Positions 1 through 64,000 of a DNA stretch of 64,000 nt are shown here, piece after piece; position 1 is the first letter of the stretch, and every line of letters starts with the position of its first letter. The stretch is from a virus. The notes under the pieces were generated by a model. That model worked only from the letters and a program-made list of their open reading frames with translations, was not told the DNA's origin and did not search any database. The DNA lies in the IMG/VR virus record IMGVR_UViG_3300014656_000018, positions 1 through 64,000 of that record, one strand, 5' to 3'. The position numbers were made by a program, and so were the translations under genes.

Positions 1-478
1 CCCCGCCGTTGAAGCGATGGCAGCACACCCCTCCGGTAGCTGCCCCCTCCCGGACCAGGACCTGCGTGGTCCCCACCACCTGGCAGGTGATCGTCTTCCG
101 TGTGGCCGCCGCAGCGAAGGTAATGGCATCGAGCTGATCCGGGTCGTACAGGGCAGCCGTAGCGGTACTGGTAGCAGGGGTCAGTATACCAGTTGCCGAT
201 ACCGATAGGAGCCGCACATTTGTACCATCCCATCCCATGACACCGAAGGCAAGAGCTGGCATCCCAAGTGCTCCCGGAGCAACAAATGCCGTCAGAAGAG
301 TAATTAAAGACCCGGAAACTGTGCTGTCATAGGTGGTAAGAGGATGTGCACCATCAACCGGATCCCCTGCGGAAGTAGCCAACACCCTGGTTCTGTCCTC
401 CGGAAGAGTTGGCTGTGCCCCTACCAGAGAAGGCAAAAGAAAGGAAGCAGCCATGAAAGCTAAGATACGGTATCTCAT
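1..478 (-). CDS. Partial CDS (runs off window start), virion-region protein with a Sec-like signal peptide
   Basis: Own translation from ATG 478: MRYRILAFMAASFLLPSLVGAQPTLPEDRTRV..., open to position 1; GGAG RBS upstream; absent from the ORF track. Confidence 0.7.
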   Translation of the reverse strand, partial: MRYRILAFMAASFLLPSLVGAQPTLPEDRTRVLATSAGDPVDGAHPLTTYDSTVSGSLITLLTAFVAPGALGMPALAFGVMGWDGTNVRLLSVSATGILTPATSTATAALYDPDQLDAITFAAAATRKTITCQVVGTTQVLVREGAATGGVCCHRFNGG

Positions 479-481
479 ATC

Positions 482-1312
482 CTAAACTCCATCTACCCGC
501 CAAAGGCAGCAAGGATGAGCTGCACCAATACCCCACATTGCTACATGTGTATGGCCAGCAGCCAGAAAGAAATTACGAGACTCTCCCCGAACTAGATGAG
601 TATGATAATCTGCAGCAGATGTAGTAACTGCTGCACCCCCAAATTTCACATAAACCTCCCCACCAACCTCCAAACGGATGGATCTACCAGTAAGAGTTGC
701 TATAGCTGTGGTTGCAGAAGCGCCAGCACCAGCGACCACAGGTACTACAGTACCAGGAATAGGATTGTCCGGAGACGGTACAGGAGAGGTAGATGTAGAG
801 GATACAGCACCAATACCAGACATACCAAGTGGAGAGGGGGAAGTGGTTACCAGAGTTGCAGTGGTCGCACCCCCAGCACCCCCCAGAAAGACTCGCATGA
901 AGGCGAAGCCATCCGGAATCTCATAGCTCTTGGCTATATCCGCCGCAATATTATCTCCGGTGCCTGCTACCCTGATCCATTCTGCTGTAGGAACCACCAG
1001 AGCATTATCATCGTAAGCGCACTCTACTATAACCTCATCAATAGCAAAACTACCTGCAGCAGTGTCAGTATTATGTATGGTTAACCGAAGATTGGAGAAT
1101 CTTCCGATGTACTCGGCAACCATTACCTGCACGGCAGCATCACTAACTGCAATGTCTGTTATGCGGGTGATGACCTCCAGTGGTCTGTAAAGTAGGATAT
1201 AGCCAGCTCGATCTGATTGAAGGTCAAGACAGACTATCTCGTTGCTCTGGAGAAACGTGAGGGCATCTCCGATATTTACAAATCTTCTAGCACTGTATCC
1301 ACTTTGGGCCAT
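482..1312 (-). CDS. Putative virion structural/decoration protein
   Basis: 276 aa, Ala/Thr/Gly/Val-rich beta-type composition with a Ser/Thr/Pro linker; lies in the head-completion cluster. Confidence 0.55.
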   Translation of the reverse strand: MAQSGYSARRFVNIGDALTFLQSNEIVCLDLQSDRAGYILLYRPLEVITRITDIAVSDAAVQVMVAEYIGRFSNLRLTIHNTDTAAGSFAIDEVIVECAYDDNALVVPTAEWIRVAGTGDNIAADIAKSYEIPDGFAFMRVFLGGAGGATTATLVTTSPSPLGMSGIGAVSSTSTSPVPSPDNPIPGTVVPVVAGAGASATTAIATLTGRSIRLEVGGEVYVKFGGAAVTTSAADYHTHLVRGESRNFFLAAGHTHVAMWGIGAAHPCCLWRVDGV

Positions 1313-1391
1313 CGAAGATCTCCAAAAGCTTTTGTACTATCCCTGCCAGATAGTCGCATACTCACTGGTGGCAGGGAAACTTTCAAGGCAA

Positions 1392-1892
1392 TCACGTATC
1401 TACATAGTAGTCAGAGTATTCCCAATACTCACTGTGTACCCCACCACCGTAGTTTCCCAGTGCTTGGGAAATATTCTGAGAGATCTTCCACTGTATTTTC
1501 TTCTGCTCATATCTACTCTGAAACAGATTTATCCACGCCTGCAGAAGAGGGGTTTTCTCGCTGACCGATACCTGTATTCCCCCATCGCTGTAGGACAGCT
1601 GATTCCTGGTCTGTAGAATTCCCACAGATTCCAGGACAGTAACTACAGCTCCTCTGATGAGGAGATGGGGATAGGGGAAGGTAGCAAGAGAGTATGTGAG
1701 TGGAGGTGGAGTGTTATTTATATCATCCAGAGCATCAAACAATGCCCAAGCAAGAAATCTGTCGCTGGTCTCCTCACTACCTATCAATCTATTCAGCGAT
1801 GGGTGATCTCGGAGGTAGTTTCTAAGGCTCTGCACCAGTATATTCACTGCCTGATTGGTTGTAGGATTGGTAAGAATTCCTGAGCTTGCCAC
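1392..1892 (-). CDS. Putative head-tail adaptor/neck protein
   Basis: 166 aa, helical; LRNYLRD...YSDGGIQVS pattern and position downstream of the major capsid gene. Confidence 0.55.
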   Translation of the reverse strand: MASSGILTNPTTNQAVNILVQSLRNYLRDHPSLNRLIGSEETSDRFLAWALFDALDDINNTPPPLTYSLATFPYPHLLIRGAVVTVLESVGILQTRNQLSYSDGGIQVSVSEKTPLLQAWINLFQSRYEQKKIQWKISQNISQALGNYGGGVHSEYWEYSDYYVDT

Positions 1893-1894
1893 AG

Positions 1895-2479
1895 CTAATC
1901 CTTATCTCTGTAATCCCTGAGCCTTCTCAGGATTGTAGCTCTAGCCTTTGCCTTACCAAGAATCCCCAGCATCTCTGCCAGACTGACAAGCTCATCATCC
2001 ATGAGACCTGCGAGAATCTCATCCGATGGAACCTCATCACTCCTGGAAGGCTGTTCAACATCAGGAAATACCAGCTTTTCATCTTCTTCCAGAGCCTCAT
2101 ATGTATCTTTCAAGCAGGGTCTGGCTTCAAAGATAAAGGCAGAAAGCTCTTCCTTCTGGGTAACATCAACAGGTAATGGAAAATCAAATTCATCTACACT
2201 CAAAACCTCCGGAAGCACATCAGGAGAAGTGCTACCCAAGATGGCAGTGCTTTCTATTTTTCTGGGGAGATAGATAACCTTGATCTTTCCCTTGCTCTCA
2301 TCAAGTTGGAGCTTCTCTTTGCCGACCTTATATATATCATCGGAGATGAGCATGGATTGGGTGGGTACCAACCTCCGGCCACCAAACCTGTAAACCTTGC
2401 TCTTGGATTCCCTTCCAGGAGTGGCTGTCCTACGACCCTTATATCTATTGTCTCTGGAGACATTCACTATCTTGTACAT
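1895..2479 (-). CDS. Hypothetical protein with a C-terminal helix-extension-helix (Rho-N-like) motif
   Basis: C-terminus LMDDELVSLAEMLGILGKAKARATILRRL; such proteins often follow capsid genes. Confidence 0.45.
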   Translation of the reverse strand: MYKIVNVSRDNRYKGRRTATPGRESKSKVYRFGGRRLVPTQSMLISDDIYKVGKEKLQLDESKGKIKVIYLPRKIESTAILGSTSPDVLPEVLSVDEFDFPLPVDVTQKEELSAFIFEARPCLKDTYEALEEDEKLVFPDVEQPSRSDEVPSDEILAGLMDDELVSLAEMLGILGKAKARATILRRLRDYRDKD

Positions 2480-2530
2480 AAAGCTCCTCTCTACAGCAAA
2501 GAGTTAAGTTGAGCTTATTCTGGTTTTATC

Positions 2531-3331
2531 TTATGCACTATAACCAGCAGCAATAGCATCCCTCATACTAGCTGGATACCTGTTCCAAATTTCTCTCAAT
2601 CCCTCATCACTCTTTAGCCGCCTCATAACATGTTTCTGCATGGCCTTTGGTATCTTTTTGCCTTCTCCATATACGAGTCGATATTTATCACCCAAAGCTT
2701 TTTCATATATCTGGCTTAGAGCGATCGAATCACCTTGTAGTGCTCTCACTTTTCTCAGAAAAGCGTTGCTGTCTTTAGCACCCGGTCCAGATAAAGTAGT
2801 CAACATGTTATGCTCTTTTGCCAATACTTGAGGAGAGAAATGACCATAGCCAAATAAAACCTCTTTAGGTTTGACAGCTCTTTCCAGACCCTCATGTATA
2901 CCAAATATTGTGCTAAGTGCTTCTCGTGGTTTCTTTTTTAACTCTGCAACCGAACCAAGTGAGCCTCTCCCTCTAGACAAATAAATAGTACCGGGACCAA
3001 ATTTTAAGGTAGTAGCCATATCTTTTTTCATATGGGCAATCAGCTCTCCTTTCGGAAGTGTTGCTCCTGTTCTGATTGCAGCGTCAGCTATTTGAGGAAG
3101 TACCCGCTTTGCGGACCTTATGGTTGGTACTGTTGCAGCACCACCACCAAGGGCTGTATAATCCTTTGCTTTCATTGTCGAAAAATTACCCTCTAATAGT
3201 GCTTTTGATGGTTTCCAACTCTTTAGACTATGAAATTTTACTCCTAACCTTTTAATGGCCCCCTTCAGCTCAGACATAGAAGCAGATATCTTTATGTACT
3301 CATCCACATAAGAGGATAGCGTAGAAATCAT
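2531..3331 (-). CDS. AT-rich tagged protein (SYVDEYIKIS) with an HExxE...H motif; candidate internal head cargo
   Basis: GGAGGAG RBS precedes ATG 3331; N-terminal tag; IHEGLE...GHFSPQVLAKEH; more AT-rich than its flanks. Confidence 0.6.
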   Translation of the reverse strand: MISTLSSYVDEYIKISASMSELKGAIKRLGVKFHSLKSWKPSKALLEGNFSTMKAKDYTALGGGAATVPTIRSAKRVLPQIADAAIRTGATLPKGELIAHMKKDMATTLKFGPGTIYLSRGRGSLGSVAELKKKPREALSTIFGIHEGLERAVKPKEVLFGYGHFSPQVLAKEHNMLTTLSGPGAKDSNAFLRKVRALQGDSIALSQIYEKALGDKYRLVYGEGKKIPKAMQKHVMRRLKSDEGLREIWNRYPASMRDAIAAGYSA

Positions 3332-3358
3332 TAGATACTCCTCCATGAAACCAACCTA

Positions 3359-3389
3359 AATTTACCCCAAAGATAGTATGCTTTGCAAC
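3359..3389 (-). promoter_or_regulatory. Putative sigma70-like late promoter GTTGCAA-N18-TAAATT
   Basis: Same 18-bp spacing as three other leftward promoters; lies just after the capsid terminator. Confidence 0.45.
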
Positions 3390-3416
3390 GGTATTGGCAT
3401 ATATGAAAGAAAGAAA

Positions 3417-3448
3417 GTGGAGGCAGGGCTTTTACACCCTGCCTCCAC
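3417..3448 (-). terminator. Intrinsic terminator after the major capsid gene
   Basis: 12-bp stem GTGGAGGCAGGG/CCCTGCCTCCAC followed by a T-rich tract on the minus strand. Confidence 0.8.
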
Positions 3449-3481
3449 CTCAGATAGCTACGATGGGATTCAACATAGGAA

Positions 3482-4705
3482 TTAGTACTGAGCCACCTGG
3501 GGATAATACAAGCCGGCCTCAACCAGGTTGTTCATAGCACCCAGGCTCTCCTCTGCGGAGATACGCTTGTTGGCCGAGGTAAGACCAACAATAGCCGCAT
3601 CGGAGAAGGTAGGACCTGCACCGGTACGGGCACCGAGCTGGGTAACAGTGGTACCCCGGACGGTAACCGAAGCAGAAAACAGCTCCAGCTTCGCCATGGC
3701 AGCGATGTTACCAAGACCCATACCAATATCTTCCCAAGACTGCCAGGTGATCAGATTGGCAATCTTATCGATATAGAACTTGGTGTTGTTGAGGATATAG
3801 AATCGGCCCAGAAAATTCGGAGCGGTGAATCCATAGATATTGCCTACACGCAGGATATCCACCTTGATGGAGCGAACGAAGCGCTTTCCAAGAAGGATAT
3901 TATACTTGTAGCCATCTACCAGAGTCTCGGACTGTATCTTGTCACCGACATCCTCGATGGTCCACTGCAAGATATCCTCAAAATCCGGCTCGGTCAGGAG
4001 GATGACCTCCATACGCAGCCGTCCATTCCCGGCTCCATTGGCACCACCGGAGAGGATCTTGAAGAGATTGATGAAGTCGGGACGCTGAACGGGGTTTACA
4101 ACCCAGTCATCCAGGGGGTTACCGGCGGCATCCTCGCGGGTACGAGCCAGCTCACCCTTGATGATCTGAGACTCGATAACCTCGGAGTTTGCCAGAGTGC
4201 CGGCGGAGAGACCGGTTACCACGCTGGCATTGGCCCGGAACTGCAGCTCCTGGATAGCCATCTCAACATGGCCCAGGAACTCCCGATCCTCAACCTCCTG
4301 AATGTCCGTCACCGAGTTGTCCTCGATGATCTTGGTGATGGGCATCTCGTAGGCGAGAAGCTCCTGCTCCGTCTTTTCGAACTTCTCCGAGGAGATGGTA
4401 AAGAAAGGGATCTCGTAGCGCTCACCAGAGACATACCGGGCACGGGGTTGACCACGGAAGGTGATAGCCATGGCCTGGCTCTGAGGCTCGATATCCACCA
4501 CCCTCACCAGAGTATCGTGATGAGTGGATCTCTGGAGATCAGCCTTGGTGACCATCTTGGGAGGAATGATCTTCCGGGCAAAAGACACCTCACGGAGCCT
4601 ATCTTGGATATACTCCCCCCCGAACTCAGCAATCTTCTCCTTTCCTTCTGGAGTACCCAGCTTCTGGGAGAAGAGGTCAATCATTGCACGAGCGTTAGCT
4701 GACAT
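3482..4705 (-). CDS. Major capsid protein (HK97 fold)
   Basis: 407 aa; REVSFARKIIPP...DIEP...F.G.P...RYEIPFF.I.S pattern; strongly biased codons; follows protease, scaffold and decoration genes and precedes a terminator. Confidence 0.8.
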   Translation of the reverse strand: MSANARAMIDLFSQKLGTPEGKEKIAEFGGEYIQDRLREVSFARKIIPPKMVTKADLQRSTHHDTLVRVVDIEPQSQAMAITFRGQPRARYVSGERYEIPFFTISSEKFEKTEQELLAYEMPITKIIEDNSVTDIQEVEDREFLGHVEMAIQELQFRANASVVTGLSAGTLANSEVIESQIIKGELARTREDAAGNPLDDWVVNPVQRPDFINLFKILSGGANGAGNGRLRMEVILLTEPDFEDILQWTIEDVGDKIQSETLVDGYKYNILLGKRFVRSIKVDILRVGNIYGFTAPNFLGRFYILNNTKFYIDKIANLITWQSWEDIGMGLGNIAAMAKLELFSASVTVRGTTVTQLGARTGAGPTFSDAAIVGLTSANKRISAEESLGAMNNLVEAGLYYPQVAQY

Positions 4706-4729
4706 ATCTATATACCTCCCTACCCAGAA

Positions 4730-5314
4730 TCAATCAATCGTGTAAGGCGAGCAGGTAATGTAAGCCCGCAGAACTGTTCCGGCTGTAGCAGCTGCCGGAG
4801 GCAGCGTGATATAGCCGACACGCCAGGCACCCGTGCCGAGGCCAGCATCGGTACTGATACAGGGGCGCCGCTCTGCACCATTACCCCAATCATTGGAAGC
4901 GCTGGAAATACCGATGGGGACACCCATGGTCAGCTGTGCCTGATCTCCGAGATCCCACATCTTGAACTCGGCCTCAAAGGCACCGCAGAATAGAATGGTT
5001 GTCTTGCCAATAGCCTGAGTATCATACCGACCTACCTCAGTGCTGACAGGCCAGAGACCACAGGCAAGGATAAGATCACCGGCAACAGCCCCACCACGGA
5101 CGGCCTGATAACCATCCGTAGAGCTGAAGCGGACAAGACGCTGTGCGGTAGTACTGGTGGTATCCAGGGATAGAAACTCCCCATCGCACAGAGTAGGATT
5201 GGCAGCCGTACCGGCATTACCCGCGAGAGTAATACCAGAAACGGGGAAATCACGCTTCACCAGGCCTTGAAACTCAGTGATGAGCCTCATTCCCTGTCGA
5301 AAAGAAAGAGCCAT
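4730..5314 (-). CDS. Putative capsid decoration/cement protein
   Basis: 194 aa, Gly/Ala/Thr-rich; immediately upstream of the capsid gene with the same codon bias. Confidence 0.6.
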   Translation of the reverse strand: MALSFRQGMRLITEFQGLVKRDFPVSGITLAGNAGTAANPTLCDGEFLSLDTTSTTAQRLVRFSSTDGYQAVRGGAVAGDLILACGLWPVSTEVGRYDTQAIGKTTILFCGAFEAEFKMWDLGDQAQLTMGVPIGISSASNDWGNGAERRPCISTDAGLGTGAWRVGYITLPPAAATAGTVLRAYITCSPYTID

Positions 5315-5339
5315 CTTTCAACCCTCCAAAAGCAAATTG

Positions 5340-5705
5340 TCAAGACCCGAGGATATAAGACTCAAGTCGAGTAGATCCATTACCTAACTGATCTTCACTG
5401 ACAGATGCCAGCTTCATGGAGGATACATCCATACGGATAGCCTCCTCCACGACACGAAGGTCACGACCCGGATCATTGAGCAGCTTTGCAACCTTCTCAC
5501 CAAATGGGAGACCTGGGTCAATGCCCTTCTCATCCATCATGGCTACGATGGTTTCGGCATGCTCTCTTCTCTCGTAGCTGGCAACCTTCTCCCTGAGCGT
5601 ATGGACCTCCTCTCTGAGAGACTCCAGAACCCCGGGGATTTCTGCCAGGACCTCACGAATGTCATCAGCACTCAGCTTCTCCATGGTGCTATCCTCCGGG
5701 GTCAT
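5340..5705 (-). CDS. Putative scaffold protein
   Basis: Acidic coiled coil; EKVAS and MKLAS motifs; position upstream of the capsid genes. Confidence 0.5.
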   Translation of the reverse strand: MTPEDSTMEKLSADDIREVLAEIPGVLESLREEVHTLREKVASYERREHAETIVAMMDEKGIDPGLPFGEKVAKLLNDPGRDLRVVEEAIRMDVSSMKLASVSEDQLGNGSTRLESYILGS

Positions 5706-6448
5706 CCTTGCACCCTGCTAGAAACCCGGCAGCGTGCACAAACATTGACTCCATCGCAAGTACAGGGGGAGCCTGCAATCTTGCTGAGAGCCGTACGAAC
5801 CTCTGCCATCTTCACACCTGCCTTGGAGGTGTTCTGCAACTTCTCCTTGAGTACTGGGTCAGAGAAGGCCGGGTGGCTGAGCACCTTGGCCAGATCGCTC
5901 TTCACCAGCTTCTTCGCATCCCCCTTAGTATAATCCTGAGCCTTATCCACTGAGCTTACTAGCCCATATCCACCGGAGGTGGGAGCCTTTGGACCCTCAC
6001 CGCTGGCAGATACTCCGGGAGGACCGGAGGTGGTGGTCTGGGAGATAGAAGGGGGAGAGTCGAGACCGCTTCCAAGCTTCTCAAGAATTGCAGCTTTCAG
6101 CTGGTCTCTGGTAGCTCCAGCCATTTTGGTGGCTGGAGCTTTGCTGGGGATAATAGCCTTTGCAGACTTTACCTTCCCAGCAATGAAGGGAGAGATTTTT
6201 GCTACTCCTACACCATCCAGATGCTCACAGATATAGGAGACAGCGCCAGCCAGCTTCTCAACGTAATCAAGATCTACACCCTGAGCACTGGCAGTCTTGA
6301 TAGATTCATGATCCGAGCAGAAGATACCTGAGTCAATACTGACACCGCAGACAGAGCACTGTCTTTCTGGCTCTGCGGAAGCCGTCTTGACCCGCTGCTC
6401 GGCCTCTCTGATAACCGAGTCAACCATGTCCTGTAGCGGCGTCTTCAT
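5702..6448 (-). CDS. Head-core/scaffold-like protein with many K-x-A motifs and two Cys clusters
   Basis: VKTASA, IKTASA, EKLAG, TKMAG, VKMAE, SKIAG; CSVC...C..H and CTC...CARC. Confidence 0.55.
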   Translation of the reverse strand: MKTPLQDMVDSVIREAEQRVKTASAEPERQCSVCGVSIDSGIFCSDHESIKTASAQGVDLDYVEKLAGAVSYICEHLDGVGVAKISPFIAGKVKSAKAIIPSKAPATKMAGATRDQLKAAILEKLGSGLDSPPSISQTTTSGPPGVSASGEGPKAPTSGGYGLVSSVDKAQDYTKGDAKKLVKSDLAKVLSHPAFSDPVLKEKLQNTSKAGVKMAEVRTALSKIAGSPCTCDGVNVCARCRVSSRVQG

Positions 6449-6450
6449 AG

Positions 6451-6777
6451 CTACCTCATCACTGGAGGTGGTGGCAGCTTGGGAGCTGCCATTGCGTTGG
6501 GAGAAAAGCTCTTTACCGGAGGATTGACCGGAGTAACTCTGCGGGGATTAGGCTTTGCCAATCCGATATTTATCGATGTTCCCGCAGGTTTGGCCGGTAA
6601 TGGCGCTCCAGGAGCTTTAGGAACTCCCATCGGTGAAGGAGTCTCCACAACGGATGACGCCCCCACCGATGGGATTCTAGCGGAAGGACCAATAACACCA
6701 GCAGATGGGACACCTCGGATTGACTGAGCAATCTTTTGCATCTCATCTAAATAAGCAGCTAGTGTTGTTTGGTTCAT
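6451..6777 (-). CDS. Tagged Pro-rich basic protein
   Basis: N-terminal AAYLDEMQKIA followed by a Pro/Ala/Lys-rich disordered segment. Confidence 0.65.
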   Translation of the reverse strand: MNQTTLAAYLDEMQKIAQSIRGVPSAGVIGPSARIPSVGASSVVETPSPMGVPKAPGAPLPAKPAGTSINIGLAKPNPRRVTPVNPPVKSFSPNAMAAPKLPPPPVMR

Positions 6778-6783
6778 ATGTAA

Positions 6784-7608
6784 TTAACTCGTAGCCTTGT
6801 GAACACCATATCCGGCCAAACCAACAGGAGCAGCAATAGCACCACCACCCAGGCCCAAACGTACTCTACGAGAAGCTCTGGAAGCCTCAGCACCAGGAGA
6901 CATACCCTTTAGCTTAGCTGTAAACTTCCTTATCTGATCATTGATACCTGTTAGGTTCCCACCACCAGCTTCTCGTGCCTGATTCTGAAGCTTCAGAAGC
7001 TTGTCTCTAACTTTCTGACGAGCTGCAGGAGTTCCCGTTGCTGCTCTACGAGCAGACCAAGCTTCCAGCTTCTTTCCCCCAGGAACAGCCCCACCTAAAC
7101 GTTCAACACGTCCTATCATTTTCTCTAAAAAACTAGGAGCCTTCTTAGCTGTAGTCATAAGAGCAGTAGATACTCCAGCAATCTTATTCATCTCATCCCA
7201 CTGAGCATGAGCCATCACCCGGCCGAGGAAATCAGCCTCAGCAAACTTGGCTTCGGCCTCCTTGGTCTCCTCTTCATCCTCCCAGTTGGCGGGATCAAGA
7301 GCATACTCAGCCAGCTGCTCGAACTCCTCGTCAGTCAGCTGATCGAGGTCAATATCGTTAACAGCTGCAACCTTCTGAATCATGGAGACCTTCTCCCGAT
7401 CAGAGATGTCAGTGTCAGCACCTTCCTCACCCAGAAGGCCAAGCTCATCAGCCAGAGCAATGACATCCTCATCACTCAGGCTGTCAATGTCGATACTGTC
7501 GTCATCGGCCAGCTTCTCCAGAAGAGCTGCCTGGGCCGACTTCTCCAGATCCTCCTGCGACTGACCGGTACCGTAGAACTCTGCAAGCCACTCGTTCATC
7601 CCGTTCAT
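6784..7608 (-). CDS. Acidic scaffold-like N-half, internal tag, basic Gly-rich C-half
   Basis: EKSA/EKLA/QKVA motifs; AQWDEMNKIAG; C-terminal GLGGGAIAAPVGLAGYG. Confidence 0.6.
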   Translation of the reverse strand: MNGMNEWLAEFYGTGQSQEDLEKSAQAALLEKLADDDSIDIDSLSDEDVIALADELGLLGEEGADTDISDREKVSMIQKVAAVNDIDLDQLTDEEFEQLAEYALDPANWEDEEETKEAEAKFAEADFLGRVMAHAQWDEMNKIAGVSTALMTTAKKAPSFLEKMIGRVERLGGAVPGGKKLEAWSARRAATGTPAARQKVRDKLLKLQNQAREAGGGNLTGINDQIRKFTAKLKGMSPGAEASRASRRVRLGLGGGAIAAPVGLAGYGVHKATS

Positions 7609-7672
7609 GATGTCACTCCTTGAATCAAGTCAACCTTTCTGATGTGGCGGTCACATCGTTGGAGCCTTTCTA

Positions 7673-9430
7673 TCATGTGCTCCTCGTGGCCCGCAATCCA
7701 TGACCTATGGTAGAGCCCAGCATGGCTGCAATATTTGGATGCTCTGCTATGAGCCTTGCAATCATACCTGACTCTTTACCCTCTTTCTCCCGGCCCTTCA
7801 CATGGGCTGAGATAAGATATGCTAGTGGAAGAAGACCCAGCATGGAAAGTAAAAACGTAGCTGAGCGTCCTTCCACAGCAGCAACCTTGCTTGTAGTGTA
7901 AGCATCTTCCATCTTGTATTGGAAGATCTGCTCTTCAATATCTGGAAAGATATAGCAGATATTTTCTGCAGCTACAGGAATAAAGGATGCCAGGCTCTGT
8001 CTGTAGCCATTATACGCAGCAGATATCTTGTCCAGGAGAGGATGAGTAATTTCTTCCGGAGATGATACTGAATCAGGAGAGACTTGTATTCTAATCACTC
8101 TCCTGTGGAGGCAGGGACCGTACAAGCTACGATGCTCCATCTGACCCATGAGAAGATTCTTGATAAGGGGCATGATCCCCTCAAGTGATAGTGGGATAGA
8201 GCTATCTACTTCTTCTACTGGACGGAATGTACCGTGGTTATTATCCAGATCATCTGCGAGGCCAGGCTTTCCCATACGGATAAGAATAATTCTCTGGAAC
8301 TCCTGCGGCTTTAACACGATACCCATTGCTCCGGACGTTGACAATGATCTATCCGGAGAGACAGAGGCCATCTGGTCCAGAGTCCGGGAAGGTAAAGATT
8401 CCTCTCTGGAAGCTAAAGCTCTGATTGCATCCTTGAATCTCTCTATACCGCCATGGGCCTTCATGACAGCCGGAGTTCTCTTCTCCGTATCTGCCTGCTT
8501 GGTCGGAAAAGAGACAGAGGCACACTTCTCCAGATCCGATCTATGGAGCCTATATATCTCAGACGTAGATGGCTTTGATTTTCCGGAAGCAGATGCCAGC
8601 TTCTGGATAGTCTTGGCTATCTTATCTGCTCCGATATAGACGCTGCTGATGTCAAAGAATCTTGGGAAATCATTATGAACACTGACCTGAATGCCATTGG
8701 GTAATATCTGACCGGCACTCTTCATCATATGCTCACAGTAGTCGTTTCTGGTGAGAGAGATACCGGGAATAGGGGATACTCTATGTGCTTCCTTGATTGC
8801 ATCACCGGGAAGCATATGAGGATTTCTCAGAAGAGCATCTCTCATTCTTTTATATGTCTCTTCATTATCCCCACAACATGTAGACCTATCAAAAGGTACC
8901 TTAGTACCCATCGACCAGTCTGGGTGCTCATTTCTATCCAATTTGTCAACAACTTCGTGAGCACCTACAGCAGCTGCCTTCTCTCTATCCACACAAACAA
9001 CAAGCTCGACCCTCTTCATGGGATCATTCCAGACAGCCAGCTTTATCTCACCATAGGATTTATTGGGATCGGTGTTCTGGTGGTGCATATAGGGATAGCC
9101 ATACTTCTCAAAGGTCTTGTATCCCCAATTCCCATCGGTATTTCTGAGAGAGAAGTAGGCTCTTTTGATTATAGGATTGTCTGAAGCAGCCCACGTATTG
9201 TATTCATCAAACCGGTCGTTGTTAATATTTGCCCCATAGTACTCTGCTGCACCCATAGCATTCAGAAGGACAAATATCTTTCCTTTCTCCGGCTGAAGAC
9301 TGGAAGCATATCTCTGAATCTCCGGGTGAACAGCAGAAGCTGTCTTTATGATTCTTCCCGGCTGGATAGCTATCACCAGGGGATTACCCTTAGCATCTAT
9401 TCCGGGACAGCTAAATGTCTTCTCAATCAT
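7673..9430 (-). CDS. Prohead maturation protease (HK97/assemblin-like serine protease) with a long C-terminal extension
   Basis: NNDRF...HHQN...WSMG...FFDISSVYIGAD has the His / SxG / (E/D)xSxV layout of prohead proteases; lies in the head cluster. Confidence 0.65.
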   Translation of the reverse strand: MIEKTFSCPGIDAKGNPLVIAIQPGRIIKTASAVHPEIQRYASSLQPEKGKIFVLLNAMGAAEYYGANINNDRFDEYNTWAASDNPIIKRAYFSLRNTDGNWGYKTFEKYGYPYMHHQNTDPNKSYGEIKLAVWNDPMKRVELVVCVDREKAAAVGAHEVVDKLDRNEHPDWSMGTKVPFDRSTCCGDNEETYKRMRDALLRNPHMLPGDAIKEAHRVSPIPGISLTRNDYCEHMMKSAGQILPNGIQVSVHNDFPRFFDISSVYIGADKIAKTIQKLASASGKSKPSTSEIYRLHRSDLEKCASVSFPTKQADTEKRTPAVMKAHGGIERFKDAIRALASREESLPSRTLDQMASVSPDRSLSTSGAMGIVLKPQEFQRIILIRMGKPGLADDLDNNHGTFRPVEEVDSSIPLSLEGIMPLIKNLLMGQMEHRSLYGPCLHRRVIRIQVSPDSVSSPEEITHPLLDKISAAYNGYRQSLASFIPVAAENICYIFPDIEEQIFQYKMEDAYTTSKVAAVEGRSATFLLSMLGLLPLAYLISAHVKGREKEGKESGMIARLIAEHPNIAAMLGSTIGHGLRATRST

Positions 9431-10364
9431 TGTCTATTTTGAAAGAAGGGAGTGCCGGAAACTTCTCACTTCTTGTGCTAAGCTGCGCTTTTCTGGCGGC
9501 AAGCAGCTCCCCTACAGTCTTATGGGCCAGAAAATCATGCTGGGAAGTACCCTTCACAAATGAGCTAGCTACCAGGGGATCCTTTGCCATCTCCGGATTG
9601 AATCTGAAAAGAGTTTCAAAATGCTTACGTACTCTGACTGGAGTAGCTGTATGCATCCTCTTCAGCTCTCTATCTTCCTCTAACATACTTTTGAAAGCCT
9701 TCTCCTTACCAGTTCTGGATAAAGCCTCCAGGCCATACTGTGTTGCTATACCCGTACCGGCCAGAGCAGCACCACCGGCAACTGTCAAACCAAGCTTCTT
9801 TGCTAGAGACCAGGGAAGCTTTTCTTTTGAGGCTTCTGGGGTAGTTACTTTCCTGTACTTATTCTGAGCTTCAGCCATCTCGGTACGAGCTTTGAGGTTT
9901 GCCTGCCTGCTCTCTAGCCTGGTTCTATATATATCCCTGGCGGTAGGCTTGACACCGAAGATCTGTCTTCCCTTCTGCTTCTCAATCCTACCGAGCCGTT
10001 CCATCTTCTCCAGCTCTTTTCGGGAGGTAGCAAGCTCAGCTTTGGGCCTTGCCAAGGCTCCCCTAACCTGATCCCTTATGTTTGCCTGGTTTGCTCTGAC
10101 AGCTCTCAGCCTGTCACCAATTACTTGAAGCTTCTTTCCTCTGATACCTCTGGCTGTAAAACTTTTGAAAGCCTTGCTGAAGGTAGAAAGCTCTTTGCCC
10201 GCTTCTACAGCCTGTCTGCGAAGTCCGGAAGGCAGACTACCCACAGCAGGACTGATAGCACTGCGAGCCAGATTCAGACTCTCTGCAATTGGAAGCATGA
10301 AGGAAGCTCTGGAAGCTTCCTTCCCCAAAGCAGCCAGCTTGATAAGATATACAAGATCTGTCAT
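9423..10364 (-). CDS. Basic protein with a Gly-rich hydrophobic segment; candidate internal/ejection protein
   Basis: N-terminal YLIKLAALGKEAS; Arg/Lys-rich; LGLTVAGGAALAGTGIATQYG. Confidence 0.55.
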   Translation of the reverse strand: MTDLVYLIKLAALGKEASRASFMLPIAESLNLARSAISPAVGSLPSGLRRQAVEAGKELSTFSKAFKSFTARGIRGKKLQVIGDRLRAVRANQANIRDQVRGALARPKAELATSRKELEKMERLGRIEKQKGRQIFGVKPTARDIYRTRLESRQANLKARTEMAEAQNKYRKVTTPEASKEKLPWSLAKKLGLTVAGGAALAGTGIATQYGLEALSRTGKEKAFKSMLEEDRELKRMHTATPVRVRKHFETLFRFNPEMAKDPLVASSFVKGTSQHDFLAHKTVGELLAARKAQLSTRSEKFPALPSFKIDND

Positions 10365-10933
10365 CAGTAAGACCCCTGCTGATAGTATACCTGCTCCGCC
10401 GGTGCTGCACCCTGGACATTTCTGCCATAATCTCCGGAAAATTGAGAGACACCGAGCGGAACGCCCAAACCAACTCCGAAAGCTATGCCCGGATGCTTTT
10501 GACCAAAACCGACCAGACCACCCCTTCTCATCTTTGCTGTGTGATAGATAGTCTCTCCAGTTGGTCCTATGGATCTAGTGAAGTGCTGTTTGGGGAAAAC
10601 TCCCTCAGACTTCAGCTTCTCCCACGTCTCCTTGGGGACAGTTTTCCAGTGCTCCTTGGTCCACTTGGTGGGATCAGGGCCTCCAACAGGTCGGAGGGTG
10701 GAAAATCTCGGTTCCTTGCCCATCTTCTTTGCTTGTGCTTCCAGCGCCTCAGCATAGGGACCTGACACCTGCTTATTACCCACCAGAAGCCTTTTTGCCC
10801 CACCGAGAATCTTCCCCAGTCCTCCTACGATAGTATTACCTACTGCAGAGCCTCCTGCAGGGGGAAGGCCATAGGCAAGCTTGTAGAGATATTGCTGACG
10901 AGCCAGAATTCTATCATAGTCCTGTCGGGTCAT
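10364..10933 (-). CDS. Basic Gly-rich protein; candidate internal/ejection protein
   Basis: N-terminal YLYKLAYG; VGGLGKILGG and GIAFGVGLGVPLGV segments. Confidence 0.55.
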   Translation of the reverse strand: MTRQDYDRILARQQYLYKLAYGLPPAGGSAVGNTIVGGLGKILGGAKRLLVGNKQVSGPYAEALEAQAKKMGKEPRFSTLRPVGGPDPTKWTKEHWKTVPKETWEKLKSEGVFPKQHFTRSIGPTGETIYHTAKMRRGGLVGFGQKHPGIAFGVGLGVPLGVSQFSGDYGRNVQGAAPAEQVYYQQGSY

Positions 10934-11814
10934 GATCTCACTCCCAGAGCTTTCTCTACCTTCTGAAGATTTTCCCCGGCAATTTTTACCGTCTCCTCCA
11001 TCACTCTCCTATAATGCTGTATCTCCTGTAAAGCACAGAAGGAAGATACGATAGGGTGTGTAGGATCGGGACATCTTCTTCCGGCCGTCTTATCAAAACC
11101 CTCAGCGATGCCTGCACGGTCTATGATACCCTTACACAGTAGGTGAGCAGACAGCATGGTAGCTACCTTGCTGAAGAAACCTGTATCCTCGACAAAAGGA
11201 GACAGTGCCTGAAGCACATCATGAAAGCTGCCATCTCCCATGAGAACAGCCTGCTCTGCCTTGTCCTTCAACTCTGTAGCTACCTGCTCCTCTGCAACAG
11301 AAAGAGAAGACATCTTAGAAAGAGCGTGCTCCTGCAGACCCTTCAACCTTTCCCGAGTCCTGTTCAGCTCTGCATTGGGATCTTCATGGGGGTATGGTTC
11401 TCTGCTCGATGCCGTTTTGGTATTGGCACCGAAGATTTCTACTATAATATCCTCTCCACGGCTGATAGGACTATAGGTCTTCCTCTCAGCAGAAGGCATA
11501 GGACGGACATGGGATGGTACTTTGACGCCTACGATCTCATCAAAGTCCGCTAAAGGAAAATTGACATTCTTATCAGCCTGCTTCTCGAACAGGCTCTTGA
11601 ATGTCTCCCTATTTGCGACCTCACACACACGATGAATCTGGTCACGGTTCAATGGCTCGTCCTGAATGAGGTCCTTTATAGCGGAGGACAGCTTTACACC
11701 ATCCTCAACATAGCGGACAGATGCCCTCTTCCCCAGGAAGGCAAGACGATCTGCACTGGCTGGGACCTCTTTGGAGAATAGAATATAGCTACTTAGCTTA
11801 TCCATTGACCTCAA
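10930..11814 (-). CDS. Head-cluster protein with K-x-A motifs
   Basis: EKQAD, TKTASS, SKVAT, DKTAG; first gene of the head operon; start could be ATG 11805. Confidence 0.6.
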   Translation of the reverse strand: MRSMDKLSSYILFSKEVPASADRLAFLGKRASVRYVEDGVKLSSAIKDLIQDEPLNRDQIHRVCEVANRETFKSLFEKQADKNVNFPLADFDEIVGVKVPSHVRPMPSAERKTYSPISRGEDIIVEIFGANTKTASSREPYPHEDPNAELNRTRERLKGLQEHALSKMSSLSVAEEQVATELKDKAEQAVLMGDGSFHDVLQALSPFVEDTGFFSKVATMLSAHLLCKGIIDRAGIAEGFDKTAGRRCPDPTHPIVSSFCALQEIQHYRRVMEETVKIAGENLQKVEKALGVRS

Positions 11815-11829
11815 CCATCCTGCTGAAAG

Positions 11830-11860
11830 AAGCTATGACATTCTCTGTCAAGATGTCAAC
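11830..11860 (-). promoter_or_regulatory. Putative sigma70-like late promoter GTTGACA-N18-TAGCTT
   Basis: Consensus -35 at the head of the head-gene operon. Confidence 0.55.
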
Positions 11861-11920
11861 CCACTTATAGTCCTACATAAAGCTATCACATGTATTGATT
11901 ATAGAAAAGCTATTACAGGT

Positions 11921-11950
11921 GAAAAAATGAGCTGCTTTTGTGGCATAAGA
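11921..11950 (+). promoter_or_regulatory. Putative phage early promoter (A-tract...GGCATAAGA)
   Basis: Motif recurs upstream of plus-strand units at 28850, 29096 and 38943. Confidence 0.5.
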
Positions 11951-12013
11951 ACAATGAAGGAATTAATCACAAAGAGAACCAGCACCCATTGCTGGTTCTC
12001 AAGGAGAAAAGAA

Positions 12014-12448
12014 ATGGAAGCAGCAACCCCCCCCACGATGACGTTTGAACAGCTGCAGAAGCTGTTCGGGGGGGGCCTTCAGGCCCCCCCCGCAGCCGCT
12101 CCTGCTCCCGCCGCAGCCGCAGCCGCTCCTGCTCCCGCCGCAGCCGCTCCCACGACTGTGACCGTCCGGATCTCCGAGGACCAGCTCCAGGAGCTGGCCT
12201 CGGGGTGGGCCCACGAGGCCCGCCGGAATGCACCCCTCGGGGTGCAGTGCTTCCGCAAGTACTGCGACGCCGTGGACAAGGCGTCGCCGGAGAGTGCCTT
12301 CGGGCGGATTTTCGTCCACGTCCTCGTCGCCGGGGTACTCACCCTGGTGATCCTGGAAGTCGTGGGAGCCGTCGCCGGCGTCCCCGGCATCCGGCCCTCC
12401 TCAATCGGGATCGACCGGTCCTCGCCGGTCGGTCTCCTGCCCCAGTAG
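12014..12448 (+). CDS. GC-rich early membrane protein (Ala-Pro linker, C-terminal TM helix)
   Basis: AAGGAG RBS at 12001-12006, ATG 12014; TM segment VHVLVAGVLTLVILEVVGAVAGV; almost all codons end in G/C. Confidence 0.7.
   Translation: MEAATPPTMTFEQLQKLFGGGLQAPPAAAPAPAAAAAAPAPAAAAPTTVTVRISEDQLQELASGWAHEARRNAPLGVQCFRKYCDAVDKASPESAFGRIFVHVLVAGVLTLVILEVVGAVAGVPGIRPSSIGIDRSSPVGLLPQ
12091..12147 (+). repeat. 27-bp perfect tandem duplication
   Basis: CGCAGCCGCTCCTGCTCCCGCCGCAGC at 12091-12117 and 12118-12144. Confidence 0.9.
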
Positions 12449-12477
12449 CCCCGCTCCGGGGCACAAACAAAAAAGAG

Positions 12478-12498
12478 AGAGAGGCTTCGGCCTCTTTT
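12478..12498 (+). terminator. Intrinsic terminator with a C(UUCG)G loop
   Basis: AGAGGC-TTCG-GCCTCT-TTT. Confidence 0.75.
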
Positions 12499-12545
12499 AA
12501 CTAAAAAGAAAAGAAGGAAGGAGATTTTTTACGGGAGAAGAAGCT

Positions 12546-14117
12546 ATGTGCCATGGTAAAACTGTATCATTTTTTTCCGGAATTCGTCCTACTCAACAAT
12601 GGATCAGCATGGTCTGTGAAATACTCCAGGCAGAGTGTAAGCAGACCTTCTGGGGATCCAAAGTATTGCCCTCTCCATTACCTCGATCTGACTATTTAGT
12701 AGTAGTTACTGATACTACAAAGCATAAGATATGGAATCAGGTAAAATCCAGATCTAACCGGGACCAGCAAGTATTGGCTCTGTCCAATAAATCAGATAGG
12801 ACCAAAAAGCAGCTGGCGGCTAAGGGATTTGATCTCAGGGTAGAGGCGAAGGAGGAGATGTTGGCAAAATTTACTGCCTGGCCAGGGGTGGTACCCTTTG
12901 TAGAGAAGCTGGTACTAAGACACCCCGGCGTAACGTTAGACGACCTGATCCGTCTGAGACACTGTGAGATGGATACCCCCATCAGGGGATCCATGTCGTC
13001 AGACTCCATTGCAACAGCAAGGAGAGTGATACGAAGAAGGATGGACATGATTCAGGACCCATATGGGCCCGGGGTACATCTGGATGTGCTGAAAAAGACA
13101 GCAGAGGAGCATCTGAAGGGTCTAGATGCTCCTCCCAGAGATCCTCTGATAGAAAGGAGGATAGAGTTAATTGACCGGACGGTGACCCTTCTACATGAGG
13201 CGGGGAGAGTTCCCACTCCCTTTTACTTTGGTCCCCGGGCTCTGAAAGATATCGAGGGGTTGCCTGAAGGGTGGAACGGGATTGCTGATTCCCGAGAAAT
13301 TGCCGTACTGACTCGGGACATTCCCCGAGATAAGGAGATGACTCTTCAGGAGTATCAAAAATTATTCCGTGCTGCTCTGAATGGTGCGACACCGGAGCCT
13401 GCACCAAAGATCGAGGTGGTGGCTTCAAACCCTATCACCATCACCTGGAGCAATGCCTTGGATTTCTGGCCGGAGATGTTGAAGGCCCTGCCAAATCTCT
13501 CTCTCAGAGATATGGCCTGGCTACGGCAGCAGCCAGAGGTATGGGCAGCCAGAATGGGGGATAGAGGTGTCTATGCCTTCTGTTGCATAGGGGCAGGTAG
13601 TTGGATGGGGAGAAGGTTAGAGGATGAGAAAATCCTGGACGTGGCTTATAGAATGCTCTCATCAGAAGATTACATAGAACCACCCAGGATTACCAAGAAC
13701 TTGCGTATGATAGGAAAGATAGCTGCAAATGCTGAAAAGCACGCAATCTATCTTCCAAGCTATAACACTCTGCCAGCCTCCTTCATCTCTCGAATCTTCG
13801 AGCTGGGTATTGACCTGGATAGCAGAGCATATGAGGAGGTAAGAGATCTTACAGCAGGGTCTATCACTGAGGACAGACCCTGGGATGATACTGAAGAAAC
13901 AGTGATCAGCATGCTTCTGGCGGATCTAATTTCAGCTGAGGCTTCCCCTCAGAAGGAGATAGAGATGGAGGAAGAGAAGAAGATGGAAGACAAGATGAGT
14001 AAAATCCTCCGGGATCTCCTTCAAGAGATGGGGACCTCCAACATCCTGGAGATCAAGATCTCCAGCGATGGGACGGTCCAGACCAAGAGGGTGGTGGAGA
14101 CCACCCTGAAGCTGTAG
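12546..14117 (+). CDS. Hypothetical early protein
   Basis: 523-aa ORF with a purine-rich RBS; no motif recognised. Confidence 0.7.
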   Translation: MCHGKTVSFFSGIRPTQQWISMVCEILQAECKQTFWGSKVLPSPLPRSDYLVVVTDTTKHKIWNQVKSRSNRDQQVLALSNKSDRTKKQLAAKGFDLRVEAKEEMLAKFTAWPGVVPFVEKLVLRHPGVTLDDLIRLRHCEMDTPIRGSMSSDSIATARRVIRRRMDMIQDPYGPGVHLDVLKKTAEEHLKGLDAPPRDPLIERRIELIDRTVTLLHEAGRVPTPFYFGPRALKDIEGLPEGWNGIADSREIAVLTRDIPRDKEMTLQEYQKLFRAALNGATPEPAPKIEVVASNPITITWSNALDFWPEMLKALPNLSLRDMAWLRQQPEVWAARMGDRGVYAFCCIGAGSWMGRRLEDEKILDVAYRMLSSEDYIEPPRITKNLRMIGKIAANAEKHAIYLPSYNTLPASFISRIFELGIDLDSRAYEEVRDLTAGSITEDRPWDDTEETVISMLLADLISAEASPQKEIEMEEEKKMEDKMSKILRDLLQEMGTSNILEIKISSDGTVQTKRVVETTLKL

Positions 14118-14136
14118 TAACTGAAAAGGGTGGGAG

Positions 14137-14167
14137 AATAGGAGGGCTTTTTGCCCTCCTATTTTTT
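14137..14167. terminator. Terminator between convergent genes
   Basis: AATAGGAGGGC-TTTTT-GCCCTCCTATT-TTTT. Confidence 0.8.
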
Positions 14168-15863
14168 ACCTGGTATTAGTGGTAGCTCCCGGAGCAAGCA
14201 CATCAGGTCTGGGGTGCTGTATCATGCTGGCAAAGAATAAAAGAGTCAGAGAGTGTAGAGTATCATCTGTTGACCCCAGAGCATGATCGTATGAGGTCAT
14301 TCTCTGCCGCTCATTGTATTCGGAGTAGACACTCAGCAGGTCAGTAGCGAAAGGATCCTGAAATACCTTCCAGAGAGGAAACCGTATCTGCTGCCTCTTA
14401 ATTGTATTGAATACAGCACTAAGCATTGATGAGCGGTTTCCCTTGAATCTGTGCTGAGCAGGATCCCATTCACATATCTTGCCCACAGTACCCACGTACT
14501 GGTACTTTACTATGAGGCGAGGGCCGAACTTCCGTATCAGGGTATCATTTCTTTCCAGACCACCACCATAGTCACAGCCGACGAGCTTTACATTGAATCT
14601 GGAGATAAGCTCACTGATGCGTCGCATCTCGTACTCCAGCTCTGACTCCATTCCCATGAATCTCTGAGCATAGAATACTGTGAATTTATCTCTCCAGTAT
14701 GTTCCTATAGTTATGACAGTATAGCTCTTCTCCCCTCCACCCCAATCAATACCCGCATAAGCGGCTCCGGCTGATCTACACCTCTCGGCCCAGACATTGA
14801 GTGCTGATTCACTCATGTCCAGCATTTTTACCTCTTCCTCATCATTATCATTTCCACAACAGACTCTTATTTCCTCCCTGGTAAGGGGACGGATGCCGGA
14901 ATCATACGCCAGCCCGAGAACCTCATTGAAGAATACCTGACGGGAGAAGGTCTTACTTTTGTGTATGATGTCTCCCCATCCCTCCTCACTCTTGTACACC
15001 CAGGGTACCATCAGCTGAGAGATGTGATATCCCTCTGTAGGATTGGGAACGTTGGGATTGGGGTTCATTGCCACCCAGTGAGCGTCTGGATGGTCCGGAT
15101 ATATAGGGGCGCCACATTTATCACATATAGGTCCTTTCAACCCTATACTTGCCTCACCGAGAACATTCCAGTAAGGAAGGAGCTTCGTACCTCCCAGTAA
15201 CTGATGCCTAAAGCAGGGTAAAACCCACTCGCACTGATTCGTGTCTCTCTGCCAGCTCTGCTCCAGGCTGTTGTCCAAGCTCTTGGGGGTTCCTGAGTAA
15301 GAAAGTATCTTCCAATCAGAGTGAGAGGCACACTCCTCAATAACAGGTACATGGCTAAGCAATATATCTTGAAATTCATCTATCAGGATCATATCAGCCC
15401 TGATCCCACGCACACGATCCGGGTTCTGAAAAGCATATCTAAGAGTTATTTTTGACCAATTCTGAAATTGTTTGGATAGGACGTTTTGAGACAGCTTAGA
15501 ATTCGTATATGCAGCAATCATGGGACAGGTTTCAATGGGCTCTCTCAACCTATCATTAGAAAACTCTCTGGTTTGGGCATTAGTAGGGGATACGTAAAGG
15601 GTACGGAATCTTGGAACGAGGCAGCTATATGCTAAAGCTTTATTACCTAACGTGGTGCTTTTCTCTATTTGCCGTCCACACTTCAGTAATATTTTTCTAC
15701 ATTCTGTATCATATAATCTTCTTAGATATGGTCTTTCTGCAAAAGAGAAAGTAGCCAACGAAGTTCCTGCGTTCACAAGTACTGCTGTCTCTACAAATTC
15801 AGACGCTAGAATCTCAATCTTCCTTTTACCATTCCATCTTTCTTTCTGGGGTACTATAATCAT
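14166..15863 (-). CDS. terL: Terminase large subunit (GpA-like)
   Basis: Walker A variant KCGRQIEKST; Walker B ILIDEFQD; GTP motif; nuclease GIDWGG...DDTLHS. Confidence 0.9.
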   Translation of the reverse strand: MIIVPQKERWNGKRKIEILASEFVETAVLVNAGTSLATFSFAERPYLRRLYDTECRKILLKCGRQIEKSTTLGNKALAYSCLVPRFRTLYVSPTNAQTREFSNDRLREPIETCPMIAAYTNSKLSQNVLSKQFQNWSKITLRYAFQNPDRVRGIRADMILIDEFQDILLSHVPVIEECASHSDWKILSYSGTPKSLDNSLEQSWQRDTNQCEWVLPCFRHQLLGGTKLLPYWNVLGEASIGLKGPICDKCGAPIYPDHPDAHWVAMNPNPNVPNPTEGYHISQLMVPWVYKSEEGWGDIIHKSKTFSRQVFFNEVLGLAYDSGIRPLTREEIRVCCGNDNDEEEVKMLDMSESALNVWAERCRSAGAAYAGIDWGGGEKSYTVITIGTYWRDKFTVFYAQRFMGMESELEYEMRRISELISRFNVKLVGCDYGGGLERNDTLIRKFGPRLIVKYQYVGTVGKICEWDPAQHRFKGNRSSMLSAVFNTIKRQQIRFPLWKVFQDPFATDLLSVYSEYNERQRMTSYDHALGSTDDTLHSLTLLFFASMIQHPRPDVLAPGATTNTR

Positions 15864-15866
15864 GGG

Positions 15867-16169
15867 ATGAGTATAGAGAATAAAACATGGTTAGATAAAG
15901 CAATATCTCTACTCTCCGAAGCAACCATGGGACAGGTTATGGGCTGGAGAGATATTCCAGATACCTTTGATCCTTTAAGGGGTAAAGCAGAGATTATTCT
16001 ATCCCAGCCTATTCTCCCGACTGAGCTTAAATTCATTCGAACAATACTGAAAGGGGTAGCTAAAGATAATGGGTATGATGTTGTAGGGTTAGTGGGAGCT
16101 AAAAGATTGAGATTTACCTTCTTCAAGAGGACACCCGATAAGAATGCGATACCTGGTATTCCCTCTTAG
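15867..16169 (+). CDS. Hypothetical protein
   Basis: 100-aa ORF with globular composition, divergent from the terminase; strand choice uncertain. Confidence 0.45.
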   Translation: MSIENKTWLDKAISLLSEATMGQVMGWRDIPDTFDPLRGKAEIILSQPILPTELKFIRTILKGVAKDNGYDVVGLVGAKRLRFTFFKRTPDKNAIPGIPS

Positions 16170-16269
16170 CAATTTCCAACGCCGATAAAAGATTACTCCT
16201 AAGCTTTTTTTGTACTGTAGAGGATATCTTTAGCATCTCATCCAGATAGCGATAAAAACTAATCCCCAT
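16123..16269 (-). CDS. 48-aa tagged micro-ORF (not in ORF track)
   Basis: MGISFYRYLDEMLKISSTVQKKLRSNLLSALEIAKREYQVSHSYRVSS; ATG overlaps the end of the SNF2 gene; near-exact copy of the YLDEMQKIA tag. Confidence 0.6.
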   Translation of the reverse strand: MGISFYRYLDEMLKISSTVQKKLRSNLLSALEIAKREYQVSHSYRVSS

Positions 16270-17965
16270 ATGAATAACGCCATTCTGGGCCTGTAGCAGT
16301 CCATACTCTCCAACGTCTCAGATACTTCTTGGGGCGAAAACCTGGAGGTGGTTTATACTCCGGACGAGTGCCTGTTTGGAGAGCTGTCCTGAACTGCTCA
16401 TTGAGAACATCCTTCCCGGCTGCTACATCATAGATCCACTGATCTGTAGTGTGTTTCTTCCCGCCACCGAAAAGAGAGCGGAGAAATCCTACCTTCGGCA
16501 TGACAGATTTGTATCTCTTGATAATAACCACTCTGTTTTCTTGTGGGCGGTCTTCCAAACCCTTTGCCCGCACACCTCTGGCCTCTGCCTGCTGAATAAC
16601 CTCCGGATTGAAGTGGCCATCCACCATCTGAACCATGGTAGAATTCTTCAGATCCAAACCTTCTGCTCCTGCTTCGGAGACAAGAAGAACCCTTAGCTTA
16701 CCTTCCAGATAATCAGATACACCTGCCTGCCTGGTCTCCTCCTGTACCTTATTACCACCGACCTCTCTTCCTTTACCTATGAAGACACCAAAGGAGATAC
16801 CTCTCTTTTTCAAACCGGCAGCCAGGACATCGATACCTCCATTGACCAGGTTGGAGTACATGACGACCTGACCATCAGGGGTTGTCTGGAGATGCTCCTG
16901 AGCATCATCCAGAACCTTCTTTATCTTGGGTGTTCTATCTGCAGCCTCTTCAAGGGAAACCGTACCCATGGTAGCAATGGAGTTGGATACCTGTCTGGCT
17001 CTGATTATCTTCCCAAAAACAGTCTGAGCCTCCCTCTTATCCATGGGGATATTATGTTCAATCTTGTACCGGGTGATGAACGGAAGCTGTCCCATGGCGT
17101 AGTTGTATAGGTCCTTCTGCTCATCAGACATCTCTACCAGAACTTCAGACACCTGCTTCTTTGGAAATAATGTAGGATTTGTTCTTTCCAGATCTTCATG
17201 ACTAACAAAATTTACCAGCTTACCAAATCTTTGCTGAATTTCTGATGGACGAATTATAACTGTGATATCCTTCTTACCACCCAGGAAACCCTCTCGGGAT
17301 CCTATAATAGACATATAACGCTTCTCAAACTCTGTTTGGCTGCCAGCAATAGGATATCCGGCAGATAGGGTCATCAACGCTATAATATCCGAGGGTTTGT
17401 TACTGACTACAGATCCTGTCAGACCAATAAAATTGGTAGCCATAGCTCTGGCTAACATCAACGCTTTGAAGTTTACACCTTTTGTATCTCGGGCCTTATG
17501 TACCTCATCTACTATGAGAGTATCTGCCCCGGAAGCCTCCATATATTTATGGGGGGCCTGACGAAATAGCTCATAGCCTACAACAGAGTATGGGATGGTC
17601 TTATCTGCAGTTTGGAAATCTACATGAGAGCCATCAGACACCTCTTGTTTATTCCCAAACACCTGAACAGCATCGTCAGTAAACTTCTTGACACCCTTCT
17701 CCGCAAAGTTGGTACGGAGGCCAGTGGGAACAACTACAAGCGCATTATGAGCAGCGCCAAGCTTTCTTGCGGACTCAAAGCAGAATAAAGCACTAGCAGT
17801 CTTTCCGGAGCCGGTGCTGTGAGCAAGGATGATTTCACCATTATTATCTACGAACTGCTTTATTGCTTCCTGCTGGTGAGGAAGGGGAGAGTATTTCTCC
17901 CTGAGAGCTGCAGATTTTATACTGTAGTCAAATAATTCCTCATGTAGCTCTTCCGGGGATATCAT
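16259..17965 (-). CDS. SNF2/SWI2-family ATPase in the late operon
   Basis: HSTGSGKT, DEVH, LTGS, AGAEGLDL, QQAEARGVR; probable start ATG 17965 (MISPEELHEELFDYSIKSAA). Confidence 0.85.
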   Translation of the reverse strand: MISPEELHEELFDYSIKSAALREKYSPLPHQQEAIKQFVDNNGEIILAHSTGSGKTASALFCFESARKLGAAHNALVVVPTGLRTNFAEKGVKKFTDDAVQVFGNKQEVSDGSHVDFQTADKTIPYSVVGYELFRQAPHKYMEASGADTLIVDEVHKARDTKGVNFKALMLARAMATNFIGLTGSVVSNKPSDIIALMTLSAGYPIAGSQTEFEKRYMSIIGSREGFLGGKKDITVIIRPSEIQQRFGKLVNFVSHEDLERTNPTLFPKKQVSEVLVEMSDEQKDLYNYAMGQLPFITRYKIEHNIPMDKREAQTVFGKIIRARQVSNSIATMGTVSLEEAADRTPKIKKVLDDAQEHLQTTPDGQVVMYSNLVNGGIDVLAAGLKKRGISFGVFIGKGREVGGNKVQEETRQAGVSDYLEGKLRVLLVSEAGAEGLDLKNSTMVQMVDGHFNPEVIQQAEARGVRAKGLEDRPQENRVVIIKRYKSVMPKVGFLRSLFGGGKKHTTDQWIYDVAAGKDVLNEQFRTALQTGTRPEYKPPPGFRPKKYLRRWRVWTATGPEWRYSYGD

Positions 17966-17969
17966 CCAT

Positions 17970-18338
17970 CTACTTCTTTTTCTTGCTGGACATGAGATGG
18001 GCCATAGCCAATCCGACAAGTAAGGTAGATGCGGCTCCTGTAGTACCCCTGGCAAGACCCTTAGCCATACTTCTACCCATCCCCCTCCCTACAAGAGGAT
18101 CCATAATCTTATTCTCCAAACCTCCCTTGAAGACCCCCGTAGCAAAACCAAGTGCTGCAAGGGGAAGAAGTGCCTTGAAGTTACTCTTGAGGGATTTATC
18201 CTCTGCGATCTTACAGAACTCATCAATGTAGGAGGACCAGTCAGGAGAGCAAAGCTTCACCTTATCCTTGGTGTATTTTATCATATCAGCCTTCTTTCTC
18301 ATCTTGGCTGCAGCTCTATCCTCAATCCTCATACTCAT
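17970..18338 (-). CDS. Tagged protein with Gly-zipper-like hydrophobic helices
   Basis: SSYIDEFCKIAE, then LLPLAALGFATGVFKGG...GAASTLLVGLAMA and a KKKK tail. Confidence 0.65.
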   Translation of the reverse strand: MSMRIEDRAAAKMRKKADMIKYTKDKVKLCSPDWSSYIDEFCKIAEDKSLKSNFKALLPLAALGFATGVFKGGLENKIMDPLVGRGMGRSMAKGLARGTTGAASTLLVGLAMAHLMSSKKKK

Positions 18339-19212
18339 TCTCTATCTCCGCCTCCACACGGGCATATCTGTTATCCACATCGATAATAACATGCTTGGGC
18401 GAAAGCTCCTTCATCTTTCCGGAACACATACCTGGTAGGCTATCAACAGACTGGAGCTTATCCTTGCTCTTCTTCATAAAGATAGCCTCAAACTGGCTAA
18501 TAACTTCAGCCAGCTGGGTATCCCCACTATTTAGAAGCTTGCTGGCCTCGAACATAATAACAGCCCACTCTTTTGCCATTTTAGCTGTATTAAGGTCATT
18601 ACGCATGGTATGTGTCTGCATAAAGCGATAGAAGGCCTCATTCTGCATTGATTTCAACATATCATTGGCATCAACCCCAGCCACAGGGAACCCTAGCCTC
18701 CAAGTAGCAAGAGCGGTACCTTCATCATATAGGCCCTTCAGCTCGGACCCACCATCATACATACCGAGAAAGATATCCCATTCCTGAGAGGATAGATAAT
18801 CTCTATTCCAGAAGAAGAGCTGATAATACTCTACAGACTTCTCTGAATATCTCTTTCCAGTTCTGTCCCCCACAAGTCTTACTATTTCATCTACACCGGT
18901 TCCAGACAATATAAGTGCCTCAAGTAGAGGTCTTACCTTGCCGTTAGATAGGGCCATGGTGGCCTCATCTACATCATTATCCCGGTAGAACAGAGGGTAC
19001 AGGTTCTGCTTTCTCAGCCACCTATCTGTGACCCGATGGTGTACACCCGGTCTAAATGCTCTAGTAGGTATATTGATTCTGTTACGTACGCCACTCAAAT
19101 AGGATGAGGACATCCTTGGGTATCCAAGACTCTCCATGAGCTGATCTATACGTGTATTAGTGTAGTTACACACTATTAAATACTTCACATACAGCTCAGC
19201 AGGAGTCCTCAT
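18322..19212 (-). CDS. Hypothetical helical protein (possible terminase small subunit)
   Basis: 296 aa, coupled to both neighbours; function inferred from position only. Confidence 0.5.
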   Translation of the reverse strand: MRTPAELYVKYLIVCNYTNTRIDQLMESLGYPRMSSSYLSGVRNRINIPTRAFRPGVHHRVTDRWLRKQNLYPLFYRDNDVDEATMALSNGKVRPLLEALILSGTGVDEIVRLVGDRTGKRYSEKSVEYYQLFFWNRDYLSSQEWDIFLGMYDGGSELKGLYDEGTALATWRLGFPVAGVDANDMLKSMQNEAFYRFMQTHTMRNDLNTAKMAKEWAVIMFEASKLLNSGDTQLAEVISQFEAIFMKKSKDKLQSVDSLPGMCSGKMKELSPKHVIIDVDNRYARVEAEIENEYED

Positions 19213-21152
19213 GCATCAGTCTCCGCCTGACCGATACCGCGAAGACCATCAAGAACACCATCAATACCACGCATGGCTCTGAATACAGCCTCCTCATCCA
19301 GTTGCTTCATCCCTAGCTGCGTAGCCACATATAGCTCAGCCAGGTTGCCCGCAGCCTTCTCCAGCTGGGGTATATTATCAACAAACAGAGCAAGGTTATC
19401 TCTGTTTATAAAGCCGAGAGACAGCACGGCATCTACTGTATTCTCATCCTCCAGCATTGAAGCTTCCTTCAAAAGGCTGCAACGTGCAGGAATGTCATCA
19501 TCCATTGAGATCATCAGCTTATTTTTTACCACATCACGAATAGCATCCTCATAACTAGTGATGGTGCACATGCCTGCTACTTTGGAACTTCCAAAAATGC
19601 TGGCCTCTGACAGCGAGGCATCGGCTCTAGTGGGATGAGTACCCATAGCTACAAGAAGGAACTCTGCGTCCTGCCGTGGGATAAACTCCTTGTCCTGAAC
19701 AGCTACCTTATCCAGAGGACAGCCCTCAAGGGAGAAGCACTGACCATCAGATTTGATATAGACGGAGCTGGAAGCCTGCTTGATTATATCAGAGTGATCC
19801 TCACCATTAAGCAGCCTCAAACCACCTCTTACTGGCACAAACCCCATATCAGCTGGAATGGCGTAGTGGTCGTCAGACAGACTGGAAATCTTGCTAATCC
19901 CATGAACCATAGAAAGCTTTATGTTTCTTCCATCTATCGTATCAGCCAGAAAGTAATTCTGGTCTGGGGTTCTGACGTGGTTACCAATAGTAACTGGAAT
20001 AGTAGCAATAGCTCTGTCACCATAGGATGCTACAAATGTCCCTGTCCCCTTTGGCATGGTAGAGGCTGGAAACATGATTCCCTCCGCTTCCACACCGGCA
20101 ATCTTCTCCTGAACAGCTCCCTGCAGGCCATCAGTGAATAAAGCAATATCCCTGACGGACATATCTAGGTCAACCAGGAAGGGAAACACCCAACCTTCCC
20201 TCCAGGCACCACTAGCCTCCTTCACCCGATATCGACCAAACTGGCTGATAGGCTTTGTACTTACGCCGGGGTCATTGACCACAAAAGATCTGCCTACCGT
20301 GATACAACCATCTCTATCAGCCTTGTCTGCAAGCTCCTCGCCGAAGTGGGTAACTACCTCATCCCGAGACAGTTTGATAGATGATGGCTGAAAGACGGAG
20401 GCATTGGCCATTTTTACCTTGAAGAATCCAGTTCCTTTAGTGATCTGTACAGCATCAGGGCTGAGAGAAGACATAAGGGCCATTTTGGCCTGCTCCGCAC
20501 TGAGGGGCCTTGCGTTGGATATCTTGTTGATAACCTGCGCAAAGGAGTCATTACGATCCATAGCAAATAGAAGGGTTGGCTCCGAGCGAATCTCACTGAG
20601 GATAGACTGTCTTATCCTATCACTCATGGTGGAGCTGATCTTATCGATGATGCTGGCAGACGCTGTCTTTGTACCAGAGGCTAACGAGTACTGGCTTCTG
20701 TATGGAGGGTACAGCTGGTCAACAAGAGACTGATCCCTTGGCATAACGCTGGTGATGTTAGCAATATCAGCCCGGACAAGGGCAGATCCCAATCTTCTCT
20801 CAGTAAGTGGTTCAAAAGCATTCTTATTTACAAACACGTTAAGGGGTCTCATCTCCCCTTCTTTCACAATAACAGGAACTCTGGCACGCTTTGTCATTTG
20901 TGAGGGACCCTTCTTGGGGTCAATGGAGATAGGTGCTCCTGCTTTATTTACCACATCCAGATAGCCAAGAGCATAGCCTTGCTTATCATCCTGCTTGTCC
21001 AGAACTACGCTCACATCATAATCATGGAGGTAGGGAATCTGGGCAAAGGCTTCCTTCAGTATATTAGAAGGCCAATCCTCCGGATTATCCCCCAGGGGAA
21101 TACCACGTCTTGCAACCTTCTCTATACTGCTGCTTAAAAATAGATTCCCCAT
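19209..21152 (-). CDS. Large late protein with many K-x-A motifs
   Basis: 647 aa; EKVAR, TKTASA, IKQASS, LKEASM; AGGAG RBS. Confidence 0.65.
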   Translation of the reverse strand: MGNLFLSSSIEKVARRGIPLGDNPEDWPSNILKEAFAQIPYLHDYDVSVVLDKQDDKQGYALGYLDVVNKAGAPISIDPKKGPSQMTKRARVPVIVKEGEMRPLNVFVNKNAFEPLTERRLGSALVRADIANITSVMPRDQSLVDQLYPPYRSQYSLASGTKTASASIIDKISSTMSDRIRQSILSEIRSEPTLLFAMDRNDSFAQVINKISNARPLSAEQAKMALMSSLSPDAVQITKGTGFFKVKMANASVFQPSSIKLSRDEVVTHFGEELADKADRDGCITVGRSFVVNDPGVSTKPISQFGRYRVKEASGAWREGWVFPFLVDLDMSVRDIALFTDGLQGAVQEKIAGVEAEGIMFPASTMPKGTGTFVASYGDRAIATIPVTIGNHVRTPDQNYFLADTIDGRNIKLSMVHGISKISSLSDDHYAIPADMGFVPVRGGLRLLNGEDHSDIIKQASSSVYIKSDGQCFSLEGCPLDKVAVQDKEFIPRQDAEFLLVAMGTHPTRADASLSEASIFGSSKVAGMCTITSYEDAIRDVVKNKLMISMDDDIPARCSLLKEASMLEDENTVDAVLSLGFINRDNLALFVDNIPQLEKAAGNLAELYVATQLGMKQLDEEAVFRAMRGIDGVLDGLRGIGQAETDA

Positions 21153-21163
21153 CGTGAGGCTCC

Positions 21164-21499
21164 TTATGAGATATTCCCGGTACCACTTCCAGCACCGGGA
21201 CCTGATACTCCAGCACCTACTGCAACTCCGGACACTGAAGCTACCGCTACCCTAGTTGAGACTGTAGCATAATTCTGTATGTGGGAAACTATTGCTTCTG
21301 CACAAGCTTCCGCAATGGTACGGGCAAACCACTCAGGAATCTGTGCTCTCTTTGTGCTCAAAGGATTTATGGCCTGAACCTGGCCGTCCGGAGATGTAGT
21401 TATATTGATACTGTCCCAAACAGCCGGTGCGTAGTCAGGATATTTCTGTATGATCAGCTTCTTTATACTTGCAGCCAGAGATGTGGAATCCATAGGCAT
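21164..21499 (-). CDS. Small baseplate/spike-associated protein
   Basis: Follows the spike gene; helical N-half and Gly/Val-rich C-terminus. Confidence 0.5.
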   Translation of the reverse strand: MPMDSTSLAASIKKLIIQKYPDYAPAVWDSINITTSPDGQVQAINPLSTKRAQIPEWFARTIAEACAEAIVSHIQNYATVSTRVAVASVSGVAVGAGVSGPGAGSGTGNIS

Positions 21500-21503
21500 T
21501 GAG

Positions 21504-22631
21504 CTACTCCAGAAACACCTTGCCGGATAGAATACTTTTAAGTGCCGCTATTTGTGCGGGAGGAGCTGGGGATGGATAATGAGAATGCAGAGCCAGCCAC
21601 TTGACAAGCTGTACCCCTAGAACTCCTGGCTCAGACGCACTCTCACTGCCAAGCTGTATCTTATCCGATGCCTGCACAACCCGAAATTTACAAACATCCT
21701 TCATTATATTTTTTGCTTCCCTGGTAGTGTTCAGCTGAGCACACTCCTTTATACAATTATCTTCCGGAGCTGCAGGTACCTCAGCTCCGACAGATAGGGA
21801 GTAGCCCTTGAGTACATGCTGGGAGAAGCTGCTCTCGACTCTATGAAAGCAGTTGCCTGCAACCTCACGCTCACTTTGACCCTCTACTCTGGAGAACTCA
21901 TTACCCTCTTTATCTAGCCTGAAAATAATGCGCTTTCCTAGTGGAACTCCACCAGGATTGCTGGGCTCGATAATAATTTCCATATAGACAGGAAAAGAGA
22001 ATGCACCGACACCCATATCTCCCTGAGCACCATCCCTCAAGGCTGACTCATCTGACAACTTCCTACCAAACCTGACAAATATAGAGGGGCCGGAGTCATC
22101 GGCTTTCTCTTTGGCACGCAGCTCAAAGAGTGCTTTGGGATCATCCAGGTTGACAGACTCTACCTTCCATTCCAGCTCCCCTCCTATAGCATCCATTCTG
22201 TAGTTCTGGCAGATGTCTCTTATGAGATTTTCCAGAGGTATATACATGCGTTGGGATATAGGCGTAGCACCTATCTGGACTACACCTCCCCTACGTAAAA
22301 AAAGGAAGTTACCGTCCCTGGTGGAAGCCATTATGTCCCCGGGATTCAAGAATGGCCTATTTCCACGATAGACATCCTCTCCCGGAGTCATGATAAAACC
22401 AAGCACAAGGACATTTCCATCACTAGTGTGAGCTAGAATAGCTTGAGAACCAACCTCTGGAACTAGGGTCAACCCCTCTCCCTGGGGATTGTTACAGTAA
22501 GGGGAAGCAAAAGGGACATTCTCTATCTTCTTATGGGAAAATTCCGAATTTACAGTAACCTCGTACTTACGGGTATCTACATCCACTACCCGTGCAAGCT
22601 CTACTACAGGTCTTATCATCAGTATGCCCAT
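21504..22631 (-). CDS. Baseplate central spike (gpV/gp45-like)
   Basis: OB-fold-like N-terminus with VPEVGSQ; C-terminal HSH metal-tip motif. Confidence 0.7.
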   Translation of the reverse strand: MGILMIRPVVELARVVDVDTRKYEVTVNSEFSHKKIENVPFASPYCNNPQGEGLTLVPEVGSQAILAHTSDGNVLVLGFIMTPGEDVYRGNRPFLNPGDIMASTRDGNFLFLRRGGVVQIGATPISQRMYIPLENLIRDICQNYRMDAIGGELEWKVESVNLDDPKALFELRAKEKADDSGPSIFVRFGRKLSDESALRDGAQGDMGVGAFSFPVYMEIIIEPSNPGGVPLGKRIIFRLDKEGNEFSRVEGQSEREVAGNCFHRVESSFSQHVLKGYSLSVGAEVPAAPEDNCIKECAQLNTTREAKNIMKDVCKFRVVQASDKIQLGSESASEPGVLGVQLVKWLALHSHYPSPAPPAQIAALKSILSGKVFLE

Positions 22632-25600
22632 GGCTTATCGGTAGGGGATTTAGCAAACTCCTTACCAAAAGCAATTCCGGGAATGGGTGAGGATCCATGA
22701 AGGTCTGAAATACTTCCTTCCATGGCTGCCTCCTGAACAGTCTGCTTCAGTTTCTTATAGTTCATCTTTGCCAACCAGTCTTCCTGCATGTCCAGAGCAA
22801 GAGTATCCACTCCTCTTAGAACGGGAGCATGTACAATCTTCTTTGCAGAAGGATTCTCCCTATTCCACGCATCCATCTTGTTGGTCGGCGCATAATCTCC
22901 AGGGAGAATATTATTATTATCCCCAGAGTTCACTATCTTGGTCAGGTTGGTGAGAGCCCTCACCACAACCTCTGCATTTCTCCTCTTGATATGCTCTCCG
23001 GAGAAGATCTTATCAACCTCATCAGTAAGATAGTTCTGTGTCCTGTTGATGTTGGTAAGCTCAAGAAGCTCTCTGGGGTGAATAGGACCCGTGGATATCG
23101 CATCCCCCTTGGATATACTACTACCCTTACCAACCTTCAAAGACAGCTGAGAGGGCACATAATGGCGCTCCCCACCAACGAATACACCCCAACCCCCAGC
23201 AGGATCAGATTCTATTTTCTCAATCTTCCCAGAGGTTGTAGCCAGAGTGGCAGCATTGGGAAGCTCTTCCGGAATTTTCATTAACTCAACAAAACGCTCA
23301 AAATCCCCGGTAACGCCACCCCCTGCTGCCGCAGAACCTCCCGTATGGAAAACACGCATAGATAGCTGAGTAGTCCTTTCCCCTAAGGATTGAGACGCTA
23401 TGGCTCCAACATTTGTACCAATATCAGGAGGTCTGCCATCCTCCGATAGACCAAAGCAGTGCTGGCAGATACCGTCCCTATCCTGACACCTCAATGGAGA
23501 TCTGACTACAATCTTACCCACCTTGTTGTTCAGTAGGCTTCCTTGAATCTCTGGAGTAATAAGAGTGCCTGCAGGAAGGGTCTTATCTCTGATCCTTACA
23601 GGAGAAATCAGATATCTATCCAGAGCATTCCTGCTGGATGAGTCCAAAGATATTCCCTTTGTAGTATTACAATCAGGAACCGTGATCAGCTGATTCATGG
23701 TGCTGTTCATCAGCTGTTTGGAGAGATAACCAGGCTTTCTTACCTGCTGAACCTTCTCGGTTATACCTTTCCTTGCCCCAATTGCTCCTACCCAATATCC
23801 GGTAGTGTCTATCCCCTCACTATAGGAGCTTCGAATGGGAATAGGCACAACTCTACCACTGGAGTCAGCCATAAGCATGGGGGCCCATAGTAGCTGCTCC
23901 ATCTGGCTGGCATTTGGCTTTATTCCAGACTGATGCATGTCAAAAATATGATTTCCAGACGCTTTCAGTATGGGAGCATATATCTTACGCAGCTGATCCG
24001 TAGCTTCAGAGTAAACACGGACAATCCTGGCATCCTTGTTTACTTTGGTACCTGATCCTGCCTCTATAGCAGCTACCTTTATATCAGCTTCTCTAAGGAT
24101 CTTATCTCTAGGCTCTTTAGGGATAGCGAAATCTCTCAGTCTGAAGGAGAAGCCCTGACTTGCTGAGCTAAAACCAAACTGCTGCATCTTGTTAGCAAAG
24201 CTGCCAAAATCCTTGGGATACTTCTTTGATACCATACTAAACAGGGATGCTGTAGCCTTCTTGTTGAGTACCAATCTTTCATCTGTAAGATGACCACCCC
24301 CACGGAGGGGTGCTGGTAGGGCTTCATCCAGAAGTACCCTTCCGGGGGTAGTTCTCTTACCATTAAAGGATATAAAATCTGTCATATCTACAGTGCCAGT
24401 CTTGAGATCATTCCTGACCTTGTCATAGCTGGTGTAGCTACCCTTCGTTTTACCCTCACCCCATTTGGTAGCCAGATATAGGCCAAGAAGAGAGTCCAAG
24501 GATGGTTGATACATTGTATCACCACTTGCGGGACTGAATAGGTTACGGGTAGGCATCATAGCATAGGCTTCACGTACTGCTTCAGGGGATACAGGAACAT
24601 ACACACTCATGGCGTCCCCATCAAAATCCGCAGAATAGGCCCCGGTAACCAGAGGATGTATCTTTATAGCTGTACCCTCTACAAGGAGAGGCTTGAATGC
24701 CATGACTGCAAATTTGTGTAGAGCTGGATCTCTTTTGAACAGAACCGGCCTGTCCTTTACTGCAACCTCTAAAGCCTTCTCTGCCAGAGGGGAGTGCTCC
24801 TTCATTACCTCCTGAGCCTCAAGGGGAGTATAACCCTGTCGCACCAGCTCTCTTACCACGAAGGGCTTGAACAGCTCCATTGCAGCTTTTCTGGGAAGAC
24901 CTATGTTATCAAGCTCCATCTTGGGATCGGGTACGATAATAGATCTCATGGTGAGATCCTGCCTTCTCTTCACGACCTTACCCTGAAAGAATCCATGCTT
25001 GGTTGGGGACAGTATCCCCAGAATTCCCTTTGAATCCTGCTTACCACCCAGACCCATGATGGCCTTGATCCCATCATACATTGAAGAGCGGAGAGAGCCT
25101 TTCTCCTCATCAGGGAGACCTTTGGGGAAACCTTTCAGCTGGTGATTCAGAAGAGCAAAGTCTCTATAGAGACCATTCATCTCATCAAAGTTCAGATTAC
25201 CATCCGGAAGAGGTGTTATCGGTCTCATTATAGGAGGAAGAACGGGAAGATTATGGAGTATATATGCTTCCTCTGGAGATATACCCTCTTTATCCAAGGC
25301 TCGCAGGTATCTGATCTTCTTGTTCAGCCTGTCCAGATTTGCTCCTCTAGCTGTCTTGATCTTCTCCTCGGACTCTGCCAGCTCCTTCTTGACATCTATA
25401 GCCTTGAGCATTTCAGCAATAACAATACCCCCGGTCTTACCATTGACATGCTGCTCACCCTCGGCAATCTGAGTCACCTGAGCAATGGTAAGCCCCAAAA
25501 GGCTTCTGATGGCCGGCTCAAATAGAGGATTGGGTATAGGCTCGGCCAGTGATATATGACTCCAGAAATTTCCAGAAATACCACCGGTAGTGATGGGATC

Positions 25601-28600
25601 GAACAGGCCACCGGCCTCCTCTTTGAGGTCCTTGCCTCTCAATATCTTGGTAGGATTCCTGATCTCTCCGTTCGATCTCTCCAAAATCTCTTCATCTGTG
25701 AGGGGGATGAGAGTCAGCTCATTTCCTTTCCGATGAATGTCAATACCCATAGCATTGAGATAGGAGACAAACTTGCTATAAACAAAGCTGGTGGTGGGTG
25801 GTGGAAGGGGCTCACCTGTTTGAATAGCTGCCCAGACATCCTCATTCTTGCTCGTCTTATAGTTCTGCATATCCCTGATATTGAATCGTGCACCCATGGA
25901 GAGCAGGGAGTATAGGCCAAGCTCCCCGATGGATTGAGCACCCTCAGATCCTCCTCTCTTGGGAATCATGTTTATATCGTAGGAACCTCTGGATCTCACA
26001 GAGAGCTTCTTTATTGCCTGATGATGGAGCTTCAGTATATACTGGCTTCCGGTAAATATCTCCCCCAAAGACCTGCCGGTATTGGGATCAAAAAGCTCCT
26101 CAGTATCGCTAAGACCTGCTTTCTCAAGCTCCTCCATGACCTTTTTGGTGTAATCTATCTTTCTCTCATGAGGCTTAACCCATATCTCTTTTAGGCCTTC
26201 TTCAGTTTTGACGGTTCTATAATGTCCCTTTACTTGTACCGTCTTCTCCTGAGTTGAAGCAAAATTGGATACCAGAAAGGGCTTACCGTTCTTTATGGCA
26301 ACTTTACTGAGGGCTGTTTCCAGGAGCTGGCCCGGATTTACACGTCCGGCAACACCAGTCGGGTTGAGCAATATATGGACAGGGTTTCCACTCTTATCAT
26401 GAGGCATCTCATGATCCGGAATTATGGCTGTCACAACACCTTTATTCCCATGTCTGCCAGATAATTTATCTCCAATTTGTATGGGTTCTTCCGTACGAAT
26501 CAAAACACTGATGTTTTTTCCGTGTTGATGGACATCAACCACGGTTCCTGAGAATGGATAATCCCATTTCTCTGACATGTCTCTATAGGGCTTGACTAGA
26601 GACTTGCTGAGTCGAGATAGGTTTACTGCCTCTCCTGTGGAAACCTCCTTCCTCATCACCGCAGAAATATAATTATCCGTATTAAGGGTCTGACCCACCC
26701 TGATAATACCTGAGTCATCAAGCTTCTCTGCCTGATCTCTGGTAATCCTGTCTGGGAAGTAGGACTGAAACTTCTTCTTGTTTGTAACTACATTCCTATC
26801 AACAAACACACCTTTCTGATATAAATGCTGGCTTGTAAGCTCCTCAGCAGCAGTTTCTGAGATGACAATTCCGTCCTCAAAATTCAGACCATGATAGGGC
26901 AAGTATGCAACTCTAATATTCTTACCCAATGACAGTGTACCTTCCCTGCTATAGTTGGTATCTGCAATAATCTGTCCGGACTTTACCTTGTCACCGACCT
27001 TGACCAGAGGGGTTGACCACAAACCTGTACGGGAGTCATTGAGGGGAAAGTTATCATATATCTGATATTCCCTAACCCCAGACTTTCCCTTGACCTTTAT
27101 GAAGTCCTTCCCGATAGAGTAAACCTCACCATCCTCCATGGCAGCAGTAGATGTTAGGTTACCAAAGACATCTTCATATGAGCGGCCATCCTCTGTAGCA
27201 GTCTGCACATGTGGCTGCTCCCTATGCTTCAGGGAAATTGCCTGCTCTATGTGCCTGGCAGCCATTTCAACCCTGTTTCCTGAATCTGAGGATAGAAAAG
27301 GAACCAGATTGACTGTTGGACTGAAAAGCATCTTTGCAGAGGGAAGGATGTATTCTACATCACTAAAGGGTTTCAGCTGAAGCTCATTGGCCTTACCACT
27401 GACCTTGATTCTGTCAGCAACAGGTACAGGCTTCTTTCCCCGCCACTCTACCTGATCCGGCATTGCTACCACTGCATCGTACAGTTGTAGTGCAGACTTA
27501 TCCTCCTTCTTACCAGTCCTTGCATTGATAACAGGGATGATGGGAGTGGTTCCCTTCTTACTTACACCAAGTGCTAGATGAAGAGAGACCCCGGACTTGG
27601 CACTCTCCGGGGTATGTAGAGGATCCAGAAAACCCAGGTGGGAGTTATCTACCATCTTGGCTTCCGAGGTAATAGCGTGTTCCGAAGAGATACCTCCACC
27701 CTCAGAGGAAAGAATAGTAGTTCTTAATTTTCCGGAGATCATCTCCATGGGATTAATCTGGGGGGACATTGAAGATAAAGATACTGAGGAGAACCAGGAG
27801 CGAATAGGCTTATTGAATATATCCGAGGTTATTATCTCCCGGATGTCTGTCTTCCTATCTATGTTGTTGTTTAGCTGCCTGTTGATAGCTCTGCTGGAGT
27901 TCAGCAGCCTCTCCTTTAGGTAGTCCTCTATTCCCCACAGCTCCTTGAATGGTAGAGCATCTCTGGGATCTGGCTCAGCCTGACCTCTGGAGATTGCCAG
28001 AAGCTTTGAGGCACCTGACAGAAGAGCTGGACCGGAAACGGTGGTAAAGGGTGTGCCCAGATTTATCTTGTTTACATCAGGAAGCATCTGGGTATCCCCA
28101 AATGTCTCCCGTACAAAGCTGCCAAGATCTACATCTGCAGTAGACCTATCTCCCATTGCAGCCTTATAAAACTTCTGTAGGCTCTTATTGTTGTCAACTT
28201 TGCTATTAGCCTGAAAAATCACATCTCCCCAGGCCTTCTTCATTTCACTATCTGATACCCCCATGGCAGATAGGATAGGTTTCAAGGGAACATTGGAGGT
28301 CCCATACTTCAGGATATAACTTCTGCTCTCCGGATCGAATCCTATGCTAAACCCAAGCCCACGGGACAGGTTCCACTGAGACTCCAACTGGCCGTTGGCT
28401 TTGATCCGGGCATATATTCCGGATTTTAATCTCCATAGATTATCAACACTTCTCTCATTCCCTTCAACTATGAAGGAGTAGCGTTGGGTAATCTTTGGAA
28501 GATTAAGAATGCGTATAGTCTTGCTATCTACTATCTTTCCGGTCTGCTTATCCTTCAGCCTGAACGTTCCATTAACCGGAATCGTCCAGGATGAGCCGGC

Positions 28601-28774
28601 CATCTTGGCCTTTCTCTGTGAACGGAAATCCTCCGGATCAAGATTGTCATCTACCTCAATCTTGTCCAGAGTCAGGGTGTGGGAGCGACCTTCTATAGGA
28701 AAGAAAGTCTTGGCCTGCTCCACCACCCCTTCTTTGAGAGCGGCCATTGCTCTCTGAGGGTTGAGCAAATGCAT
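22619..28774 (-). CDS. rpoBC: Single-chain fused beta-beta' DNA-directed RNA polymerase
   Basis: Beta motifs HTPES, GLNFEDGI, GDKLSGRHGNKGV, GAQSIGEL; beta' motifs KRDPALH, SADFDGD, PGYLSKQL, RSPLRC, ASQSLGERTTQLSMRVFHTGG; probable start ATG 28774. Confidence 0.95.
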   Translation of the reverse strand: MHLLNPQRAMAALKEGVVEQAKTFFPIEGRSHTLTLDKIEVDDNLDPEDFRSQRKAKMAGSSWTIPVNGTFRLKDKQTGKIVDSKTIRILNLPKITQRYSFIVEGNERSVDNLWRLKSGIYARIKANGQLESQWNLSRGLGFSIGFDPESRSYILKYGTSNVPLKPILSAMGVSDSEMKKAWGDVIFQANSKVDNNKSLQKFYKAAMGDRSTADVDLGSFVRETFGDTQMLPDVNKINLGTPFTTVSGPALLSGASKLLAISRGQAEPDPRDALPFKELWGIEDYLKERLLNSSRAINRQLNNNIDRKTDIREIITSDIFNKPIRSWFSSVSLSSMSPQINPMEMISGKLRTTILSSEGGGISSEHAITSEAKMVDNSHLGFLDPLHTPESAKSGVSLHLALGVSKKGTTPIIPVINARTGKKEDKSALQLYDAVVAMPDQVEWRGKKPVPVADRIKVSGKANELQLKPFSDVEYILPSAKMLFSPTVNLVPFLSSDSGNRVEMAARHIEQAISLKHREQPHVQTATEDGRSYEDVFGNLTSTAAMEDGEVYSIGKDFIKVKGKSGVREYQIYDNFPLNDSRTGLWSTPLVKVGDKVKSGQIIADTNYSREGTLSLGKNIRVAYLPYHGLNFEDGIVISETAAEELTSQHLYQKGVFVDRNVVTNKKKFQSYFPDRITRDQAEKLDDSGIIRVGQTLNTDNYISAVMRKEVSTGEAVNLSRLSKSLVKPYRDMSEKWDYPFSGTVVDVHQHGKNISVLIRTEEPIQIGDKLSGRHGNKGVVTAIIPDHEMPHDKSGNPVHILLNPTGVAGRVNPGQLLETALSKVAIKNGKPFLVSNFASTQEKTVQVKGHYRTVKTEEGLKEIWVKPHERKIDYTKKVMEELEKAGLSDTEELFDPNTGRSLGEIFTGSQYILKLHHQAIKKLSVRSRGSYDINMIPKRGGSEGAQSIGELGLYSLLSMGARFNIRDMQNYKTSKNEDVWAAIQTGEPLPPPTTSFVYSKFVSYLNAMGIDIHRKGNELTLIPLTDEEILERSNGEIRNPTKILRGKDLKEEAGGLFDPITTGGISGNFWSHISLAEPIPNPLFEPAIRSLLGLTIAQVTQIAEGEQHVNGKTGGIVIAEMLKAIDVKKELAESEEKIKTARGANLDRLNKKIRYLRALDKEGISPEEAYILHNLPVLPPIMRPITPLPDGNLNFDEMNGLYRDFALLNHQLKGFPKGLPDEEKGSLRSSMYDGIKAIMGLGGKQDSKGILGILSPTKHGFFQGKVVKRRQDLTMRSIIVPDPKMELDNIGLPRKAAMELFKPFVVRELVRQGYTPLEAQEVMKEHSPLAEKALEVAVKDRPVLFKRDPALHKFAVMAFKPLLVEGTAIKIHPLVTGAYSADFDGDAMSVYVPVSPEAVREAYAMMPTRNLFSPASGDTMYQPSLDSLLGLYLATKWGEGKTKGSYTSYDKVRNDLKTGTVDMTDFISFNGKRTTPGRVLLDEALPAPLRGGGHLTDERLVLNKKATASLFSMVSKKYPKDFGSFANKMQQFGFSSASQGFSFRLRDFAIPKEPRDKILREADIKVAAIEAGSGTKVNKDARIVRVYSEATDQLRKIYAPILKASGNHIFDMHQSGIKPNASQMEQLLWAPMLMADSSGRVVPIPIRSSYSEGIDTTGYWVGAIGARKGITEKVQQVRKPGYLSKQLMNSTMNQLITVPDCNTTKGISLDSSSRNALDRYLISPVRIRDKTLPAGTLITPEIQGSLLNNKVGKIVVRSPLRCQDRDGICQHCFGLSEDGRPPDIGTNVGAIASQSLGERTTQLSMRVFHTGGSAAAGGGVTGDFERFVELMKIPEELPNAATLATTSGKIEKIESDPAGGWGVFVGGERHYVPSQLSLKVGKGSSISKGDAISTGPIHPRELLELTNINRTQNYLTDEVDKIFSGEHIKRRNAEVVVRALTNLTKIVNSGDNNNILPGDYAPTNKMDAWNRENPSAKKIVHAPVLRGVDTLALDMQEDWLAKMNYKKLKQTVQEAAMEGSISDLHGSSPIPGIAFGKEFAKSPTDKPWAY

Positions 28775-28780
28775 GATGTC

Positions 28781-28811
28781 AAAATACGATAGTTCAGGCC
28801 AGCAGGTCAAC
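28781..28811 (-). promoter_or_regulatory. Putative sigma70-like promoter GTTGACC-N18-TATTTT, possibly giving a leaderless RNAP mRNA
   Basis: The -10 hexamer ends 6 nt before ATG 28774; no SD sequence. Confidence 0.5.
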
Positions 28812-28825
28812 AGCTCTTAGCTTCA

Positions 28826-28855
28826 GGTAAAAATTTCTATTATTTGGATATAAGA
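28826..28855 (+). promoter_or_regulatory. Putative phage early promoter (A-tract...GGATATAAGA)
   Basis: Recurrent motif. Confidence 0.4.
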
Positions 28856-29071
28856 GTAAGGATATGAGTTAAGACTGAAAGCTGAAAATGAGATATATAA
28901 CCTTGTGTAACACAATCAGCTGCCTATCGAACAATGAATACTCCTGGCCCGACGGTACCATTCATATAGAAGCTGACTGACAGTTCTGTTATTGCTGATG
29001 AAGTGGTAGAAAGCTCATTAAGCTTTTCAAGCATGCTTACTGGTCTCTTCAAGCAGAGAAGATTCCATAAT

Positions 29072-29101
29072 GAAAAATAAAAGGGTTAAAAAGGTATAAG
29101 A
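29072..29101 (+). promoter_or_regulatory. Putative phage early promoter (GAAAAAT...GGTATAAGA) upstream of the tRNA
   Basis: Same G-A-tract to ATAAGA spacing (24 nt) as 11921-11950. Confidence 0.5.
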
Positions 29102-29159
29102 GTATTGAGAAGGGCAAACGCGCCAAAAAAGGAAAAGATAAAGCGAATGCCCATTTTTT

Positions 29160-29235
29160 ACTCCCAGGTAGGAATGGTCTTCCTAAGGGATCTTATAAGT
29201 CTCTAAAACCGGTTCAATTCCGGATGGGAGTACCA
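29160..29235 (+). tRNA. tRNA-Ile(UAU)
   Basis: 76-nt cloverleaf: acceptor ACTCCCA/TGGGAGT, D stem TAGG/CCTA, anticodon loop CTTATAA (TAT at 29194-29196), T loop TTCAATT, discriminator A, encoded CCA. Confidence 0.85.
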
Positions 29236-29261
29236 ACAGGGGGGGAGTAAGGAGGTAGGGT

Positions 29262-29366
29262 ATGGCAAGCCACGAGGAGTTTTCAACGTCCGTGGAAGAG
29301 AGTTTGGGGTTGGGGGATTGGGAGGAGGAGGAAGAGGAGGAAGATAAGGAGGACGAGGAGGATTAG
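29262..29366 (+). CDS. 34-aa hyper-acidic micropeptide (not in ORF track)
   Basis: Perfect SD TAAGGAGGT; MASHEEFSTSVEESLGLGDWEEEEEEEDKEDEED. Confidence 0.65.
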   Translation: MASHEEFSTSVEESLGLGDWEEEEEEEDKEDEED

Positions 29367-29376
29367 AAGGAAAAAG

Positions 29377-29538
29377 ATGTTTAGGATATTTCTTGCCTCA
29401 ATCTTTGTCAGTTTCTTCGGGGAAATTGGGCTCCAGCTGGCATTATGCAGAGCTGATGTAGAAAGGAGCTTGCTGGGAAATGAAGCTGACATTCTGCCGG
29501 CTGATAAAAGAAATAGAGGGACAACGCCTGCTATGTGA
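29377..29538 (+). CDS. 53-aa peptide with a hydrophobic N-terminus (not in ORF track)
   Basis: AAGGA RBS; MFRIFLASIFVSFFGEIGLQLALC... Confidence 0.4.
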   Translation: MFRIFLASIFVSFFGEIGLQLALCRADVERSLLGNEADILPADKRNRGTTPAM

Positions 29539-29716
29539 TACTGCGGAATGCGAAACCTGTCTACTGCTGGATAAGTATATAGAAGATAAATATGGGGGGA
29601 GAGTGGATTACCTCTGCTCCGGCTGTGTGGAGCAGAGAAGGTCTACTGGTTTTTACTCTACAGGGAAATGTGACCTATGTCATCAGCAAGTGATGATTTT
29701 GCACATCTGCCTATAA
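29480..29716 (+). CDS. Small Cys-rich (Zn-binding) protein
   Basis: CETC, CSGC, CDLC; AAGGAG upstream. Confidence 0.55.
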   Translation: MKLTFCRLIKEIEGQRLLCDTAECETCLLLDKYIEDKYGGRVDYLCSGCVEQRRSTGFYSTGKCDLCHQQVMILHICL

Positions 29717-29985
29717 GCAGCCCGGTTCTCCAAAATGGGCACAATCTACCAAGGTGTGCCTTATGTGGAGAGCCCTTTGAGCCAGATAATGAAGATGAGA
29801 TAATTCTTGTAATTCATCCAATGTTACTGGAGACCAGCAAGAAGTCTGGGAGAGTAAGATTGGTTGATTATGAGTTCAATGTACAAAGAAACGGTCTGGA
29901 CGGTTTGGGGAAGTTCTATTGGCATTATGAATGTGCGGTAGAACAGTTACTGGACCCATCTGTAATAGGACACTTCTATGACTAG
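29677..29985 (+). CDS. Small Zn-finger protein
   Basis: CALC...WHYEC treble-clef-like pattern. Confidence 0.55.
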   Translation: MSSASDDFAHLPISSPVLQNGHNLPRCALCGEPFEPDNEDEIILVIHPMLLETSKKSGRVRLVDYEFNVQRNGLDGLGKFYWHYECAVEQLLDPSVIGHFYD

Positions 29986-31910
29986 ACCTGTTGAGTAGCG
30001 GGTCCCCTCATAGGAGCACGTATCTCAGGAGGAGGAAGATTAGCTGAGCCGGATCCTTGCTGATAGAGCATCTGTGTCACCATCTGGTATACTTCGGGAT
30101 GCTCCAGCCTTAGCCTGGCCAGCTCCTGGTATTTCAGGTTGTTGTCCAGCTGGTTGATATATCCAACAACCCGCTGAGCCATCATCTGAATATCAAGACC
30201 GCCTCCTCCGGTAACTGTTTGAGAGTTAAGAGGCGACTGAGCAAAGCCTGTAGGCTGCTGCTCAGCGGGAGGCTGTCCACCCGGTGGGGGAGGCATTCCT
30301 TCTCCACCGGGTGGCTGACCTTCCATACCGGGCATTCCCTGAGAGGCCTGCATCATACTCTGTGCCTTGGCCTGATATTTTTGCTGAATAAGCATAGCTT
30401 CACCGGCAGCCTCTGCTCCCTGCACCTGCTGGCTCTTCTGGCGGTCAAACTTTGCTTTACTTTCCGCCTCTATCTGCTTCCTCTCATTCTGATAGTCATA
30501 GTCTCTGGTAGTCAGTAGAGTTTGCTCTGATATCTTATCTGCCATGTTGAGCTGCAGATCAAAAGCAGCTCTTTGAAGATCATCAGCCATCTTGAATGGA
30601 GTAAGGCCGGTCTTTATCGCCTTCCAGGACATCCATGTACTTACTTTTTTAACTATGAATCTGAGCAGACCCAGCATATCGCTACGAGTCCCCAGAAATT
30701 CATTCTCCATCATACGCATGGATACTGATGAACCACTATATGAAAGTCCCCCAAAGACGAGCTCCTGGGGGGTTCCACAGCCTGCAACTATATGTTCTGA
30801 GAGTAATCTGATTTCATCAGACATCATAAGGGCCTTGGCATCACCCCCAATTACCTGATGACCAACGGGAAGAGGCATTATAGGAAAGTAAGAGGCATCC
30901 TGCTTCCAGTTATTTACTTCCTCCTTTACCCTCTCCTCCCAACCACTAATCTGTACTGTGCTATATGGGTCTGAGGTTGTAGAGCTGGGCTGAGGAAACA
31001 AGATTCTCAGAGGAACGATATGCTCATGAGCAATCATCTCCTGAGCTTTCTGCAGCTGTTGTAGGAGATAGATATGCTTCAGCACGGGAAGCATTCTGGG
31101 GATACCCAGACCCATGTTCAGGTGAGAGATCGATGCTCTTTTATAGTGAAATATATTATCCGGAGATATTACCAAGGATTTATTCAGACGTAGAGACTCG
31201 ACAAAGGAGTGTGGTATTGTCTCCAGAATATCTTTCTTCTCCAGGATGATGTTGTTCTTCACCGCTAATGGTATCTCATAGTAGTAAATAGCTTCCTGAG
31301 TTATGGGATTGAAATCTATATTTATTGCTTCCGGATCCCATCTGATTAAACGTATGCCCCTGGAGGATTGTAGAGGCTTATCCTCTACAATTGCAGGATT
31401 ATTGGAGCTACATTTTTTACAGGCAAGCCAGTACTGGAAGGATCTGAACTTGTATGACGCCTTACCAATATCTATTGATGCACCACAGCTACGACATTTC
31501 AGATTCTTCCGGAAGGGGTAGTATAGGGACACATAACAGTTTCCATAGCACTCCTTATCCAGATTCGCCTCGATAAGAAATGGACGGATACGTAGGTGGT
31601 CCTCCATGAACTCCCGCCATCTCTCCTTGAGGGCGCTATCCTCCGTCTCATACGTAACTGCTGTGACCGGATACATAGCTGTCTTGGATACAACTGAGCT
31701 TACCAGTGGGCTGGTCAGTGTATAATACCTACAGAAGCGGAACAGGTGCTTGATGGTGGAGGGTAGATAGGTTGTGGCTATATCAAAGAACGGGGAAGGG
31801 TAGCTAATAACAGATGAGCTGGACCCTTGTGTTCCAGAGCTGCTACCGGAGTATCCTGCAGTTCTGAATCCACCACCAGGACCCGCACCACTTCCGGAGA
31901 AAGGAGGCAA
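29982..31910 (-). CDS. Portal protein with a Zn-ribbon insert
   Basis: YGNCYVS, NIFHYK...GLGIP, GTPQELVFGGLSYSG portal-like motifs; CRSC...CKKC insert; Q/P/G-rich tail. Confidence 0.75.
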   Translation of the reverse strand: MPPFSGSGAGPGGGFRTAGYSGSSSGTQGSSSSVISYPSPFFDIATTYLPSTIKHLFRFCRYYTLTSPLVSSVVSKTAMYPVTAVTYETEDSALKERWREFMEDHLRIRPFLIEANLDKECYGNCYVSLYYPFRKNLKCRSCGASIDIGKASYKFRSFQYWLACKKCSSNNPAIVEDKPLQSSRGIRLIRWDPEAINIDFNPITQEAIYYYEIPLAVKNNIILEKKDILETIPHSFVESLRLNKSLVISPDNIFHYKRASISHLNMGLGIPRMLPVLKHIYLLQQLQKAQEMIAHEHIVPLRILFPQPSSTTSDPYSTVQISGWEERVKEEVNNWKQDASYFPIMPLPVGHQVIGGDAKALMMSDEIRLLSEHIVAGCGTPQELVFGGLSYSGSSVSMRMMENEFLGTRSDMLGLLRFIVKKVSTWMSWKAIKTGLTPFKMADDLQRAAFDLQLNMADKISEQTLLTTRDYDYQNERKQIEAESKAKFDRQKSQQVQGAEAAGEAMLIQQKYQAKAQSMMQASQGMPGMEGQPPGGEGMPPPPGGQPPAEQQPTGFAQSPLNSQTVTGGGGLDIQMMAQRVVGYINQLDNNLKYQELARLRLEHPEVYQMVTQMLYQQGSGSANLPPPEIRAPMRGPATQQV

Positions 31911-31922
31911 TATAAACTCCTA

Positions 31923-32627
31923 TCAGAGCTGCTTATCATCTTTCAGCAGCACCATTTGCTGCTTCATCTGAGCATCCCGCATCTCCGCATAGTTTCTTGC
32001 AGTCAAGATACGTGCTAGCTGTATATCTACAGGATTCTCCTCCAGAAGTCCACCACTGTACTCTGCGAGGGCTGTCCTGACAGCCTTATTTTCTCTGATA
32101 AGAGGGGATGCAAATCTTAGGGTGTCCGGACAGTATGCTACATCCTCATCCAGCAATACTGCAGCAACGTAAGGAGGAACCTCTTCCTGAAAAGGCTCAT
32201 TACGGGTCGTACCCATTATTCCCACAGCATTCCACAGCTGTGGGAGGGAGCACCTCTGCGTAATATCAAATTGGGGTATGTTATTGTTGAGAGCCTGCAC
32301 CACCTTCTCAAAGACCTGCCACGACCTCCAAGGAGAATCAGTGATGTGCAGGGTTCTCATCGCCTCTATCTTATTCTTATTCATGTCACTGACGGTAGTT
32401 GAGAACATGCTTTGAAGCTCTGACCAGATGGTCTTGGCATCCCACGCATAGTAATCAGTACCAAAGGACTTCAATAGTAGGAGATCCAGCACAAATGGGT
32501 GAGCATCATGATGCGCCAAAAGGTTTCTCTTGGATACAGATTTATAGCTGACCTCCCCCCGAGAGGGGGGAGGATCAACCAATAGCCTATTTATAAATGC
32601 CTCTTCTGAAGATATCTTATGGGTCAT
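31923..32627 (-). CDS. Hypothetical late protein
   Basis: 234 aa, helical, coupled within the operon. Confidence 0.65.
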   Translation of the reverse strand: MTHKISSEEAFINRLLVDPPPSRGEVSYKSVSKRNLLAHHDAHPFVLDLLLLKSFGTDYYAWDAKTIWSELQSMFSTTVSDMNKNKIEAMRTLHITDSPWRSWQVFEKVVQALNNNIPQFDITQRCSLPQLWNAVGIMGTTRNEPFQEEVPPYVAAVLLDEDVAYCPDTLRFASPLIRENKAVRTALAEYSGGLLEENPVDIQLARILTARNYAEMRDAQMKQQMVLLKDDKQL

Positions 32628-33568
32628 CAGGTCTGATCAACATAGAAGATGGAAACAGGATCAGAGTAAACACCATCTGCTGACACCATAAAGGGCACCG
32701 TATGGTTTATTGTCAAGGTGGCAGTAAATGCAGCATGATCACCATCTACCAGAACCATAAGGCATGTATCCGATGGAAACAGAACAGCACCAGCCTGATT
32801 GATAGGATACTGCGTGGTACTGTGGGTATAGCGAGCTGTAGTGGTCACATGACCAAACTGGAAGGTATGGGCATCTGCAGTATAGCCGGTGGTACCTTTG
32901 ACGGCTGTAACGCTATCAGCTCCAGCCATGTTTGTGGCACTGAGATTCCCCAGCCTGATATAGGTTGACCCGGCAGCAGTAGCTGCAGCACCGGTGGTGG
33001 TGAACTCACCAGCTGTAATGGCACCACCACCTGTACCTCCAGTGTAACCGACAACAGCGAGCAGAAGAGATGCATCAGGATCGGCTGCTACCACTGTACG
33101 AATATTGGTTGGTGTGGATACACCATCCTGATAGGTGATCCAAATCTTATGTCTCCCGTCAGCACCGGCTGTATATGTGCATGCAGCACCAGCAGCGGAT
33201 ATCATGGCAATATCAATCTTTGGATCACCAGGAGTCAGGGCGACAAGACGCATGCCGGAGTTGATTCCAGCCACATCCCCGATGAGAACATTCTCCCGGC
33301 TGACATTCATATCGAAGTTATACCCGACAAGAGTCAGAGTCGTGTCAGCATCATTGGCTATACCATACTGAGACGTGAGGACCTTATCTACTACACCAAT
33401 AGCCTGGCTAAGCATAGGAGCATAACCAGCGGCAACAGACTGCTCTTGAATAGCAAGAGCTGTATGGACATGTGACCTGAGCCTATCAATCTCTGCTGCC
33501 AGCCCACCGGGACCTCTCAGAAGGTGGAGCTTTCTCATCGAGCGCCGGAAAGATCTTGCAACCGTCAT
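32627..33568 (-). CDS. Virion decoration/fibre protein with one repeat unit; paralog of the next gene
   Basis: Shares the N-terminal HxLRGxGGxxAEI motif and the GIANDADTTL...VLIGDVAGINSG unit with 33595-37788. Confidence 0.7.
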   Translation of the reverse strand: MTVARSFRRSMRKLHLLRGPGGLAAEIDRLRSHVHTALAIQEQSVAAGYAPMLSQAIGVVDKVLTSQYGIANDADTTLTLVGYNFDMNVSRENVLIGDVAGINSGMRLVALTPGDPKIDIAMISAAGAACTYTAGADGRHKIWITYQDGVSTPTNIRTVVAADPDASLLLAVVGYTGGTGGGAITAGEFTTTGAAATAAGSTYIRLGNLSATNMAGADSVTAVKGTTGYTADAHTFQFGHVTTTARYTHSTTQYPINQAGAVLFPSDTCLMVLVDGDHAAFTATLTINHTVPFMVSADGVYSDPVSIFYVDQT

Positions 33569-33594
33569 TTTCTAACTCCTTGCATCCAGACGTA

Positions 33595-36500
33595 TTATAC
33601 GCTGTCAACATACCTGACCTGGGTTGTAACAGTCTCTCCATTTGCGCCCAGGATAAAGTCTGCCACTGCCCCCAAGGGGAGAACGTTGGTAAACTCTGCA
33701 TTATCACCATCTACCACAACACGTAGAACGGTATTGCTCGGTCTCCCAGGATAAGGCTGGGTAGACTGGTCTGCAGGATAGGCAAGGGCACCATGATCAT
33801 ATCGAGCTACCGTAGCTACTCCAGAATAGTTAAAGGAGTGCACTGCTGTCAAAGCAGCCGTCGCAGCTGTGGGAACAGCAGTACCACCAGCTGCACCTAG
33901 ATTGGCGAAGTCTCCAGTTGCCAGAACACCAAGAGCTACGTAACCGGAAGTGGCAGGATTGGTGGTAGCTGCTGTCATATCCAGGCGGTTGATAAGAATA
34001 CCACCACCGGATGTAGAGCCGTCCTCTCCGGTAATAGCAATCAAGGCAGCCGCAGCAGCGACAGCACCCAGGGTTGCCTGCAAAGTAGTGACCGTGCTTG
34101 CTGCACCGTTAAGAGTGATATGAATGTCATGATATGGAGCATTGAGTGTATATGTAATTACCTCTGCCCCATTCTCGATAAAAGCGAGACGTATGGTTGT
34201 AATACCGGGATCAATGGCTGTAATTCTAAAGGGTGTATTTGCAATATTAGGATCTATAGCACACTCATCCCTTCCTACACCACCATTGAAATTGCTACCA
34301 ACGATGCGCAGTGTGGCATCAGCATCGTCGGCAATACCTGTCAGGCCAGTGCATCCCTTATCTACCAGACCGGCAACAGATAGAATGGTGGGAAGAGGAG
34401 GAGCAGTGTCTACATAGTTCAACGCAACAGCGTTAGACCACAGGGTGGCATTCTGGATACGGAAAGTGTATGCTTGATGTCTTGTAAGACCAGCAAAAGC
34501 GACATCATCACCATCCAGCGTGAGCATAAGAGTGCCATCACTGGGGTATGTCATGGGGGACAGAGACTGATCTACAGGATAAACACCTGCAGCTGATTGC
34601 TCATGAATAAACAGTGCGGCAGTAGTAATACCACCATACTCGAAGGAATAACCTGCAAACACAGCCGTACCGGCTGTTACAGTGCCTGTAGCTCCGGGAA
34701 TATTGGCTCCAGTAAGAGCATTCAAAGCAATATACGCCGATGTAGCAGGATTGTTTGTTGCCCCCAGAGTGTCAATCTCGTTGGCAGCAATTACACCGAC
34801 CCCACTGGATGTATCTGCACCGGTGATGGCAATCAGGGATCGTGCTGTAGCTTCAGTAAGAAGTAAAGTTCTCAAAGAAGTCGGTGTGCTAACACCACCA
34901 TTATAATTGATATGGATCTGATGATCAGCTCCAGTCAGGGTATATGTAATTGCCTCTGCGGCATTATCGAAGAAGGCTACCTGAATTGTAGTGAGTCCGG
35001 GAGCCAGAGCAGCAACTCTAAAGTCAGAGTTGGCAGCAGCACAGTCTACTACACAGGTATCTCTTCCCAAACCTGCATTGAAGTTGGTTCCACTAATGGA
35101 AAGCACAGTATCTACGTCATTTGCAACACCTGGAAAGTCTGCCCCCATCTTGTCTATCTGATCTGTCTGCGCATCAGCAATAGTTGCAGCCGTTGCAGCA
35201 ACGCTAGTAACCCTACAAACAGACACAGGAGTCGACCACCTACTATTGCCAGCAACCAGGAAAGAGTAAGGATAGTAGCGAGTGAGGCTGGAGAAATCGG
35301 CGTGGTTACTGTCCATGGCAAGCATCAGGGTAGTATCACTAGGATATTCCTGAAGAGATCCGAACTGATTTGAGGGATACACTAACTCTGCTACATCCTG
35401 CTCATGTGTAAACCTGGCAGGGGTAAAGACACCAGCATAACTAAAGCCATAACCACTAAACGTTCCGGCCCCGGCAGTAACCACACCAACAGCGCCCGGA
35501 ATGTTAGCTCCGGTAAGAGCGTTGAGAGCCACATAAGCAGAGGTAGCAGGAACTATAGTAGCTCCCAAAGTATCAATCTCACCTGCTCCTATAAGACCAG
35601 CTCCGGTACCACCATCCTCCCCGGTAATCGTGATAAGGGTACGGGCTGTAGCTTCCGCCAGAAGAGCAGTCCTGAGAGCCGCAGGACTAGTAGGAAGAGC
35701 GTTATCATACTCAAAATGGATAGAGTGGACTCCACCTATGAGGGTATAGGTGCAGGTGATCGCCCCAGCTGCTGGAGTATCAATCATGGCGATCTGAATA
35801 TTTGATGTACCAGGATTGATAGCATGAATTCTGAAATCAGCATTGGGAGTTAAAGCTGTAGTAATAACAGCTGTATCCCTACCCAGACCGGCATTGAAAT
35901 TAGCTCCCTGAAGCTTCAACACAGTGTCAGCAAAGGAGTCAATACCGAAGATTTGGGGGACGTTGGCATCGGCAGCAGCAGAATCTATACCGGTAAGAAC
36001 CGGAGGAGTAGCAGCCGAGCTGTCTATACGAAGAAGATTGATAGTGTTTGACCAGAGGCTTGTAGCAGCAACTCGGAAGGTATGCTGAGCATAAAGGGTC
36101 AAGCCGGAAAAATCCGCATGATTGCTATCTACCAGAACACGAAGCTTCGTGTTACTAGGCCTGTCCAGAGGATTGCCGACCTGACTGATAGGATACTGTG
36201 TAGCTTCATGCGTGAAGCGTGCAGCAGTAGAGATGGCAGCGTACTCGAAAGTATGGCTTCCACCAGTATCGGTAGCTGCAGTAACCGTACCTGTTCCGGC
36301 TCCGGGAAGATTTGCTCCAGTCATGGAGGCAAAAGCAATATATGCCGATGTGGCTGGAACAATGGTTGCCCCAAGAGTATCAATGGACCCAGCAGTAGTG
36401 ATAAAGGCAGCTCCTGTTTCACCATCATCCGCTGTGATGGCAATCAGGGTAGTGGCTGTAGCCTCTACCAGAAGAGCTGTCCTGAGAGTAGCTGGGGAAG

Positions 36501-37788
36501 TAGTAGCAGCATTGCTATCATACTGAAAATGAATAGAATGCACCCCTCCTATAAGAGTATATGTGCAGACGGGAGCACCCGCCGCAGGTACGTCAAAGAA
36601 GGCAAGCTGAATATTGGAAAGACCTGGATTCAGAGCTGTAATGTAAAAGGCGGTATTCGCATCCCCGGAATCCAGAAGAACTGCATCTCGTCCCACACCA
36701 ACATCAAAGCCAGTGCCTCGCAGCTCCAGGGTAGTGTCTGCATCATCGGCGACACCCATCATGGTGCTGTCATTTGCATCAGTCTTGTCTGTCTCTACCC
36801 CCTGAAGATAAACAGCTGAGGACGTTCCCACAGTGTCAACATAACGAACAGCCATCTCATTGCTACGGTATCCGTCAAGAGACAGGGTAAATGGATACAG
36901 ATACTGGGCAGTCAGAGTGGCAGTAAATGCAGCATGATCCCCATCTACCAGAACCCTGAGGTAGGTATCAGAAGGAAGCTGTACAGCGGCAACCTGGCTG
37001 ATAGGATACTGTGCTGCGGAGTGAGTAAACCTAGCAGCGGTGGAAATACCGGCAAAGCTAAAGCTGGTAGTTTTGGCTGCTCTACTCAGCAAACCATAGG
37101 TAACAACAACGCTATCAGCGCCGGGAAGGGTGGTTGTGGTGAGCTGCCCAAGACGCACATAAGCGGAGGTAGCCGAGGAAGCAGTAGCCCCCAGGGTGGA
37201 AATCTCACCTGCAGTAATTACCCCAGCACCAGTCCCTCCTGTGTAAGCCACTACAGCGATAAGACCCAAGGCTGTGGCCTCAGCAAGCACAGCAGCTCTT
37301 ATGTCTGTCGGGCGGCTGCCTGCACCCAAACCACCTCCGGTAGAATCATAGACAATATGAATCTTGTGACGGCCATCAGATCCCAAAGTATAGGTACAGG
37401 TCTCTGCGCCGGCAGTGACATCGTCAAAGAAGGCAACATCAATCTTCGGGTCTCCGGGAACTAAGGCTACGACCCGAATTCCGGAGTTGATGCCTGCTAC
37501 ATCTCCGATCAGGACACTATCTCTACCAATACCGACGTTGAAATTTACCCCAACAAGAGCGAGAGTAGTATCTGCATCGTTGGCGATACCATAGTTGAAT
37601 CCAGAATCCTTGTCCGCCACCCCAGCCAGCTGGGTGATGAACGGTCTGTTGGTACCGGCTTCAAGAGAAACAAAGGCCTCATCAACATCATCACGGAGAT
37701 CTGCGATCTCTGCTCCGATACCACCTGTACCACGCAGAATGTGCGGACGATCAGGGCGCTTCTGTCCAAAAAGTACGCTGTCACCCAT
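33595..37788 (-). CDS. Large virion decoration/fibre protein with five ~265-aa beta-rich repeats
   Basis: G[IV]xxxxDxxLxxxGxxFxxGxGRD recurs five times; Ala/Thr/Gly-rich. Confidence 0.75.
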   Translation of the reverse strand: MGDSVLFGQKRPDRPHILRGTGGIGAEIADLRDDVDEAFVSLEAGTNRPFITQLAGVADKDSGFNYGIANDADTTLALVGVNFNVGIGRDSVLIGDVAGINSGIRVVALVPGDPKIDVAFFDDVTAGAETCTYTLGSDGRHKIHIVYDSTGGGLGAGSRPTDIRAAVLAEATALGLIAVVAYTGGTGAGVITAGEISTLGATASSATSAYVRLGQLTTTTLPGADSVVVTYGLLSRAAKTTSFSFAGISTAARFTHSAAQYPISQVAAVQLPSDTYLRVLVDGDHAAFTATLTAQYLYPFTLSLDGYRSNEMAVRYVDTVGTSSAVYLQGVETDKTDANDSTMMGVADDADTTLELRGTGFDVGVGRDAVLLDSGDANTAFYITALNPGLSNIQLAFFDVPAAGAPVCTYTLIGGVHSIHFQYDSNAATTSPATLRTALLVEATATTLIAITADDGETGAAFITTAGSIDTLGATIVPATSAYIAFASMTGANLPGAGTGTVTAATDTGGSHTFEYAAISTAARFTHEATQYPISQVGNPLDRPSNTKLRVLVDSNHADFSGLTLYAQHTFRVAATSLWSNTINLLRIDSSAATPPVLTGIDSAAADANVPQIFGIDSFADTVLKLQGANFNAGLGRDTAVITTALTPNADFRIHAINPGTSNIQIAMIDTPAAGAITCTYTLIGGVHSIHFEYDNALPTSPAALRTALLAEATARTLITITGEDGGTGAGLIGAGEIDTLGATIVPATSAYVALNALTGANIPGAVGVVTAGAGTFSGYGFSYAGVFTPARFTHEQDVAELVYPSNQFGSLQEYPSDTTLMLAMDSNHADFSSLTRYYPYSFLVAGNSRWSTPVSVCRVTSVAATAATIADAQTDQIDKMGADFPGVANDVDTVLSISGTNFNAGLGRDTCVVDCAAANSDFRVAALAPGLTTIQVAFFDNAAEAITYTLTGADHQIHINYNGGVSTPTSLRTLLLTEATARSLIAITGADTSSGVGVIAANEIDTLGATNNPATSAYIALNALTGANIPGATGTVTAGTAVFAGYSFEYGGITTAALFIHEQSAAGVYPVDQSLSPMTYPSDGTLMLTLDGDDVAFAGLTRHQAYTFRIQNATLWSNAVALNYVDTAPPLPTILSVAGLVDKGCTGLTGIADDADATLRIVGSNFNGGVGRDECAIDPNIANTPFRITAIDPGITTIRLAFIENGAEVITYTLNAPYHDIHITLNGAASTVTTLQATLGAVAAAAALIAITGEDGSTSGGGILINRLDMTAATTNPATSGYVALGVLATGDFANLGAAGGTAVPTAATAALTAVHSFNYSGVATVARYDHGALAYPADQSTQPYPGRPSNTVLRVVVDGDNAEFTNVLPLGAVADFILGANGETVTTQVRYVDSV

Positions 37789-38842
37789 GGTTTCCCTCTC
37801 CTGGAAAGTTATTGTCCTGAGCCATCCGCATCAGAATCTTTCTTTGTGGTTGAGGCAAAGACTGGAATATCGCCACCGGATTCCCGCAAAAACCCTTAGC
37901 GATATCCTCTCCAAACTGACGCTGAAGAAGGTCTCTGCCATTTCGAGCCAATCTCTGGAGATCAGTACCTGTCACCTTATCCATGCCATCTGAGTACTCG
38001 TACTCTGTCAGACCCTCAGATGCTTTTTTACTGAGAGTAGTGGTGAAGGGATCCAAGATATAGCTATCCCAATATGCTGAGATACCAGACCTTGTATCCA
38101 TCTCTGCCAAGACTTCTGCAAAAACATCCGGCTGCATCTGTGATGCCATCTTGAAGAGATCACCATAAGCGCCCTTCCAGGATTCATCTTCCAGAATGTC
38201 CACCCTACTCTTGATATGGCCCCAAAGAGAATTAGAGTAGGAGTCTCCAGTATATGCAGCCATCTCTGAAGGGATAGGAAGACCGAAGGCAGAGGCTCGC
38301 TTCTCTATGGATAGAGCCTCTGCTCTCCTATCCTGGGGATGCATTTGCAGAAAATCCTCCCTGAATTTTCTGATGGCGCTATGCGCCTCCTTAATGGTGT
38401 CGAGAGGGAGACCGGAAGCTGTTTTGAACACCACAGGTACCGTCTCTTCCGACTCCCTGATGTCTGTGACAAAGAGGTTCATTTTGTACAGGGCCCTCTC
38501 TCCGGATGTAAGACCCGCCTGCTTCTCCAGCACTGGTGGAACGTCAAGATTATGCCTTCTACAAGCAACAACCAGATTATGGGCAGCAGACTTTCTTATA
38601 TCCTCCGGGAGGTCATCTTTCGTCTCCATGAAATATAGAACAGACAGCGCTGTATTTCCAGGATCGACGCAAGCAAACTTTCTCTTCTTCTCCCCTCCGG
38701 AAGAGAGGAGTAGGGCAAAGCTCTCATCCTCAGCATTGGCTACATCTGTTGAAGCCTGCTTGATAAATATAGGTATCCTACTCATATCAGGGAGAAGGCG
38801 TCTTAGGAGAGATCCAGATAGATCGTCATAAAAGTCAAGCAT
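37781..38842 (-). CDS. Late protein with many K-x-A motifs
   Basis: Probable start ATG 38842 (MLDFYDD); IKQAS, RKSAA, EKQAG, FKTASG, EKRASA, FKMASQ, KKASE. Confidence 0.7.
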   Translation of the reverse strand: MLDFYDDLSGSLLRRLLPDMSRIPIFIKQASTDVANAEDESFALLLSSGGEKKRKFACVDPGNTALSVLYFMETKDDLPEDIRKSAAHNLVVACRRHNLDVPPVLEKQAGLTSGERALYKMNLFVTDIRESEETVPVVFKTASGLPLDTIKEAHSAIRKFREDFLQMHPQDRRAEALSIEKRASAFGLPIPSEMAAYTGDSYSNSLWGHIKSRVDILEDESWKGAYGDLFKMASQMQPDVFAEVLAEMDTRSGISAYWDSYILDPFTTTLSKKASEGLTEYEYSDGMDKVTGTDLQRLARNGRDLLQRQFGEDIAKGFCGNPVAIFQSLPQPQRKILMRMAQDNNFPGEGNHG

Positions 38843-38884
38843 AGGTTCCCACTCTCCGCAACCAATCAGTTGCCTTTGGTTTGG

Positions 38885-38915
38885 ATGATATGATGCCACA
38901 CCAATCAATGTCAAC
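38885..38915 (-). promoter_or_regulatory. Putative sigma70-like late promoter GTTGACA-N18-TATCAT
   Basis: Near-consensus -35 and -10 at the head of the operon. Confidence 0.65.
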
Positions 38916-38920
38916 AAGTA

Positions 38921-38948
38921 GAAGAATTGCAGACAAATTGGTATAAGA
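38921..38948 (+). promoter_or_regulatory. Putative phage promoter (GGTATAAGA) for the replication operon
   Basis: Recurrent motif, about 40 nt upstream of the first gene. Confidence 0.5.
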
Positions 38949-38986
38949 AAGCTGTAGTGATATAACACCTATACAGGAGTTTTTTT

Positions 38987-39424
38987 GTGGGAAATTCATA
39001 CACTGATAAGTTTCTGAGGAAGCCCAGGTGCTTTGGTGAAAAGTATGATTCAGAGGATGCTGAGTGTAGAAAGGAGTGTCCATTTAGGGAGGATTGCTAC
39101 GAGGTGTGGGAAAAGGAGGTATTCCTGAAGGAGGCCAGAAGAGTACCCACTACGCCCTACTATTATGGAAGGCAGAAAGAGGAGAAAACATCTTCTTATG
39201 TTGCAGAAGATAAGCTAGCTCCTCTTCTGAAAATTGATGAGATCATACCATATGAGGGAGAAGCCTGGTACTCCAGGCTGTGGTGGAATTCTCTATCCTC
39301 TGCCCTCAGCGCCATGGGCCACGAGACTCATATGTTCTTTCGATACTATCGATTTCCGCCAGACAGAAAACTTCTTAGTGGCAGAAAGACTATAGATATA
39401 GATGCTGAGGTAAAGAAAAAATGA
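38987..39424 (+). CDS. Hypothetical protein with an N-terminal 4-Cys cluster
   Basis: CFG...ECRKECPFREDC. Confidence 0.65.
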   Translation: MGNSYTDKFLRKPRCFGEKYDSEDAECRKECPFREDCYEVWEKEVFLKEARRVPTTPYYYGRQKEEKTSSYVAEDKLAPLLKIDEIIPYEGEAWYSRLWWNSLSSALSAMGHETHMFFRYYRFPPDRKLLSGRKTIDIDAEVKKK

Positions 39425-39606
39425 AATGGATCAGAGCCAAAGTGGGAACCTTAGCTGCAAGCAAGATACTCCACATCAGGGGAAGAATTCAACTGGGTGA
39501 GTTTATCGAATGGCGAGAAATTGGAGAGACTAAGTGGACAAAGACCCACCGAGGATTGATTGATAAGATCAACTCTGATGGGCTTATTTTTGTTGAGAGA
39601 ATGTGA
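39421..39606 (+). CDS. Small hypothetical protein
   Basis: Overlaps both neighbours by 4 nt. Confidence 0.55.
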   Translation: MKWIRAKVGTLAASKILHIRGRIQLGEFIEWREIGETKWTKTHRGLIDKINSDGLIFVERM

Positions 39607-40025
39607 AAGTGCTACCTTGGGATATACTAAAAAGAGAGCGTGAAAAAAATAACCTTTCTGGAAGGGATACAGCAGCCAAGGTAGGTATATCCAGGGAGGC
39701 ACTCAGAAAGATAGAAGATGGAAGGCTCATACCTAAGAATATTGTCCTAAGAGGGCTGGTCCGGATATATGGTATAAGCCCCCCTGAAGCTCGGCACCTA
39801 TACGGATTGGTGTGTAAAGAGAGAGTAAAAAGATCCTCGATAATAAGGGATTATAATGATCTCAAAAAAGACATAGGTGATATGAAACTGAATAAGCTGG
39901 TGTCGAAGATATCTGCGGACATCATAGATGCTATACGTAATGGGGATCAGTTAAATAGCTTAGGTCTGTATAAACAGATAGACGAGATAGTAAAAAAATG
40001 TGTGGAAAGCTGGGACAGAAGTTGA
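39603..40025 (+). CDS. XRE-family HTH protein
   Basis: LKREREKNNLSGRDTAAKVGISREALRKIEDGRLIP. Confidence 0.8.
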   Translation: MKVLPWDILKREREKNNLSGRDTAAKVGISREALRKIEDGRLIPKNIVLRGLVRIYGISPPEARHLYGLVCKERVKRSSIIRDYNDLKKDIGDMKLNKLVSKISADIIDAIRNGDQLNSLGLYKQIDEIVKKCVESWDRS

Positions 40026-41356
40026 GGTTTGTAGAAAAGGACACAGGCGCTATTTACTGGGGAACTGAACTATGGCTCCCAAAAAGTAAGGTACCAGTAG
40101 AATCAATAAAAGCAAGCCTGACCTTTGATGTAGGTGATGACAGGATATGTGTCTGGAAGGAAACAGATAAGCATATAATCACCCCCAGAGAGCTGTTCAG
40201 TCCCGAAAACCTACAAAATTTCCATTGTCCTATTTTTGATGTAAGGCAGAGAGAATATGATGTAGTACATTTTCAAGACCGTTTCTTACCTAGAAGCCAG
40301 GTACAGGAAGATGCCTGGAAAGTTTTATCAAAAGCAGGTTGTGGTGTAGTTAATATAGCTTGCGGGGGTGGTAAAACAGGATTGGCTCTAAAGAAGGCAG
40401 CACAGCAGAGAGGTCCCACACTTGTCGTCATAAATAACACAGGAACGGGTAAGCAATGGATGGAAGAGGCAAACAAGTTCCTGGGATTGGGTAAGGATGA
40501 GATTGGCCTTGTAAAAGGATCCATATTCGATTGGAAGAAGCCTCTGGTGATAGCTACCATACAAACACTCTCAAAGAGGGCAGAGCAGTGGCCCGATGAG
40601 TTCCTGAGGAGATGGAAAACAATTATCTTCGATGAAGTTCATCATACCTCTGCCAGAGTTTTTTCTAAAGTGCTTCCTTTATTTCATGGAATAAGAATAG
40701 GACTGACTGCAACCCTACATAGGGAAGATGGCCTTGAGGATATTTTCCTCTATCATGTAGGTCCTGTCATTTTCTCTGATCTCAGCCAGGAACTACCGGC
40801 AAAGATATACTTCCAACAGACTCCATTCTATTGCTCCATGACAGACCCAAATATTTTAGACATCAGAGGAGAGTTCAATATAGGCAAATTCTATGCTTAC
40901 CTGGGCAGAATGGAGGATAGAAACAGTTTTCTGGTTGAACACATAAGTAGAGCCCTATTCAATGGGAGAAAGATCTTGGGGTTTACCCACAGCAGGGAAC
41001 ACACAGAGCTACTCCATAAGGTTATAGAAGAGAGTGGGGTAATTCACGGAGGCATCAAAGCGGGAGACAGGCTAAGGATACTGAGGGAGTGCAGAGCAGT
41101 ATTTGCCACCCCCGGCTGTGCTGAAGAGGCAATGGATGATCCAGCTCTGGATACTATCATGTTCTTCACACCATACCAGGTATGGAGAACCTTCCAACAA
41201 GGAATAGGGAGATCACAAAGAAGGTTTGGCGATAAAAAGGAACCCATGGTTGTTTTATTTGAGGATATCCGTATACCACCATCCAGGGGACTATATAACC
41301 AGCTGAGAGGACATCTGAGGAAGTTTGGTTATGATTTCAGTACGGTAAAGATCTGA
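39998..41356 (+). CDS. Superfamily II DNA helicase (UvsW/XPB-like)
   Basis: ACGGGKT, FDEVHH, GLTAT, QQGIGRSQR. Confidence 0.85.
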   Translation: MCGKLGQKLRFVEKDTGAIYWGTELWLPKSKVPVESIKASLTFDVGDDRICVWKETDKHIITPRELFSPENLQNFHCPIFDVRQREYDVVHFQDRFLPRSQVQEDAWKVLSKAGCGVVNIACGGGKTGLALKKAAQQRGPTLVVINNTGTGKQWMEEANKFLGLGKDEIGLVKGSIFDWKKPLVIATIQTLSKRAEQWPDEFLRRWKTIIFDEVHHTSARVFSKVLPLFHGIRIGLTATLHREDGLEDIFLYHVGPVIFSDLSQELPAKIYFQQTPFYCSMTDPNILDIRGEFNIGKFYAYLGRMEDRNSFLVEHISRALFNGRKILGFTHSREHTELLHKVIEESGVIHGGIKAGDRLRILRECRAVFATPGCAEEAMDDPALDTIMFFTPYQVWRTFQQGIGRSQRRFGDKKEPMVVLFEDIRIPPSRGLYNQLRGHLRKFGYDFSTVKI

Positions 41357-42054
41357 TGTACAGGACACCTAAAGAGATAAGAAGTGCGTGGGGAGATTGT
41401 AGGCGTTGTGGTCTGCGTGCAGGGGCCAAGAATATGGTGTTTGGGGAAGGAAACTCCAATGCAGACATAATGATCATAGGTGAAGCCCCTGGAGAGTGGG
41501 AGGATTCTACCGAGGTTCCCTTTATTGGAGAGTCCGGAGACGTACTCACTCTGTTTCTCCACAACACCAAACTACTAAGAGAGGCCTTCACAGACAGGGA
41601 GCTTGACGCCCTACAGGCTGGGACGTTGCAGGGTGTAACCATAAGAGAGAAGAGAAACAACATATACATGACAAATCTGGTACAGTGCAGGCCACCAGAC
41701 AACCGAAACCCCAGCGATATTGAGGTAAAAGCTTGCTGGCCCAGGTTAGCGGCCCAGATCTACTCTGTGGACCCCATGCTGATAATCGCCCTGGGGGGCG
41801 TTGCTGCAAGATTCCTGATGGATAGGGATGTAACAATCACTACGGAGAGAGGGAGCGTGCTTGATATAACCTTTCCCGGACTGACGGGGAATTATCAGAT
41901 TCCGGTCATGTTGTGTCTACATCCAGCATATTTGATGAGAAATGCTGATAGGAGGCCTGGAGGGATCTGGGAGAAGATGCACAATGACCTGGAGATGGCA
42001 AAGACAATAGTGGAGACAGCCAAGGCTGCTTATAGGGGTGATAATGTCCACTAA
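41356..42054 (+). CDS. udg: Uracil-DNA glycosylase family 4
   Basis: CRRCGL, IGEAPG..E, PFIG, TNLVQCRPPDNRNP, HPAY. Confidence 0.9.
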   Translation: MYRTPKEIRSAWGDCRRCGLRAGAKNMVFGEGNSNADIMIIGEAPGEWEDSTEVPFIGESGDVLTLFLHNTKLLREAFTDRELDALQAGTLQGVTIREKRNNIYMTNLVQCRPPDNRNPSDIEVKACWPRLAAQIYSVDPMLIIALGGVAARFLMDRDVTITTERGSVLDITFPGLTGNYQIPVMLCLHPAYLMRNADRRPGGIWEKMHNDLEMAKTIVETAKAAYRGDNVH

Positions 42055-42472
42055 AGAGATTGACGAACTTCAAAAAGAGTTGGGGAAGATCAATGATACA
42101 ATGATCGAAGTAGAGGAAAGGGCCTCTCAGGAATTCATGGATTGGTACAAATTACATGAGAGAAGGAACCAGGTGATAGAAAAGCTCAGGGGGGTTATAC
42201 GTCAGACCCCGTTTGAGGGTAAGAGCTTCAACTATGGGATGTTCAGAGTGACTAGAGCAGTGAGAAGGGAGGTAGATATCTCCGAGCTTAGGAAAAAAGT
42301 ACCAGAAGCCTTCATACTTCCAGGTGTTGTAACCAAGGTTGATGTAAAGGCTTTAGAATCAGCTATTGCTTCCGGAGATATTGATAAAGAGAAGGCAGAG
42401 ATGATTAGGGGCTGCTTCTCCGAGGAGGAGGATACTCCTCGCATTCATGGACCCAAGATAGTAGACCTATGA
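42038..42472 (+). CDS. Hypothetical coiled-coil protein
   Basis: Coupled ORF in the replication operon. Confidence 0.6.
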   Translation: MIMSTKEIDELQKELGKINDTMIEVEERASQEFMDWYKLHERRNQVIEKLRGVIRQTPFEGKSFNYGMFRVTRAVRREVDISELRKKVPEAFILPGVVTKVDVKALESAIASGDIDKEKAEMIRGCFSEEEDTPRIHGPKIVDL

Positions 42473-42807
42473 AAAAGCAATCCTGGGCAGCTGTTAGAAA
42501 AAGGGGGGAGCTGCTGATGAATACAGATACGGAGAGGGAAATGCCGAAAAAAGCTAAAGATGAATATACCAATCTAGTTGGGGATGGGAAAGCAAAGGTA
42601 CACCGTATGGTAACACTGGGGATGTCCAAAGAGATAGGACGTAACTTCTGGGTAAAGGCAGATGTCGGAGCCATCTGTGAGCTGTCATGTAACCAAGATG
42701 AGGCTACCATATTGAAGGCAGGAAAGCTGGCGCAGGAGTTGGCCAGCAGCTGGGCTTCTGATGAGTTTGGTGAAGCTAATAGCTTCATTGACAGCTTCAA
42801 ATCATGA
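42469..42807 (+). CDS. Hypothetical protein
   Basis: Coupled ORF. Confidence 0.6.
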   Translation: MKKQSWAAVRKRGELLMNTDTEREMPKKAKDEYTNLVGDGKAKVHRMVTLGMSKEIGRNFWVKADVGAICELSCNQDEATILKAGKLAQELASSWASDEFGEANSFIDSFKS

Positions 42808-43136
42808 AGAGTGCAAGGTGCAAAATCTCTGGGGCTATATTGATGGAGGGCAACTTCAGGGGGAAGGATCATCCCGAAGGGCCCATGCTTACTTCATCCT
42901 TTGCGTATATAATGGAAGGAAGAGAGGGATTTGAGACCTGCGGAAAGATAGATTTTATATCCCCAAAATACTATAACGCCTGGCCAGAGGACATCAAAAA
43001 TAGGTTGAATGATCTGGTAGAAGCCTTGGAGAATCACTTTATCAACGACAGCGGACTATTTGAAGGTAATGAGGAAGTAATACATGCCACTATCCCTACA
43101 AGACCTACAGAGCAGCGGGAACCTGAAGAGTTTTGA
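42804..43136 (+). CDS. Hypothetical protein
   Basis: Coupled ORF. Confidence 0.6.
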   Translation: MKSARCKISGAILMEGNFRGKDHPEGPMLTSSFAYIMEGREGFETCGKIDFISPKYYNAWPEDIKNRLNDLVEALENHFINDSGLFEGNEEVIHATIPTRPTEQREPEEF

Positions 43137-44157
43137 TGATATCCGTGAGATGGTACATGAGAGACATGATAGGAAATTTCCAGATAAGATAGTAGATCTC
43201 AATGAAACAACAATAACGGAAAACATGCATATACATGTTCCGGGTTTTGGTATCTTGGAACCTACAGACTGGGCTTTGAATCAAATTGGACAATCTCTCG
43301 GAATAAAGTGGAAGAAGTGGTTCGGCCTGTACCAGGAGAATCCCGTAGTAACTGCCAAGGAAGCACAGGAGGAGCTGAGTAGAAGATTCAATCGTATTCC
43401 CAATATGGGTAGAATGATTCGAGCCAGCCATCATGAAACTGCCAGTGCCAAATCAGATGGTGTTCTGGAAGCCTTTCTCAGCCCAACATACGTACCCATC
43501 GATGATGTAAGGATCTTTGAAAGATTGGCCATCTCCTTCGGAACTCAGATGGATGAAATGATGGTTCTGGACTCTCCTATAAGATCTATCGGTGGGAGGT
43601 GGGGATGGGGGTGGGGAAATGATAGAACATCCCATTACACATTCATAACCGGGGAGGAGAGGGATCTAGGACAAGACAATGAGACAGATAATCACCTAGC
43701 CGGATTTCATATGAGAAATTCCGAGTTCGGTGCTGCATCTCTGACTCTGGATGATTTCTGGTTCCGGATCATCTGTATGAATGGTCTGATGGCCATGGTT
43801 GATAATGAGAGGCTTCTATATAGGCAGCACAGAAACATTGAGAACTCTGATATAGACGACCTGATCAGAGAGGGATTTGGTAAGCTGAAGGGCAGACATG
43901 AGAGGGTACTGGGCGCTCTAATCCGGGGTAAGAATGAGCATATAGCCGATCCGCAGTTTGACCTGGAAGAGGTTCTGAGGAGGGGGAAGCAGAGTGGGAA
44001 GCTCATAGAGAAAGCCCAGCTGGCCTGGGAGGAGGAGGAGGAATTCAGCAGGTTCGGTATGGTACAGGCAATTACCAGAGCTGCCAGAGATATCACCGAT
44101 CCTGACCACAGATATGAGCTGGAGCTTCTCGCCGGAAGATTTCTTCTTGTAAACTAG
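43084..44157 (+). CDS. DUF932-like phage protein
   Basis: LSPTYVPIDD...GFHMRNSEFGAASL...RIICMNG pattern. Confidence 0.6.
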   Translation: MPLSLQDLQSSGNLKSFDDIREMVHERHDRKFPDKIVDLNETTITENMHIHVPGFGILEPTDWALNQIGQSLGIKWKKWFGLYQENPVVTAKEAQEELSRRFNRIPNMGRMIRASHHETASAKSDGVLEAFLSPTYVPIDDVRIFERLAISFGTQMDEMMVLDSPIRSIGGRWGWGWGNDRTSHYTFITGEERDLGQDNETDNHLAGFHMRNSEFGAASLTLDDFWFRIICMNGLMAMVDNERLLYRQHRNIENSDIDDLIREGFGKLKGRHERVLGALIRGKNEHIADPQFDLEEVLRRGKQSGKLIEKAQLAWEEEEEFSRFGMVQAITRAARDITDPDHRYELELLAGRFLLVN

Positions 44158-44259
44158 ATAGTTAATACTAACTGGGTGATTCTGAACAGGAAATCATCTA
44201 TTGACTACCAATTTTCGAGAGGATAGCGTGTTGTATTAGAGACAGACGTGGAGAGATGA

Positions 44260-45633
44260 ATGGCCTCAAATTGGGAACTACAGCTTATCAGCGCCATTCT
44301 TTCAGAGGAAGATCTAGATACCCCAGAAAGAATTTTCAGGATTGACTCCTCCAGTTTCATATCAGATGAAGCAGCAGCCATGTTCGACAGCATTAGTAAA
44401 TACTGGCACAAGAAGAAGCATTGGGGAGAGGTTCCTCCTCTCCGCTGGATCGAGGAGAGATTCCCTACGATCCAGCTACCGGAGCAGGAAGCTACCATTG
44501 CTGAGCTTTGCGATCTTGTAAAACAAAACTATGTCAGGAGAAGGTTGTTTACGATATCGGACAGGCTGTATGATCTGGCGGAAAGGGAAGATGATCCAGA
44601 AAACGCTCTAAACTATCTATTACAGGAGACCAAGGAGTTTACCCGGCTAGTGTCTCCGGAGGATGACATTGATTTTGGAAAGACTGCCTTCAGGGAGATA
44701 AAGAAGGAGGTGGAGGTACTAGAGGAATCCAAAGGTCTTCTTGGTCTTCCGTGGCCTTGGCAGCTGATGAATGACGAAACGCAGGGACTGGAAAACGGTG
44801 GTTTATATATACTGTATGCAAGGCCAAAATCTATGAAAACCTGGCTAATGTTATATATAGCCACAAATCTATATGTAAACTTTGGTCTGCGTGTGATGGT
44901 CTGGTGCAGAGAGATGACCCCGGAGCAGATGCGAAGACGTATCGCCATGATTGTTGGGGGAATAGATTACTCATCATTCAGACAGGGCACCCTGACTGCT
45001 AAAGAAAAAACCAGGCTGTTTGATTGCCTGGAGATGCTGCAGGATGAATATCTAATACAGGGTGGCCAAAAGCTGAAAATAACCAAAGGCTCATTCTCCG
45101 ACAATGATAATGCACAGGGATCTATTGCAGAGCTGAGAGCAAAGGCTGAGGAATTTCAACCACAGCTGATAGTAGCAGATAGCCCCTACCACATGCAGGC
45201 ATCATCCAAGTGGAGAGACATTACAGATCTTGCAAGATCTTTGAAGGGCTTGGCGGCAGATCTGAATGTTCCACTAATCTGTACCTGGCAGGCAAACAGG
45301 GAAGGGGAAAAAACTATGGGCAAGAACCTCAGTGAGATAGCACTAGGTGATGCTCTTGCACAGGAAGCGGACATGCTTTGTAGGATACTGAAGAGGGGTA
45401 CAAAGAAGGAGCCGAAGCTGAGTCTTGTTATTCCCGGAGCCAGGGAATTTGCCTTCGAAGGATTTACCATCAATGGTAAGCCGGGAGGTGATTTCACATT
45501 TCTGTCAGAGGAAATTCTCTGGGAGGATAAGGAAGAGGAAGTCAGGCTGGTATCTCCCGGATCTCGGTCTGGAGGTAGAAGCAGAAAGAGCGAGGCTTTA
45601 GCCAATATGCCAAGAGATCTGGATCAGGAATGA
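44260..45633 (+). CDS. dnaB: Replicative helicase (DnaB-like)
   Basis: Walker A variant YARPKSMKT; REM; LIVADS; LKGLAADLNVPLICTWQANR; QEAD. Confidence 0.85.
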   Translation: MASNWELQLISAILSEEDLDTPERIFRIDSSSFISDEAAAMFDSISKYWHKKKHWGEVPPLRWIEERFPTIQLPEQEATIAELCDLVKQNYVRRRLFTISDRLYDLAEREDDPENALNYLLQETKEFTRLVSPEDDIDFGKTAFREIKKEVEVLEESKGLLGLPWPWQLMNDETQGLENGGLYILYARPKSMKTWLMLYIATNLYVNFGLRVMVWCREMTPEQMRRRIAMIVGGIDYSSFRQGTLTAKEKTRLFDCLEMLQDEYLIQGGQKLKITKGSFSDNDNAQGSIAELRAKAEEFQPQLIVADSPYHMQASSKWRDITDLARSLKGLAADLNVPLICTWQANREGEKTMGKNLSEIALGDALAQEADMLCRILKRGTKKEPKLSLVIPGAREFAFEGFTINGKPGGDFTFLSEEILWEDKEEEVRLVSPGSRSGGRSRKSEALANMPRDLDQE

Positions 45634-46595
45634 TTACCGGTCAGCTCATAGCTCTCCTCAAAACATATCTACCGAAGGGAAAACAGATAGGTGAAGAGTT
45701 TGTCTCTCCATGTCCATTTCACAAGGGAGGACAGGAGAGACGCCCCAGCTTCTCGTTGAATATGGAACAAGGAGTGTCCTTCTGCCACACCTGTCATAAG
45801 GGGTGGTCGTTGAAGACACTGCTAAGAGAGCTGGGTGTACCGCAGCTGGAAGCAGACAGGGTAGTTGGAAGATTCCCCAAAAGAGTAACCCCAAAAAGCA
45901 TATTCAGGGACACTGATCTATTTAAGGGTTTTGAAATACCAGAGCTTGTGTTAGTTGAGTTTGATAGGTGTCCATTGGAGCTTCTTATAAAAGGATTCAA
46001 AAAAGAGACACTGAAGTATTTTGAGGTAGGGTATGATTTGGAGAGAGATAGAATCACCTACCCAATTAGAAACGTATGGGGGACTTTGGTAGGGATATAC
46101 GGAAGGCTGTCTGATGAGGAAAAAGAAATATTAGGCCTGAAGTATAAGCCATATCAGGAGGAGTTTCAGGAGGCTGTTCCTGGCTATAAGATCGGTGGTC
46201 GTCAGCATCTATGGAATCTCCATCATCTTTACCCCATAGCATGGAAGGTCGGGCTGGGTGAGGTGATAGTTGTAGAAGGCTTCAAGCAGGCCATGTGGGT
46301 ATGGCAAGCAGGATTCTATAATGTACTTGCCCTATTCGGATCATATATGACAAGAACACAGCAGGCTTTGATACAGAGAATAGGAAGCAACATAATACTA
46401 TTTTTGGATAATGATGGGGCGGGAAAGGAGGGAACACTGAGAACTGCTGGTATATTGAGAGGGTTACAGAAAGTAAAAATTTGTACGTACCCAGAAAAGT
46501 GTAATCAACCAGATGATATGGACTCACAAATGGTGAGAAGCTGTATTGAGGGAGCTTCGGATCTGAGAACCTGGAGGAGAAATAATGTCCTATAA
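45630..46595 (+). CDS. dnaG: DNA primase (CHC2 Zn finger + TOPRIM)
   Basis: CPFH...CHTC; VVEG; LDNDGAG. Confidence 0.9.
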   Translation: MITGQLIALLKTYLPKGKQIGEEFVSPCPFHKGGQERRPSFSLNMEQGVSFCHTCHKGWSLKTLLRELGVPQLEADRVVGRFPKRVTPKSIFRDTDLFKGFEIPELVLVEFDRCPLELLIKGFKKETLKYFEVGYDLERDRITYPIRNVWGTLVGIYGRLSDEEKEILGLKYKPYQEEFQEAVPGYKIGGRQHLWNLHHLYPIAWKVGLGEVIVVEGFKQAMWVWQAGFYNVLALFGSYMTRTQQALIQRIGSNIILFLDNDGAGKEGTLRTAGILRGLQKVKICTYPEKCNQPDDMDSQMVRSCIEGASDLRTWRRNNVL

Positions 46596-47628
46596 TCATA
46601 GTGCTTATCGTGCAACTGTCAGGAGAGATGTCAGCAGGAGAAGGAAGGATCAGAATAGGGGAAGGGGAAGGTATAACTACTTCAAGCTTCCTAAATCCCC
46701 AACCAACATCAGACTGATCCCTGGAGAGTACAAGGCATGGGATGGTAGCACCAGACCTTACTTTGTAAAATTCACCCACTTCGATGTGGTGGATAATAGA
46801 GTACGTGATTGTCAGGGTGAAGAGTGCATAATGTGTCACCAGCTAGAGAACGCCAAAGGGAAGGGGAAAAGTAAAGACAGATTTACCCGGCCGTCCATGA
46901 GGTACGTGTATAATGCTGTTCACCTGGCCGACTACCATCTGGTGGAGGAAGTTAACAAGGATACGGGCGAGAAGTACAAGGTCAAGATAGAGTGCGAAGG
47001 TAGACGCTGTAAGTATTGTAAGGATGGTGTAGAGAAGGTGTTCGGTAAGAAGATTCACTGGACCCTCTCCGAAGAGGATCACACCATCCTGATGGCCTAT
47101 GACCTGGAGCTGTCTCAGAAGTGCCAGTGTGGGATAGGAGACATTTTTGTACTTAGCTACGAGTGCAAGAAGTGTCTGGGGGAGATTTTGAATGCTTCCG
47201 AATGTCCTCTGAACAACCAGGAGGTTATCGAGTTTGGGGATCAGGAGCAGAGGTGTCCCAAGTGCGGACATACCGATCTCCCCCAGGCCATCCTGGAGTG
47301 TGTAGAGGAAGATGCCAAGGGTAACTGGATTGCCTGCTGTGATAACCCAAAACCTGTCAATATCTTCTGTGTAAACCTGGAGGTCAAGGGTGTAGAGAGA
47401 CATAGGAGAGATGGAAGGACCTTTATCTCTCTTCAGATCACCGGCTCTGAGGTAGCAGAAGCTGATGATAGAATCTCTGATCTATCTGAACCATATGATT
47501 TTGAGGCCATGTTCGATATGCCTCTCGACAAGCAGTCTGAGATTCTGAACCTCCCCATCCCTGATGACATCGGGAAGCGTAGGGGAAGAGGTGGCAGAAG
47601 GGAGGAGAGGGCGGTTTCCTACGATTGA
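46585..47628 (+). CDS. Putative single-stranded DNA-binding protein (gp32-like) with several Zn sites
   Basis: IRLIP...YF..H...C....C..C...RYVYN gp32-like layout; extra CxxC pairs; adjacent to primase. Confidence 0.55.
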   Translation: MSYNHSAYRATVRRDVSRRRKDQNRGRGRYNYFKLPKSPTNIRLIPGEYKAWDGSTRPYFVKFTHFDVVDNRVRDCQGEECIMCHQLENAKGKGKSKDRFTRPSMRYVYNAVHLADYHLVEEVNKDTGEKYKVKIECEGRRCKYCKDGVEKVFGKKIHWTLSEEDHTILMAYDLELSQKCQCGIGDIFVLSYECKKCLGEILNASECPLNNQEVIEFGDQEQRCPKCGHTDLPQAILECVEEDAKGNWIACCDNPKPVNIFCVNLEVKGVERHRRDGRTFISLQITGSEVAEADDRISDLSEPYDFEAMFDMPLDKQSEILNLPIPDDIGKRRGRGGRREERAVSYD

Positions 47629-47638
47629 GGGAATTATA

Positions 47639-48676
47639 ATGAGGGATGATAGTCGTAACCTTCTTCAAAGCTCTCTCACCATTGCTTCAGGATATAATGG
47701 TAACCTGACGCTGAGACAGCTTTACTACCGCCTTGTGGCAGGCGGAGTACTACCGAACGATACCAAAGCGTATAACAAGCTGGGTAGGCTACTGGTTGAT
47801 ACTCGACTTGGGGGACAGTTTCCGCTGGAGTGGCTTATGGACCGCACCAGGGAATCGCGGAAAGGTGATATAACTGAAACCTATACTAGCATAAATGCGG
47901 CGATGCGTACAACCAAGACATGGGTGAAATATATACCTATAAGCTGTATTAGGCAATCCCGATGGAACAATCAAGCCGAGTATGTGCTTGTTGCTGTTGA
48001 GAAAGAGGCTCTGGCTGGAGTCTTTGAGGGTCCTTGTAAGCAGCTTGGGGTTCCGTGGTTGGTCTGTCGGGGCTACCCATCAGTCTCGACGGTATATCAG
48101 ATGGTAAAACAGTATAGAGAAGCGACAAGGCATCGAGATGCTTTCTTTGATCGCTTCATCATCATTTATTTCGGCGACCACGATCCGGATGGGCTGGAAA
48201 TTCCTGAAGCGTTAGCGCGGCAGGCTGCGGCTATTCTTGATCGCATTGAGATTGATAGCGAAAATGAGGCTAATCCGGATTCCCGCAAAGGCAGCATTGA
48301 TGATCAGGCTGAGGCCGAAGAGTTAATATGGATGAGTGGTGCTCCTCGACCAGAGATTGAGCGAGTGGCTCTCACTATAGAGCAGATAGAGGAGTTCAAC
48401 CCACCTCCTTTTCCCGCCAAGGTTACTAGCAGTCGCTTTGCTAATTATCAGGAGAAGACCGGTCTCAGCGACGCCTGGGAGCTGGATGCTCTCGACCCTC
48501 ACGTGCTGGAGGATCTGATCTATAACTCGGTTAGCCCACATTTCAGTGAGGAAATATGGCAGGAGGGTCTTGAGAATGTTTTCTCTCTACGTAAAACATT
48601 CACCCAAGAGCTTATAAACACTCCGTGGGTAGCCGAAGCACTCCAAGATGTTGATCTCAAGCCGGAAATGGAGTGA
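47639..48676 (+). CDS. Top6A/Spo11-like winged-helix + TOPRIM protein
   Basis: TLRQLYYRL; AVEKEA; RGYPS; YFGDHDPDG; WELDAL. Confidence 0.7.
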   Translation: MRDDSRNLLQSSLTIASGYNGNLTLRQLYYRLVAGGVLPNDTKAYNKLGRLLVDTRLGGQFPLEWLMDRTRESRKGDITETYTSINAAMRTTKTWVKYIPISCIRQSRWNNQAEYVLVAVEKEALAGVFEGPCKQLGVPWLVCRGYPSVSTVYQMVKQYREATRHRDAFFDRFIIIYFGDHDPDGLEIPEALARQAAAILDRIEIDSENEANPDSRKGSIDDQAEAEELIWMSGAPRPEIERVALTIEQIEEFNPPPFPAKVTSSRFANYQEKTGLSDAWELDALDPHVLEDLIYNSVSPHFSEEIWQEGLENVFSLRKTFTQELINTPWVAEALQDVDLKPEME

Positions 48677-48691
48677 ATTAGTACTATAGAC

Positions 48692-48724
48692 AGTGGGGGG
48701 GAGGATTATCTCCCCCCCACTTTT
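48692..48724 (+). terminator. Intrinsic terminator
   Basis: AGTGGGGGGGAG/CTCCCCCCCACT stem plus T run. Confidence 0.75.
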
Positions 48725-48732
48725 CCGGAGAT

Positions 48733-50670
48733 GTGATGGCATTCAAGCTTGGTATACCGAGGGCTGTATACATTGGTGATGAAGACCAAGCTATCCGACT
48801 GCTTCTTCGTTTACCCGGCTGGAAAGTAGTTGGTCTGGACACAGAAACGGATGGCTTGAATAGAATGCAGGCTCAGATTGCTTACTGGAGCCTGGCCAAT
48901 GAGGAGGAGCGTTACTGTATTCCCCGGAGTCTGTTACACCTATTCAAGGATTTCCTGGAGGACAGAAAGGTAGAGTTTGCGGATCACAATGCAAACTTCG
49001 ATGCACATATGATGGCCAACGCCGGTATCGCATACGCCAGTGATAGAATTGTGGCTAACCGCTATGACACCATGACCATGCATACCTTGATAGATGATAC
49101 CAGTCCACACTCTCTGGATTACATAACGGTTAACCTCCTGGAGATTCCAGGAGGTAAGTTGTTTTCCTTCAAGGAGAGGTTTGGGAAAGTACCAATACAT
49201 GAGATCATCCCAGGACATTCCCTATTTGAGGACATGGTGGACTATGCCAGCTTTGATGCCTGGCTACACCTGCAGGCATTTCTCCATATAAAAGATAGAA
49301 TGCAGGAAGAGGAAACATACTTCGGTACCATGTGGGATTACTATAAAACACTGGAGTGTCCTCTTCACGATGTGATTTTCAACATGGAGAGACGGGGTGT
49401 CATGATAAATAAGGGCTACCTGATTCCCCAAAGGAAGGTAGCTGAGAAGCTCATGAATGATGCCTTGGAGGGACTGGCCAAGGTAGCGGGCAGATATATA
49501 AATCCAGCCTCTGTCCCACAGATGAGAGATCTTTTCTATGAGCAGTTTGGTATGCCCATCAAGAAAAAGACCAAAGGTGGGAAGAGTGGTAATCAGCAGG
49601 GAGCCACAGATGAAGAGGTACTGTCAGGGTGGGCTACAAGAAAGGATAAAGTAGGGGAAGCATCCAGGCTGGTGCTTGAGTACCGGCAACACAACAAGCT
49701 CCTCGGTACCTATATCAACGGGATGATTGATAGAATAGATCCAAGAACTGGTAGGATACACAGTACCTTTACTCAACATGTTGCACGTACTGGGAGACTT
49801 TCCTCTAAAGATCCCAACCTTCAGAATCTACCTAGACCGGAAAATGATCCATACGGATTGAGAAAGGCCTTCATTCCGGAGGTTGGCGAGCGGTTGGAAG
49901 ACGATTGGGTATTACTTCTCGGGGACTATTCTCAGGTCGAGATGATGTTGGCAGCTTCTGACAGCGGAGACGCCAACATGCTCAAAGCCATACACAATGG
50001 CATGGATCTGCACTGTAACAGCGTATCTCTCATGTTTGGTGTCCCATATGAGAAGGTAAAGGCTGCCAAGAAGAAAAAGGATCAGGGACTGGCTCTTACC
50101 GCAGATGAGAAAAGGTGCTGCTTGCTGAGGCAGCAATGCAAGACAATCGGCTTTGGTATACTCTATGGAGAGGGACCCAAGAAGCTCTCAGAGCAGCTGG
50201 AAATATCCTTTGAGGAAGCAAAGAGGCTGCAGAACCAATATTTCCGGGCCTTTCCAACGCTGAAGCAGCATATTGAAGATGTTGGAAGGATTGCAGAAGA
50301 ATCAAATGTAGCCATTACCACCATGGGCAGAAGAAGACGTCTGGAGAATGCCAGTAACTATAGTATTGGCGCAAAGCGTGAGAGATTTGAGGCATTGAGA
50401 CAGGCGTTCAACTTCACTGTTCAGGGATTTGCTGCTGAGATTGTAAAGCTGGCAATGCTTGAATGTGCAAGGGATAGAGAGCTGAGAGAGCTGAACTGCC
50501 ACCTACTTTTGCAGGTTCATGATGAGCTGGTGTTCGAGTGTCCACCAACAAGCGTGAAAAGAGCGTCCAGCATAATCAAGGACTGTATGCTAGGGGTTTG
50601 TCCTGATTTACTGCAGGTGAACCTAAACACAGATATTGGTGGTGGAAGAAACTGGCAAGAGGCCAAGTAG
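48733..50670 (+). CDS. polA: DNA polymerase family A with 3'-5' exonuclease
   Basis: DTET, HNANFD, YASFD; TGRLSS..PNLQN; DYSQVE; KTIGFGILYG; QVHDE. Confidence 0.95.
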   Translation: MMAFKLGIPRAVYIGDEDQAIRLLLRLPGWKVVGLDTETDGLNRMQAQIAYWSLANEEERYCIPRSLLHLFKDFLEDRKVEFADHNANFDAHMMANAGIAYASDRIVANRYDTMTMHTLIDDTSPHSLDYITVNLLEIPGGKLFSFKERFGKVPIHEIIPGHSLFEDMVDYASFDAWLHLQAFLHIKDRMQEEETYFGTMWDYYKTLECPLHDVIFNMERRGVMINKGYLIPQRKVAEKLMNDALEGLAKVAGRYINPASVPQMRDLFYEQFGMPIKKKTKGGKSGNQQGATDEEVLSGWATRKDKVGEASRLVLEYRQHNKLLGTYINGMIDRIDPRTGRIHSTFTQHVARTGRLSSKDPNLQNLPRPENDPYGLRKAFIPEVGERLEDDWVLLLGDYSQVEMMLAASDSGDANMLKAIHNGMDLHCNSVSLMFGVPYEKVKAAKKKKDQGLALTADEKRCCLLRQQCKTIGFGILYGEGPKKLSEQLEISFEEAKRLQNQYFRAFPTLKQHIEDVGRIAEESNVAITTMGRRRRLENASNYSIGAKRERFEALRQAFNFTVQGFAAEIVKLAMLECARDRELRELNCHLLLQVHDELVFECPPTSVKRASSIIKDCMLGVCPDLLQVNLNTDIGGGRNWQEAK

Positions 50671-50678
50671 GAGATCTC

Positions 50679-50834
50679 ATGGCTGATAATGATGAAGGCA
50701 TGACTAAATATGCTGTAGAAGTTGAGAAAGAGAAAAATAAGGAGGAGAAGAATAAGACTGCAGGTGAGAAAAATTCCAAAATAAACGTTCCTTGGACAGA
50801 GAAGGATGGCACAAAGCCCTTCGAGAAGAAGTAA
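50679..50834 (+). CDS. 51-aa charged protein (not in ORF track)
   Basis: AGGAG RBS; MADNDEGMTKYAVEVEKEKNKEEKNKTAGEKNSKINVPWTEKDGTKPFEKK; TAATG coupling to recA. Confidence 0.6.
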   Translation: MADNDEGMTKYAVEVEKEKNKEEKNKTAGEKNSKINVPWTEKDGTKPFEKK

Positions 50835-52147
50835 TGGCTCGGGGCAAGAAGAAAGCCGAGAAGGTAATAGAGCCTTCTCCTGAAGATGTTGGAGATGGTG
50901 TAGAGGAGCAGGCAGATGCGCCTGTCAGCGAGAAAAAGCTGGTAGATATAGAGCCGGAAGCTCAGAAGGGTACTTCTGTAGATACCCTCGTAGCCCGAGT
51001 CAATAAAGCTCTGAAGGGTAAAGCTATAGTAAGAAAAGCCAGTGATAGAACCTACCAGTACAATATACGCAGACCCTTTGGTATACTATCTCTGGATCTT
51101 GCTGTTGGTGGTGGTCTTCCTGCCGGATCTATCTGCCAGATATATGGTCCGGAAGGGGTAGGGAAAAACTACCTCATGAACTGCCTCATACGTGAATGTC
51201 AAAAGCACTATGGAGCAGCTGCAGCTATAGCCTACACCAGCTTCGAGTACGGGTATGACAAGGCCTTTGGTTGGCACTGTGGCGTGAGAGTAGCACTCAG
51301 TCAACCAGAACTTGATGACTATATACAGGATCTGGGTAGAAAGCCAACCCCTGATGAGCTGAAAGAGGTTCAGGAACAGATAGGGGAGTTCTTCATCATA
51401 GATGTCGGGGAGCAAGGATCAGATGTTCCCGCAGAAGCAAAGTTGGAAGCAGTACTTGAGCTTCTCAGCTCTGGAGTCTTTCAGCTTATTCTCATAGATG
51501 GGCTGGGGGCTTTCTCTGGAAAGGGTGCACGGCTCAAGGAGGAGGGAGAGAGGAGACATCTGGATGAGAATAAGAAGGTTGCCGCCAATGCCGGACTGAT
51601 GACGGACTTCCTCTCCGAGGCATTTACCCAGCTGAGCATGCCTACCGAGGACGGCGGTATGAACCAGACAACTATGGTTCTAAATAATCAACAGAGAGCT
51701 AATATAACAACCGGTATGAATCCATTTCTGGCCAGGATGGCTCCCAAGACCAGGGTGGGTGGTGGCTATGCTTTGGGACACGCAAAAGCGATCGACATCC
51801 ATCTGCGGAGCACAAAGAAGATAAATGTAAGTGGAAGGGCTGCAGGTAAGATTGTCGCCTGGAATATCCAGAAGGGTAAGCTAGGGACACATGAGGGGAT
51901 AGAGGGGGAGTTTGAATATCTTTTCTCCGATGGTGCCAACTGGAGAGCTGATGTTATAGCAACTGCTAAAACAATGAAACTCATTACCAGCAGAGGAAAG
52001 TTGATTTATGTTCCCGATAAAGAAAATGGAATAAGTAAGGAGGATCTAGAGGCTTACTACGATGAGGGTCCTGAGCAAGAGGGTAGAATAAGCACTCTTA
52101 TTGAGACCTGCATGAAGCAGGCAGGTCTCAGGGTTCGGTACCGATGA
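50834..52147 (+). CDS. recA: RecA-like recombinase
   Basis: SLDLAVGGGLPAG...YGPEGVGK; LIDG; NQQR; GGYALGH; start ATG 50834. Confidence 0.9.
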   Translation: MARGKKKAEKVIEPSPEDVGDGVEEQADAPVSEKKLVDIEPEAQKGTSVDTLVARVNKALKGKAIVRKASDRTYQYNIRRPFGILSLDLAVGGGLPAGSICQIYGPEGVGKNYLMNCLIRECQKHYGAAAAIAYTSFEYGYDKAFGWHCGVRVALSQPELDDYIQDLGRKPTPDELKEVQEQIGEFFIIDVGEQGSDVPAEAKLEAVLELLSSGVFQLILIDGLGAFSGKGARLKEEGERRHLDENKKVAANAGLMTDFLSEAFTQLSMPTEDGGMNQTTMVLNNQQRANITTGMNPFLARMAPKTRVGGGYALGHAKAIDIHLRSTKKINVSGRAAGKIVAWNIQKGKLGTHEGIEGEFEYLFSDGANWRADVIATAKTMKLITSRGKLIYVPDKENGISKEDLEAYYDEGPEQEGRISTLIETCMKQAGLRVRYR

Positions 52148-52455
52148 AAAGGGGAAGTGAGATAAAGGTCGCCAAGGATATCGGAGCTGGAAAGCCTCAA
52201 CCGGGATCCGGAGCACCTTGGGGATACAAAGGTGACGTCCGACTGCATGGGGTTGTCAGGGTGCAGGATAAAGAGACATCCAAGAAGTCCTACCCCATAA
52301 AGGTGGAAGATTGGTTGGAGATTGAGGAGCAGGCACTGAAGACCTCTGAGATTCCTTCATTCACCATTAACTTCAGTAAACACAAGATCAGGCTAGCTGT
52401 TATAAGCTATGAGGACTGGTTGGAGTTCGTGGAACACATCAAGAACAAGAAGTAA
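52144..52455 (+). CDS. PD-(D/E)xK Holliday junction resolvase-like nuclease
   Basis: E...A...PGSGA...KGDV...QDK. Confidence 0.65.
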   Translation: MKRGSEIKVAKDIGAGKPQPGSGAPWGYKGDVRLHGVVRVQDKETSKKSYPIKVEDWLEIEEQALKTSEIPSFTINFSKHKIRLAVISYEDWLEFVEHIKNKK

Positions 52456-52461
52456 GATTAT

Positions 52462-52713
52462 ATGAACAAAGAAGCATACAAATGTATAGGTAAAAAAGAC
52501 ATGAAATGTCTTCTGGAAGATAAATTAAACGCTCTCTGCTCCGCCAAAGAAGTAGTTCGGGTACTGGAAAGGGACTACATACAAGCGCTTAGATGTGCTA
52601 CAGAAAGCGGGTGTCACCCCGAAGCCGAGATTGCTTTCGGTATTTGGGAAAACAGTAAATATAACCAAATGGCTTCGACGAGTGGCTTCTCGGTTGATCC
52701 TCTAGATGAATAG
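52462..52713 (+). CDS. Hypothetical protein
   Basis: ORF within the operon. Confidence 0.5.
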   Translation: MNKEAYKCIGKKDMKCLLEDKLNALCSAKEVVRVLERDYIQALRCATESGCHPEAEIAFGIWENSKYNQMASTSGFSVDPLDE

Positions 52714-52721
52714 GATTTGTA

Positions 52722-53447
52722 ATGGATAAAGACCTACCTCTCCGGAACATAGACAACCTGAAAGCTCTTACCAGATCCCAGGTACAAGAAGTAATTGAAG
52801 AAATACAGCTGGTAGAGGAAATAAACATATATTTGGATGCTATCAACAAGAAGGATGCTCGTAGAAGTACGGGATACTTCTCCCCCTCCTCTATACCATA
52901 CTGCGGTAGAGCTATGTACTATCAGAGATCCGGAGAGGTGCAGAACGAGTGCTTATTTCCCGGAACCAGAATCATCTTTGATATAGGAACTGCAATACAC
53001 GGAGTACTACAGGATTATATCACCAAGGCTCTGGGAGATGATTGCTTCCGTACAGAGGTATTCTGCAGGGATGATGAGCTACACCTCATAGGAAGTGCTG
53101 ATGGTCTTCTGGATCTTCCATACGATAGAAGATTGCTGGAGATAAAATCTATATCACCTAAAGGCTTCAAGGGCTTGGCAAAACCAAAGTCAGAGCACCT
53201 GATGCAAGCACATTGCTATGCCTACATGCTTGATGCACCTATGCTGTGGTTCCTTTACTACGAGAAGAGTCTTGGGGAAATGCGTCTGTTCACAGAAACA
53301 TTTGATAAAAGAATATGGGGGAAGGTGACAGACAAGCTGGAAAGAATTGAACGGTGCGTTGAGAAAGGAAATCCTCCTCCCAAAGAGCTGGGATACACCT
53401 GCAAGGAGTGTAGATACTCTTGGTGCTGCGATCCCAACGCAGGTTAA
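52722..53447 (+). CDS. Cas4/RecB-like PD-(D/E)xK exonuclease with Fe-S cysteines
   Basis: SPSS..YC; GTAIH; GSADG; LEIKS; Q..CY; CKECRYSWCC. Confidence 0.85.
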   Translation: MDKDLPLRNIDNLKALTRSQVQEVIEEIQLVEEINIYLDAINKKDARRSTGYFSPSSIPYCGRAMYYQRSGEVQNECLFPGTRIIFDIGTAIHGVLQDYITKALGDDCFRTEVFCRDDELHLIGSADGLLDLPYDRRLLEIKSISPKGFKGLAKPKSEHLMQAHCYAYMLDAPMLWFLYYEKSLGEMRLFTETFDKRIWGKVTDKLERIERCVEKGNPPPKELGYTCKECRYSWCCDPNAG

Positions 53448-53449
53448 GC

Positions 53450-53989
53450 ATGTCAAAAATAGATACTGAGGTAGATCTCGATAGAGAGCTGGCAAAATAT
53501 GACAAGCTGCTAGACGACTTATGGGACGATCTGGGGAAGGAGGGGGTGGCTCTCCCAGATCAACCAGCAATAATGCCACAATGGCCAGCCAGCATAATGC
53601 GGTTGAGTGACCGGGAGATGTGGGAGATTCATGCTGACTTTCAAGAATTCTTCCGATATATCTCTGGCAGAGAGGCATATAGTAAAGCATATCTAGGCAT
53701 ATGTAAGGAGAAGACAGCCCTGGTTCGGGCCGCAATCAGAAAAAGATCAAATGGCCCCAATAAGGAAGTACGGGAAGATGTAACCACTCTTGATAGTCTC
53801 TATCAGCAGACAAGGCAGGAGGAGGTGTATTGGGATACTCTGCATGGACTCCATACGAGGCTCAGAGAAATTTTTGATGATGATGTAAAAGCTCTTTCCA
53901 GGCAACTGAACAGAGTGGACACGGATAACAAAAACATTGGTAGGTCTGTAAATGTAGGGAATATGAGAGGTGGGAGATATCACAGATGA
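53450..53989 (+). CDS. Helical protein, possibly a UvsY-like recombination mediator
   Basis: Long helices ending KALSRQL; lies near RecA and nucleases. Confidence 0.45.
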   Translation: MSKIDTEVDLDRELAKYDKLLDDLWDDLGKEGVALPDQPAIMPQWPASIMRLSDREMWEIHADFQEFFRYISGREAYSKAYLGICKEKTALVRAAIRKRSNGPNKEVREDVTTLDSLYQQTRQEEVYWDTLHGLHTRLREIFDDDVKALSRQLNRVDTDNKNIGRSVNVGNMRGGRYHR

Positions 53990-54420
53990 TGATATTCTCT
54001 ATAGCTCTTCCACTACCTCCAAGCAGTAACAAAACACACAGGCGAAGAGGTCTAGGGAAGCCTGGACTGTTTCTGACCCCTGCAGCAAAACGGTATAAGA
54101 GATCCGTAATAAAAGCTGTGCTGGCAAAATGTGTTCACACATTGAAATATGTTGATCCAGAGAGCGCCTACTTTCTGACCTTGGTGTTTCATCTTGATGC
54201 AATAACCAAAGGATATCCAGGTAAGGCAAAACATAGATTCAGAATTATTGACCTATCTAACAGAGTCATCCTGCTTGAGAATGCAATAAAGGAAGTTACA
54301 GGCATAGACGACAGCAACACATTTGAACTGAACCTGATTAAAGTTCAGCTTAGAGAAGGAGAAAGCCCTTATGTAGAAGCTCATTATGGGAAGTTGGAGG
54401 AAGTGGATTGGCGACTATAA
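53986..54420 (+). CDS. rusA: RusA-like resolvase
   Basis: LPLPPSSN...DLSNRVILLENA...GIDDS. Confidence 0.75.
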   Translation: MMIFSIALPLPPSSNKTHRRRGLGKPGLFLTPAAKRYKRSVIKAVLAKCVHTLKYVDPESAYFLTLVFHLDAITKGYPGKAKHRFRIIDLSNRVILLENAIKEVTGIDDSNTFELNLIKVQLREGESPYVEAHYGKLEEVDWRL

Positions 54421-54794
54421 GAAAGAAAAGGACCAATAAGGCCGAAGAGAGATGTACTTTAGCATACTCATTCGTCCGCAAAGATGATATACAGCTGGAA
54501 GATTTGAATAAGGGAGAGCTTTTAGCTATATGCTCCCACATAGGTGAGCCTGCTTTTCGAGGCCTTAGCAAAACAGACCTGGTTCAGATAACTGAGGGGA
54601 GACGGATAAAGCCTGTTATACCACCGCTGGACAGACTAAGAGACAAGCTGATAGCTTTCATACAGCTCTATTGGGATAGTATAAAGTATCAGCTACCAGC
54701 CGGTTGTACCGGAATGTGTTATCAATGCAGTGATATGAAGATGTTGGTGTGTTACACAGAGAACAGAGAGCATCTGTTCAAGAGCAGGAGGTAG
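54408..54794 (+). CDS. HeH (Rho-N-like) protein with a Cys cluster
   Basis: LNKGELLAIC...LSKTDLVQI; CTGMCYQC...CY. Confidence 0.55.
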   Translation: MATIRKKRTNKAEERCTLAYSFVRKDDIQLEDLNKGELLAICSHIGEPAFRGLSKTDLVQITEGRRIKPVIPPLDRLRDKLIAFIQLYWDSIKYQLPAGCTGMCYQCSDMKMLVCYTENREHLFKSRR

Positions 54795-54796
54795 CT

Positions 54797-55342
54797 TTGA
54801 TTACTGAAGCCGAGCTTATCGAGATGCCCCGTATTCAGCTACGTAAGCAAGCCATAGCAGCCGGTATGGAGGTCGTAGCTTCTGCTACAGCCCCAAAGGA
54901 AGAGTTGGTCAAGTTTGTTCTGGACTCTCAGGGAGATTCAGGGGAGAGCAGTGGTAGAGCAAAGAAAAGTGTGAGGGGAAAGAAAGCTGCTCCTCCCGAG
55001 CCTCTGTCCGATGAGGAAAAGGGGGCAGCTGATGGTGTAGCTGAAGAGAGGAGATCTCCGGGCAGACCAAAGAAGGCTACAGAGGAGGATTCAAAGGCCA
55101 GCGACGATAAGGGGCTTATGAAAGATCTCCTGAATCGGGTGGATACCATCGGTACAGTTCTGGATAATATGAGGAAGAACCAGGAGGCAGACAGCGCGGA
55201 GATAGAGAAGATGGCAGCTGCTATTTCTGCCATGGAGCTTCAGCTGGCAGATATTCACAAGGCCACCTTCTGGGTATATAACGGTGCCTTTGATGTTGCC
55301 AAGAACTATGACGAGATTGAAGACGCCCCGGAGGCCGAGTAG
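54797..55342 (+). CDS. Protein with HeH domain, charged linker and coiled coil
   Basis: AGGAGG RBS, TTG start; MPRIQLRKQAIAAG...KEELVKFVL. Confidence 0.65.
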   Translation: MITEAELIEMPRIQLRKQAIAAGMEVVASATAPKEELVKFVLDSQGDSGESSGRAKKSVRGKKAAPPEPLSDEEKGAADGVAEERRSPGRPKKATEEDSKASDDKGLMKDLLNRVDTIGTVLDNMRKNQEADSAEIEKMAAAISAMELQLADIHKATFWVYNGAFDVAKNYDEIEDAPEAE

Positions 55343-55390
55343 CTAACACTGCCTGTAAGAGATGGTGCGAGAGTGTTATGTGAAAGCCAA

Positions 55391-55531
55391 ATGCTATTCA
55401 TCCCGGAGGACAAAGTAGCAGACCTACTGTGGCCAGATATAGCAAAGCTGGCCAAGAAGATCGGTGCTGAGGTAGAAAGAGATTTTTCCAAAGAGCAGAT
55501 AGTAAGAGCATTTAGAAGAGCCTGCGTATAA
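55391..55531 (+). CDS. 46-aa HeH-like protein (not in ORF track)
   Basis: MLFIPEDKVADLLWPDIAKLAKKIGAEVERDFSKEQIVRAFRRACV; ends just before a terminator. Confidence 0.5.
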   Translation: MLFIPEDKVADLLWPDIAKLAKKIGAEVERDFSKEQIVRAFRRACV

Positions 55532-55538
55532 AGGTCAG

Positions 55539-55571
55539 AAGAAGGGGGACGAAGAGTCCCCCTTCTTTTTT
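55539..55571. terminator. Terminator between convergent operons
   Basis: AAGAAGGGGGAC-GAAGA-GTCCCCCTTCTT-TTTT. Confidence 0.8.
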
Positions 55572-55573
55572 AC

Positions 55574-56017
55574 CTAATAAATGGAGACAAACAGAAGAGC
55601 TGTCATAAGTACTGAGACACCCACCCCTGCAACTCCCATAATTCTCCAGATATCTCTCCCACTCTCCAATGCATGAAGTTCCTCATCTCCGGACTCCCAC
55701 TTCCTGGTAATCAGATGAAGCTCCTCTTCCAAAAGGGCTTTATCCTCCTTTAGCAGCTCACCTATCCTCTGAGATCTGTACAGAGCTTCCTGTGTTTGAA
55801 CATCTCTCTTCTCCAGGAGATGAAGCTTCATCCTCTTTGTGTATAGCTCATAATCAAAATCCAGAAGGAGCTTATAATCCTCCAGCTGATAGCACTTATA
55901 GGTTCCACCATAGAGAACTATCTTCTCCCCCAGTGGAATTATCTTGGGAGCTACCGGCTGAGAAATTGCTATTAAGGGATAGAGAGAAAGTACAATAAAG
56001 ATGATATATCGTACCAC
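55574..56017 (-). CDS. Spanin-like protein (signal peptide, coiled coil, C-terminal TM)
   Basis: Topology, and position in the membrane-protein cluster. Confidence 0.5.
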   Translation of the reverse strand: MVRYIIFIVLSLYPLIAISQPVAPKIIPLGEKIVLYGGTYKCYQLEDYKLLLDFDYELYTKRMKLHLLEKRDVQTQEALYRSQRIGELLKEDKALLEEELHLITRKWESGDEELHALESGRDIWRIMGVAGVGVSVLMTALLFVSIY

Positions 56018-56018
56018 A

Positions 56019-56468
56019 TCAATCTCTTTTAGACCGGCACAGTATCACTGCTTCCTGTGCAGTCTTACCTAGATTCTGAAGCATATCCGTGTGTTTATCT
56101 TCATTCTGGACAATCTTTGCCAATAATTGATTAAGCCTCTCCTCCCTGCGCTCAGTTGAGCTATCACGCTTCTCATCTGCTGCAATCTGTGCTTCCTGTA
56201 CGCTGGCGAGACGGCCCAGTATCTGACCGATATCCAAGAGGTTGAAGCTGCCTGCTTTACCATTGAGCGGGGATGGTGTTGGGTTTTTATTCTCTATGCG
56301 TATATTGGCTCCGCCTGCTGTGGAGGAACCATCAGTAGCTATCATTCCTCCATTGGAGGCCTTATTGCTTCTAATTTGAGACCAGCTGATAACTCTAAGA
56401 CCAAGGGCAGCAAGACCGGGAAGGCTGGCAATAAACAGGAGAATATAGAGTTGGTCTGTTAAAAACAT
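56019..56468 (-). CDS. Membrane-anchored coiled-coil protein (holin-like)
   Basis: N-terminal TM YILLFIASLPGLAALGL. Confidence 0.5.
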   Translation of the reverse strand: MFLTDQLYILLFIASLPGLAALGLRVISWSQIRSNKASNGGMIATDGSSTAGGANIRIENKNPTPSPLNGKAGSFNLLDIGQILGRLASVQEAQIAADEKRDSSTERREERLNQLLAKIVQNEDKHTDMLQNLGKTAQEAVILCRSKRD

Positions 56469-56483
56469 GATAACATCTCCGGA

Positions 56484-56864
56484 CTAAAGAACATCATCCC
56501 AGCTATGGATGGAGGACAGCTTTTCTTTGAATCTTTGACACCCTGTGTCCAAATCCTTAATATGAGCATCTGTCCTCTCTCTTTCTTTCCGGAGAGTTTC
56601 TATCTCTCTCTCCAGGTCGAATCTATGCTTATCCGACACGTCAAGCTTATCGTAGACGTCCTTTCTCTGTCTAAGAGTATTCTCTAGCACATCCAGTTTG
56701 TGTGCTGCAGCTGTCCTATTTCTGCGGTTTAGAAAGACAAAGAATGTAACCACACCAACAACAAAAACAGCAGCTATGGACAGAAAGACAGCAGTATGCC
56801 AAGAGGTGGGTTTCTCAATAGTCCCACTGGCTCTTTCTATAAGGGTTTTCTGATCGTCCATCAA
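56484..56864 (-). CDS. i-spanin-like protein
   Basis: N-terminal TM plus long coiled coil. Confidence 0.5.
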   Translation of the reverse strand: MMDDQKTLIERASGTIEKPTSWHTAVFLSIAAVFVVGVVTFFVFLNRRNRTAAAHKLDVLENTLRQRKDVYDKLDVSDKHRFDLEREIETLRKERERTDAHIKDLDTGCQRFKEKLSSIHSWDDVL

Positions 56865-57349
56865 ACACTTATCTCTTTGGAGGCCCCAAAACCCTTCATG
56901 GAGCCAAGCTCTTCATGAATCATCCGATCAAGCTCGGCCGGAAGCTTATCCGGAAACTGCTTTAACAGCTGCTCCATAGCAATCTTCAGCTTCTCGGTAC
57001 CCTCCGGATTGGACTCAATCTTCAGCTGCTTTGCTGCATACTCCTCCGCATAAGCAATAGCCTTCCTCACAGCCTCCCTGGTAACAGCATCTCTTTGAGT
57101 ATTCAAAGAGAAGCCAATCTTTTTAGCCAACAGACTGAGTACCCAACCTAGAAGAGCGGCAAGAAAGGCAGATATTACTGGAAGAAGAGCACCTAAGATT
57201 TGCCCGCCAACAGTTGAGAAGAAATCAGTTTGCGGAACAGCCGTAGGGATCATCTCAACCATAGCTGGAGATGCTGGAAGAGGAACTCCTTGAGCAAAAG
57301 CCAAAACTGAAAAAAGGAGTAGAGAGATAAAAAATAATAATCTACACAT
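56861..57349 (-). CDS. Holin, LL-H-like
   Basis: TM then AVRKAIAYAEE...GTEKLKIA pattern; extra N-terminal signal-like segment. Confidence 0.55.
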   Translation of the reverse strand: MCRLLFFISLLLFSVLAFAQGVPLPASPAMVEMIPTAVPQTDFFSTVGGQILGALLPVISAFLAALLGWVLSLLAKKIGFSLNTQRDAVTREAVRKAIAYAEEYAAKQLKIESNPEGTEKLKIAMEQLLKQFPDKLPAELDRMIHEELGSMKGFGASKEISV

Positions 57350-57359
57350 GAGGATCTCC

Positions 57360-57803
57360 TTATACTGTTTCAAAAATTTGAAAATAAGCTATAGCAGAGC
57401 CGGATGTCCACACATTAGCACCACCAGCCTGGTTACTTACTCTTATTGTAGTATCACCTGCCTTTGCGCTGTTGTAAGAATAATGAATAGGTGAGAAAGC
57501 AACCGCATCCCAAAGAAGAGGCCCTAAAGCGTCTACCTGTTCTGGCTGCATCCAATTAGTAACTGCAGTTGTCATATCAGCAACAACCAGCTGTAAAAAT
57601 CCTGAAACACTACTTGTCACACCAATATCTAAGGTTGGTACCGTAACAGTACCAAAAGCCGTAGTAACTTTTACCCAACAACGTTGTATTACCTGTCCTT
57701 GTGATAAGGTAAATAAAGAAGTATCTGCTTCAACTTGCGCAGAAGTAAAAGGTACGCCTATAATTCGAACCACACCTCTTAGAAGTTCCCCAGGTATCGA
57801 CAT
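57360..57803 (-). CDS. Small beta-sandwich virion protein
   Basis: VKVTTAF...TLDIG pattern; follows the tail fibre gene. Confidence 0.5.
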   Translation of the reverse strand: MSIPGELLRGVVRIIGVPFTSAQVEADTSLFTLSQGQVIQRCWVKVTTAFGTVTVPTLDIGVTSSVSGFLQLVVADMTTAVTNWMQPEQVDALGPLLWDAVAFSPIHYSYNSAKAGDTTIRVSNQAGGANVWTSGSAIAYFQIFETV

Positions 57804-57815
57804 GTGTACTCCTTC

Positions 57816-60800
57816 TTACGCTGGAGCCATATGAAGTGCTAAATCAACATAAGTAAAAGCTGCATCAGAATCAGCCAAAGCTATACCAATCACCCAAGGG
57901 TTAACACCCGTAACTACATTATGTACCTTTCCTACATCAACTCCTGTTTGTAGATAGCAGATATCCCCCCTACTTATAGCAACACCCGCTACCTTCTGTA
58001 CCTGAGCAAACCCCGATGTCTGTACACTTGGGGCGCCCATAAGCACATCATGTGTCTCCAAATCTGGGCATTTGATTCCTATTGGACCTTTACCTACTAT
58101 GGCCGAGTCTGCATAGTCCAGCTGATAGCCAAGAGGGCCATCAGCAGGGCTGGCCGTATTTAATGTTACAACATAGCCAACACTTATGGGAGCGGGATCA
58201 TCAACAAACCAATTAGGAGAGGGCCCATAGAAAGTGTCTGTGGCGACCTGCCCAGCAATAGCTGGAGAGATATCTACAGTGTTGATGTCGATCCAGTTGG
58301 ATATGATAGAACCTGTATTCCTGGTTATGTTCCAAATAGCGTCCCCGTTTCTTGCATGCCTGAACGCTCCTGTAGCAGTTATTATCGTATCATTATCAGT
58401 TAAACCGACCATGGTGTTGATTCTGTTATTAGCACAAGCACCGGTTGTACCACTTAGACCACCACCCTGAATTTGTGACGCTGTGAAATAAGTAGGTCCA
58501 GGACCGATAGGATCTGTAATAGGCCAAAAATCGAAAGCGGAGCTAATAGTACCGAGTGTGTCTTGGCAACATAGGAACCTTCTGTAACCCCCACCAAGCA
58601 TGATATTTCCAGTCTCACCCACAACAAGCGAAGTACAATCCCCAGGTGTATGGTTAGCTGTAGCATGACCAATACCTATAGCCCTATTATCCACACCAAA
58701 ACCAAAACTTCTATACATAGGTGTAAATGTCTGGGAGCTATAGGCACCAGCAACAAGAGAATCATATGTACAATTAACACGAGAATTGGTGCTACTACCT
58801 AAACCTATACTAACAATATTTGGGAACACAGTTGGTACGGCGGCATCTAAATCCTTGTCATACCAACCAAAGCTGTACTTAACATTGTTAGCAGCCGTGT
58901 GATCCACCTGGAAAAAAGTTTTATCCGCCGCCCCAACCCAATCCCACTCCAGCTTATTGGAAACATTTGCTACATTTAACAGCTCCCAGGCTGTAGTACC
59001 AATCTGCTCATACCCAGTGGTAAGGGCTTGGACGGTAAGACGCATATCTCCAGCATTGGTGATATTATTTATCTTAAAAATGCTGTGTTTATTTGGTCCC
59101 CCAGCTTCTGTACCAGATGATGCGACATCACACGTCACGTATCGTGCTTCACCAGCCCCTGAAGCTCCCGCATCAAGGGTAAGTGCTGTATATTCATTAA
59201 TATTTCTAAAAGATAACCACTTGGTTTGCTGGGCGCCAAAATGGAGATCCAGGGATCTAATTAGTCCCGTTAAGGTAGAATCAGTATCTATAATAGAGCC
59301 ATTTAGCCTTAAATTTCCTGTATAATCTACCGAAAATACCTCATCTTCTGTATCAACCACATTTGGTAATCCGGTTTCTGCTGTGCTAATAGCATAGAAA
59401 TGATAACCACCAGCTTTGCATTTTATCGATCTGTAATTAGTTGCACTAAGAGTACTCGTATATGTCTGATGGACGTGCTCAGCACCGCCTAAGACCATAC
59501 CAGTAGCAGTTTGGGAATTTGTCCATATAGAAATATCATAAATCTGGATAAATGCAGCCTCATTAGTAAAAGCGGCTACGGTACCATCAAGATTTTGCAG
59601 AGTTAGAGTATCATTTACATCGTCAACATCAATTACAAGGTAGAAACCTTGCTCAGCTACGAGACCCCCCGTAATGTGTGCTATAGTAGCCCAAGGAATG
59701 ATATTACTAAGGTCTACACCTATTGAATAAATGATTTCATCAGCTGGACCTGCAGGTTTTTTTGTTATAGCTATAGCTACAAGGGATAAATTATCTATGA
59801 AGCAACGCTCAAGAGTTAGCATACCAGCAAAAGGAAGACTGTTTCCTATACTGGATGTATTAGTTATACCTACATATCCATTTTTACTACTTACCAAGGA
59901 AGAGTCTATCTCTAAAAGGGTATTATAATCATTTACAGGAACTGAATTGGTGGCCTGTATTCGTACAGATCCTGTATCAGCTAGAATAGTCCTACCACCA
60001 CCAGCTGTTGGCAACAGAGGAAAAGCAAAGTTCAGATCATAAGCATCATCAAGACCACAGGTAGCCAGGTGTGTTAGTAGAGCAGCAAATGCTCCTCCTT
60101 CCTCTTCCGCCGCTCTGATCTTAATCTTGGTCAGGCTGTCTGCTTCCAGAGGAAAGCACATGGAGGTAGGCAGACCCACACCGGTAACGGCAGAACATAT
60201 AGGCTGCTTGGATATACCGAAAACTAGGTAAACTGTAGTAACACCAGCAATCAAAGAAGGGTCATAGTTGAGTTGAACTACAGGGCTAACCCAGAAACGT
60301 CCATTGGAGTTTATTGTTACAGTACCGGCTGTTCCAACTGTAACATCCAAAGATCTGGATGGATCCTGTAGACACCTAAGCTCTATCTCTGTAGTACTGA
60401 GAACTTTGTGTACTTCCCAATCCAGTGTACCGGCATTGGTATCATTGGCTACATCATTACCAGCAATGACAGCTATGTCACCGGGACATACAGGTCTGAT
60501 AATAGGGGCAATACCAGGCTCCTGATTCCATGTAGCTGTAGCACAGGTAACCGTATGTCTCGTTAATGCTGTTATATTAGCAGCCGCATGTATCTGGCGG
60601 TTTTCATAGGCACCAAGTGTCTGACCACCGTTAGCAATAGTATCAGTCTTCACACCATTAGGAACAACAACACATGTAGTGCCAGCAGAGTCTATCTCGT
60701 TAAAGTCCTGGTCCAGTACACTGAAACCCGTGGCTAAAACGGCTGCGGTATTTCCACCAAGACCAACAAGTGCCCTGATAGCCTGATTCGTTCCCGGGGT

Positions 60801-61085
60801 GTCAACATAGATCTCGAATGTAGCAGGATCTATATCAGTAGTTACATTGACTATAGTAGGAATAGCTATCTCAGATAGTACACTTCTGGAGAGCCAATCC
60901 GTGTTCTCCTGCACTGAACCTAAAGCCCTATTGAAGGCTTCACTGGTGGCATTCTCCCCGAATGCCATAAAGCGGGTACCGGTAGGCTGAGTAGTTAATG
61001 GGTCTGTGCTGTTGGGTGGGCTATCAGCAGCACCTACTACGGTTGCCCCACGAAGAACAGAGTGAAGGGAATACTCAGTTGCCAT
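57816..61085 (-). CDS. Tail fibre / receptor-binding protein
   Basis: 1089 aa; FGENATSEAFNRAL...ENTDWL anchor; GLDDAYD...GGGRTI; AT-rich central part; cement-like C-terminal domain. Confidence 0.7.
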   Translation of the reverse strand: MATEYSLHSVLRGATVVGAADSPPNSTDPLTTQPTGTRFMAFGENATSEAFNRALGSVQENTDWLSRSVLSEIAIPTIVNVTTDIDPATFEIYVDTPGTNQAIRALVGLGGNTAAVLATGFSVLDQDFNEIDSAGTTCVVVPNGVKTDTIANGGQTLGAYENRQIHAAANITALTRHTVTCATATWNQEPGIAPIIRPVCPGDIAVIAGNDVANDTNAGTLDWEVHKVLSTTEIELRCLQDPSRSLDVTVGTAGTVTINSNGRFWVSPVVQLNYDPSLIAGVTTVYLVFGISKQPICSAVTGVGLPTSMCFPLEADSLTKIKIRAAEEEGGAFAALLTHLATCGLDDAYDLNFAFPLLPTAGGGRTILADTGSVRIQATNSVPVNDYNTLLEIDSSLVSSKNGYVGITNTSSIGNSLPFAGMLTLERCFIDNLSLVAIAITKKPAGPADEIIYSIGVDLSNIIPWATIAHITGGLVAEQGFYLVIDVDDVNDTLTLQNLDGTVAAFTNEAAFIQIYDISIWTNSQTATGMVLGGAEHVHQTYTSTLSATNYRSIKCKAGGYHFYAISTAETGLPNVVDTEDEVFSVDYTGNLRLNGSIIDTDSTLTGLIRSLDLHFGAQQTKWLSFRNINEYTALTLDAGASGAGEARYVTCDVASSGTEAGGPNKHSIFKINNITNAGDMRLTVQALTTGYEQIGTTAWELLNVANVSNKLEWDWVGAADKTFFQVDHTAANNVKYSFGWYDKDLDAAVPTVFPNIVSIGLGSSTNSRVNCTYDSLVAGAYSSQTFTPMYRSFGFGVDNRAIGIGHATANHTPGDCTSLVVGETGNIMLGGGYRRFLCCQDTLGTISSAFDFWPITDPIGPGPTYFTASQIQGGGLSGTTGACANNRINTMVGLTDNDTIITATGAFRHARNGDAIWNITRNTGSIISNWIDINTVDISPAIAGQVATDTFYGPSPNWFVDDPAPISVGYVVTLNTASPADGPLGYQLDYADSAIVGKGPIGIKCPDLETHDVLMGAPSVQTSGFAQVQKVAGVAISRGDICYLQTGVDVGKVHNVVTGVNPWVIGIALADSDAAFTYVDLALHMAPA

Positions 61086-61088
61086 ATC

Positions 61089-61826
61089 TTAAAACCTCCA
61101 CTCCCAGACTACTTCCAGCTGGAAGAGCGGTGTCTTCGTAATCGTTGCAAAGGTATTATACGCTACCATTCCTATCGCACCAGCGCCTTCTACCGGAGAT
61201 GTATGAATAATACTATTTGCCGCCGATGTAAAAAGACCGATCTCAGATAGTGGTACACTTGTTCCATAGGTGGGCTGAAGCGCATAGCTAATATCTGTCT
61301 CTACAGCTACTCTCCGAAAACGGATAGTGAAATTGTTTGGGGCATAGGCTGTGTCTGTAAGATCCTGCCCAACAACCTGGGCCAGATAGAATATTGTAGC
61401 TCCGTTTCTTACATATTCCACAGGGCTTTCCAGACCGTATCTGGTTACTACCTCTGTGAAGGTACCCACTCCCGGAGGTGTAACCCCCTGCATAGTTCCA
61501 CCAACACCATACGCTATATAACGCACCCTGTACTTGCTATCCTCCTGTACATTTGTTGCAGCATCAAAAGCATTCACGTTCAGGTTAGATGCTGGTGTGT
61601 CTACAGGAATCATATCCGGGTACGATAAGGCTGAACAAAGGCCTCGTAACCATTGCCTACCCGTATTGGTTACGACATTGTGACTCTCTCTCCTACCAAC
61701 GATCTTCCCCCGCTCCCGCATGGTCAGAAAGACATTATTCTGAACCTGTAGATGCTCGGGGATATCCAGAGAGCCGTTTGATCTCCGAAATCTATTTATG
61801 AGCTTCTTTAGAACGCTGAATCCCAT
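61089..61826 (-). CDS. Baseplate/tail-collar protein
   Basis: HNVVTNTGRQWL...YIAYGVG...SEIGLF...F.TITK....LEV.WE.RF. Confidence 0.7.
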   Translation of the reverse strand: MGFSVLKKLINRFRRSNGSLDIPEHLQVQNNVFLTMRERGKIVGRRESHNVVTNTGRQWLRGLCSALSYPDMIPVDTPASNLNVNAFDAATNVQEDSKYRVRYIAYGVGGTMQGVTPPGVGTFTEVVTRYGLESPVEYVRNGATIFYLAQVVGQDLTDTAYAPNNFTIRFRRVAVETDISYALQPTYGTSVPLSEIGLFTSAANSIIHTSPVEGAGAIGMVAYNTFATITKTPLFQLEVVWEWRF

Positions 61827-61834
61827 CTTGTTCC

Positions 61835-64000
61835 TCAGCTGGTGATGAGGTGATCTATTATCATGTCTGGATCAGACGGTGGTTTTGATAGACCCTTATG
61901 TCCGACAACACGAAGTATGTATCCGCTGGATACCGAGGCTCCGGCTGGCCTGATATTACTCATGGCATCTATCTGAAAATCCTCATAGAACACTTCTTCT
62001 GGAACCCCCAGCACAGCTGCTGCACCACCATCCAACCACCAGTGTAAACCATTTCCCGGTATAGTGGTACTATGCATATTCGGTTGGCGAATACCACCTG
62101 CCTCAACGGGGGTTAGATTTATTTCCATGGTCAAGAAATCGTCCAGTATCAAACCCTGATCTACTCTCGGCCCAAGCTGGGGAGCACCAAATCCGATGTC
62201 ATAATCCATGTTGATACGTATACGCTGATTCACTGTATGAGTATAGGGAACAATCCCACCATCTATGGTATACTTTGGCTGCCTTACACCATCATCCAAA
62301 TACTTGAAGGATTTATTTACACCATCTCCACCCTCAAAAACAACGTGAGGTCCCTGAAGTGTGAAACATTTCCCGGTATCCCCTATCGTCAGTGCTACCG
62401 GAGCACCAAGACCATCAAGCAGTGAAATATTTATCTGTGTGTTGACAGAGGTCATGAGGTCATAAACACCATCATCATTCAGGGTTCCCTCAATAACCAC
62501 ATAGGAGTAGACCGAAGTATCTATGTAGTTGGAGTCGATCCAAGCAACTGTGAGGTTATCTGCCAGAGGACCAATGACAAAATCTATTTTTGGGCTGGTT
62601 CTGTCCAGAGAGAACTCCAGATCTACAGCCGTTCCAGTCCAGCTGCCATTTCCATCATAGGCGTCCAGCATACAAGCGGTCGGATGGCCAACCTGATCAA
62701 GCGGAGCACCACCAGAAGGCTGATCCGGAGCACCTCTAGGATTGTCATAAAGGAAGAGGGTACCATCCTTGTAATCATCATCTCCCACCTGGATGTAGTC
62801 ATCATCTAAAGTAAGAAGTGCAGATAGAATCGGACTGGTGTAGACAGGCTTCAGCCTATTAACAAAGGTAGCAACGAAGGAGAAATTCGTTGTATCCACA
62901 GCCGCAGCTGTATCAACCTGAACTCTGAAGAGGAAGAACTTCTCCACCTCCGTCATCAAGCCTTGATCTACATGAATGAGGAACCATCTAGGTGTATTGA
63001 CATAATCCTCTACGGTTACCCCATTAGAAAGCGGGGCAAACTGCTCCACCACATCTCCGGCCACATAAGCAGATGACGTAGCTGGATTGGTGGCAACACC
63101 TACCGCAAGAGGATATCTATAAGATCTGAGGATAGCTGTGTTCTCGTTATCCTGAATTAGAATTCTTCCGTGTGTCAGGCTATACTGATTGTTTATCTCC
63201 GTGATCACCCCAGCCTTCTCCGAAAAGGGAAGACCAAAAAATATCTGTGCACCCAATCTGATGTTACTTATCTTTGGGCCACCGAAGAAAGCAAACCATA
63301 GAGCCTGAACAGCAGACAGATAATCAACCCCCGATGTAGAGTCTGATAGGGTGTCTCTAGTAAGACCAGCCAACCTGCCAAAGTTGCCCTCAATTCTTTC
63401 CTCATTATTGAAGTAGCTAACCTCTCCCCACAGATTATCTGGAGGTAGGCTTGAGGAGGAGAAAGTTCCGGAGGCAAAGGATATCGCCCCAGACCCGACA
63501 GTATAGTGCTGGTTCTCGTATAGCTTGCTGGTTGGGGCAGCTATGGGAAACTTCAGCTTGGGGACGCTATCCAAATCATCATCAGTGGGTATCTGGTGAA
63601 TTCGCACGATACCGGAGTAGGTGTACGTATATTCGGTAGAAGTAAGACTACTTAGCACAGCCAGAAGATTTGTACTGTCAAAAGCAGCTCTGTAATCTAT
63701 AACCCCCAGAACCTCGCAATGGACATCCTGACTGGTACCTGTGCTGGTGCTCCTGACACTAAAGCGTACAAGATCACCGGCCTGCACCAGCTCATCATCT
63801 TCCAGGTTGAGTAAGGAGGTTATGTACGGTGCATTTCTCCAGGAAAATGATGCTGAGGGCCTGATAACCTGCCAGGATTTATCCACAACAGGAAGAGCAA
63901 TCTCCAAGACAGGACCACCAGGGATTGCAGAGTCCAACGTCAGAACCTTGGTGGTAATTCCCCCAGAGCTGATGTTGGATATGCCACACAGAGCTGTCTT
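61835..64000 (-). CDS. Baseplate wedge-like protein (partial, starts beyond the window)
   Basis: Frame open to 64000; GPKISNIR.G...GLP and NRLKPVYT wedge-like motifs. Confidence 0.6.
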   Translation of the reverse strand, partial: KTALCGISNISSGGITTKVLTLDSAIPGGPVLEIALPVVDKSWQVIRPSASFSWRNAPYITSLLNLEDDELVQAGDLVRFSVRSTSTGTSQDVHCEVLGVIDYRAAFDSTNLLAVLSSLTSTEYTYTYSGIVRIHQIPTDDDLDSVPKLKFPIAAPTSKLYENQHYTVGSGAISFASGTFSSSSLPPDNLWGEVSYFNNEERIEGNFGRLAGLTRDTLSDSTSGVDYLSAVQALWFAFFGGPKISNIRLGAQIFFGLPFSEKAGVITEINNQYSLTHGRILIQDNENTAILRSYRYPLAVGVATNPATSSAYVAGDVVEQFAPLSNGVTVEDYVNTPRWFLIHVDQGLMTEVEKFFLFRVQVDTAAAVDTTNFSFVATFVNRLKPVYTSPILSALLTLDDDYIQVGDDDYKDGTLFLYDNPRGAPDQPSGGAPLDQVGHPTACMLDAYDGNGSWTGTAVDLEFSLDRTSPKIDFVIGPLADNLTVAWIDSNYIDTSVYSYVVIEGTLNDDGVYDLMTSVNTQINISLLDGLGAPVALTIGDTGKCFTLQGPHVVFEGGDGVNKSFKYLDDGVRQPKYTIDGGIVPYTHTVNQRIRINMDYDIGFGAPQLGPRVDQGLILDDFLTMEINLTPVEAGGIRQPNMHSTTIPGNGLHWWLDGGAAAVLGVPEEVFYEDFQIDAMSNIRPAGASVSSGYILRVVGHKGLSKPPSDPDMIIDHLITS

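Follow-up and report, generated by a model that had tools for sequence, protein, structure and literature searches.

The 64-kb window analysed here (the whole stretch of DNA that was examined, belonging to a 98-kb phage contig) encodes several otherwise unrelated proteins that share one short motif, and the question raised by this locus is what such a common tag does. A six-frame scan of the 64 kb with the expression [YW]xDE-hydrophobic-xKI[AS] returned exactly four matches, all in coding frames on the minus strand, which is the virion-gene strand. Five clear copies had been listed in the first-pass annotation as the address of a capsid cargo-loading system, and all five were located where it had placed them, in frame and on the virion-gene strand. 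The tags and the payload gene next to the capsid gene are as follows.

2531–3346, minus strand: tagged payload gene, adjoining the capsid gene, encoding a conserved ~250-aa domain
3284–3310, minus strand: tag YVDEYIKIS, residues 13–21 of gene 2531–3346 (residues 8–16 if Met6, at 3331, is the start)
6727–6753, minus strand: tag YLDEMQKIA, residues 9–17 of a Pro-rich 108-aa protein (gene 6451–6777)
7177–7203, minus strand: internal tag QWDEMNKIA, residues 136–144 of an acidic scaffold-like protein (gene 6784–7608)
16222–16248, minus strand: tag YLDEMLKIS, residues 8–16 of a 48-aa ORF (16123–16269)
18204–18230, minus strand: tag YIDEFCKIA, in gene 17970–18338

Two scoring matrices were used to search for further copies. 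The first was built only from related phages and applied with a threshold of 12 bits and 200 shuffles as control; on the 98-kb contig it finds six matches above threshold, where the shuffles predict 0.16, and zero copies above 12 bits in the replication module of this genome. The second was derived from one payload family without any regular-expression filter and, at a threshold of 9 bits, gives nine matches against 1.08 expected. YLDEMQKIA is the top-scoring match with the first matrix (29.8 bits), which also recovers YIDEFCKIA (25.9 bits), YVDEYIKIS (17.8 bits; 15.5 with the second matrix), QWDEMNKIA (15.8 bits) and YLDEMLKIS (12.6 bits; 10.2 with the second). Two further copies lie outside the window on the same contig, AYIDEMGKIA (75388–76038) and AYCVEMEKISK (78636–79301), and the complete relatives G001 and G003 have 11 and 4 matches, respectively, on the virion strand throughout. 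The matches in this genome and its relatives are limited to the virion strand and are either N-terminal or in the scaffold-like protein, so that the confinement anticipated by the first-pass annotation is borne out, as is its expectation of a frequency far above that in shuffled controls.

The individual copies differ in their settings. Related phages have tagged genes of about 100 aa at the position syntenic to gene 6451–6777, and the internal copy in the scaffold-like protein is found again in 11 orthologues. Counted along the longest ORF, YIDEFCKIA is at residue 37; it is 19–25 residues downstream of internal Met codons and is followed by a payload with two hydrophobic segments that are rich in Gly. 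ORF 16123–16269 may be a real gene, although the case for it rests mainly on the tag.

The tag is carried by an uncultivated family of phages with genomes of about 190 kb. Some 80 related contigs contain 129 distinct tagged ORFs, 107 of them with the tag no more than 12 residues from an ATG, and the family consensus is Met, 2–8 residues, then [A/S/G]-[F/Y]-x-D-E-[L/M]-x-K-I-[A/G/S]. Each genome has 4–11 tagged genes dispersed over the virion modules. The payloads behind the tag are indeed unrelated, as the first pass had proposed: they fall into about 50 unrelated groups, and the set varies from one related genome to another. They are mainly small and very basic (pI mostly 9.5–12) and rich in Gly, Ala and Pro, and some are hydrophobic in the style of Gly zippers. 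An IMG/VR-wide scan for the exact string FDELEKIA gave 38 matches, about 30 of which repeat this N-terminal arrangement, and the contigs range up to about 200 kb. Copies from one genome resemble one another in type, Y..DEM in the present case and F.DEL in others (permutation p = 0.002–0.008), which is as expected if there is one common receptor. The family of gene 2531–3346, with 364 cluster representatives at E≤0.001, is one payload that can be followed widely; 74 of the 153 proteins on hand carry the tag, 65 of these within the first 15 residues. A literature search with the tag strings found no paper, and comparison of the head-module proteins with Pfam and PHROGs yielded little: a weak PHROG match to a major head protein, and the terminase and SNF2 domains.

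A gp21-like prohead protease is encoded beside the scaffold gene. The features concerned, together with a site in the capsid protein, are the following.

7673–9430, minus strand: 585-aa protease precursor, adjoining the scaffold gene
8624–9379, minus strand: prohead protease domain with the T4 gp21/herpesvirus assemblin fold, residues ~18–269 of ORF 7673–9430
4628–4639, minus strand: E-K-I-A, candidate maturation site, residues 23–26 of the major capsid protein (gene 3482–4705)

The AF2 model of the protease aligns with T4 gp21 (5jbl_B) at Z 8.6 (rmsd 3.2 over 141 residues; next row Z 5.7) and with herpesvirus proteases at Z 3.7–5.0. Foldseek alone places T4 gp21 at E 0.15, and the Z of 8.6 was reached only after VIA re-alignment. 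Residues H116, H117 and S173 do not vary among 22 homologues, and S173 pairs with the catalytic S140 of T4. Comparison of the 585-aa ORF sequence with PDB chains gave no meaningful match, and hhalign of the protease against T4 gp21 is non-significant (probability 0.2%), although the catalytic Ser is nonetheless placed correctly.

The K-x-A triplet that ends the tag is also common elsewhere in the head. In head-module proteins K-x-A-[SAG] occurs 22 times against 5.7 expected (z 6.9), about fourfold over-representation, whereas tail proteins are at expectation (11 against 11.4) and the reversed motif is flat; the enrichment is specific to head proteins, as would fit the first-pass reading of the triplet as a candidate cleavage site. 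The protease precursor has K-x-A sites at residues 29–31, 270–272, 278–280, 302–304 and 515–517, in or beside low-confidence linkers, and conserved sites flank the protease domain on both sides. The E-K-I-A of the capsid protein is kept in about 60 relatives and aligns with LVKEA|G in the capsid protein of Salmonella phage Arash, which has the K-x-A sites in common and lacks the long tag. Arash is a distant cultured relative whose virions contain RNA polymerase, sigma, helicase and ligases (PMC10585845). The Arash study gives no cleavage sites and reports 100% coverage for some proteins with an N-terminal K-x-A (PMC10585845); complete removal of the leader is thus not supported, although coverage cannot decide processing.

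We lean towards the interpretation that the tag is an analogue of the T4 capsid targeting sequence (CTS), a propeptide that directs proteins to the capsid and is then cut off, with K-x-A specificity instead of x-x-Glu. The tag would form a short N-terminal amphipathic helix that docks its carrier on a common partner in the prohead, for example the scaffold core or the protease precursor. The gp21-like serine protease, the N-terminal domain of ORF 7673–9430, would then remove the helix after the K-x-A triplet, with Lys as P3 and Ala, Ser or Gly as P1 if the site is read like the I/L-x-E of T4 and the A-x-E of SPN3US. The freed payloads would stay behind with the DNA inside the head and probably be ejected into the host. 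Docking, cleavage and its position, packaging, retention in the head and ejection are all steps that we infer. The interpretation is weakened by the scaffold-like orthologue in G001, since its internal copy is degenerate (AYVQELNQIE). The tag is also not the sole route into the head, because the 2063-aa RNA polymerase is untagged and the sole K-x-A near its N-terminus is not conserved; a tag had been considered for this protein and was rejected, as the N-terminal K-M-A-G is R-L-S-G in the orthologue.

Other virion proteins have short, dissimilar N-terminal leaders ending in K-x-A, and three proteins in the window are relevant here.

9423–10364, minus strand: protein with a short N-terminal K-x-A leader, YLIKLAA
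10364–10933, minus strand: protein with YLYKLAY at residues 15–21
16259–17965, minus strand: SNF2-family ATPase (Pfam SNF2-rel_dom, ResIII, Helicase_C)

The first of these has an orthologue in G001 that begins ..EEFLKTAG and so keeps the N-terminal K-x-A. In the ATPase, FDYSIKSAA occupies residues 12–20 if Met 17965 is the start; it is possibly a short leader at most, and no orthologue of the ATPase was found in G001. YLIKLA, YLYKLA and FDYSIKSAA had been offered as weaker copies of the tag, but they are better described as short N-terminal K-x-A leaders: none scores as a long tag in either matrix (below 8 bits with the first and below 7 with the second), and they were rejected as members.

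Such leaders fit an explanation in which the tag has no addressing role and is simply the best recognition sequence of the protease, its removal activating or releasing proteins that enter the head through their mature parts. This explanation is also in keeping with the tag terminating in the triplet that is enriched within head proteins, and with the family of gene 2531–3346, in which there is a gradation from the full tag down to a bare K-x-A-[AV]-[ST]-V. We nevertheless judge it unlikely: Lys and Ala would suffice for cutting, yet the tag shows strong conservation, across unrelated payloads, of F/Y, D, E and L/M as far as seven residues upstream, and it is unlikely that each of some 50 unrelated payloads, which evolve fast and are of low complexity, has a head-binding determinant of its own.

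The converse possibility, that the helix addresses its carrier and is never removed, would make the tag a permanent binder of scaffold, portal, chaperone or the inner surface of the capsid, with K-I-A as part of the interface. Bacterial microcompartments use short N-terminal amphipathic helices to address cargo without cleavage, and this favours such a docking helix. Conservation in the 2531–3346 family extends beyond K-I-A (A/V-S/T-V-x-x-L), so that removal of everything through the Ala would be unusual, and the AF2 model of this protein holds the tag beside the fold as a separate helix (residues 3–14), with pLDDT below that of the well-folded core; a distinct, less confident helix preceding the payload also suits the cleavable propeptide. 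Permanent docking is still rather improbable: the terminal K-x-[A/G/S] fits a motif whose over-representation is confined to head proteins and which borders the protease domain, and a gp21-type protease is encoded.

A third suggestion, that the helix is a membrane or lysis leader unrelated to the capsid, which would direct small proteins of the basic or Gly-zipper kind to the host membrane, draws on the Gly-rich hydrophobic segments of several payloads, for example gene 17970–18338 and a 21-member cluster. We regard it as very improbable, since soluble, Pro-rich or acidic payloads are numerous, the motif is internal in the acidic scaffold-like protein, and tagged genes lie among the head genes, beside those for protease, scaffold and capsid. 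Scarcely credible, and already disfavoured, is the absence of any shared function, with the copies as relics of a single ancestral N-terminus that was duplicated repeatedly, or of a DNA-level element: GATGAG is constant across all copies in this genome, but the underlying DNA varies at synonymous sites, so the repeat is at the protein level and a DNA-level repeat was rejected, while the motif is retained over the 364 clusters of one payload family and about 50 unrelated payloads, at strongly non-random strand and position.

A cleavable targeting propeptide would not constitute an undescribed kind of system, as the first-pass annotation had proposed, for it parallels the T4 CTS and the propeptides of phiKZ/SPN3US-type phages (PMC9026906, PMC10052503). 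The T4 CTS is a 10-residue sequence that both targets and is cleaved, and the internal proteins of T4-like phages vary behind a CTS-like leader (PMC9026906). In T4 (IPI–III and Alt, cleaved by gp21) as here, an N-terminal amphipathic leader of about 10 residues is found on unrelated proteins, most of them small and basic, its last residues are the P3-x-P1 motif of the protease (cleavage being predicted in the present case), a protease with the gp21 fold is encoded next to scaffold and capsid genes, and the payloads differ among related phages (PMC9026906). In contrast to T4, the tag has no sequence similarity to MKTYQEFIAE and no Glu at the terminal position; the putative P1 is Ala, Ser or Gly with Lys at P3, where T4 has Glu and Ile/Leu; a 585-aa precursor contains the protease as its N-terminal domain; and the predicted tagged genes number 4–11 per genome and are scattered.

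The phiKZ/SPN3US group resembles the present family in consisting of large phages, which package many proteins including RNA polymerase, as is predicted here. The gp21-like protease of SPN3US, gp245, removes N-terminal propeptides at a three-residue motif, with Ser preferred at P1' (PMC10052503). Its motif is A-x-E, however, rather than the over-represented K-x-A-[SAG] found here, and most SPN3US propeptides are long (111–254 residues), with no single shared short tag. Herpesvirus assemblin cuts its maturation and release sites after Ala and before Ser (consensus (V/L)-x-A|S). It is similar both to the cleavage proposed here and in its structural alignment with the protease model, but its sites lie within the scaffold/protease precursor and not on a set of cargo proteins, and the likeness in specificity is probably convergent. 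Encapsulin and microcompartment peptides are short and portable and route unrelated cargo inside a protein shell, which has the HK97 fold in encapsulins, much as is proposed for the tag. They differ from it in sequence and stay uncleaved, neither a protease nor DNA takes part, and in encapsulins their usual place is the C-terminus.

If the tag is a cleavable targeting propeptide, the head-packaged and probably injected proteins of environmental jumbo-size phages would be predictable directly from their genomes; at present, such proteins are found only through virion proteomics on cultured phages. K-x-A would be a third specificity of the gp21 family, beside I/L-x-E (T4) and A-x-E (phiKZ/SPN3US), the genome-variable payloads would be a natural place for early anti-defence or host-takeover proteins, and the tag would be a short candidate for loading foreign proteins in capsids, a use to which the T4 CTS has already been put. 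A bolder version, which we advance tentatively as possible rather than probable, is that the tag is a programmable cargo-loading code of the whole ~190-kb family, in which the helix would give any protein that bears it entry to the prohead and a gp21-like protease, shifted at P1 from Glu to Ala in the manner of assemblin, would give release. The full ejected proteome could then be read from sequence in hundreds of metagenomic genomes; among its members would be basic peptides that coat DNA, Gly-zipper proteins that act on membranes and an unclassified domain of enzyme-like character.

This last domain is that of gene 2531–3346. Its AF2 model is confident (pLDDT 87.4), and searches of the PDB with Foldseek, of BFVD and VIA-wide gave no clear structural relative. 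Throughout the family H146, E150 and H164 are invariant and E147 is nearly so, residues that may form a putative metal site. A check against zincin-type metallopeptidases, the first pass having called one of the payloads metalloprotease-like, gave no HExxH and no Pfam match, and the best long structural alignments, with DPP III (Z 4.8) and oligoendopeptidase F (Z 4.2), are within noise. The enzyme-like domain with its putative metal site also occurs in polyvalent proteins.

A six-frame scan of the window recovers four copies of the strict motif [YW]xDE-hydrophobic-x-KI[AS] and five of its DE-x-x-KI[AS] core; each copy is on the minus strand, in the frame of an ORF named in the first-pass annotation, which bears out the copies claimed there. 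The reported start at 3331 corresponds to Met6 of gene 2531-3346, and an independent gene call begins the gene there too (protein P0001). The DNA beneath the tag copies varies at synonymous positions, and selection therefore acts on the tag peptide. All of the window genes from 482 to 38968 are virion genes on the minus strand, and the replication genes are on the plus strand at 38987-55342.

A first matrix of 14 columns, built from 83 distinct tags taken only from related loci, gives six matches above 12 bits in the 98-kb contig against 0.16 expected (200 shuffles). Five of the six are the copies already reported, and the sixth is AYIDEMGKIA of gene 75388-76038, which lies beyond the window. 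No replication-module protein scores above 12 bits with this matrix, the top scores being 10.6 and 9.4 bits, both internal, and the motif thus stands up to the comparison with shuffled controls and replication proteins that was originally proposed for it. A second matrix, for which the N-termini of a single payload family were aligned, leaving out the own-genome row and applying no regular-expression filter, yields nine matches above 9 bits (1.08 expected) and adds AYCVEMEKISK (residue 9) in gene 78636-79301. Three sequences offered as weaker versions of the tag, YLIKLA (9423-10364), YLYKLA (10364-10933) and FDYSIKSAA (SNF2 ATPase), score below 8 bits with the first matrix and below 7 with the second; they do not belong with the tag, and their proteins are ruled out as long-tag carriers.

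The window makes up the first 64 kb of this 98-kb IMG/VR viral contig, whose completeness CheckV puts at about half. Its virion strand includes the following:

3482-4705, minus strand: capsid protein, virion block
14166-15863, minus strand: large terminase, virion block
22619-28810, minus strand: RNA polymerase, fused beta/beta', a single ORF of 2063 aa with beta and then beta' motifs
29982-31910, minus strand: ORF read as portal

The capsid protein has about 200 relatives in IMG/VR at 56–60% identity, several of them carried by complete contigs of 185–199 kb; its cultured relatives are only distant ones, Salmonella phage Arash and three Vibrio phages (26–29% identity). The RNA polymerase has an orthologue of 2391 aa in the complete genome G001.

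In the 80 capsid-centred loci, 86 copies of the relaxed motif lie on the gene strand and a single one on the opposite strand. All loci together with genomes G000 and G001 contain 129 distinct tagged ORFs, in 107 of which the tag starts within 12 residues of an ATG; by our own estimate, a Met would lie that near a random site in about a quarter of cases. The payloads, the portions behind the tag, fall into about 50 BLAST groups, mainly singletons, in keeping with the earlier claim that they are unrelated; they are 45–390 residues long, rich in Gly, Ala and Pro, and mostly of pI 9.5–12. The internal motif of the acidic scaffold-like protein is present in 11 orthologues. Among complete genomes, G001 (193 kb) has 11 matches and G003 (186 kb, with terminal repeats) has four, all on the virion strand and within virion gene blocks, so the predicted confinement to late genes holds in these relatives. 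Genomes that are otherwise syntenic vary in the number, position and payload of their tagged genes.

The family consensus is [A/S/G]-F-x-D-E-L-x-K-I-[A/G/S], and most copies in this genome are of a Y..DE-M flavour. An IMG/VR-wide scan for exact FDELEKIA returns 38 matches, with about one expected by chance (a rough estimate); about 30 of them begin small ORFs, with Met, 3–10 residues and [AGS]-[FL] preceding FDELEKIA, and the contigs that carry them reach about 200 kb in length. At two variable positions, tags from one genome are more alike than tags from different genomes (permutation p = 0.002 and 0.008), which is consistent with one common receptor, though gene conversion could also produce such likeness. 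One tagged ORF (L124, IMGVR_UViG_3300017963_000311) reads SFFDELEKIA followed by about 240 aa, with a canonical HELGH shortly behind the tag, and is possibly a tagged zinc peptidase. A copy in G004 around 75013 (L089), SFLDELSKIA, closes a long open frame on its C-terminal side, 13 residues ahead of the stop codon, and may be either a C-terminal propeptide or part of a frameshifted gene.

The largest clear payload is that of gene 2531-3346 (minus strand), whose family comprises at least 364 clusters at 50% identity. The tag exceeds 12 bits in 74 of 153 family proteins (P0001–P0153), in 65 of these within the first 15 residues; in other members it fades by degrees to no more than K-x-A-[AV]-[ST]-V. 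The C-terminal domain also occurs inside proteins of 500–1250 aa, two of which also contain InPase (PF18823) or DUF5661, an arrangement that recalls polyvalent phage proteins. A confident AF2 model (pLDDT 87.4, pTM 0.86) shows the tag as a helix of its own, modelled at lower confidence (residues 3–14), with a short break after it at K-I-S. Searches with this model against PDB and BFVD gave no clear match, and the domain has none in Pfam; the longest structural alignments are to zinc peptidases, with Z of 4.2–4.8 that lie within the noise range. Residues H146, E150 and H164 are fully conserved, with E147 close to invariant, suggesting a putative metal site, and the label metalloprotease-like is a guess.

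Directly upstream of the scaffold-like gene is ORF 7673-9430, with homologues in 51 loci. The AF2 model, for which 22 homologues were used, has moderate overall quality (pLDDT 63). Superposed on gp21, the capsid assembly protease of T4 (5jbl_B), its residues 18–269 reach Z 8.6 with an rmsd of 3.2 Å, 141 of 164 residues being aligned; the next unrelated entry has Z 5.7, and six herpesvirus proteases are among the structural matches at Z 3.7–5.0. The gp21 fold assignment is well supported. H116, H117 and S173 do not vary among the homologues. Aligning the profile with the T4 gp21 sequence gives no significant score, yet S173 comes to lie on the catalytic S140, and an N-x-D-P motif immediately behind the His pair matches the N-x-D-P that follows H85 in T4; the catalytic residues predicted here are probable.

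The 12 head-module proteins contain 22 sites of the K-x-A-[SAG] pattern where 5.7 would be expected (z 6.9), and the other virion-strand proteins at 14–39 kb contain 19 (7.0 expected, z 4.6). Tail and other proteins have 11 (11.4 expected), replication proteins nine (4.6 expected), and the reversed motif is flat in every protein set. Positions are kept between orthologues in F-I-K-[QT]-A (37781-38968), E-K-L-A-[GS] (5702-6448) and E-K-[ST]-A (scaffold), and residues 23–26 of the capsid protein are E-K-I-A in nearly all relatives. The protease precursor has K-x-A at 29–31, 270–272, 278–280, 302–304 and 515–517, flanking the protease domain on both sides in or beside low-confidence linkers; T4 gp21 (PMC9026906) and SPN3US gp245 (PMC10052503) are trimmed too. 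By analogy with I/L-x-E of T4 and A-x-E of SPN3US, we infer that Lys would be P3 and Ala P1. Arash has L-V-K-E-A at the homologous place in its capsid protein, and its head proteins are rich in K-[QSE]-A-[SAG]: such sites occur at the N-terminus of the capsid protein and close to those of gp222, its homologue of the protease, and gp223 (L099, Arash 130789-171568). The long tag was sought in these Arash head proteins and none was found, so the short K-x-A code is older than the long tag.

The simplest account, which we rate somewhat above an even chance, is that the tag is a predicted capsid-targeting leader resembling the T4 CTS: a decapeptide heads varying small basic proteins and ends in the head-specific K-x-A, alongside a gp21-fold protease. 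Internal proteins of T4 relatives likewise differ behind a CTS-like leader (PMC9026906). The tag system would work like that of T4 but does not belong to it by sequence, and its putative P1 is Ala, whereas that of T4 is Glu; herpesvirus assemblin sites also have Ala as P1. Since this kind of system is already known, the present one is not new in kind, and a literature search for the tag strings found no paper. Counted against a CTS-like leader are the RNA polymerase, the largest likely passenger, in whose 2063-aa ORF the long tag was sought and not found; the scaffold copy of G001, which has lost D-E and K; and the range of 4 to 11 copies per complete genome. The main rival, judged clearly less likely, is that the motif does no more than provide an optimal site for cleavage, with the payloads reaching the head in some other way; the marked conservation of F, D, E and L ahead of the K-x-A triplet speaks against it. 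Less probable again is an uncleaved docking helix, though conservation does extend past K-I-A in one payload family.

For a leader of the CTS type, retention of the payloads in the head and their ejection are possibilities suggested by their basic, DNA-friendly or membrane-active composition and by the contents of Arash virions, which include RNA polymerase subunits, sigma, helicase and ligases; beta and beta' are separate proteins there and among the most abundant in the virion (PMC10585845).

The virion-strand gene at 80361-82562 of G000 (L112:361-2562, minus strand) encodes 733 aa with LigD 3'-phosphoesterase and ATP-dependent ligase domains and has A-E-M-S-K-V-A-G at residues 35–42; RNA ligases are present in Arash virions (PMC10585845). 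Five core genes of G001 (L100–L110) are 1.6 to 3 times longer than their counterparts in this genome:

135353-138295: terminase
114560-120415: portal
141237-145256: protease
96051-99089: DNA polymerase
101317-104178: helicase

Their matches are confined to ends or parts, which suggests inteins or other in-frame insertions.

What the first reader, a model, noticed from the sequence alone, without database searches (positions are those of the whole stretch)
22619..28774. Streamlined single-polypeptide beta-beta' RNA polymerase in a virion operon
Seen: one ~2050-aa ORF carries beta motifs then beta' motifs, joined near 25700-25750 (YLNAMGIDI...LTDEEILERSNGEI). The beta' N-terminal Zn-binding domain is deleted (GLFDPITTGGISGNFWSHISL has no Cys), while the C-terminal Zn site remains. 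No alpha, omega or sigma gene is visible in the window. Its stop overlaps the start of the baseplate spike gene. Established: E. coli beta plus beta' is about 2750 aa; fusions occur in Helicobacter and Wolbachia; phages with cellular-like multisubunit RNAPs are known from metagenomes, so the class is not wholly new. Inference: it is made late, packaged in the virion and injected, and may work without alpha or sigma.
Basis: partly seen in the sequence, partly recalled or inferred. Interest (0 to 1): 0.85.

Follow-up and report, generated by a model that had tools for sequence, protein, structure and literature searches.

The report
Single-chain phage RNA polymerase with own sigma
An uncultured large phage makes the two big subunits of a bacterial-type RNA polymerase as one 2051-residue protein. 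Its gene lies among the head genes, and the phage also has its own sigma factor, so it probably injects its own transcription machine; the enzyme belongs to a large, barely described phage family.

Summary
Window 22619-28774 (- strand) is one ORF of 2051 aa. It runs collinearly through a whole bacterial beta and then a whole beta', joined by a tight turn at residues ~1028-1036.

Checked features:
- The catalytic motifs and the second Zn site are kept.
- The beta' N-terminal Zn-binding domain is cleanly deleted.
- The stop codon overlaps the start of a gp5/baseplate-V-like spike gene.

It is not a one-off. A 200-aa probe across the junction hits 439 protein clusters (50% identity) at E<=1e-30. 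The clade overlaps the published 'mReC' phages and includes two kinds of isolate, Salmonella phage Arash and Vibrio phages D69/D148/D181. In Arash the homologue is the most abundant protein by spectra in purified virions.

The gene sits in a conserved order: portal, RNAP, spike, 647-aa protein, TerL. Complete relatives have only this one RNAP and no alpha or omega homologue.

The suggestion that it may work without sigma is not supported. The genome encodes a sigma70-family factor outside the window (79.5-80.4 kb). That gene occurs in all four genomes of the clade that I checked, and its Arash homologue is in virions. The sigma-docking clamp helices and flap tip are retained.

Verdict: a new variant of a known kind (phage-encoded, probably virion-borne, multisubunit-type RNAP). 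Interesting and testable, but not categorically new.

The parts
22619..28774 (-). Single-chain beta-beta' RNA polymerase gene, 2051 aa from ATG 28774; stop TGA at 22619-22621
   Evidence: ORF list and translation. Pfam Rpb2 then Rpb1 domains. The start matches the family consensus. An identical protein is on record on a 128-kb contig.
25721..28774 (-). beta module (residues 13-1030 of the printed ORF). It lacks E. coli inserts bi4 and bi9, and beta residues 8-24.
   Evidence: Alignment with Salmonella beta. Comparison with 20 bacterial beta sequences.
27707..27796 (-). Counterpart of the rifampicin-binding cluster I. E. coli Q513/D516/H526/S531 correspond to S347/P350/G360/T365.
   Evidence: Family alignment. 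The H526->G/S and S531->T changes are family-wide. Drug insensitivity is an inference from the known E. coli resistance positions.
26603..26647 (-). beta flap-tip helix, the docking site of sigma region 4 in bacteria
   Evidence: Alignment. A helix is predicted at residues ~726-734 in the AF2 model.
26438..26458 (-). GRHGNKG motif of the beta double-psi beta-barrel (active-site lysines)
   Evidence: Conserved in 11 of the 12 family rows shown
25691..25753 (-). Fusion junction. The last beta strand of beta and the first strand of beta' are joined by a short turn (..GIDIHRKGNE|LTLIPL..).
   Evidence: Alignment. AF2 models it as a beta-hairpin with block pLDDT ~89. The same junction is spanned in one stretch in the best 150 of 439 cluster representatives.
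25556..25615 (-). Site of the deleted beta' Zn-binding domain (E. coli beta' 64-95). It reads ..GLFDPITTGGISGNFW.. with no Cys.
   Evidence: The segment is absent from all 12 phage rows and present in at least 80% of the 32 bacterial rows.
25046..25198 (-). beta' clamp helices (coiled-coil), the main docking site of sigma region 2
   Evidence: Alignment to E. coli beta' 262-309. Two helices in blocks of pLDDT ~87-93 in the AF2 model, at residues 1210-1226 and 1234-1252.
24614..24634 (-). Mg-binding catalytic motif SADFDGD (bacterial NADFDGD)
23456..23671 (-). Second Zn site: C1714, C1775, C1782, C1785 (E. coli C814/C888/C895/C898)
21504..22631 (-). Downstream gene, overlapping the RNAP stop and so probably translationally coupled: gp5/baseplate-V-like central spike candidate (375 aa)
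   Evidence: Overlap read from the sequence. Atlas leads to Phage_base_V clusters. Conserved directly after the RNAP in G002, G003 and L006.
29982..31910 (-). Portal protein, the next gene upstream on the same strand after a 1.2-kb gap
   Evidence: tblastn to Arash gp204 portal, E 1e-74. Lies upstream of the RNAP in all eight related loci.
16259..18055 (-). SNF2-family helicase, a possible RNAP accessory factor (RapA-like). Homologue of Arash gp217.
   Evidence: Pfam SNF2-rel_dom and Helicase_C. PHROG helicase. tblastn E 9e-46 to gp217, which follows the beta'C gene in Arash and is found in virions.
14166..15863 (-). Large terminase. It ends the conserved block portal-RNAP-spike-647aa-TerL.
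   Evidence: PHROG 675, E 3e-53. Synteny.

Best explanation
The gene encodes the complete catalytic core of a bacterial-type RNA polymerase as one chain, with the C-terminal strand of beta tied to the N-terminal strand of beta' by a short turn.

Proposed mechanism:
1. The gene is expressed with the head and tail genes. Its stop overlaps the spike gene's start, which suggests translational coupling.
2. The enzyme pairs with a phage-encoded sigma70-family factor (277 aa, regions 2-3-4, encoded at 79.5-80.4 kb of the same genome). Docking would use the retained clamp helices and flap tip.
3. Enzyme and sigma are packed into the capsid and enter the cell with the DNA.
4. There they transcribe early phage genes without host RNAP and probably without sensitivity to rifampicin.
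5. Complete relatives carry no second RNAP, so newly made enzyme probably also serves later gene classes.
6. The covalent tether would replace the alpha-dimer assembly platform.
7. Loss of the Zn-binding domain remodels the RNA-exit and upstream-DNA side of the clamp.

Shown here: the architecture and motifs; the existence of the sigma gene and its presence in the relatives checked; synteny; single copy; family size; separation from bacterial clades.

Inferred: packaging (from the Arash proteome and gene position), pairing with sigma, independence from alpha, drug insensitivity, and the consequences of losing the Zn-binding domain.
For: Architecture:
- Pfam domains in order.
- Collinear alignment with Salmonella beta and beta'.
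- All best PDB sequence and fold matches are bacterial beta'/beta.
- The junction is modelled as a hairpin with block pLDDT ~89.

Sigma:
- The own-genome ORF L027:15535-16449 (G000 79,535-80,449) is homologous to sigma-like ORFs of G002/G003.
- It is homologous to Arash gp10, E 2e-19.
- Pfam Sigma70_r3, E 8e-5.
- A family profile hits SigA/SigB/RpoS across regions 2-4, E 4e-12.
- The AF2 model (pLDDT 86) finds only sigma factors in the PDB at probability 1.0.
- Its homologues share longest-contig lengths (128,379; 169,782; 108,145; 109,973 bp) with fused RNAPs, which suggests the same contigs.
- G001 has a clear Sigma70 r2+r4 ORF.

Virion association:
- In Arash, gp206 has the most spectra, gp216 ranks fifth, and gp10 sigma and gp217 helicase are also detected (PMC10585845).
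- The order portal-RNAP-spike-647aa-TerL is conserved at ~35% identity.

Single RNAP, no alpha or omega:
- One beta barrel and one beta' barrel per genome.
- No alpha, and no omega above the cut-off, in three complete relatives.

Other:
- Rifampicin-pocket substitutions.
- The clade is separated from 32 bacteria of 8 phyla by a supported long branch.
Against: - No proteome or expression data exist for this phage or for any fully fused member. The Arash authors themselves note that abundant intracellular enzymes can contaminate virion preparations, and 116 of 272 annotated features were 'virion' proteins there.
- Sigma-core binding is inferred from retained surfaces, not modelled. The complex exceeds the fold tool's size limit.
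- The sigma could instead redirect host RNAP.
- No enriched promoter motif was found.
- Host alpha/omega could still be required; the Helicobacter fusion enzyme keeps alpha.
- The record is only ~53% complete, so gene absences rest on the relatives.
- The tree is unrooted, used LG+G4 with a short search, lacks Campylobacterota and archaeal outgroups, and carries a long-branch warning.
Confidence: 0.55

Rival explanations
1. Non-virion enzyme. The RNAP is made during infection and transcribes middle and late genes only. Host RNAP, perhaps redirected by the phage sigma, reads the early genes. The Arash virion signal is carry-over of an abundant protein.
For: The Arash paper raises this possibility itself, and lists many metabolic enzymes among its 116 'virion' proteins. 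No packaging signal or propeptide is visible at the RNAP N-terminus, which starts right at the conserved beta sequence.
Against: gp206 has the highest spectral count of all proteins, above the major capsid protein. The gene is embedded between portal and spike/TerL in every relative examined. That is the position of late-expressed virion genes and is awkward for an enzyme needed before late genes. There is no second RNAP for a hand-over.
Confidence: 0.2
2. Host-assisted core. The single chain still needs host alpha dimer and/or omega to fold or work, as the cellular Helicobacter beta-beta' fusion does. It is therefore not a self-sufficient minimal polymerase.
For: Outside the Zn-binding domain and the termini, every segment present in at least 80% of the sampled bacterial beta and beta' sequences is retained, so the alpha and omega contact regions may be intact. 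Cellular fusions keep alpha (established knowledge).
Against: No alpha homologue, and no omega above the cut-off, in three complete genomes. A virion enzyme ejected through the tail would have to find host alpha after entry. phiKZ/AR9-type phage RNAPs work without alpha or omega (reviews PMC7598289, PMC13282480). The beta' C-terminal tail (E. coli 1367-1385) is absent.
Confidence: 0.25
3. One reading: a sigma-independent enzyme that recognises promoters by itself or through an unrelated phage factor, as the AR9 and phiKZ enzymes do.
For: No sigma in the window. Loss of the Zn-binding domain alters a surface near the sigma 3-4 path. phiKZ-type enzymes use sigma-unrelated factors.
Against: A sigma70-family gene is present in the genome and in all four genomes of the clade that I checked. 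The Arash homologue is virion-associated. Clamp helices and flap tip are retained.
Confidence: 0.1
4. A decayed or moonlighting protein: a catalytically dead internal head or ejection protein derived from an RNAP.
For: Very abundant in Arash virions. Some relatives have variant Mg motifs such as GGDIDGD or GSDHDGD.
Against: The three aspartates, GRHGNKG, the second Zn site and the aligned counterparts of the bridge helix and trigger loop are kept here, and the motifs checked are kept across the family rows examined. Conservation extends over the full length in hundreds of clusters.
Confidence: 0.03

Closest known systems
mReC clade (multimeric-RNAP-encoding Caudovirales; Weinheimer & Aylward 2020, PMC7481178)
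   Same: Uncultured tailed phages, mostly 25-200 kb contigs, with bacterial-like beta/beta' on a deep branch separate from cells. A 179,636-bp contig from the same metagenome as relative G001 (179,282 bp; RNAP 37% identical to the query; probably the same contig) is in their table. My beta' tree also gives a separate, long-branched phage clade.
   Different: The paper tabulates beta and beta' as separate proteins. It does not mention the fusion, the loss of the Zn-binding domain, a sigma factor, gene context or virion association. I could not reconcile their listed lengths (1371 + 1010 aa) with the ORFs I see in G001 (1999 + 599 aa). Their capsid marker PF07068 is not detected in this window's MCP, and TerL matches PF03237 only weakly.
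Salmonella phage Arash gp206/gp216 (+ gp10 sigma, gp217 helicase), and Vibrio phages D69/D148/D181
   Same: Closest cultured relatives, at ~30-33% identity over 71-94% of the query. Same beta-beta' junction, same loss of the Zn-binding domain, the RNAP gene downstream of the portal, and SNF2 helicase, sigma, TerL and MCP homologues. Arash has virion mass-spectrometry evidence.
   Different: Their beta' is split at about residue 1485-1625 into beta-beta'N (~1525 aa) and beta'C (~606 aa). In Arash several opposite-strand genes lie between the two pieces; in Vibrio phages D181/D148 a homing endonuclease is annotated under the match. The window's enzyme is one uninterrupted chain. The split pair is sister to the fused group in the tree.
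phiKZ / AR9-type virion and non-virion multisubunit RNAPs of jumbo phages
   Same: Phage-encoded two-barrel RNAPs related to cellular beta/beta', with no alpha or omega. One form is virion-packaged for early transcription. An SNF2 helicase is linked to the RNAP genes (PMC7824862).
   Different: Those enzymes are fragmented into 4-5 polypeptides, come as two paralogous sets, and are highly divergent. They use non-sigma70 specificity subunits (gp68, gp226), and those phages have no sigma gene. Here there is one chain, one set, a 27-32% identical full-length match to bacterial subunits, and a sigma70-family partner.
Cellular beta-beta' fusions (Helicobacter, Wolbachia)
   Same: beta and beta' are joined head to tail in one polypeptide. 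This shows that the natural proximity of the beta C-terminus and beta' N-terminus tolerates a tether.
   Different: Those are ordinary members of their bacterial clades with alpha, omega and the Zn-binding domain. The phage enzyme is no more than 32% identical to any of the best 80 bacterial beta' found among 185,579 species genomes, and none of those is a Campylobacterota or Wolbachia sequence. The fusion therefore looks independent. This was not tested with those sequences in the tree.
crAss-like gp66, YonO and P23-45 TMP-fused RNAPs (single-chain two-barrel enzymes); N4 vRNAP
   Same: Single large polypeptides. gp66, the P23-45 enzyme and N4 vRNAP are packed in virions and ejected to start early transcription.
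   Different: gp66, YonO and the P23-45 enzyme retain little beyond the barrels and are not detected by beta/beta' profiles. N4 vRNAP is T7-like and unrelated. The window's protein keeps essentially the whole bacterial core, with lobes, flap, clamp, and the aligned counterparts of the bridge helix and trigger loop.

Membership tests
Bacterial-type multisubunit RNAP core (beta + beta') | Two double-psi beta-barrels with GRHGNKG (beta) and NADFDGD (beta') active-site motifs | tested here: met
   Pfam Rpb2_6 E 1.8e-55 and Rpb1_2 E 5.5e-27. Motifs GRHGNKG and SADFDGD.
Bacterial-type multisubunit RNAP core (beta + beta') | Full-length collinearity with beta and beta' (lobes, flap, clamp, bridge helix, trigger loop) | tested here: met
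   Alignment with Salmonella and 20-32 other bacterial sequences. Only short universal segments are missing. PDB hits are all bacterial beta'/beta.
Bacterial-type multisubunit RNAP core (beta + beta') | beta' N-terminal Zn-binding domain (C70, C72, C85, C88) | tested here: not met
   A 32-column deletion in all 12 phage rows; the segment is present in at least 80% of the 32 bacterial rows.
Bacterial-type multisubunit RNAP core (beta + beta') | Second beta' Zn site (C814, C888, C895, C898) | tested here: met
   C1714, C1775, C1782, C1785, conserved in the family.
Bacterial-type multisubunit RNAP core (beta + beta') | Assembly on an alpha dimer, with omega | tested here: inconclusive
   No PF01000 hit, and no PF01192 hit above the cut-off, in G000-G003. 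Use of host alpha/omega cannot be tested with these tools.
Bacterial-type multisubunit RNAP core (beta + beta') | Initiation through a sigma70-family factor that docks on the clamp helices and flap tip | tested here: inconclusive
   The sigma gene is present in the genome and in the relatives checked, and the docking elements are retained. Physical pairing was not modelled or measured.
mReC phage RNAP clade | beta/beta' form a clade with other Caudovirales sequences, apart from all cellular lineages | tested here: met
   The phage rows form one side of a branch with SH-aLRT 100, ~1.4 substitutions per site from 32 bacteria of 8 phyla. Relative G001 probably corresponds to a contig in the mReC table. 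Caveats: unrooted, LG+G4, no archaea or eukaryotes.
mReC phage RNAP clade | Shared capsid (PF07068) and terminase (PF03237) types reported for the clade | tested here: not met
   The MCP (3482-4705) has no Pfam hit. TerL matches PF03237 at E 2.4e-4, below the cut-off, and matches GpA_ATPase better. Only 8 of the 97 mReC contigs had a detected MCP, so this feature is weak.
phiKZ/AR9-type jumbo-phage RNAPs | beta and beta' each split into two or more polypeptides; two paralogous sets (virion and non-virion); no sigma70 homologue | tested here: not met
   One chain and one set per genome. A sigma70-family gene is present.
Virion-packaged RNAP (functional class) | Protein present in purified virions and active on entry | not testable with these tools
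   Only indirect evidence: the Arash virion proteome and position in the head module.
Cellular rpoBC fusions (Helicobacter/Wolbachia type) | Nested within the host's own bacterial rpoB/rpoC clade | tested here: not met
   No more than 32% identical to any bacterial beta' among the best 80 of 542 confirmed hits. Outside every sampled phylum in the tree. Campylobacterota were not sampled directly.

The most novel reading that the evidence does not exclude
This clade carries a self-sufficient, minimal bacterial-type transcription machine: one beta-beta' chain plus one sigma70-like factor, with no alpha, omega or Zn-binding domain. The machine is packed in the capsid, threaded through the tail with the genome, and is the only polymerase that reads the phage genome from first to last gene. 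The phage would then be fully independent of host RNAP and of drugs and host factors that target it. The fusion would be an adaptation that guarantees 1:1 reassembly after ejection.
Probability: 0.3. Interest if true: 0.8.

Novelty: new variant of a known kind. Interest (0 to 1): 0.6.

Why it matters
If the single chain plus its small sigma is active alone, it would be the simplest known enzyme that still has the full bacterial RNAP architecture. It would be one gene for the core instead of four or five subunits. That makes it a convenient object for structural work, and for asking what alpha, omega and the Zn-binding domain actually contribute.

It would also add a third design to the known virion RNAPs, which are the T7-like N4 enzyme and the fragmented phiKZ-type or highly reduced crAss/P23-45 enzymes. 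This third design would be a near-complete cellular-type holoenzyme carried in the capsid.

The family is large: at least 439 clusters at 50% identity. It is widespread in metagenomes and has cultured members (Arash, Vibrio phages D69/D148/D181), so the predictions are directly testable.

For phage biology it implies host-RNAP-independent, probably rifampicin-insensitive, gene expression in a major group of ~180-200-kb phages. The 2020-2026 reviews I read (PMC7598289, PMC7824862, PMC13282480) do not cover this group.

Tried and rejected
- Near-identical DNA in 50,697 phage records: no match.
- PHROGs and Pfam on the neighbouring genes: mostly empty. The spike call therefore rests on Atlas leads only. 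The conserved 647-aa protein stays unknown.
- Direct Pfam searches of the own record for Sigma70_r2/r4: no hit. The sigma was found only through homology to relatives' ORFs, then confirmed by profile and fold.
- Promoters. Sigma70-like consensus hits around the gene are at chance level (14 found against 13.1 expected). No 8-mer recurs meaningfully in the 21 intergenic regions. I therefore make no claim about promoter classes.
- ARAGORN finds no tRNA in the window.
- The tree with the site-heterogeneous model on 75 rows did not finish in two 300-s runs. I fell back to 44 rows with LG+G4 and a short search, which is more prone to long-branch artefacts.
- The scan of 185,579 species genomes gave only genuine bacterial rpoC at 26-32% identity. 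There was no binned phage copy, so no host inference.
- I could not reconcile the beta/beta' lengths listed for the mReC contig with the ORFs in G001.
- Considered and rejected:
  - A recent capture of host rpoBC. The distances to the sampled bacterial rows are similarly large (~26-32% identity), and the clade has its own deletion.
  - Membership of the phiKZ-type or crAss-type families. The architecture tests failed.


Full report

Yes. The minus strand of window 22619-28810 is open for 2063 codons. The ATG at 28774 reproduces the N-terminal consensus of the homologues.

Pfam finds beta domains (Rpb2_3, Rpb2_6; residues 349-945; E 1.8e-55). These are followed in the same frame by beta' domains (Rpb1_1, _2, _3, _5; residues 1137-1830).

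An alignment of 25 family members with Salmonella beta+beta' shows:
- The end of beta (..GIDIHRKGNE) abuts beta' residues ~19-30 (LTLIPLTDEE) at residues ~1028-1036 (nt ~25691-25753).
- The beta' Zn-binding domain is absent.
- The second Zn site is present (C1714/C1775/C1782/C1785).
- The active-site motifs are GRHGNKG and SADFDGD.

An AlphaFold2 model of residues 680-1330, built on 70 sequences, has mean pLDDT 74.7. The blocks covering the junction and the beta' clamp score 83-97. The junction is drawn as a two-strand hairpin. The clamp coiled-coil and a flap-tip helix are also modelled. Its best PDB fold matches are bacterial beta' and beta chains.

The stop codon TGA (22619-22621) overlaps the next ORF. 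That ORF can start at ATG 22631 or at the ATG of TGATG at 22619.

**2. What surrounds it?**

The record is a linear virus contig of 98,118 bp, estimated ~53% complete.

By tblastn against Salmonella phage Arash:
- The gene upstream (29982-31910) is the portal (gp204, E 1e-74).
- 16259-18055 is an SNF2 helicase (gp217).
- 14166-15863 is TerL.
- 3482-4705 is the major capsid protein (gp226).

The order portal, RNAP, 375-aa protein, 647-aa protein, TerL recurs in relatives that are only ~35% identical (G002, G003, L006). The gene is therefore in the head-morphogenesis block.

The 375-aa downstream protein has no Pfam or PHROG hit. The protein Atlas links it to baseplate-V/gp5 clusters: feature score 0.94, and TM 0.5-0.57 to clusters carrying PF04717. 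The 'baseplate spike' label is a reasonable lead but is not proven.

**3. How common is it, and who are its relatives?**

No phage record matches at the DNA level. At the protein level more than 120 metagenomic clusters (90% identity) are 41-64% identical. Most of these are 2040-2115 aa. About a third are 2.4-2.9 kaa and carry LAGLIDADG, Hom_end or intein domains.

A 200-aa probe centred on the junction finds 439 representatives of 50%-identity clusters at E<=1e-30. All of the best 150 span the junction in one stretch. The beta-beta' fusion is therefore a family trait, not an assembly accident.

The nearest cultured phages are Vibrio phages D69/D148/D181 and Salmonella phage Arash, at ~30-33% identity. 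There the same fusion exists, but beta' is split near residue 1485-1625 into beta-beta'N and beta'C.

A 179,636-bp contig from the same metagenome as relative G001 (179,282 bp; probably the same contig) is listed in the supplementary table of the mReC paper. The family therefore overlaps that published clade. The paper lists beta and beta' as separate proteins. It does not mention fusion, the Zn-binding domain, sigma or virions. I could not reconcile its listed lengths with the ORFs I see.

**4. Is it a captured bacterial operon?**

A scan of one genome from each of 185,579 species returned only genuine bacterial rpoC, at 26-32% identity and from many phyla.

In a beta' tree of 44 rows (LG+G4, short search):
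- The 12 phage rows form one side of a branch with SH-aLRT 100. The branch lies about 1.4 substitutions per site from 32 bacteria of eight phyla.
- The Bacillota, Pseudomonadota, Acidobacteriota and Actinomycetota rows each form one group.
- The split-type pair (Arash, D69) is sister to the fused group.

Caveats: the tree is unrooted, and a mixture-model run did not finish. The program warns that long branches meet, and Campylobacterota and archaea were not included.

**5. How 'streamlined' is it?**

I compared the phage rows with 32 bacterial beta' and 20 bacterial beta sequences. The only segments present in at least 80% of bacteria and missing from the phage rows are:
- beta' 64-95 (the Zn-binding domain), beta' 7-15, and the beta' C-terminal tail;
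- beta 8-24 and beta 1038-1049;
- a few 5-residue gaps.

The rest of the size difference from E. coli is the absence of lineage-specific inserts (bi4, bi9, beta' SI3). The smallest bacterial subunits in my sample are 1126 + 1122 aa. The phage enzyme is therefore about 9% shorter than a minimal bacterial core, not the 25% implied by comparison with E. coli.

**6. Sigma, alpha, omega**

Pfam sigma models find nothing in the own record. They do hit a 352-aa ORF in G001 (regions 2 and 4, above the cut-off) and, weakly, 353-aa ORFs in G002 and G003.

The G002/G003 ORFs have a 30% identical homologue in the own genome at 79,535-80,449 (- strand), outside the window. Evidence that this ORF is a sigma factor:
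- Pfam Sigma70_r3, E 8e-5.
- PDB sigma factors by phmmer, E 3e-5.
- About 100 metagenomic homologues.
- A family profile aligns to SigA, SigB and RpoS across regions 2-4, E 4e-12.
- An AF2 model (pLDDT 86) retrieves only sigma70-family chains from the PDB, at probability 1.0.
- It is homologous to Arash gp10 (E 2e-19). The Arash paper reports gp10 in virions with 100% coverage.

The two sigma-docking elements of the core, the clamp helices and the flap tip, are retained. The suggestion that the enzyme may work without sigma is therefore not supported.

No alpha homologue was found in G000-G003, and no omega above the cut-off. Independence from alpha is plausible but untested, because host alpha/omega could be used.

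Each genome has exactly one beta barrel and one beta' barrel, in one frame. There is no second, non-virion polymerase.

**7. Virion association**

The only experimental evidence is from Arash (PMC10585845). gp206 (beta-beta'N) has the highest spectral count of any protein in the virion preparation (3516). gp216 (beta'C) ranks fifth. The sigma gp10 and the helicase gp217 are also present. The authors caution that abundant intracellular enzymes might carry over.

Combined with the head-module position conserved across the clade, I put packaging at about two in three.

**8. Likely mechanism**

Shown:
- A complete, apparently active bacterial-type core in one chain.
- A sigma70-family gene in this genome and in the four other genomes checked.
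- One RNAP per genome.
- Late-module gene position, with the stop overlapping the spike gene's start.

Inferred:
- The chain and its sigma are made late, packed in the head and ejected with the DNA.
- They then start phage transcription independently of host RNAP. The same enzyme, newly made, continues the programme.
- The tether replaces alpha-mediated assembly and guarantees 1:1 stoichiometry after ejection.
- Loss of the Zn-binding domain opens the RNA-exit/upstream-DNA face. In bacteria that face contacts spacer DNA, nascent RNA and termination or antitermination factors (established knowledge of E. coli RNAP).
- Rifampicin insensitivity is predicted. The positions matching E. coli Q513, D516, H526 and S531 are S, P, G and T. 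The H526 and S531 changes are family-wide.

**9. Novelty**

Reviews up to mid-2026 describe fragmented, sigma-less jumbo-phage RNAPs. They state that phages with sigma factors lack RNAPs. None that I could search describes a single-chain bacterial-type phage RNAP with its own sigma.

The clade's existence (mReC) and the Arash proteome are published. This is therefore a new variant of a known kind, not a new category. This window adds one more, fully fused, member.

The scan's other first-stage notes on this genome also flagged a sigma in the tail operon (e1-5979325), which my tests confirm.

Noticed in passing
outside the window: G000 79,535-80,449 (-) = L027:15535-16449: Sigma70-family gene (called product 277 aa) embedded among tail and baseplate genes. 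It lies next to a 733-aa protein with LigD phosphoesterase and ATP-dependent ligase domains (80,361-82,562). The model shows an N-terminal helix plus four short strands (residues 3-36) ahead of sigma region 2, of unknown role.
   Followed up: yes
window 29159-29232 (+), in the 670-nt gap upstream of the RNAP gene: Weak tRNA-like signal in Rfam (tRNA-Sec model, 24.9 bits against a gathering score of 47; E 0.02). ARAGORN calls no tRNA anywhere in the window. Another first-stage note calls this a tRNA-Ile(UAU).
   Followed up: partly
L004, L005, L008, L009, L001 and Arash (L002/L031); query residues ~415, ~580 and ~1485-1625: RNAP genes of relatives are interrupted at recurrent positions by 0.5-3.7-kb inserts. 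About a third of the family proteins are 2.4-4.7 kaa long, and those with precomputed Pfam domains carry LAGLIDADG, Hom_end or intein domains. The RNAP gene is a hotspot for selfish elements. The 1485-1625 break lies near the site where cyanobacterial beta' is split.
   Followed up: partly
L003, L006, L007 (relatives G002, G003); P0022: The Mg-binding motif varies within the clade (GGDIDGD, GSDHDGD instead of NADFDGD), and P0022 has GRSAQKG instead of GRHGNKG. The three aspartates are kept.
   Followed up: no
window 19209-21152 (-): A 647-aa protein conserved after the spike-like gene in G002, G003 and L006. It has no family hit, and the Atlas's predicted structure is very low-confidence (pLDDT 0.35). 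It could be an internal or ejection protein.
   Followed up: partly
window 16259-18055 (-): An SNF2-family helicase travels with the RNAP. In Arash it directly follows the beta'C gene and is abundant in virions. Iyer et al. noted the same RNAP-SNF2 linkage in phiKZ-type phages and suggested a RapA-like role.
   Followed up: partly
window 22622-22630 (C-terminal end of the RNAP): The very last residue (Tyr), preceded by a Pro a few residues upstream, is nearly invariant across 70 family members, although the preceding tail is variable. It could be a docking or packaging signal.
   Followed up: no
window 33595-37788 (-): A 1397-aa ORF upstream of the portal cluster with no significant Pfam match. 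Function unknown.
   Followed up: no

Follow-up and report, generated by a model that had tools for sequence, protein, structure and literature searches.

Both phage tRNAs and the decoding of AUA by UAU anticodons in a few bacteria are already known. AUA decoding by tRNAs with a CAU anticodon depends on TilS, an essential host enzyme that converts C34 to lysidine; a tRNA that carries a UAU anticodon would need neither lysidine nor TilS, by virtue of the anticodon itself. [quoted passage not shown] Charging of such tRNAs depends on the type of IleRS: the M. mobile-type enzyme accepts UAU well, whereas the E. coli-type enzyme charges a UAU tRNA-Ile at about 1% of the efficiency seen with the lysidine form (PMC3575796). 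UAU is also the commonest anticodon of the allo-tRNAs (PMC5389517, PMC7609411). Nothing specific was found in the literature on phage Ile-TAT tRNAs or on phage tRNAs with 6-bp D-stems, in searches that were limited and are no proof of novelty.

The gene considered here, a tRNA-Ile(UAU)-type gene of 76 nt with an encoded CCA (29160-29235, plus strand), belongs to an uncultured phage that occurs in groundwater metagenomes and has a depth of about 100x in its groundwater community. The window analysed is the first 64 kb (64,000 nt) of a 98-kb IMG/VR record whose completeness is about 53% according to CheckV, and the candidate is the only tRNA-like gene in these 98 kb. It sits in an intergenic gap of ~860 bp, with the start of a minus-strand RNA polymerase (RNAP) gene on one side and small plus-strand ORFs on the other. 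A large phage family with genomes of about 180-200 kb and its own multisubunit RNAP has been described (PMC7481178). The divergent neighbour of the tRNA (22619-28810, minus strand) encodes a fused beta-beta' multisubunit RNAP of 2063 aa, with the Pfam domains Rpb2_6 and Rpb1_1/2/3/5, and places the phage in the mReC-type family; it has 876 homologues at E<=1e-30, and its closest relatives (P0002-P0005) are 54-65% identical. In the protein collection, the RNAP product (P0001) is 2042 aa long, i.e., 21 residues shorter than the longest ORF. The gene therefore probably starts somewhat further in than the TTG at 28810 (region 28747-28810, minus strand), and the gap before the tRNA would then be slightly longer.

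On the other side, 27 nt past the CCA of the tRNA, lies a highly acidic 34-aa ORF (29263-29367, plus strand) with a strong AAGGAGG ribosome-binding site and a run of Glu/Asp at its end; the tRNA and this ORF probably share a transcript. Also part of this short rightward unit is a Cys-rich ORF of 78 aa (29480-29716, plus strand) with several CxxC-type motifs, zinc-ribbon-like in appearance, and the ORF that overlaps it (29677-29985) has no Pfam match. A candidate promoter motif, GGTATAAGA, is found upstream of two rightward units and is not enriched (16 matches vs 15.6 expected), and scans for sigma-70 promoters and terminators returned nothing specific to the tRNA.

Read in segments, positions 29160-29235 of the plus strand are ACTCCCA-GG-TAGGAA-TGGTC-TTCCTA-A-GGGAT-CTTATAA-GTCTC-TAAA-A-CCGG-TTCAATT-CCGG-A-TGGGAGT-A-CCA, and the minimum-free-energy fold is exactly the cloverleaf that this division implies. 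The acceptor stem is a perfect 7 bp (ACTCCCA/TGGGAGT), including C4-G69, and is followed by the discriminator A73 (29232) and the CCA end (29233-29235). The anticodon TAT (29194-29196) is presented in the loop CTTATAA (29192-29198), with U33, A37 and A38, on a stem GGGAT/GTCTC that A26-U44 could lengthen to 6 bp. The D-arm is non-canonical: in the stretch from 29167 to 29185, a G8-G9 linker precedes a D-helix of 6 bp (TAGGAA/TTCCTA, 29169-29174 with 29180-29185) closing the 5-nt loop TGGTC, which holds G18-G19. A 4-nt variable loop (TAAA) then leads to the T-arm (29208-29224), made of an A49.A65 purine-purine pair flanking the 4-bp stem CCGG/CCGG and of the T-loop TTCAATT. Among the nucleotides involved in tertiary structure, G18-G19, U33, TTC, A58 and G53-C61 are present; the near-universal or Ile-specific features that are missing are U8, G10, A21, U12-A23, G16 and C29-G41. 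The original prediction had described the gene accurately in all these respects, namely its 76-nt length, TAT anticodon, A73, A37/A38, C4-G69, G8, D-stem extendable to 6 bp and A49-A65 mismatch.

Generic detectors do not report this gene. ARAGORN at default settings finds no tRNA gene (0) in either the 64-kb window or the entire 98-kb record, Rfam at gathering scores gives no match for the candidate, and the tRNA model RF00005 has no match at E<=1 in the 98-kb record. With lowered thresholds, in contrast to the default ones, ARAGORN calls the candidate as tRNA-Ile(tat), while its best permissive Rfam match, tRNA-Sec, owes its 24.9 bits (cut-off 47) to the D-arm. Identity as tRNA-Sec was rejected, as the anticodon is UAU and not UCA, the variable loop has 4 nt and only the D-arm is Sec-like. 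A cloverleaf arising by chance was ruled out by simulation: relaxed ARAGORN, applied to 150 Markov-simulated genomes with the same trinucleotide make-up (14.7 Mb), gave 23 hits, of which two were shorter than 77 nt, none had a CCA end and none carried TAT.

Other viruses carry tRNA genes built in the same way. A first scan of viral contigs, with a pattern made of the anticodon loop and the T-arm, matched at least 119 contigs, showing that ordinary tRNA(TAT) genes are common in the uncultivated viruses of IMG/VR; a tRNA(TAT) gene is called by default ARAGORN in 68 of the 80 loci fetched. The D-loop of the candidate is shorter than that of all 68, and a few of the 68 have a candidate-like G8-G9 and an AGGAA...TTyCT D-arm. 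A second scan, with that D-arm plus the anticodon loop, yielded 40 tRNA(tat) genes with the architecture of the candidate; 38 of them pass default ARAGORN, and the bracket string is identical to the candidate's in three. The traits of this family are G8-G9 (with G at position 8 throughout), a 6-bp D-helix of consensus (G/U)AGGAA...UU(U/C)CU(C/A) that absorbs A14, a GG-containing D-loop of 4-6 nt, an A-rich variable loop of 3-4 nt and, often, a purine-purine 49-65 pair, in combination with a normal 7-bp acceptor stem and T-loop and an anticodon stem extendable to 6 bp.

An alignment of 19 unique members with the candidate (A4), for which pair statistics were computed on 18 distinct sequences, delimits what is conserved. 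No variation is seen at G8, G9, the D-helix core, G18-G19 or A73, nor anywhere in the anticodon loop or in the AAA of the variable loop, and differences in length are confined to the D-loop. Stem cells are paired at 97.1%, as compared to 41-53% in slid-partner controls, and 15 of the 23 pairs have changed on both sides, which none of 500 shuffles reached. The 6-bp D-helix is 100% paired in the 18 distinct sequences, with an outer pair that is G-C in 16 and U-A in 2. The non-standard purine-purine 49-65 pair recurs in 5 of the 18 distinct members and is thus a trait of the family rather than damage. In the family alignment without the candidate (A5), a sixth pair of the anticodon stem is possible in each of the 17 distinct sequences, with variation that is one-sided only. 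The four-arm cloverleaf is therefore backed by pair-preserving evolution in the family.

A covariance model (R1) was built from 19 unique viral tRNA(UAU) members, leaving the candidate out. The candidate scores 71.2 bits on it (E about 2.5e-19) and gives R1 its sole hit, whether the window or the full 98-kb record is searched, while ordinary viral tRNA(TAT) genes score 20-51 bits; the candidate also falls within the subfamily as R1 defines it, all the columns that characterise the subfamily being invariant or covarying. Judged by these sequence comparisons, it is a member of a conserved, covarying tRNA family found in the tRNA clusters of other phages, and neither a product of chance nor one of decay. 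The compact-core tRNA(UAU) class is recurrent, non-canonical, under-detected and apparently undescribed.

Under-detection extends to other members. The Rfam tRNA model misses four of the six other family members probed and gives the remaining two 33-42 bits, where the adjoining tRNAs obtain 45-72 bits; tRNA(UAU) genes called by ARAGORN that lie below the Rfam tRNA gathering score are those of loci L152, L287, L290 and L312. The failure of the candidate is thus a property of the class and a limit of the model. A score as a pseudo-tRNA had been set in the original prediction as a sign against the gene; the generic tools do reject it, but this reflects a limit of the tools, as shown by the other family members that they miss. 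Infernal-based tRNA inventories of viral metagenomes probably under-count the compact-core tRNA(UAU) class.

The members of the main group sit in tRNA clusters with genes for Lys-UUU, Gly-UCC, Arg-UCU, Thr-UGU and Leu-UAA, i.e., tRNAs for other A-ending codons. In the one carrier of this group that was checked (L263), the gene for gp32 (a single-stranded-DNA-binding protein) resembles cyanophage and pelagiphage genes, and the phage looks, from that gene, like a marine T4-like myovirus; the carriers of the family would be marine T4-like phages and one very large phage. The very large phage is represented by a 268-kb fragment (G010), about 62% complete, with 55 tRNA-model matches over several clusters and no detectable mReC-type RNAP. 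It is the source of the closest homologue of the candidate (L312), which sits 8 nt past a canonical tRNA-Asp, also has an A73-CCA end and has a D-arm, anticodon arm and variable loop almost as in the candidate. The acceptor stem of L312 is entirely different, yet paired, and is bulged; its T-stem differs by two double compensatory changes.

Closer to the candidate's own phage, neither a tRNA(TAT) gene nor anything similar was found near the RNAP gene in 8 + 8 + 80 loci of relatives (RNAP identity <=49%), and the whole records of nine relatives contain no member of the R1 family. The relatives examined carry Gln, Thr, CTA-suppressor or large canonical tRNA sets instead. Because no family member is present in the relatives examined and the closest homologue is in an unrelated giant phage, the tRNA at 29160-29235 was probably acquired horizontally. 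A donor search in bacterial genomes returned only tRNA-Glu and tRNA-Arg genes that share the T-arm and the 3' acceptor strand, and cultured phages, searched with the candidate, yielded nothing beyond partial matches to unrelated tRNAs. No variants of the tRNA sequence were seen in four groundwater runs which, being >=99% identical, are uninformative on selection. No RNA run was among the sequencing runs listed as containing this stretch.

Other RNA genes were noted in the same RNAP-encoding phage family. CTA (amber-reading) tRNA genes are present at L011:1500-1572, L012:1500-1574, L095:12277-12350 and L132:8894-8970 and hint that some of these phages might suppress or recode TAG; within the window, the genes are open throughout under code 11. 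A 100-nt tRNA-SeC(TCA)-like gene occurs in one relative (L135:1136-1235), and two relatives have tmRNA genes (L010:2476-2836 and L132:398-769), with the tag peptides ANDNINVFARQLAVA and GRPAVKLAA.

What the candidate does is best explained by a role in translation: it is probably a phage tRNA that reads AUA directly via UAU, independently of TilS, and compensates for the codon use of the phage. It is rather unlikely that the locus instead produces a tRNA-derived RNA with no role in translation, whether a decaying pseudo-tRNA, a signal for RNase P/RNase E processing by which the mRNA of the small ORF is released, or a decoy for host nucleases that target tRNAs. Several observations would fit such an RNA, including the sub-threshold standing of the candidate for both ARAGORN and Rfam, the missing U8 and the A49.A65 mismatch, and the position of the candidate, as the sole tRNA-like gene in 98 kb, directly upstream of a small ORF predicted to be strongly translated. 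The closest homologue, L312, moreover has a bulged acceptor stem, and the annotation of phage T5 lists several 'tRNA-like stable RNAs with unknown functions'. However, the four stems of the candidate are intact and the CCA, A73, G18-G19, the T-loop and a perfect anticodon loop are all present. Its apparent defects recur in many members located within ordinary tRNA clusters and evolving in a pair-preserving way, and it reaches 71 bits on the family model. An invariant anticodon loop, finally, is demanded by decoding and not by a mere processing signal.

The codon use for which the tRNA would compensate was counted on ORFs picked by a simple greedy procedure, which span 96.5% of the record. ATA ranks first among the Ile codons, with 768 occurrences out of 1964 (39%), against 605 ATT and 591 ATC, and its share in long ORFs is 0.38, vs 0.30 expected from the third positions of 4-fold codons. 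Over 84 loci of the phage family, the ATA share ranges from 0.01 to 0.55, with a median of 0.10, and tracks GC; that of this phage is high for its 47% GC within the RNAP-phage family. The other carriers of the tRNA(UAU) family have a median ATA share of 0.21, below an expectation of 0.39, and this moderate use implies that the link between the tRNA and ATA-richness is not general.

ATA use also differs between the genes of the phage (chi2 212 on 69 df, P 2e-16; 178 on 68 df with GC3 as covariate). The original prediction had opposed two genes in this respect, and the recount is exact for both: the gene for an HTH protein (39603-40025, plus strand; Pfam HTH_31/HTH_3), located in the replication block 38987-55342 (ATA 49%), uses ATA for 14 of its 16 Ile codons (ATT 1, ATC 1), and the gene 12014-12448 for none of six (ATT 1, ATC 5). 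The unevenness that they were meant to illustrate is real, but a split by early/late or replication class is not borne out, as per-gene use forms a continuum with extremes rather than two clean classes and it is head genes that avoid ATA. Codon counts, GC3-corrected residuals and PHROG matches define an ATA-avoiding block at 3482-7608 (minus strand), which consists of the gene for the major head protein (3482-4705, ATA 1/35) and its neighbours (0/11, 0/6, 0/12, 1/6 and 2/11). ATA is also avoided in the gene for a 1397-aa repeat protein (10/84) and in GC-rich genes at 11.9 kb and 91-94 kb; the low-ATA GC-rich genes look acquired. The 1397-aa gene (33595-37788, minus strand) is the strongest ATA-avoiding outlier after GC3 correction, with a residual of -6.2 despite its low GC3 of 0.39, which suggests high expression or a separate origin. 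Conversely, ATA-rich genes occur in every module, such as those for the terminase (19/34) and the RNAP (51/138), in addition to the replication block, and ATA makes up 45% in a 36-kb leftward block of large genes (55.5-91 kb).

Codon avoidance in highly expressed genes is the usual sign of selection. The ATA pattern is the one expected from selection on the most highly expressed genes if AUA decoding is limiting, and it suits codon compensation better than gating. The idea that the tRNA gates ATA-rich replication genes is not supported by the counts, since ATA-rich genes are in all modules and avoidance concerns the major head gene and its neighbours. It is improbable that a working tRNA brings its main benefit through timing of this kind or through defence, by replacing a host AUA decoder that a host defence, or the phage itself, has destroyed or depleted. 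The strongly uneven use of ATA between genes and the position of the tRNA as the first gene of a short rightward unit, within a divergent promoter region, would agree with such a role, and phage tRNAs have been proposed to evade anticodon nucleases (PMC10264068, where Ile is not mentioned). Yet the terminase, the RNAP and the 36-kb leftward block are ATA-rich too, so that ATA use does not set any temporal class apart, the genes low in ATA are the major head gene cluster and acquired-looking GC-rich genes, and the candidate promoter motif is not enriched.

A more ambitious possibility, to which only a slim chance is given, is that the tRNA(UAU) family constitutes a phage-specific 'orthogonal' AUA decoder, whose rebuilt core would free it from host factors that act on canonical tRNA-Ile2 (dependence on TilS, nucleases directed at the anticodon or D-arm, and quality control) and which would still be charged by IleRS. 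In this phage, U34 would perhaps be modified by a cassette of phage cysteine-desulfurase and radical-SAM genes (91-94 kb), which would prevent AUG misreading. If true, the phage would be self-sufficient for AUA decoding, and its use of ATA above the compositional expectation would be explained.

Both this possibility and the preferred reading, an AUA decoder that compensates for codon use, call for charging with isoleucine. The bacterial Ile identity set comprises A73, C4-G69, U12-A23, G16/U20/U21, C29-G41 and positions 34-38 (PMC9976931). The candidate holds A73, C4-G69, A35, U36, A37 and A38, and does not match the minor determinants at three places, where it has G12-C23, U16 and G29-C41 instead; the Met determinants U4-A69 and A5-U68 are absent. 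In the family, A73 and the anticodon loop are invariant, 17 of the 18 sequences have C4-G69 and 15 have C29-G41, and over its 3' two-thirds the main group is similar to the tRNA-Ile(GAU) of T5-like Salmonella phages (84% over 49 nt). Isoleucine is, on these sequence features, the best-supported amino acid for the candidate. An unmodified U34 could misread AUG. A long variable arm is a determinant for SerRS. Charging with a non-Ile amino acid and partial recoding of AUA, as proposed for Sec-like allo-tRNAs, is very improbable in spite of the Sec-like D-arm with tRNA-Sec as best Rfam match, the predominance of UAU among allo-tRNAs (PMC5389517, PMC7609411) and the suppressor-type tRNAs of some relatives of the phage, as the 8/4 acceptor/T fold of allo-tRNAs fails in 18/18 sequences (the eighth pair, 8 with 65, is unpaired and the variable loop has 3-4 nt), the long variable arm recognized by SerRS is absent, and the A73 and C4-G69 Ile set is conserved with no Met determinants beside it.

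Taken as an Ile-charged decoder of AUA, the tRNA would be transcribed from the divergent intergenic region, heading the short rightward unit, then processed by the host RNase P and provided with t6A37. The host IleRS would charge it through A73, C4-G69 and A35-U36-t6A37-A38, and the charged tRNA would raise the AUA-decoding capacity of a genome whose commonest Ile codon is ATA. We infer, rather than observe, that the tRNA is expressed, that it receives Ile, how its U34 is modified and that the phage benefits. A TilS-independent decoder, as first proposed, is nonetheless likely, since the gene is genuinely of tRNA type, has UAU as its anticodon and carries Ile-like determinants, in an ATA-rich phage. 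For this phage, the tRNA offers a concrete, testable reason for an unusually high use of ATA.

What is new beyond this phage is a class of phage tRNA-Ile(UAU) that recurs, deviates in structure by its compact core of Sec/Pyl-like type and is present on at least 40 viral contigs from very different phages. The class is largely invisible to the Rfam tRNA model and, if its tRNAs are charged and used, the tRNA inventories of viral metagenomes are incomplete for it. Charging and use would also mean that some phages are free of the host TilS step on which T4 and T5 still depend, and that IleRS and the ribosome tolerate a tRNA core far from the canonical one, which would be useful for tRNA engineering and AUA reassignment.

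Several known tRNAs share parts of this architecture. tRNA-Sec and the Sec-like allo-tRNAs have in common with the candidate a 6-bp D-stem, a 4-5-nt D-loop of UGGU type and a possible 6-bp anticodon stem (PMC5389517), but combine them with an acceptor/T domain of 8/5, 9/4, 8/4 or 9/3 and a long variable arm, whereas the candidate is 7/5 and the variable loop of its family has 3-4 nt. tRNA-Pyl and mammalian mt-tRNA-Ser(UCN) likewise combine a small D-loop with a lengthened anticodon stem and a variable loop of 3 nt, and mt-tRNA-Ser(UCN) also retains G18-G19 and the T-loop (PMC7609411); both differ by the single linker nucleotide between acceptor and D-stem and by their identities, the likeness being architectural only. 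Ordinary viral tRNA(TAT) genes have the same anticodon loop, CTTATAA, and the same T-loop, and differ by U8, a 4-bp D-stem and a D-loop of 7-11 nt.

With respect to function, T4 and T5 are alike in supplying extra, phage-borne capacity for the rare AUA. Their tRNA-Ile genes, however, have a CAT anticodon, for which the host TilS is still needed, and are canonical in shape and part of large tRNA clusters. Nearest in decoding strategy are the tRNA-Ile2(UAU) of M. mobile and other tilS-lacking bacteria and the suppressor tRNA-Ile1(UAU) of B. subtilis, in which UAU likewise reads AUA without lysidine or TilS; as for the candidate, this requires A35-U36-t6A37 and an IleRS that tolerates U34 (PMC3575796, PMC3919564). 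These bacterial tRNAs are cellular, adopt a canonical cloverleaf and have co-evolved with their own IleRS (Arg865) and ribosome, whereas the candidate is carried by a phage, departs from the canonical core and has to rely on a foreign IleRS.
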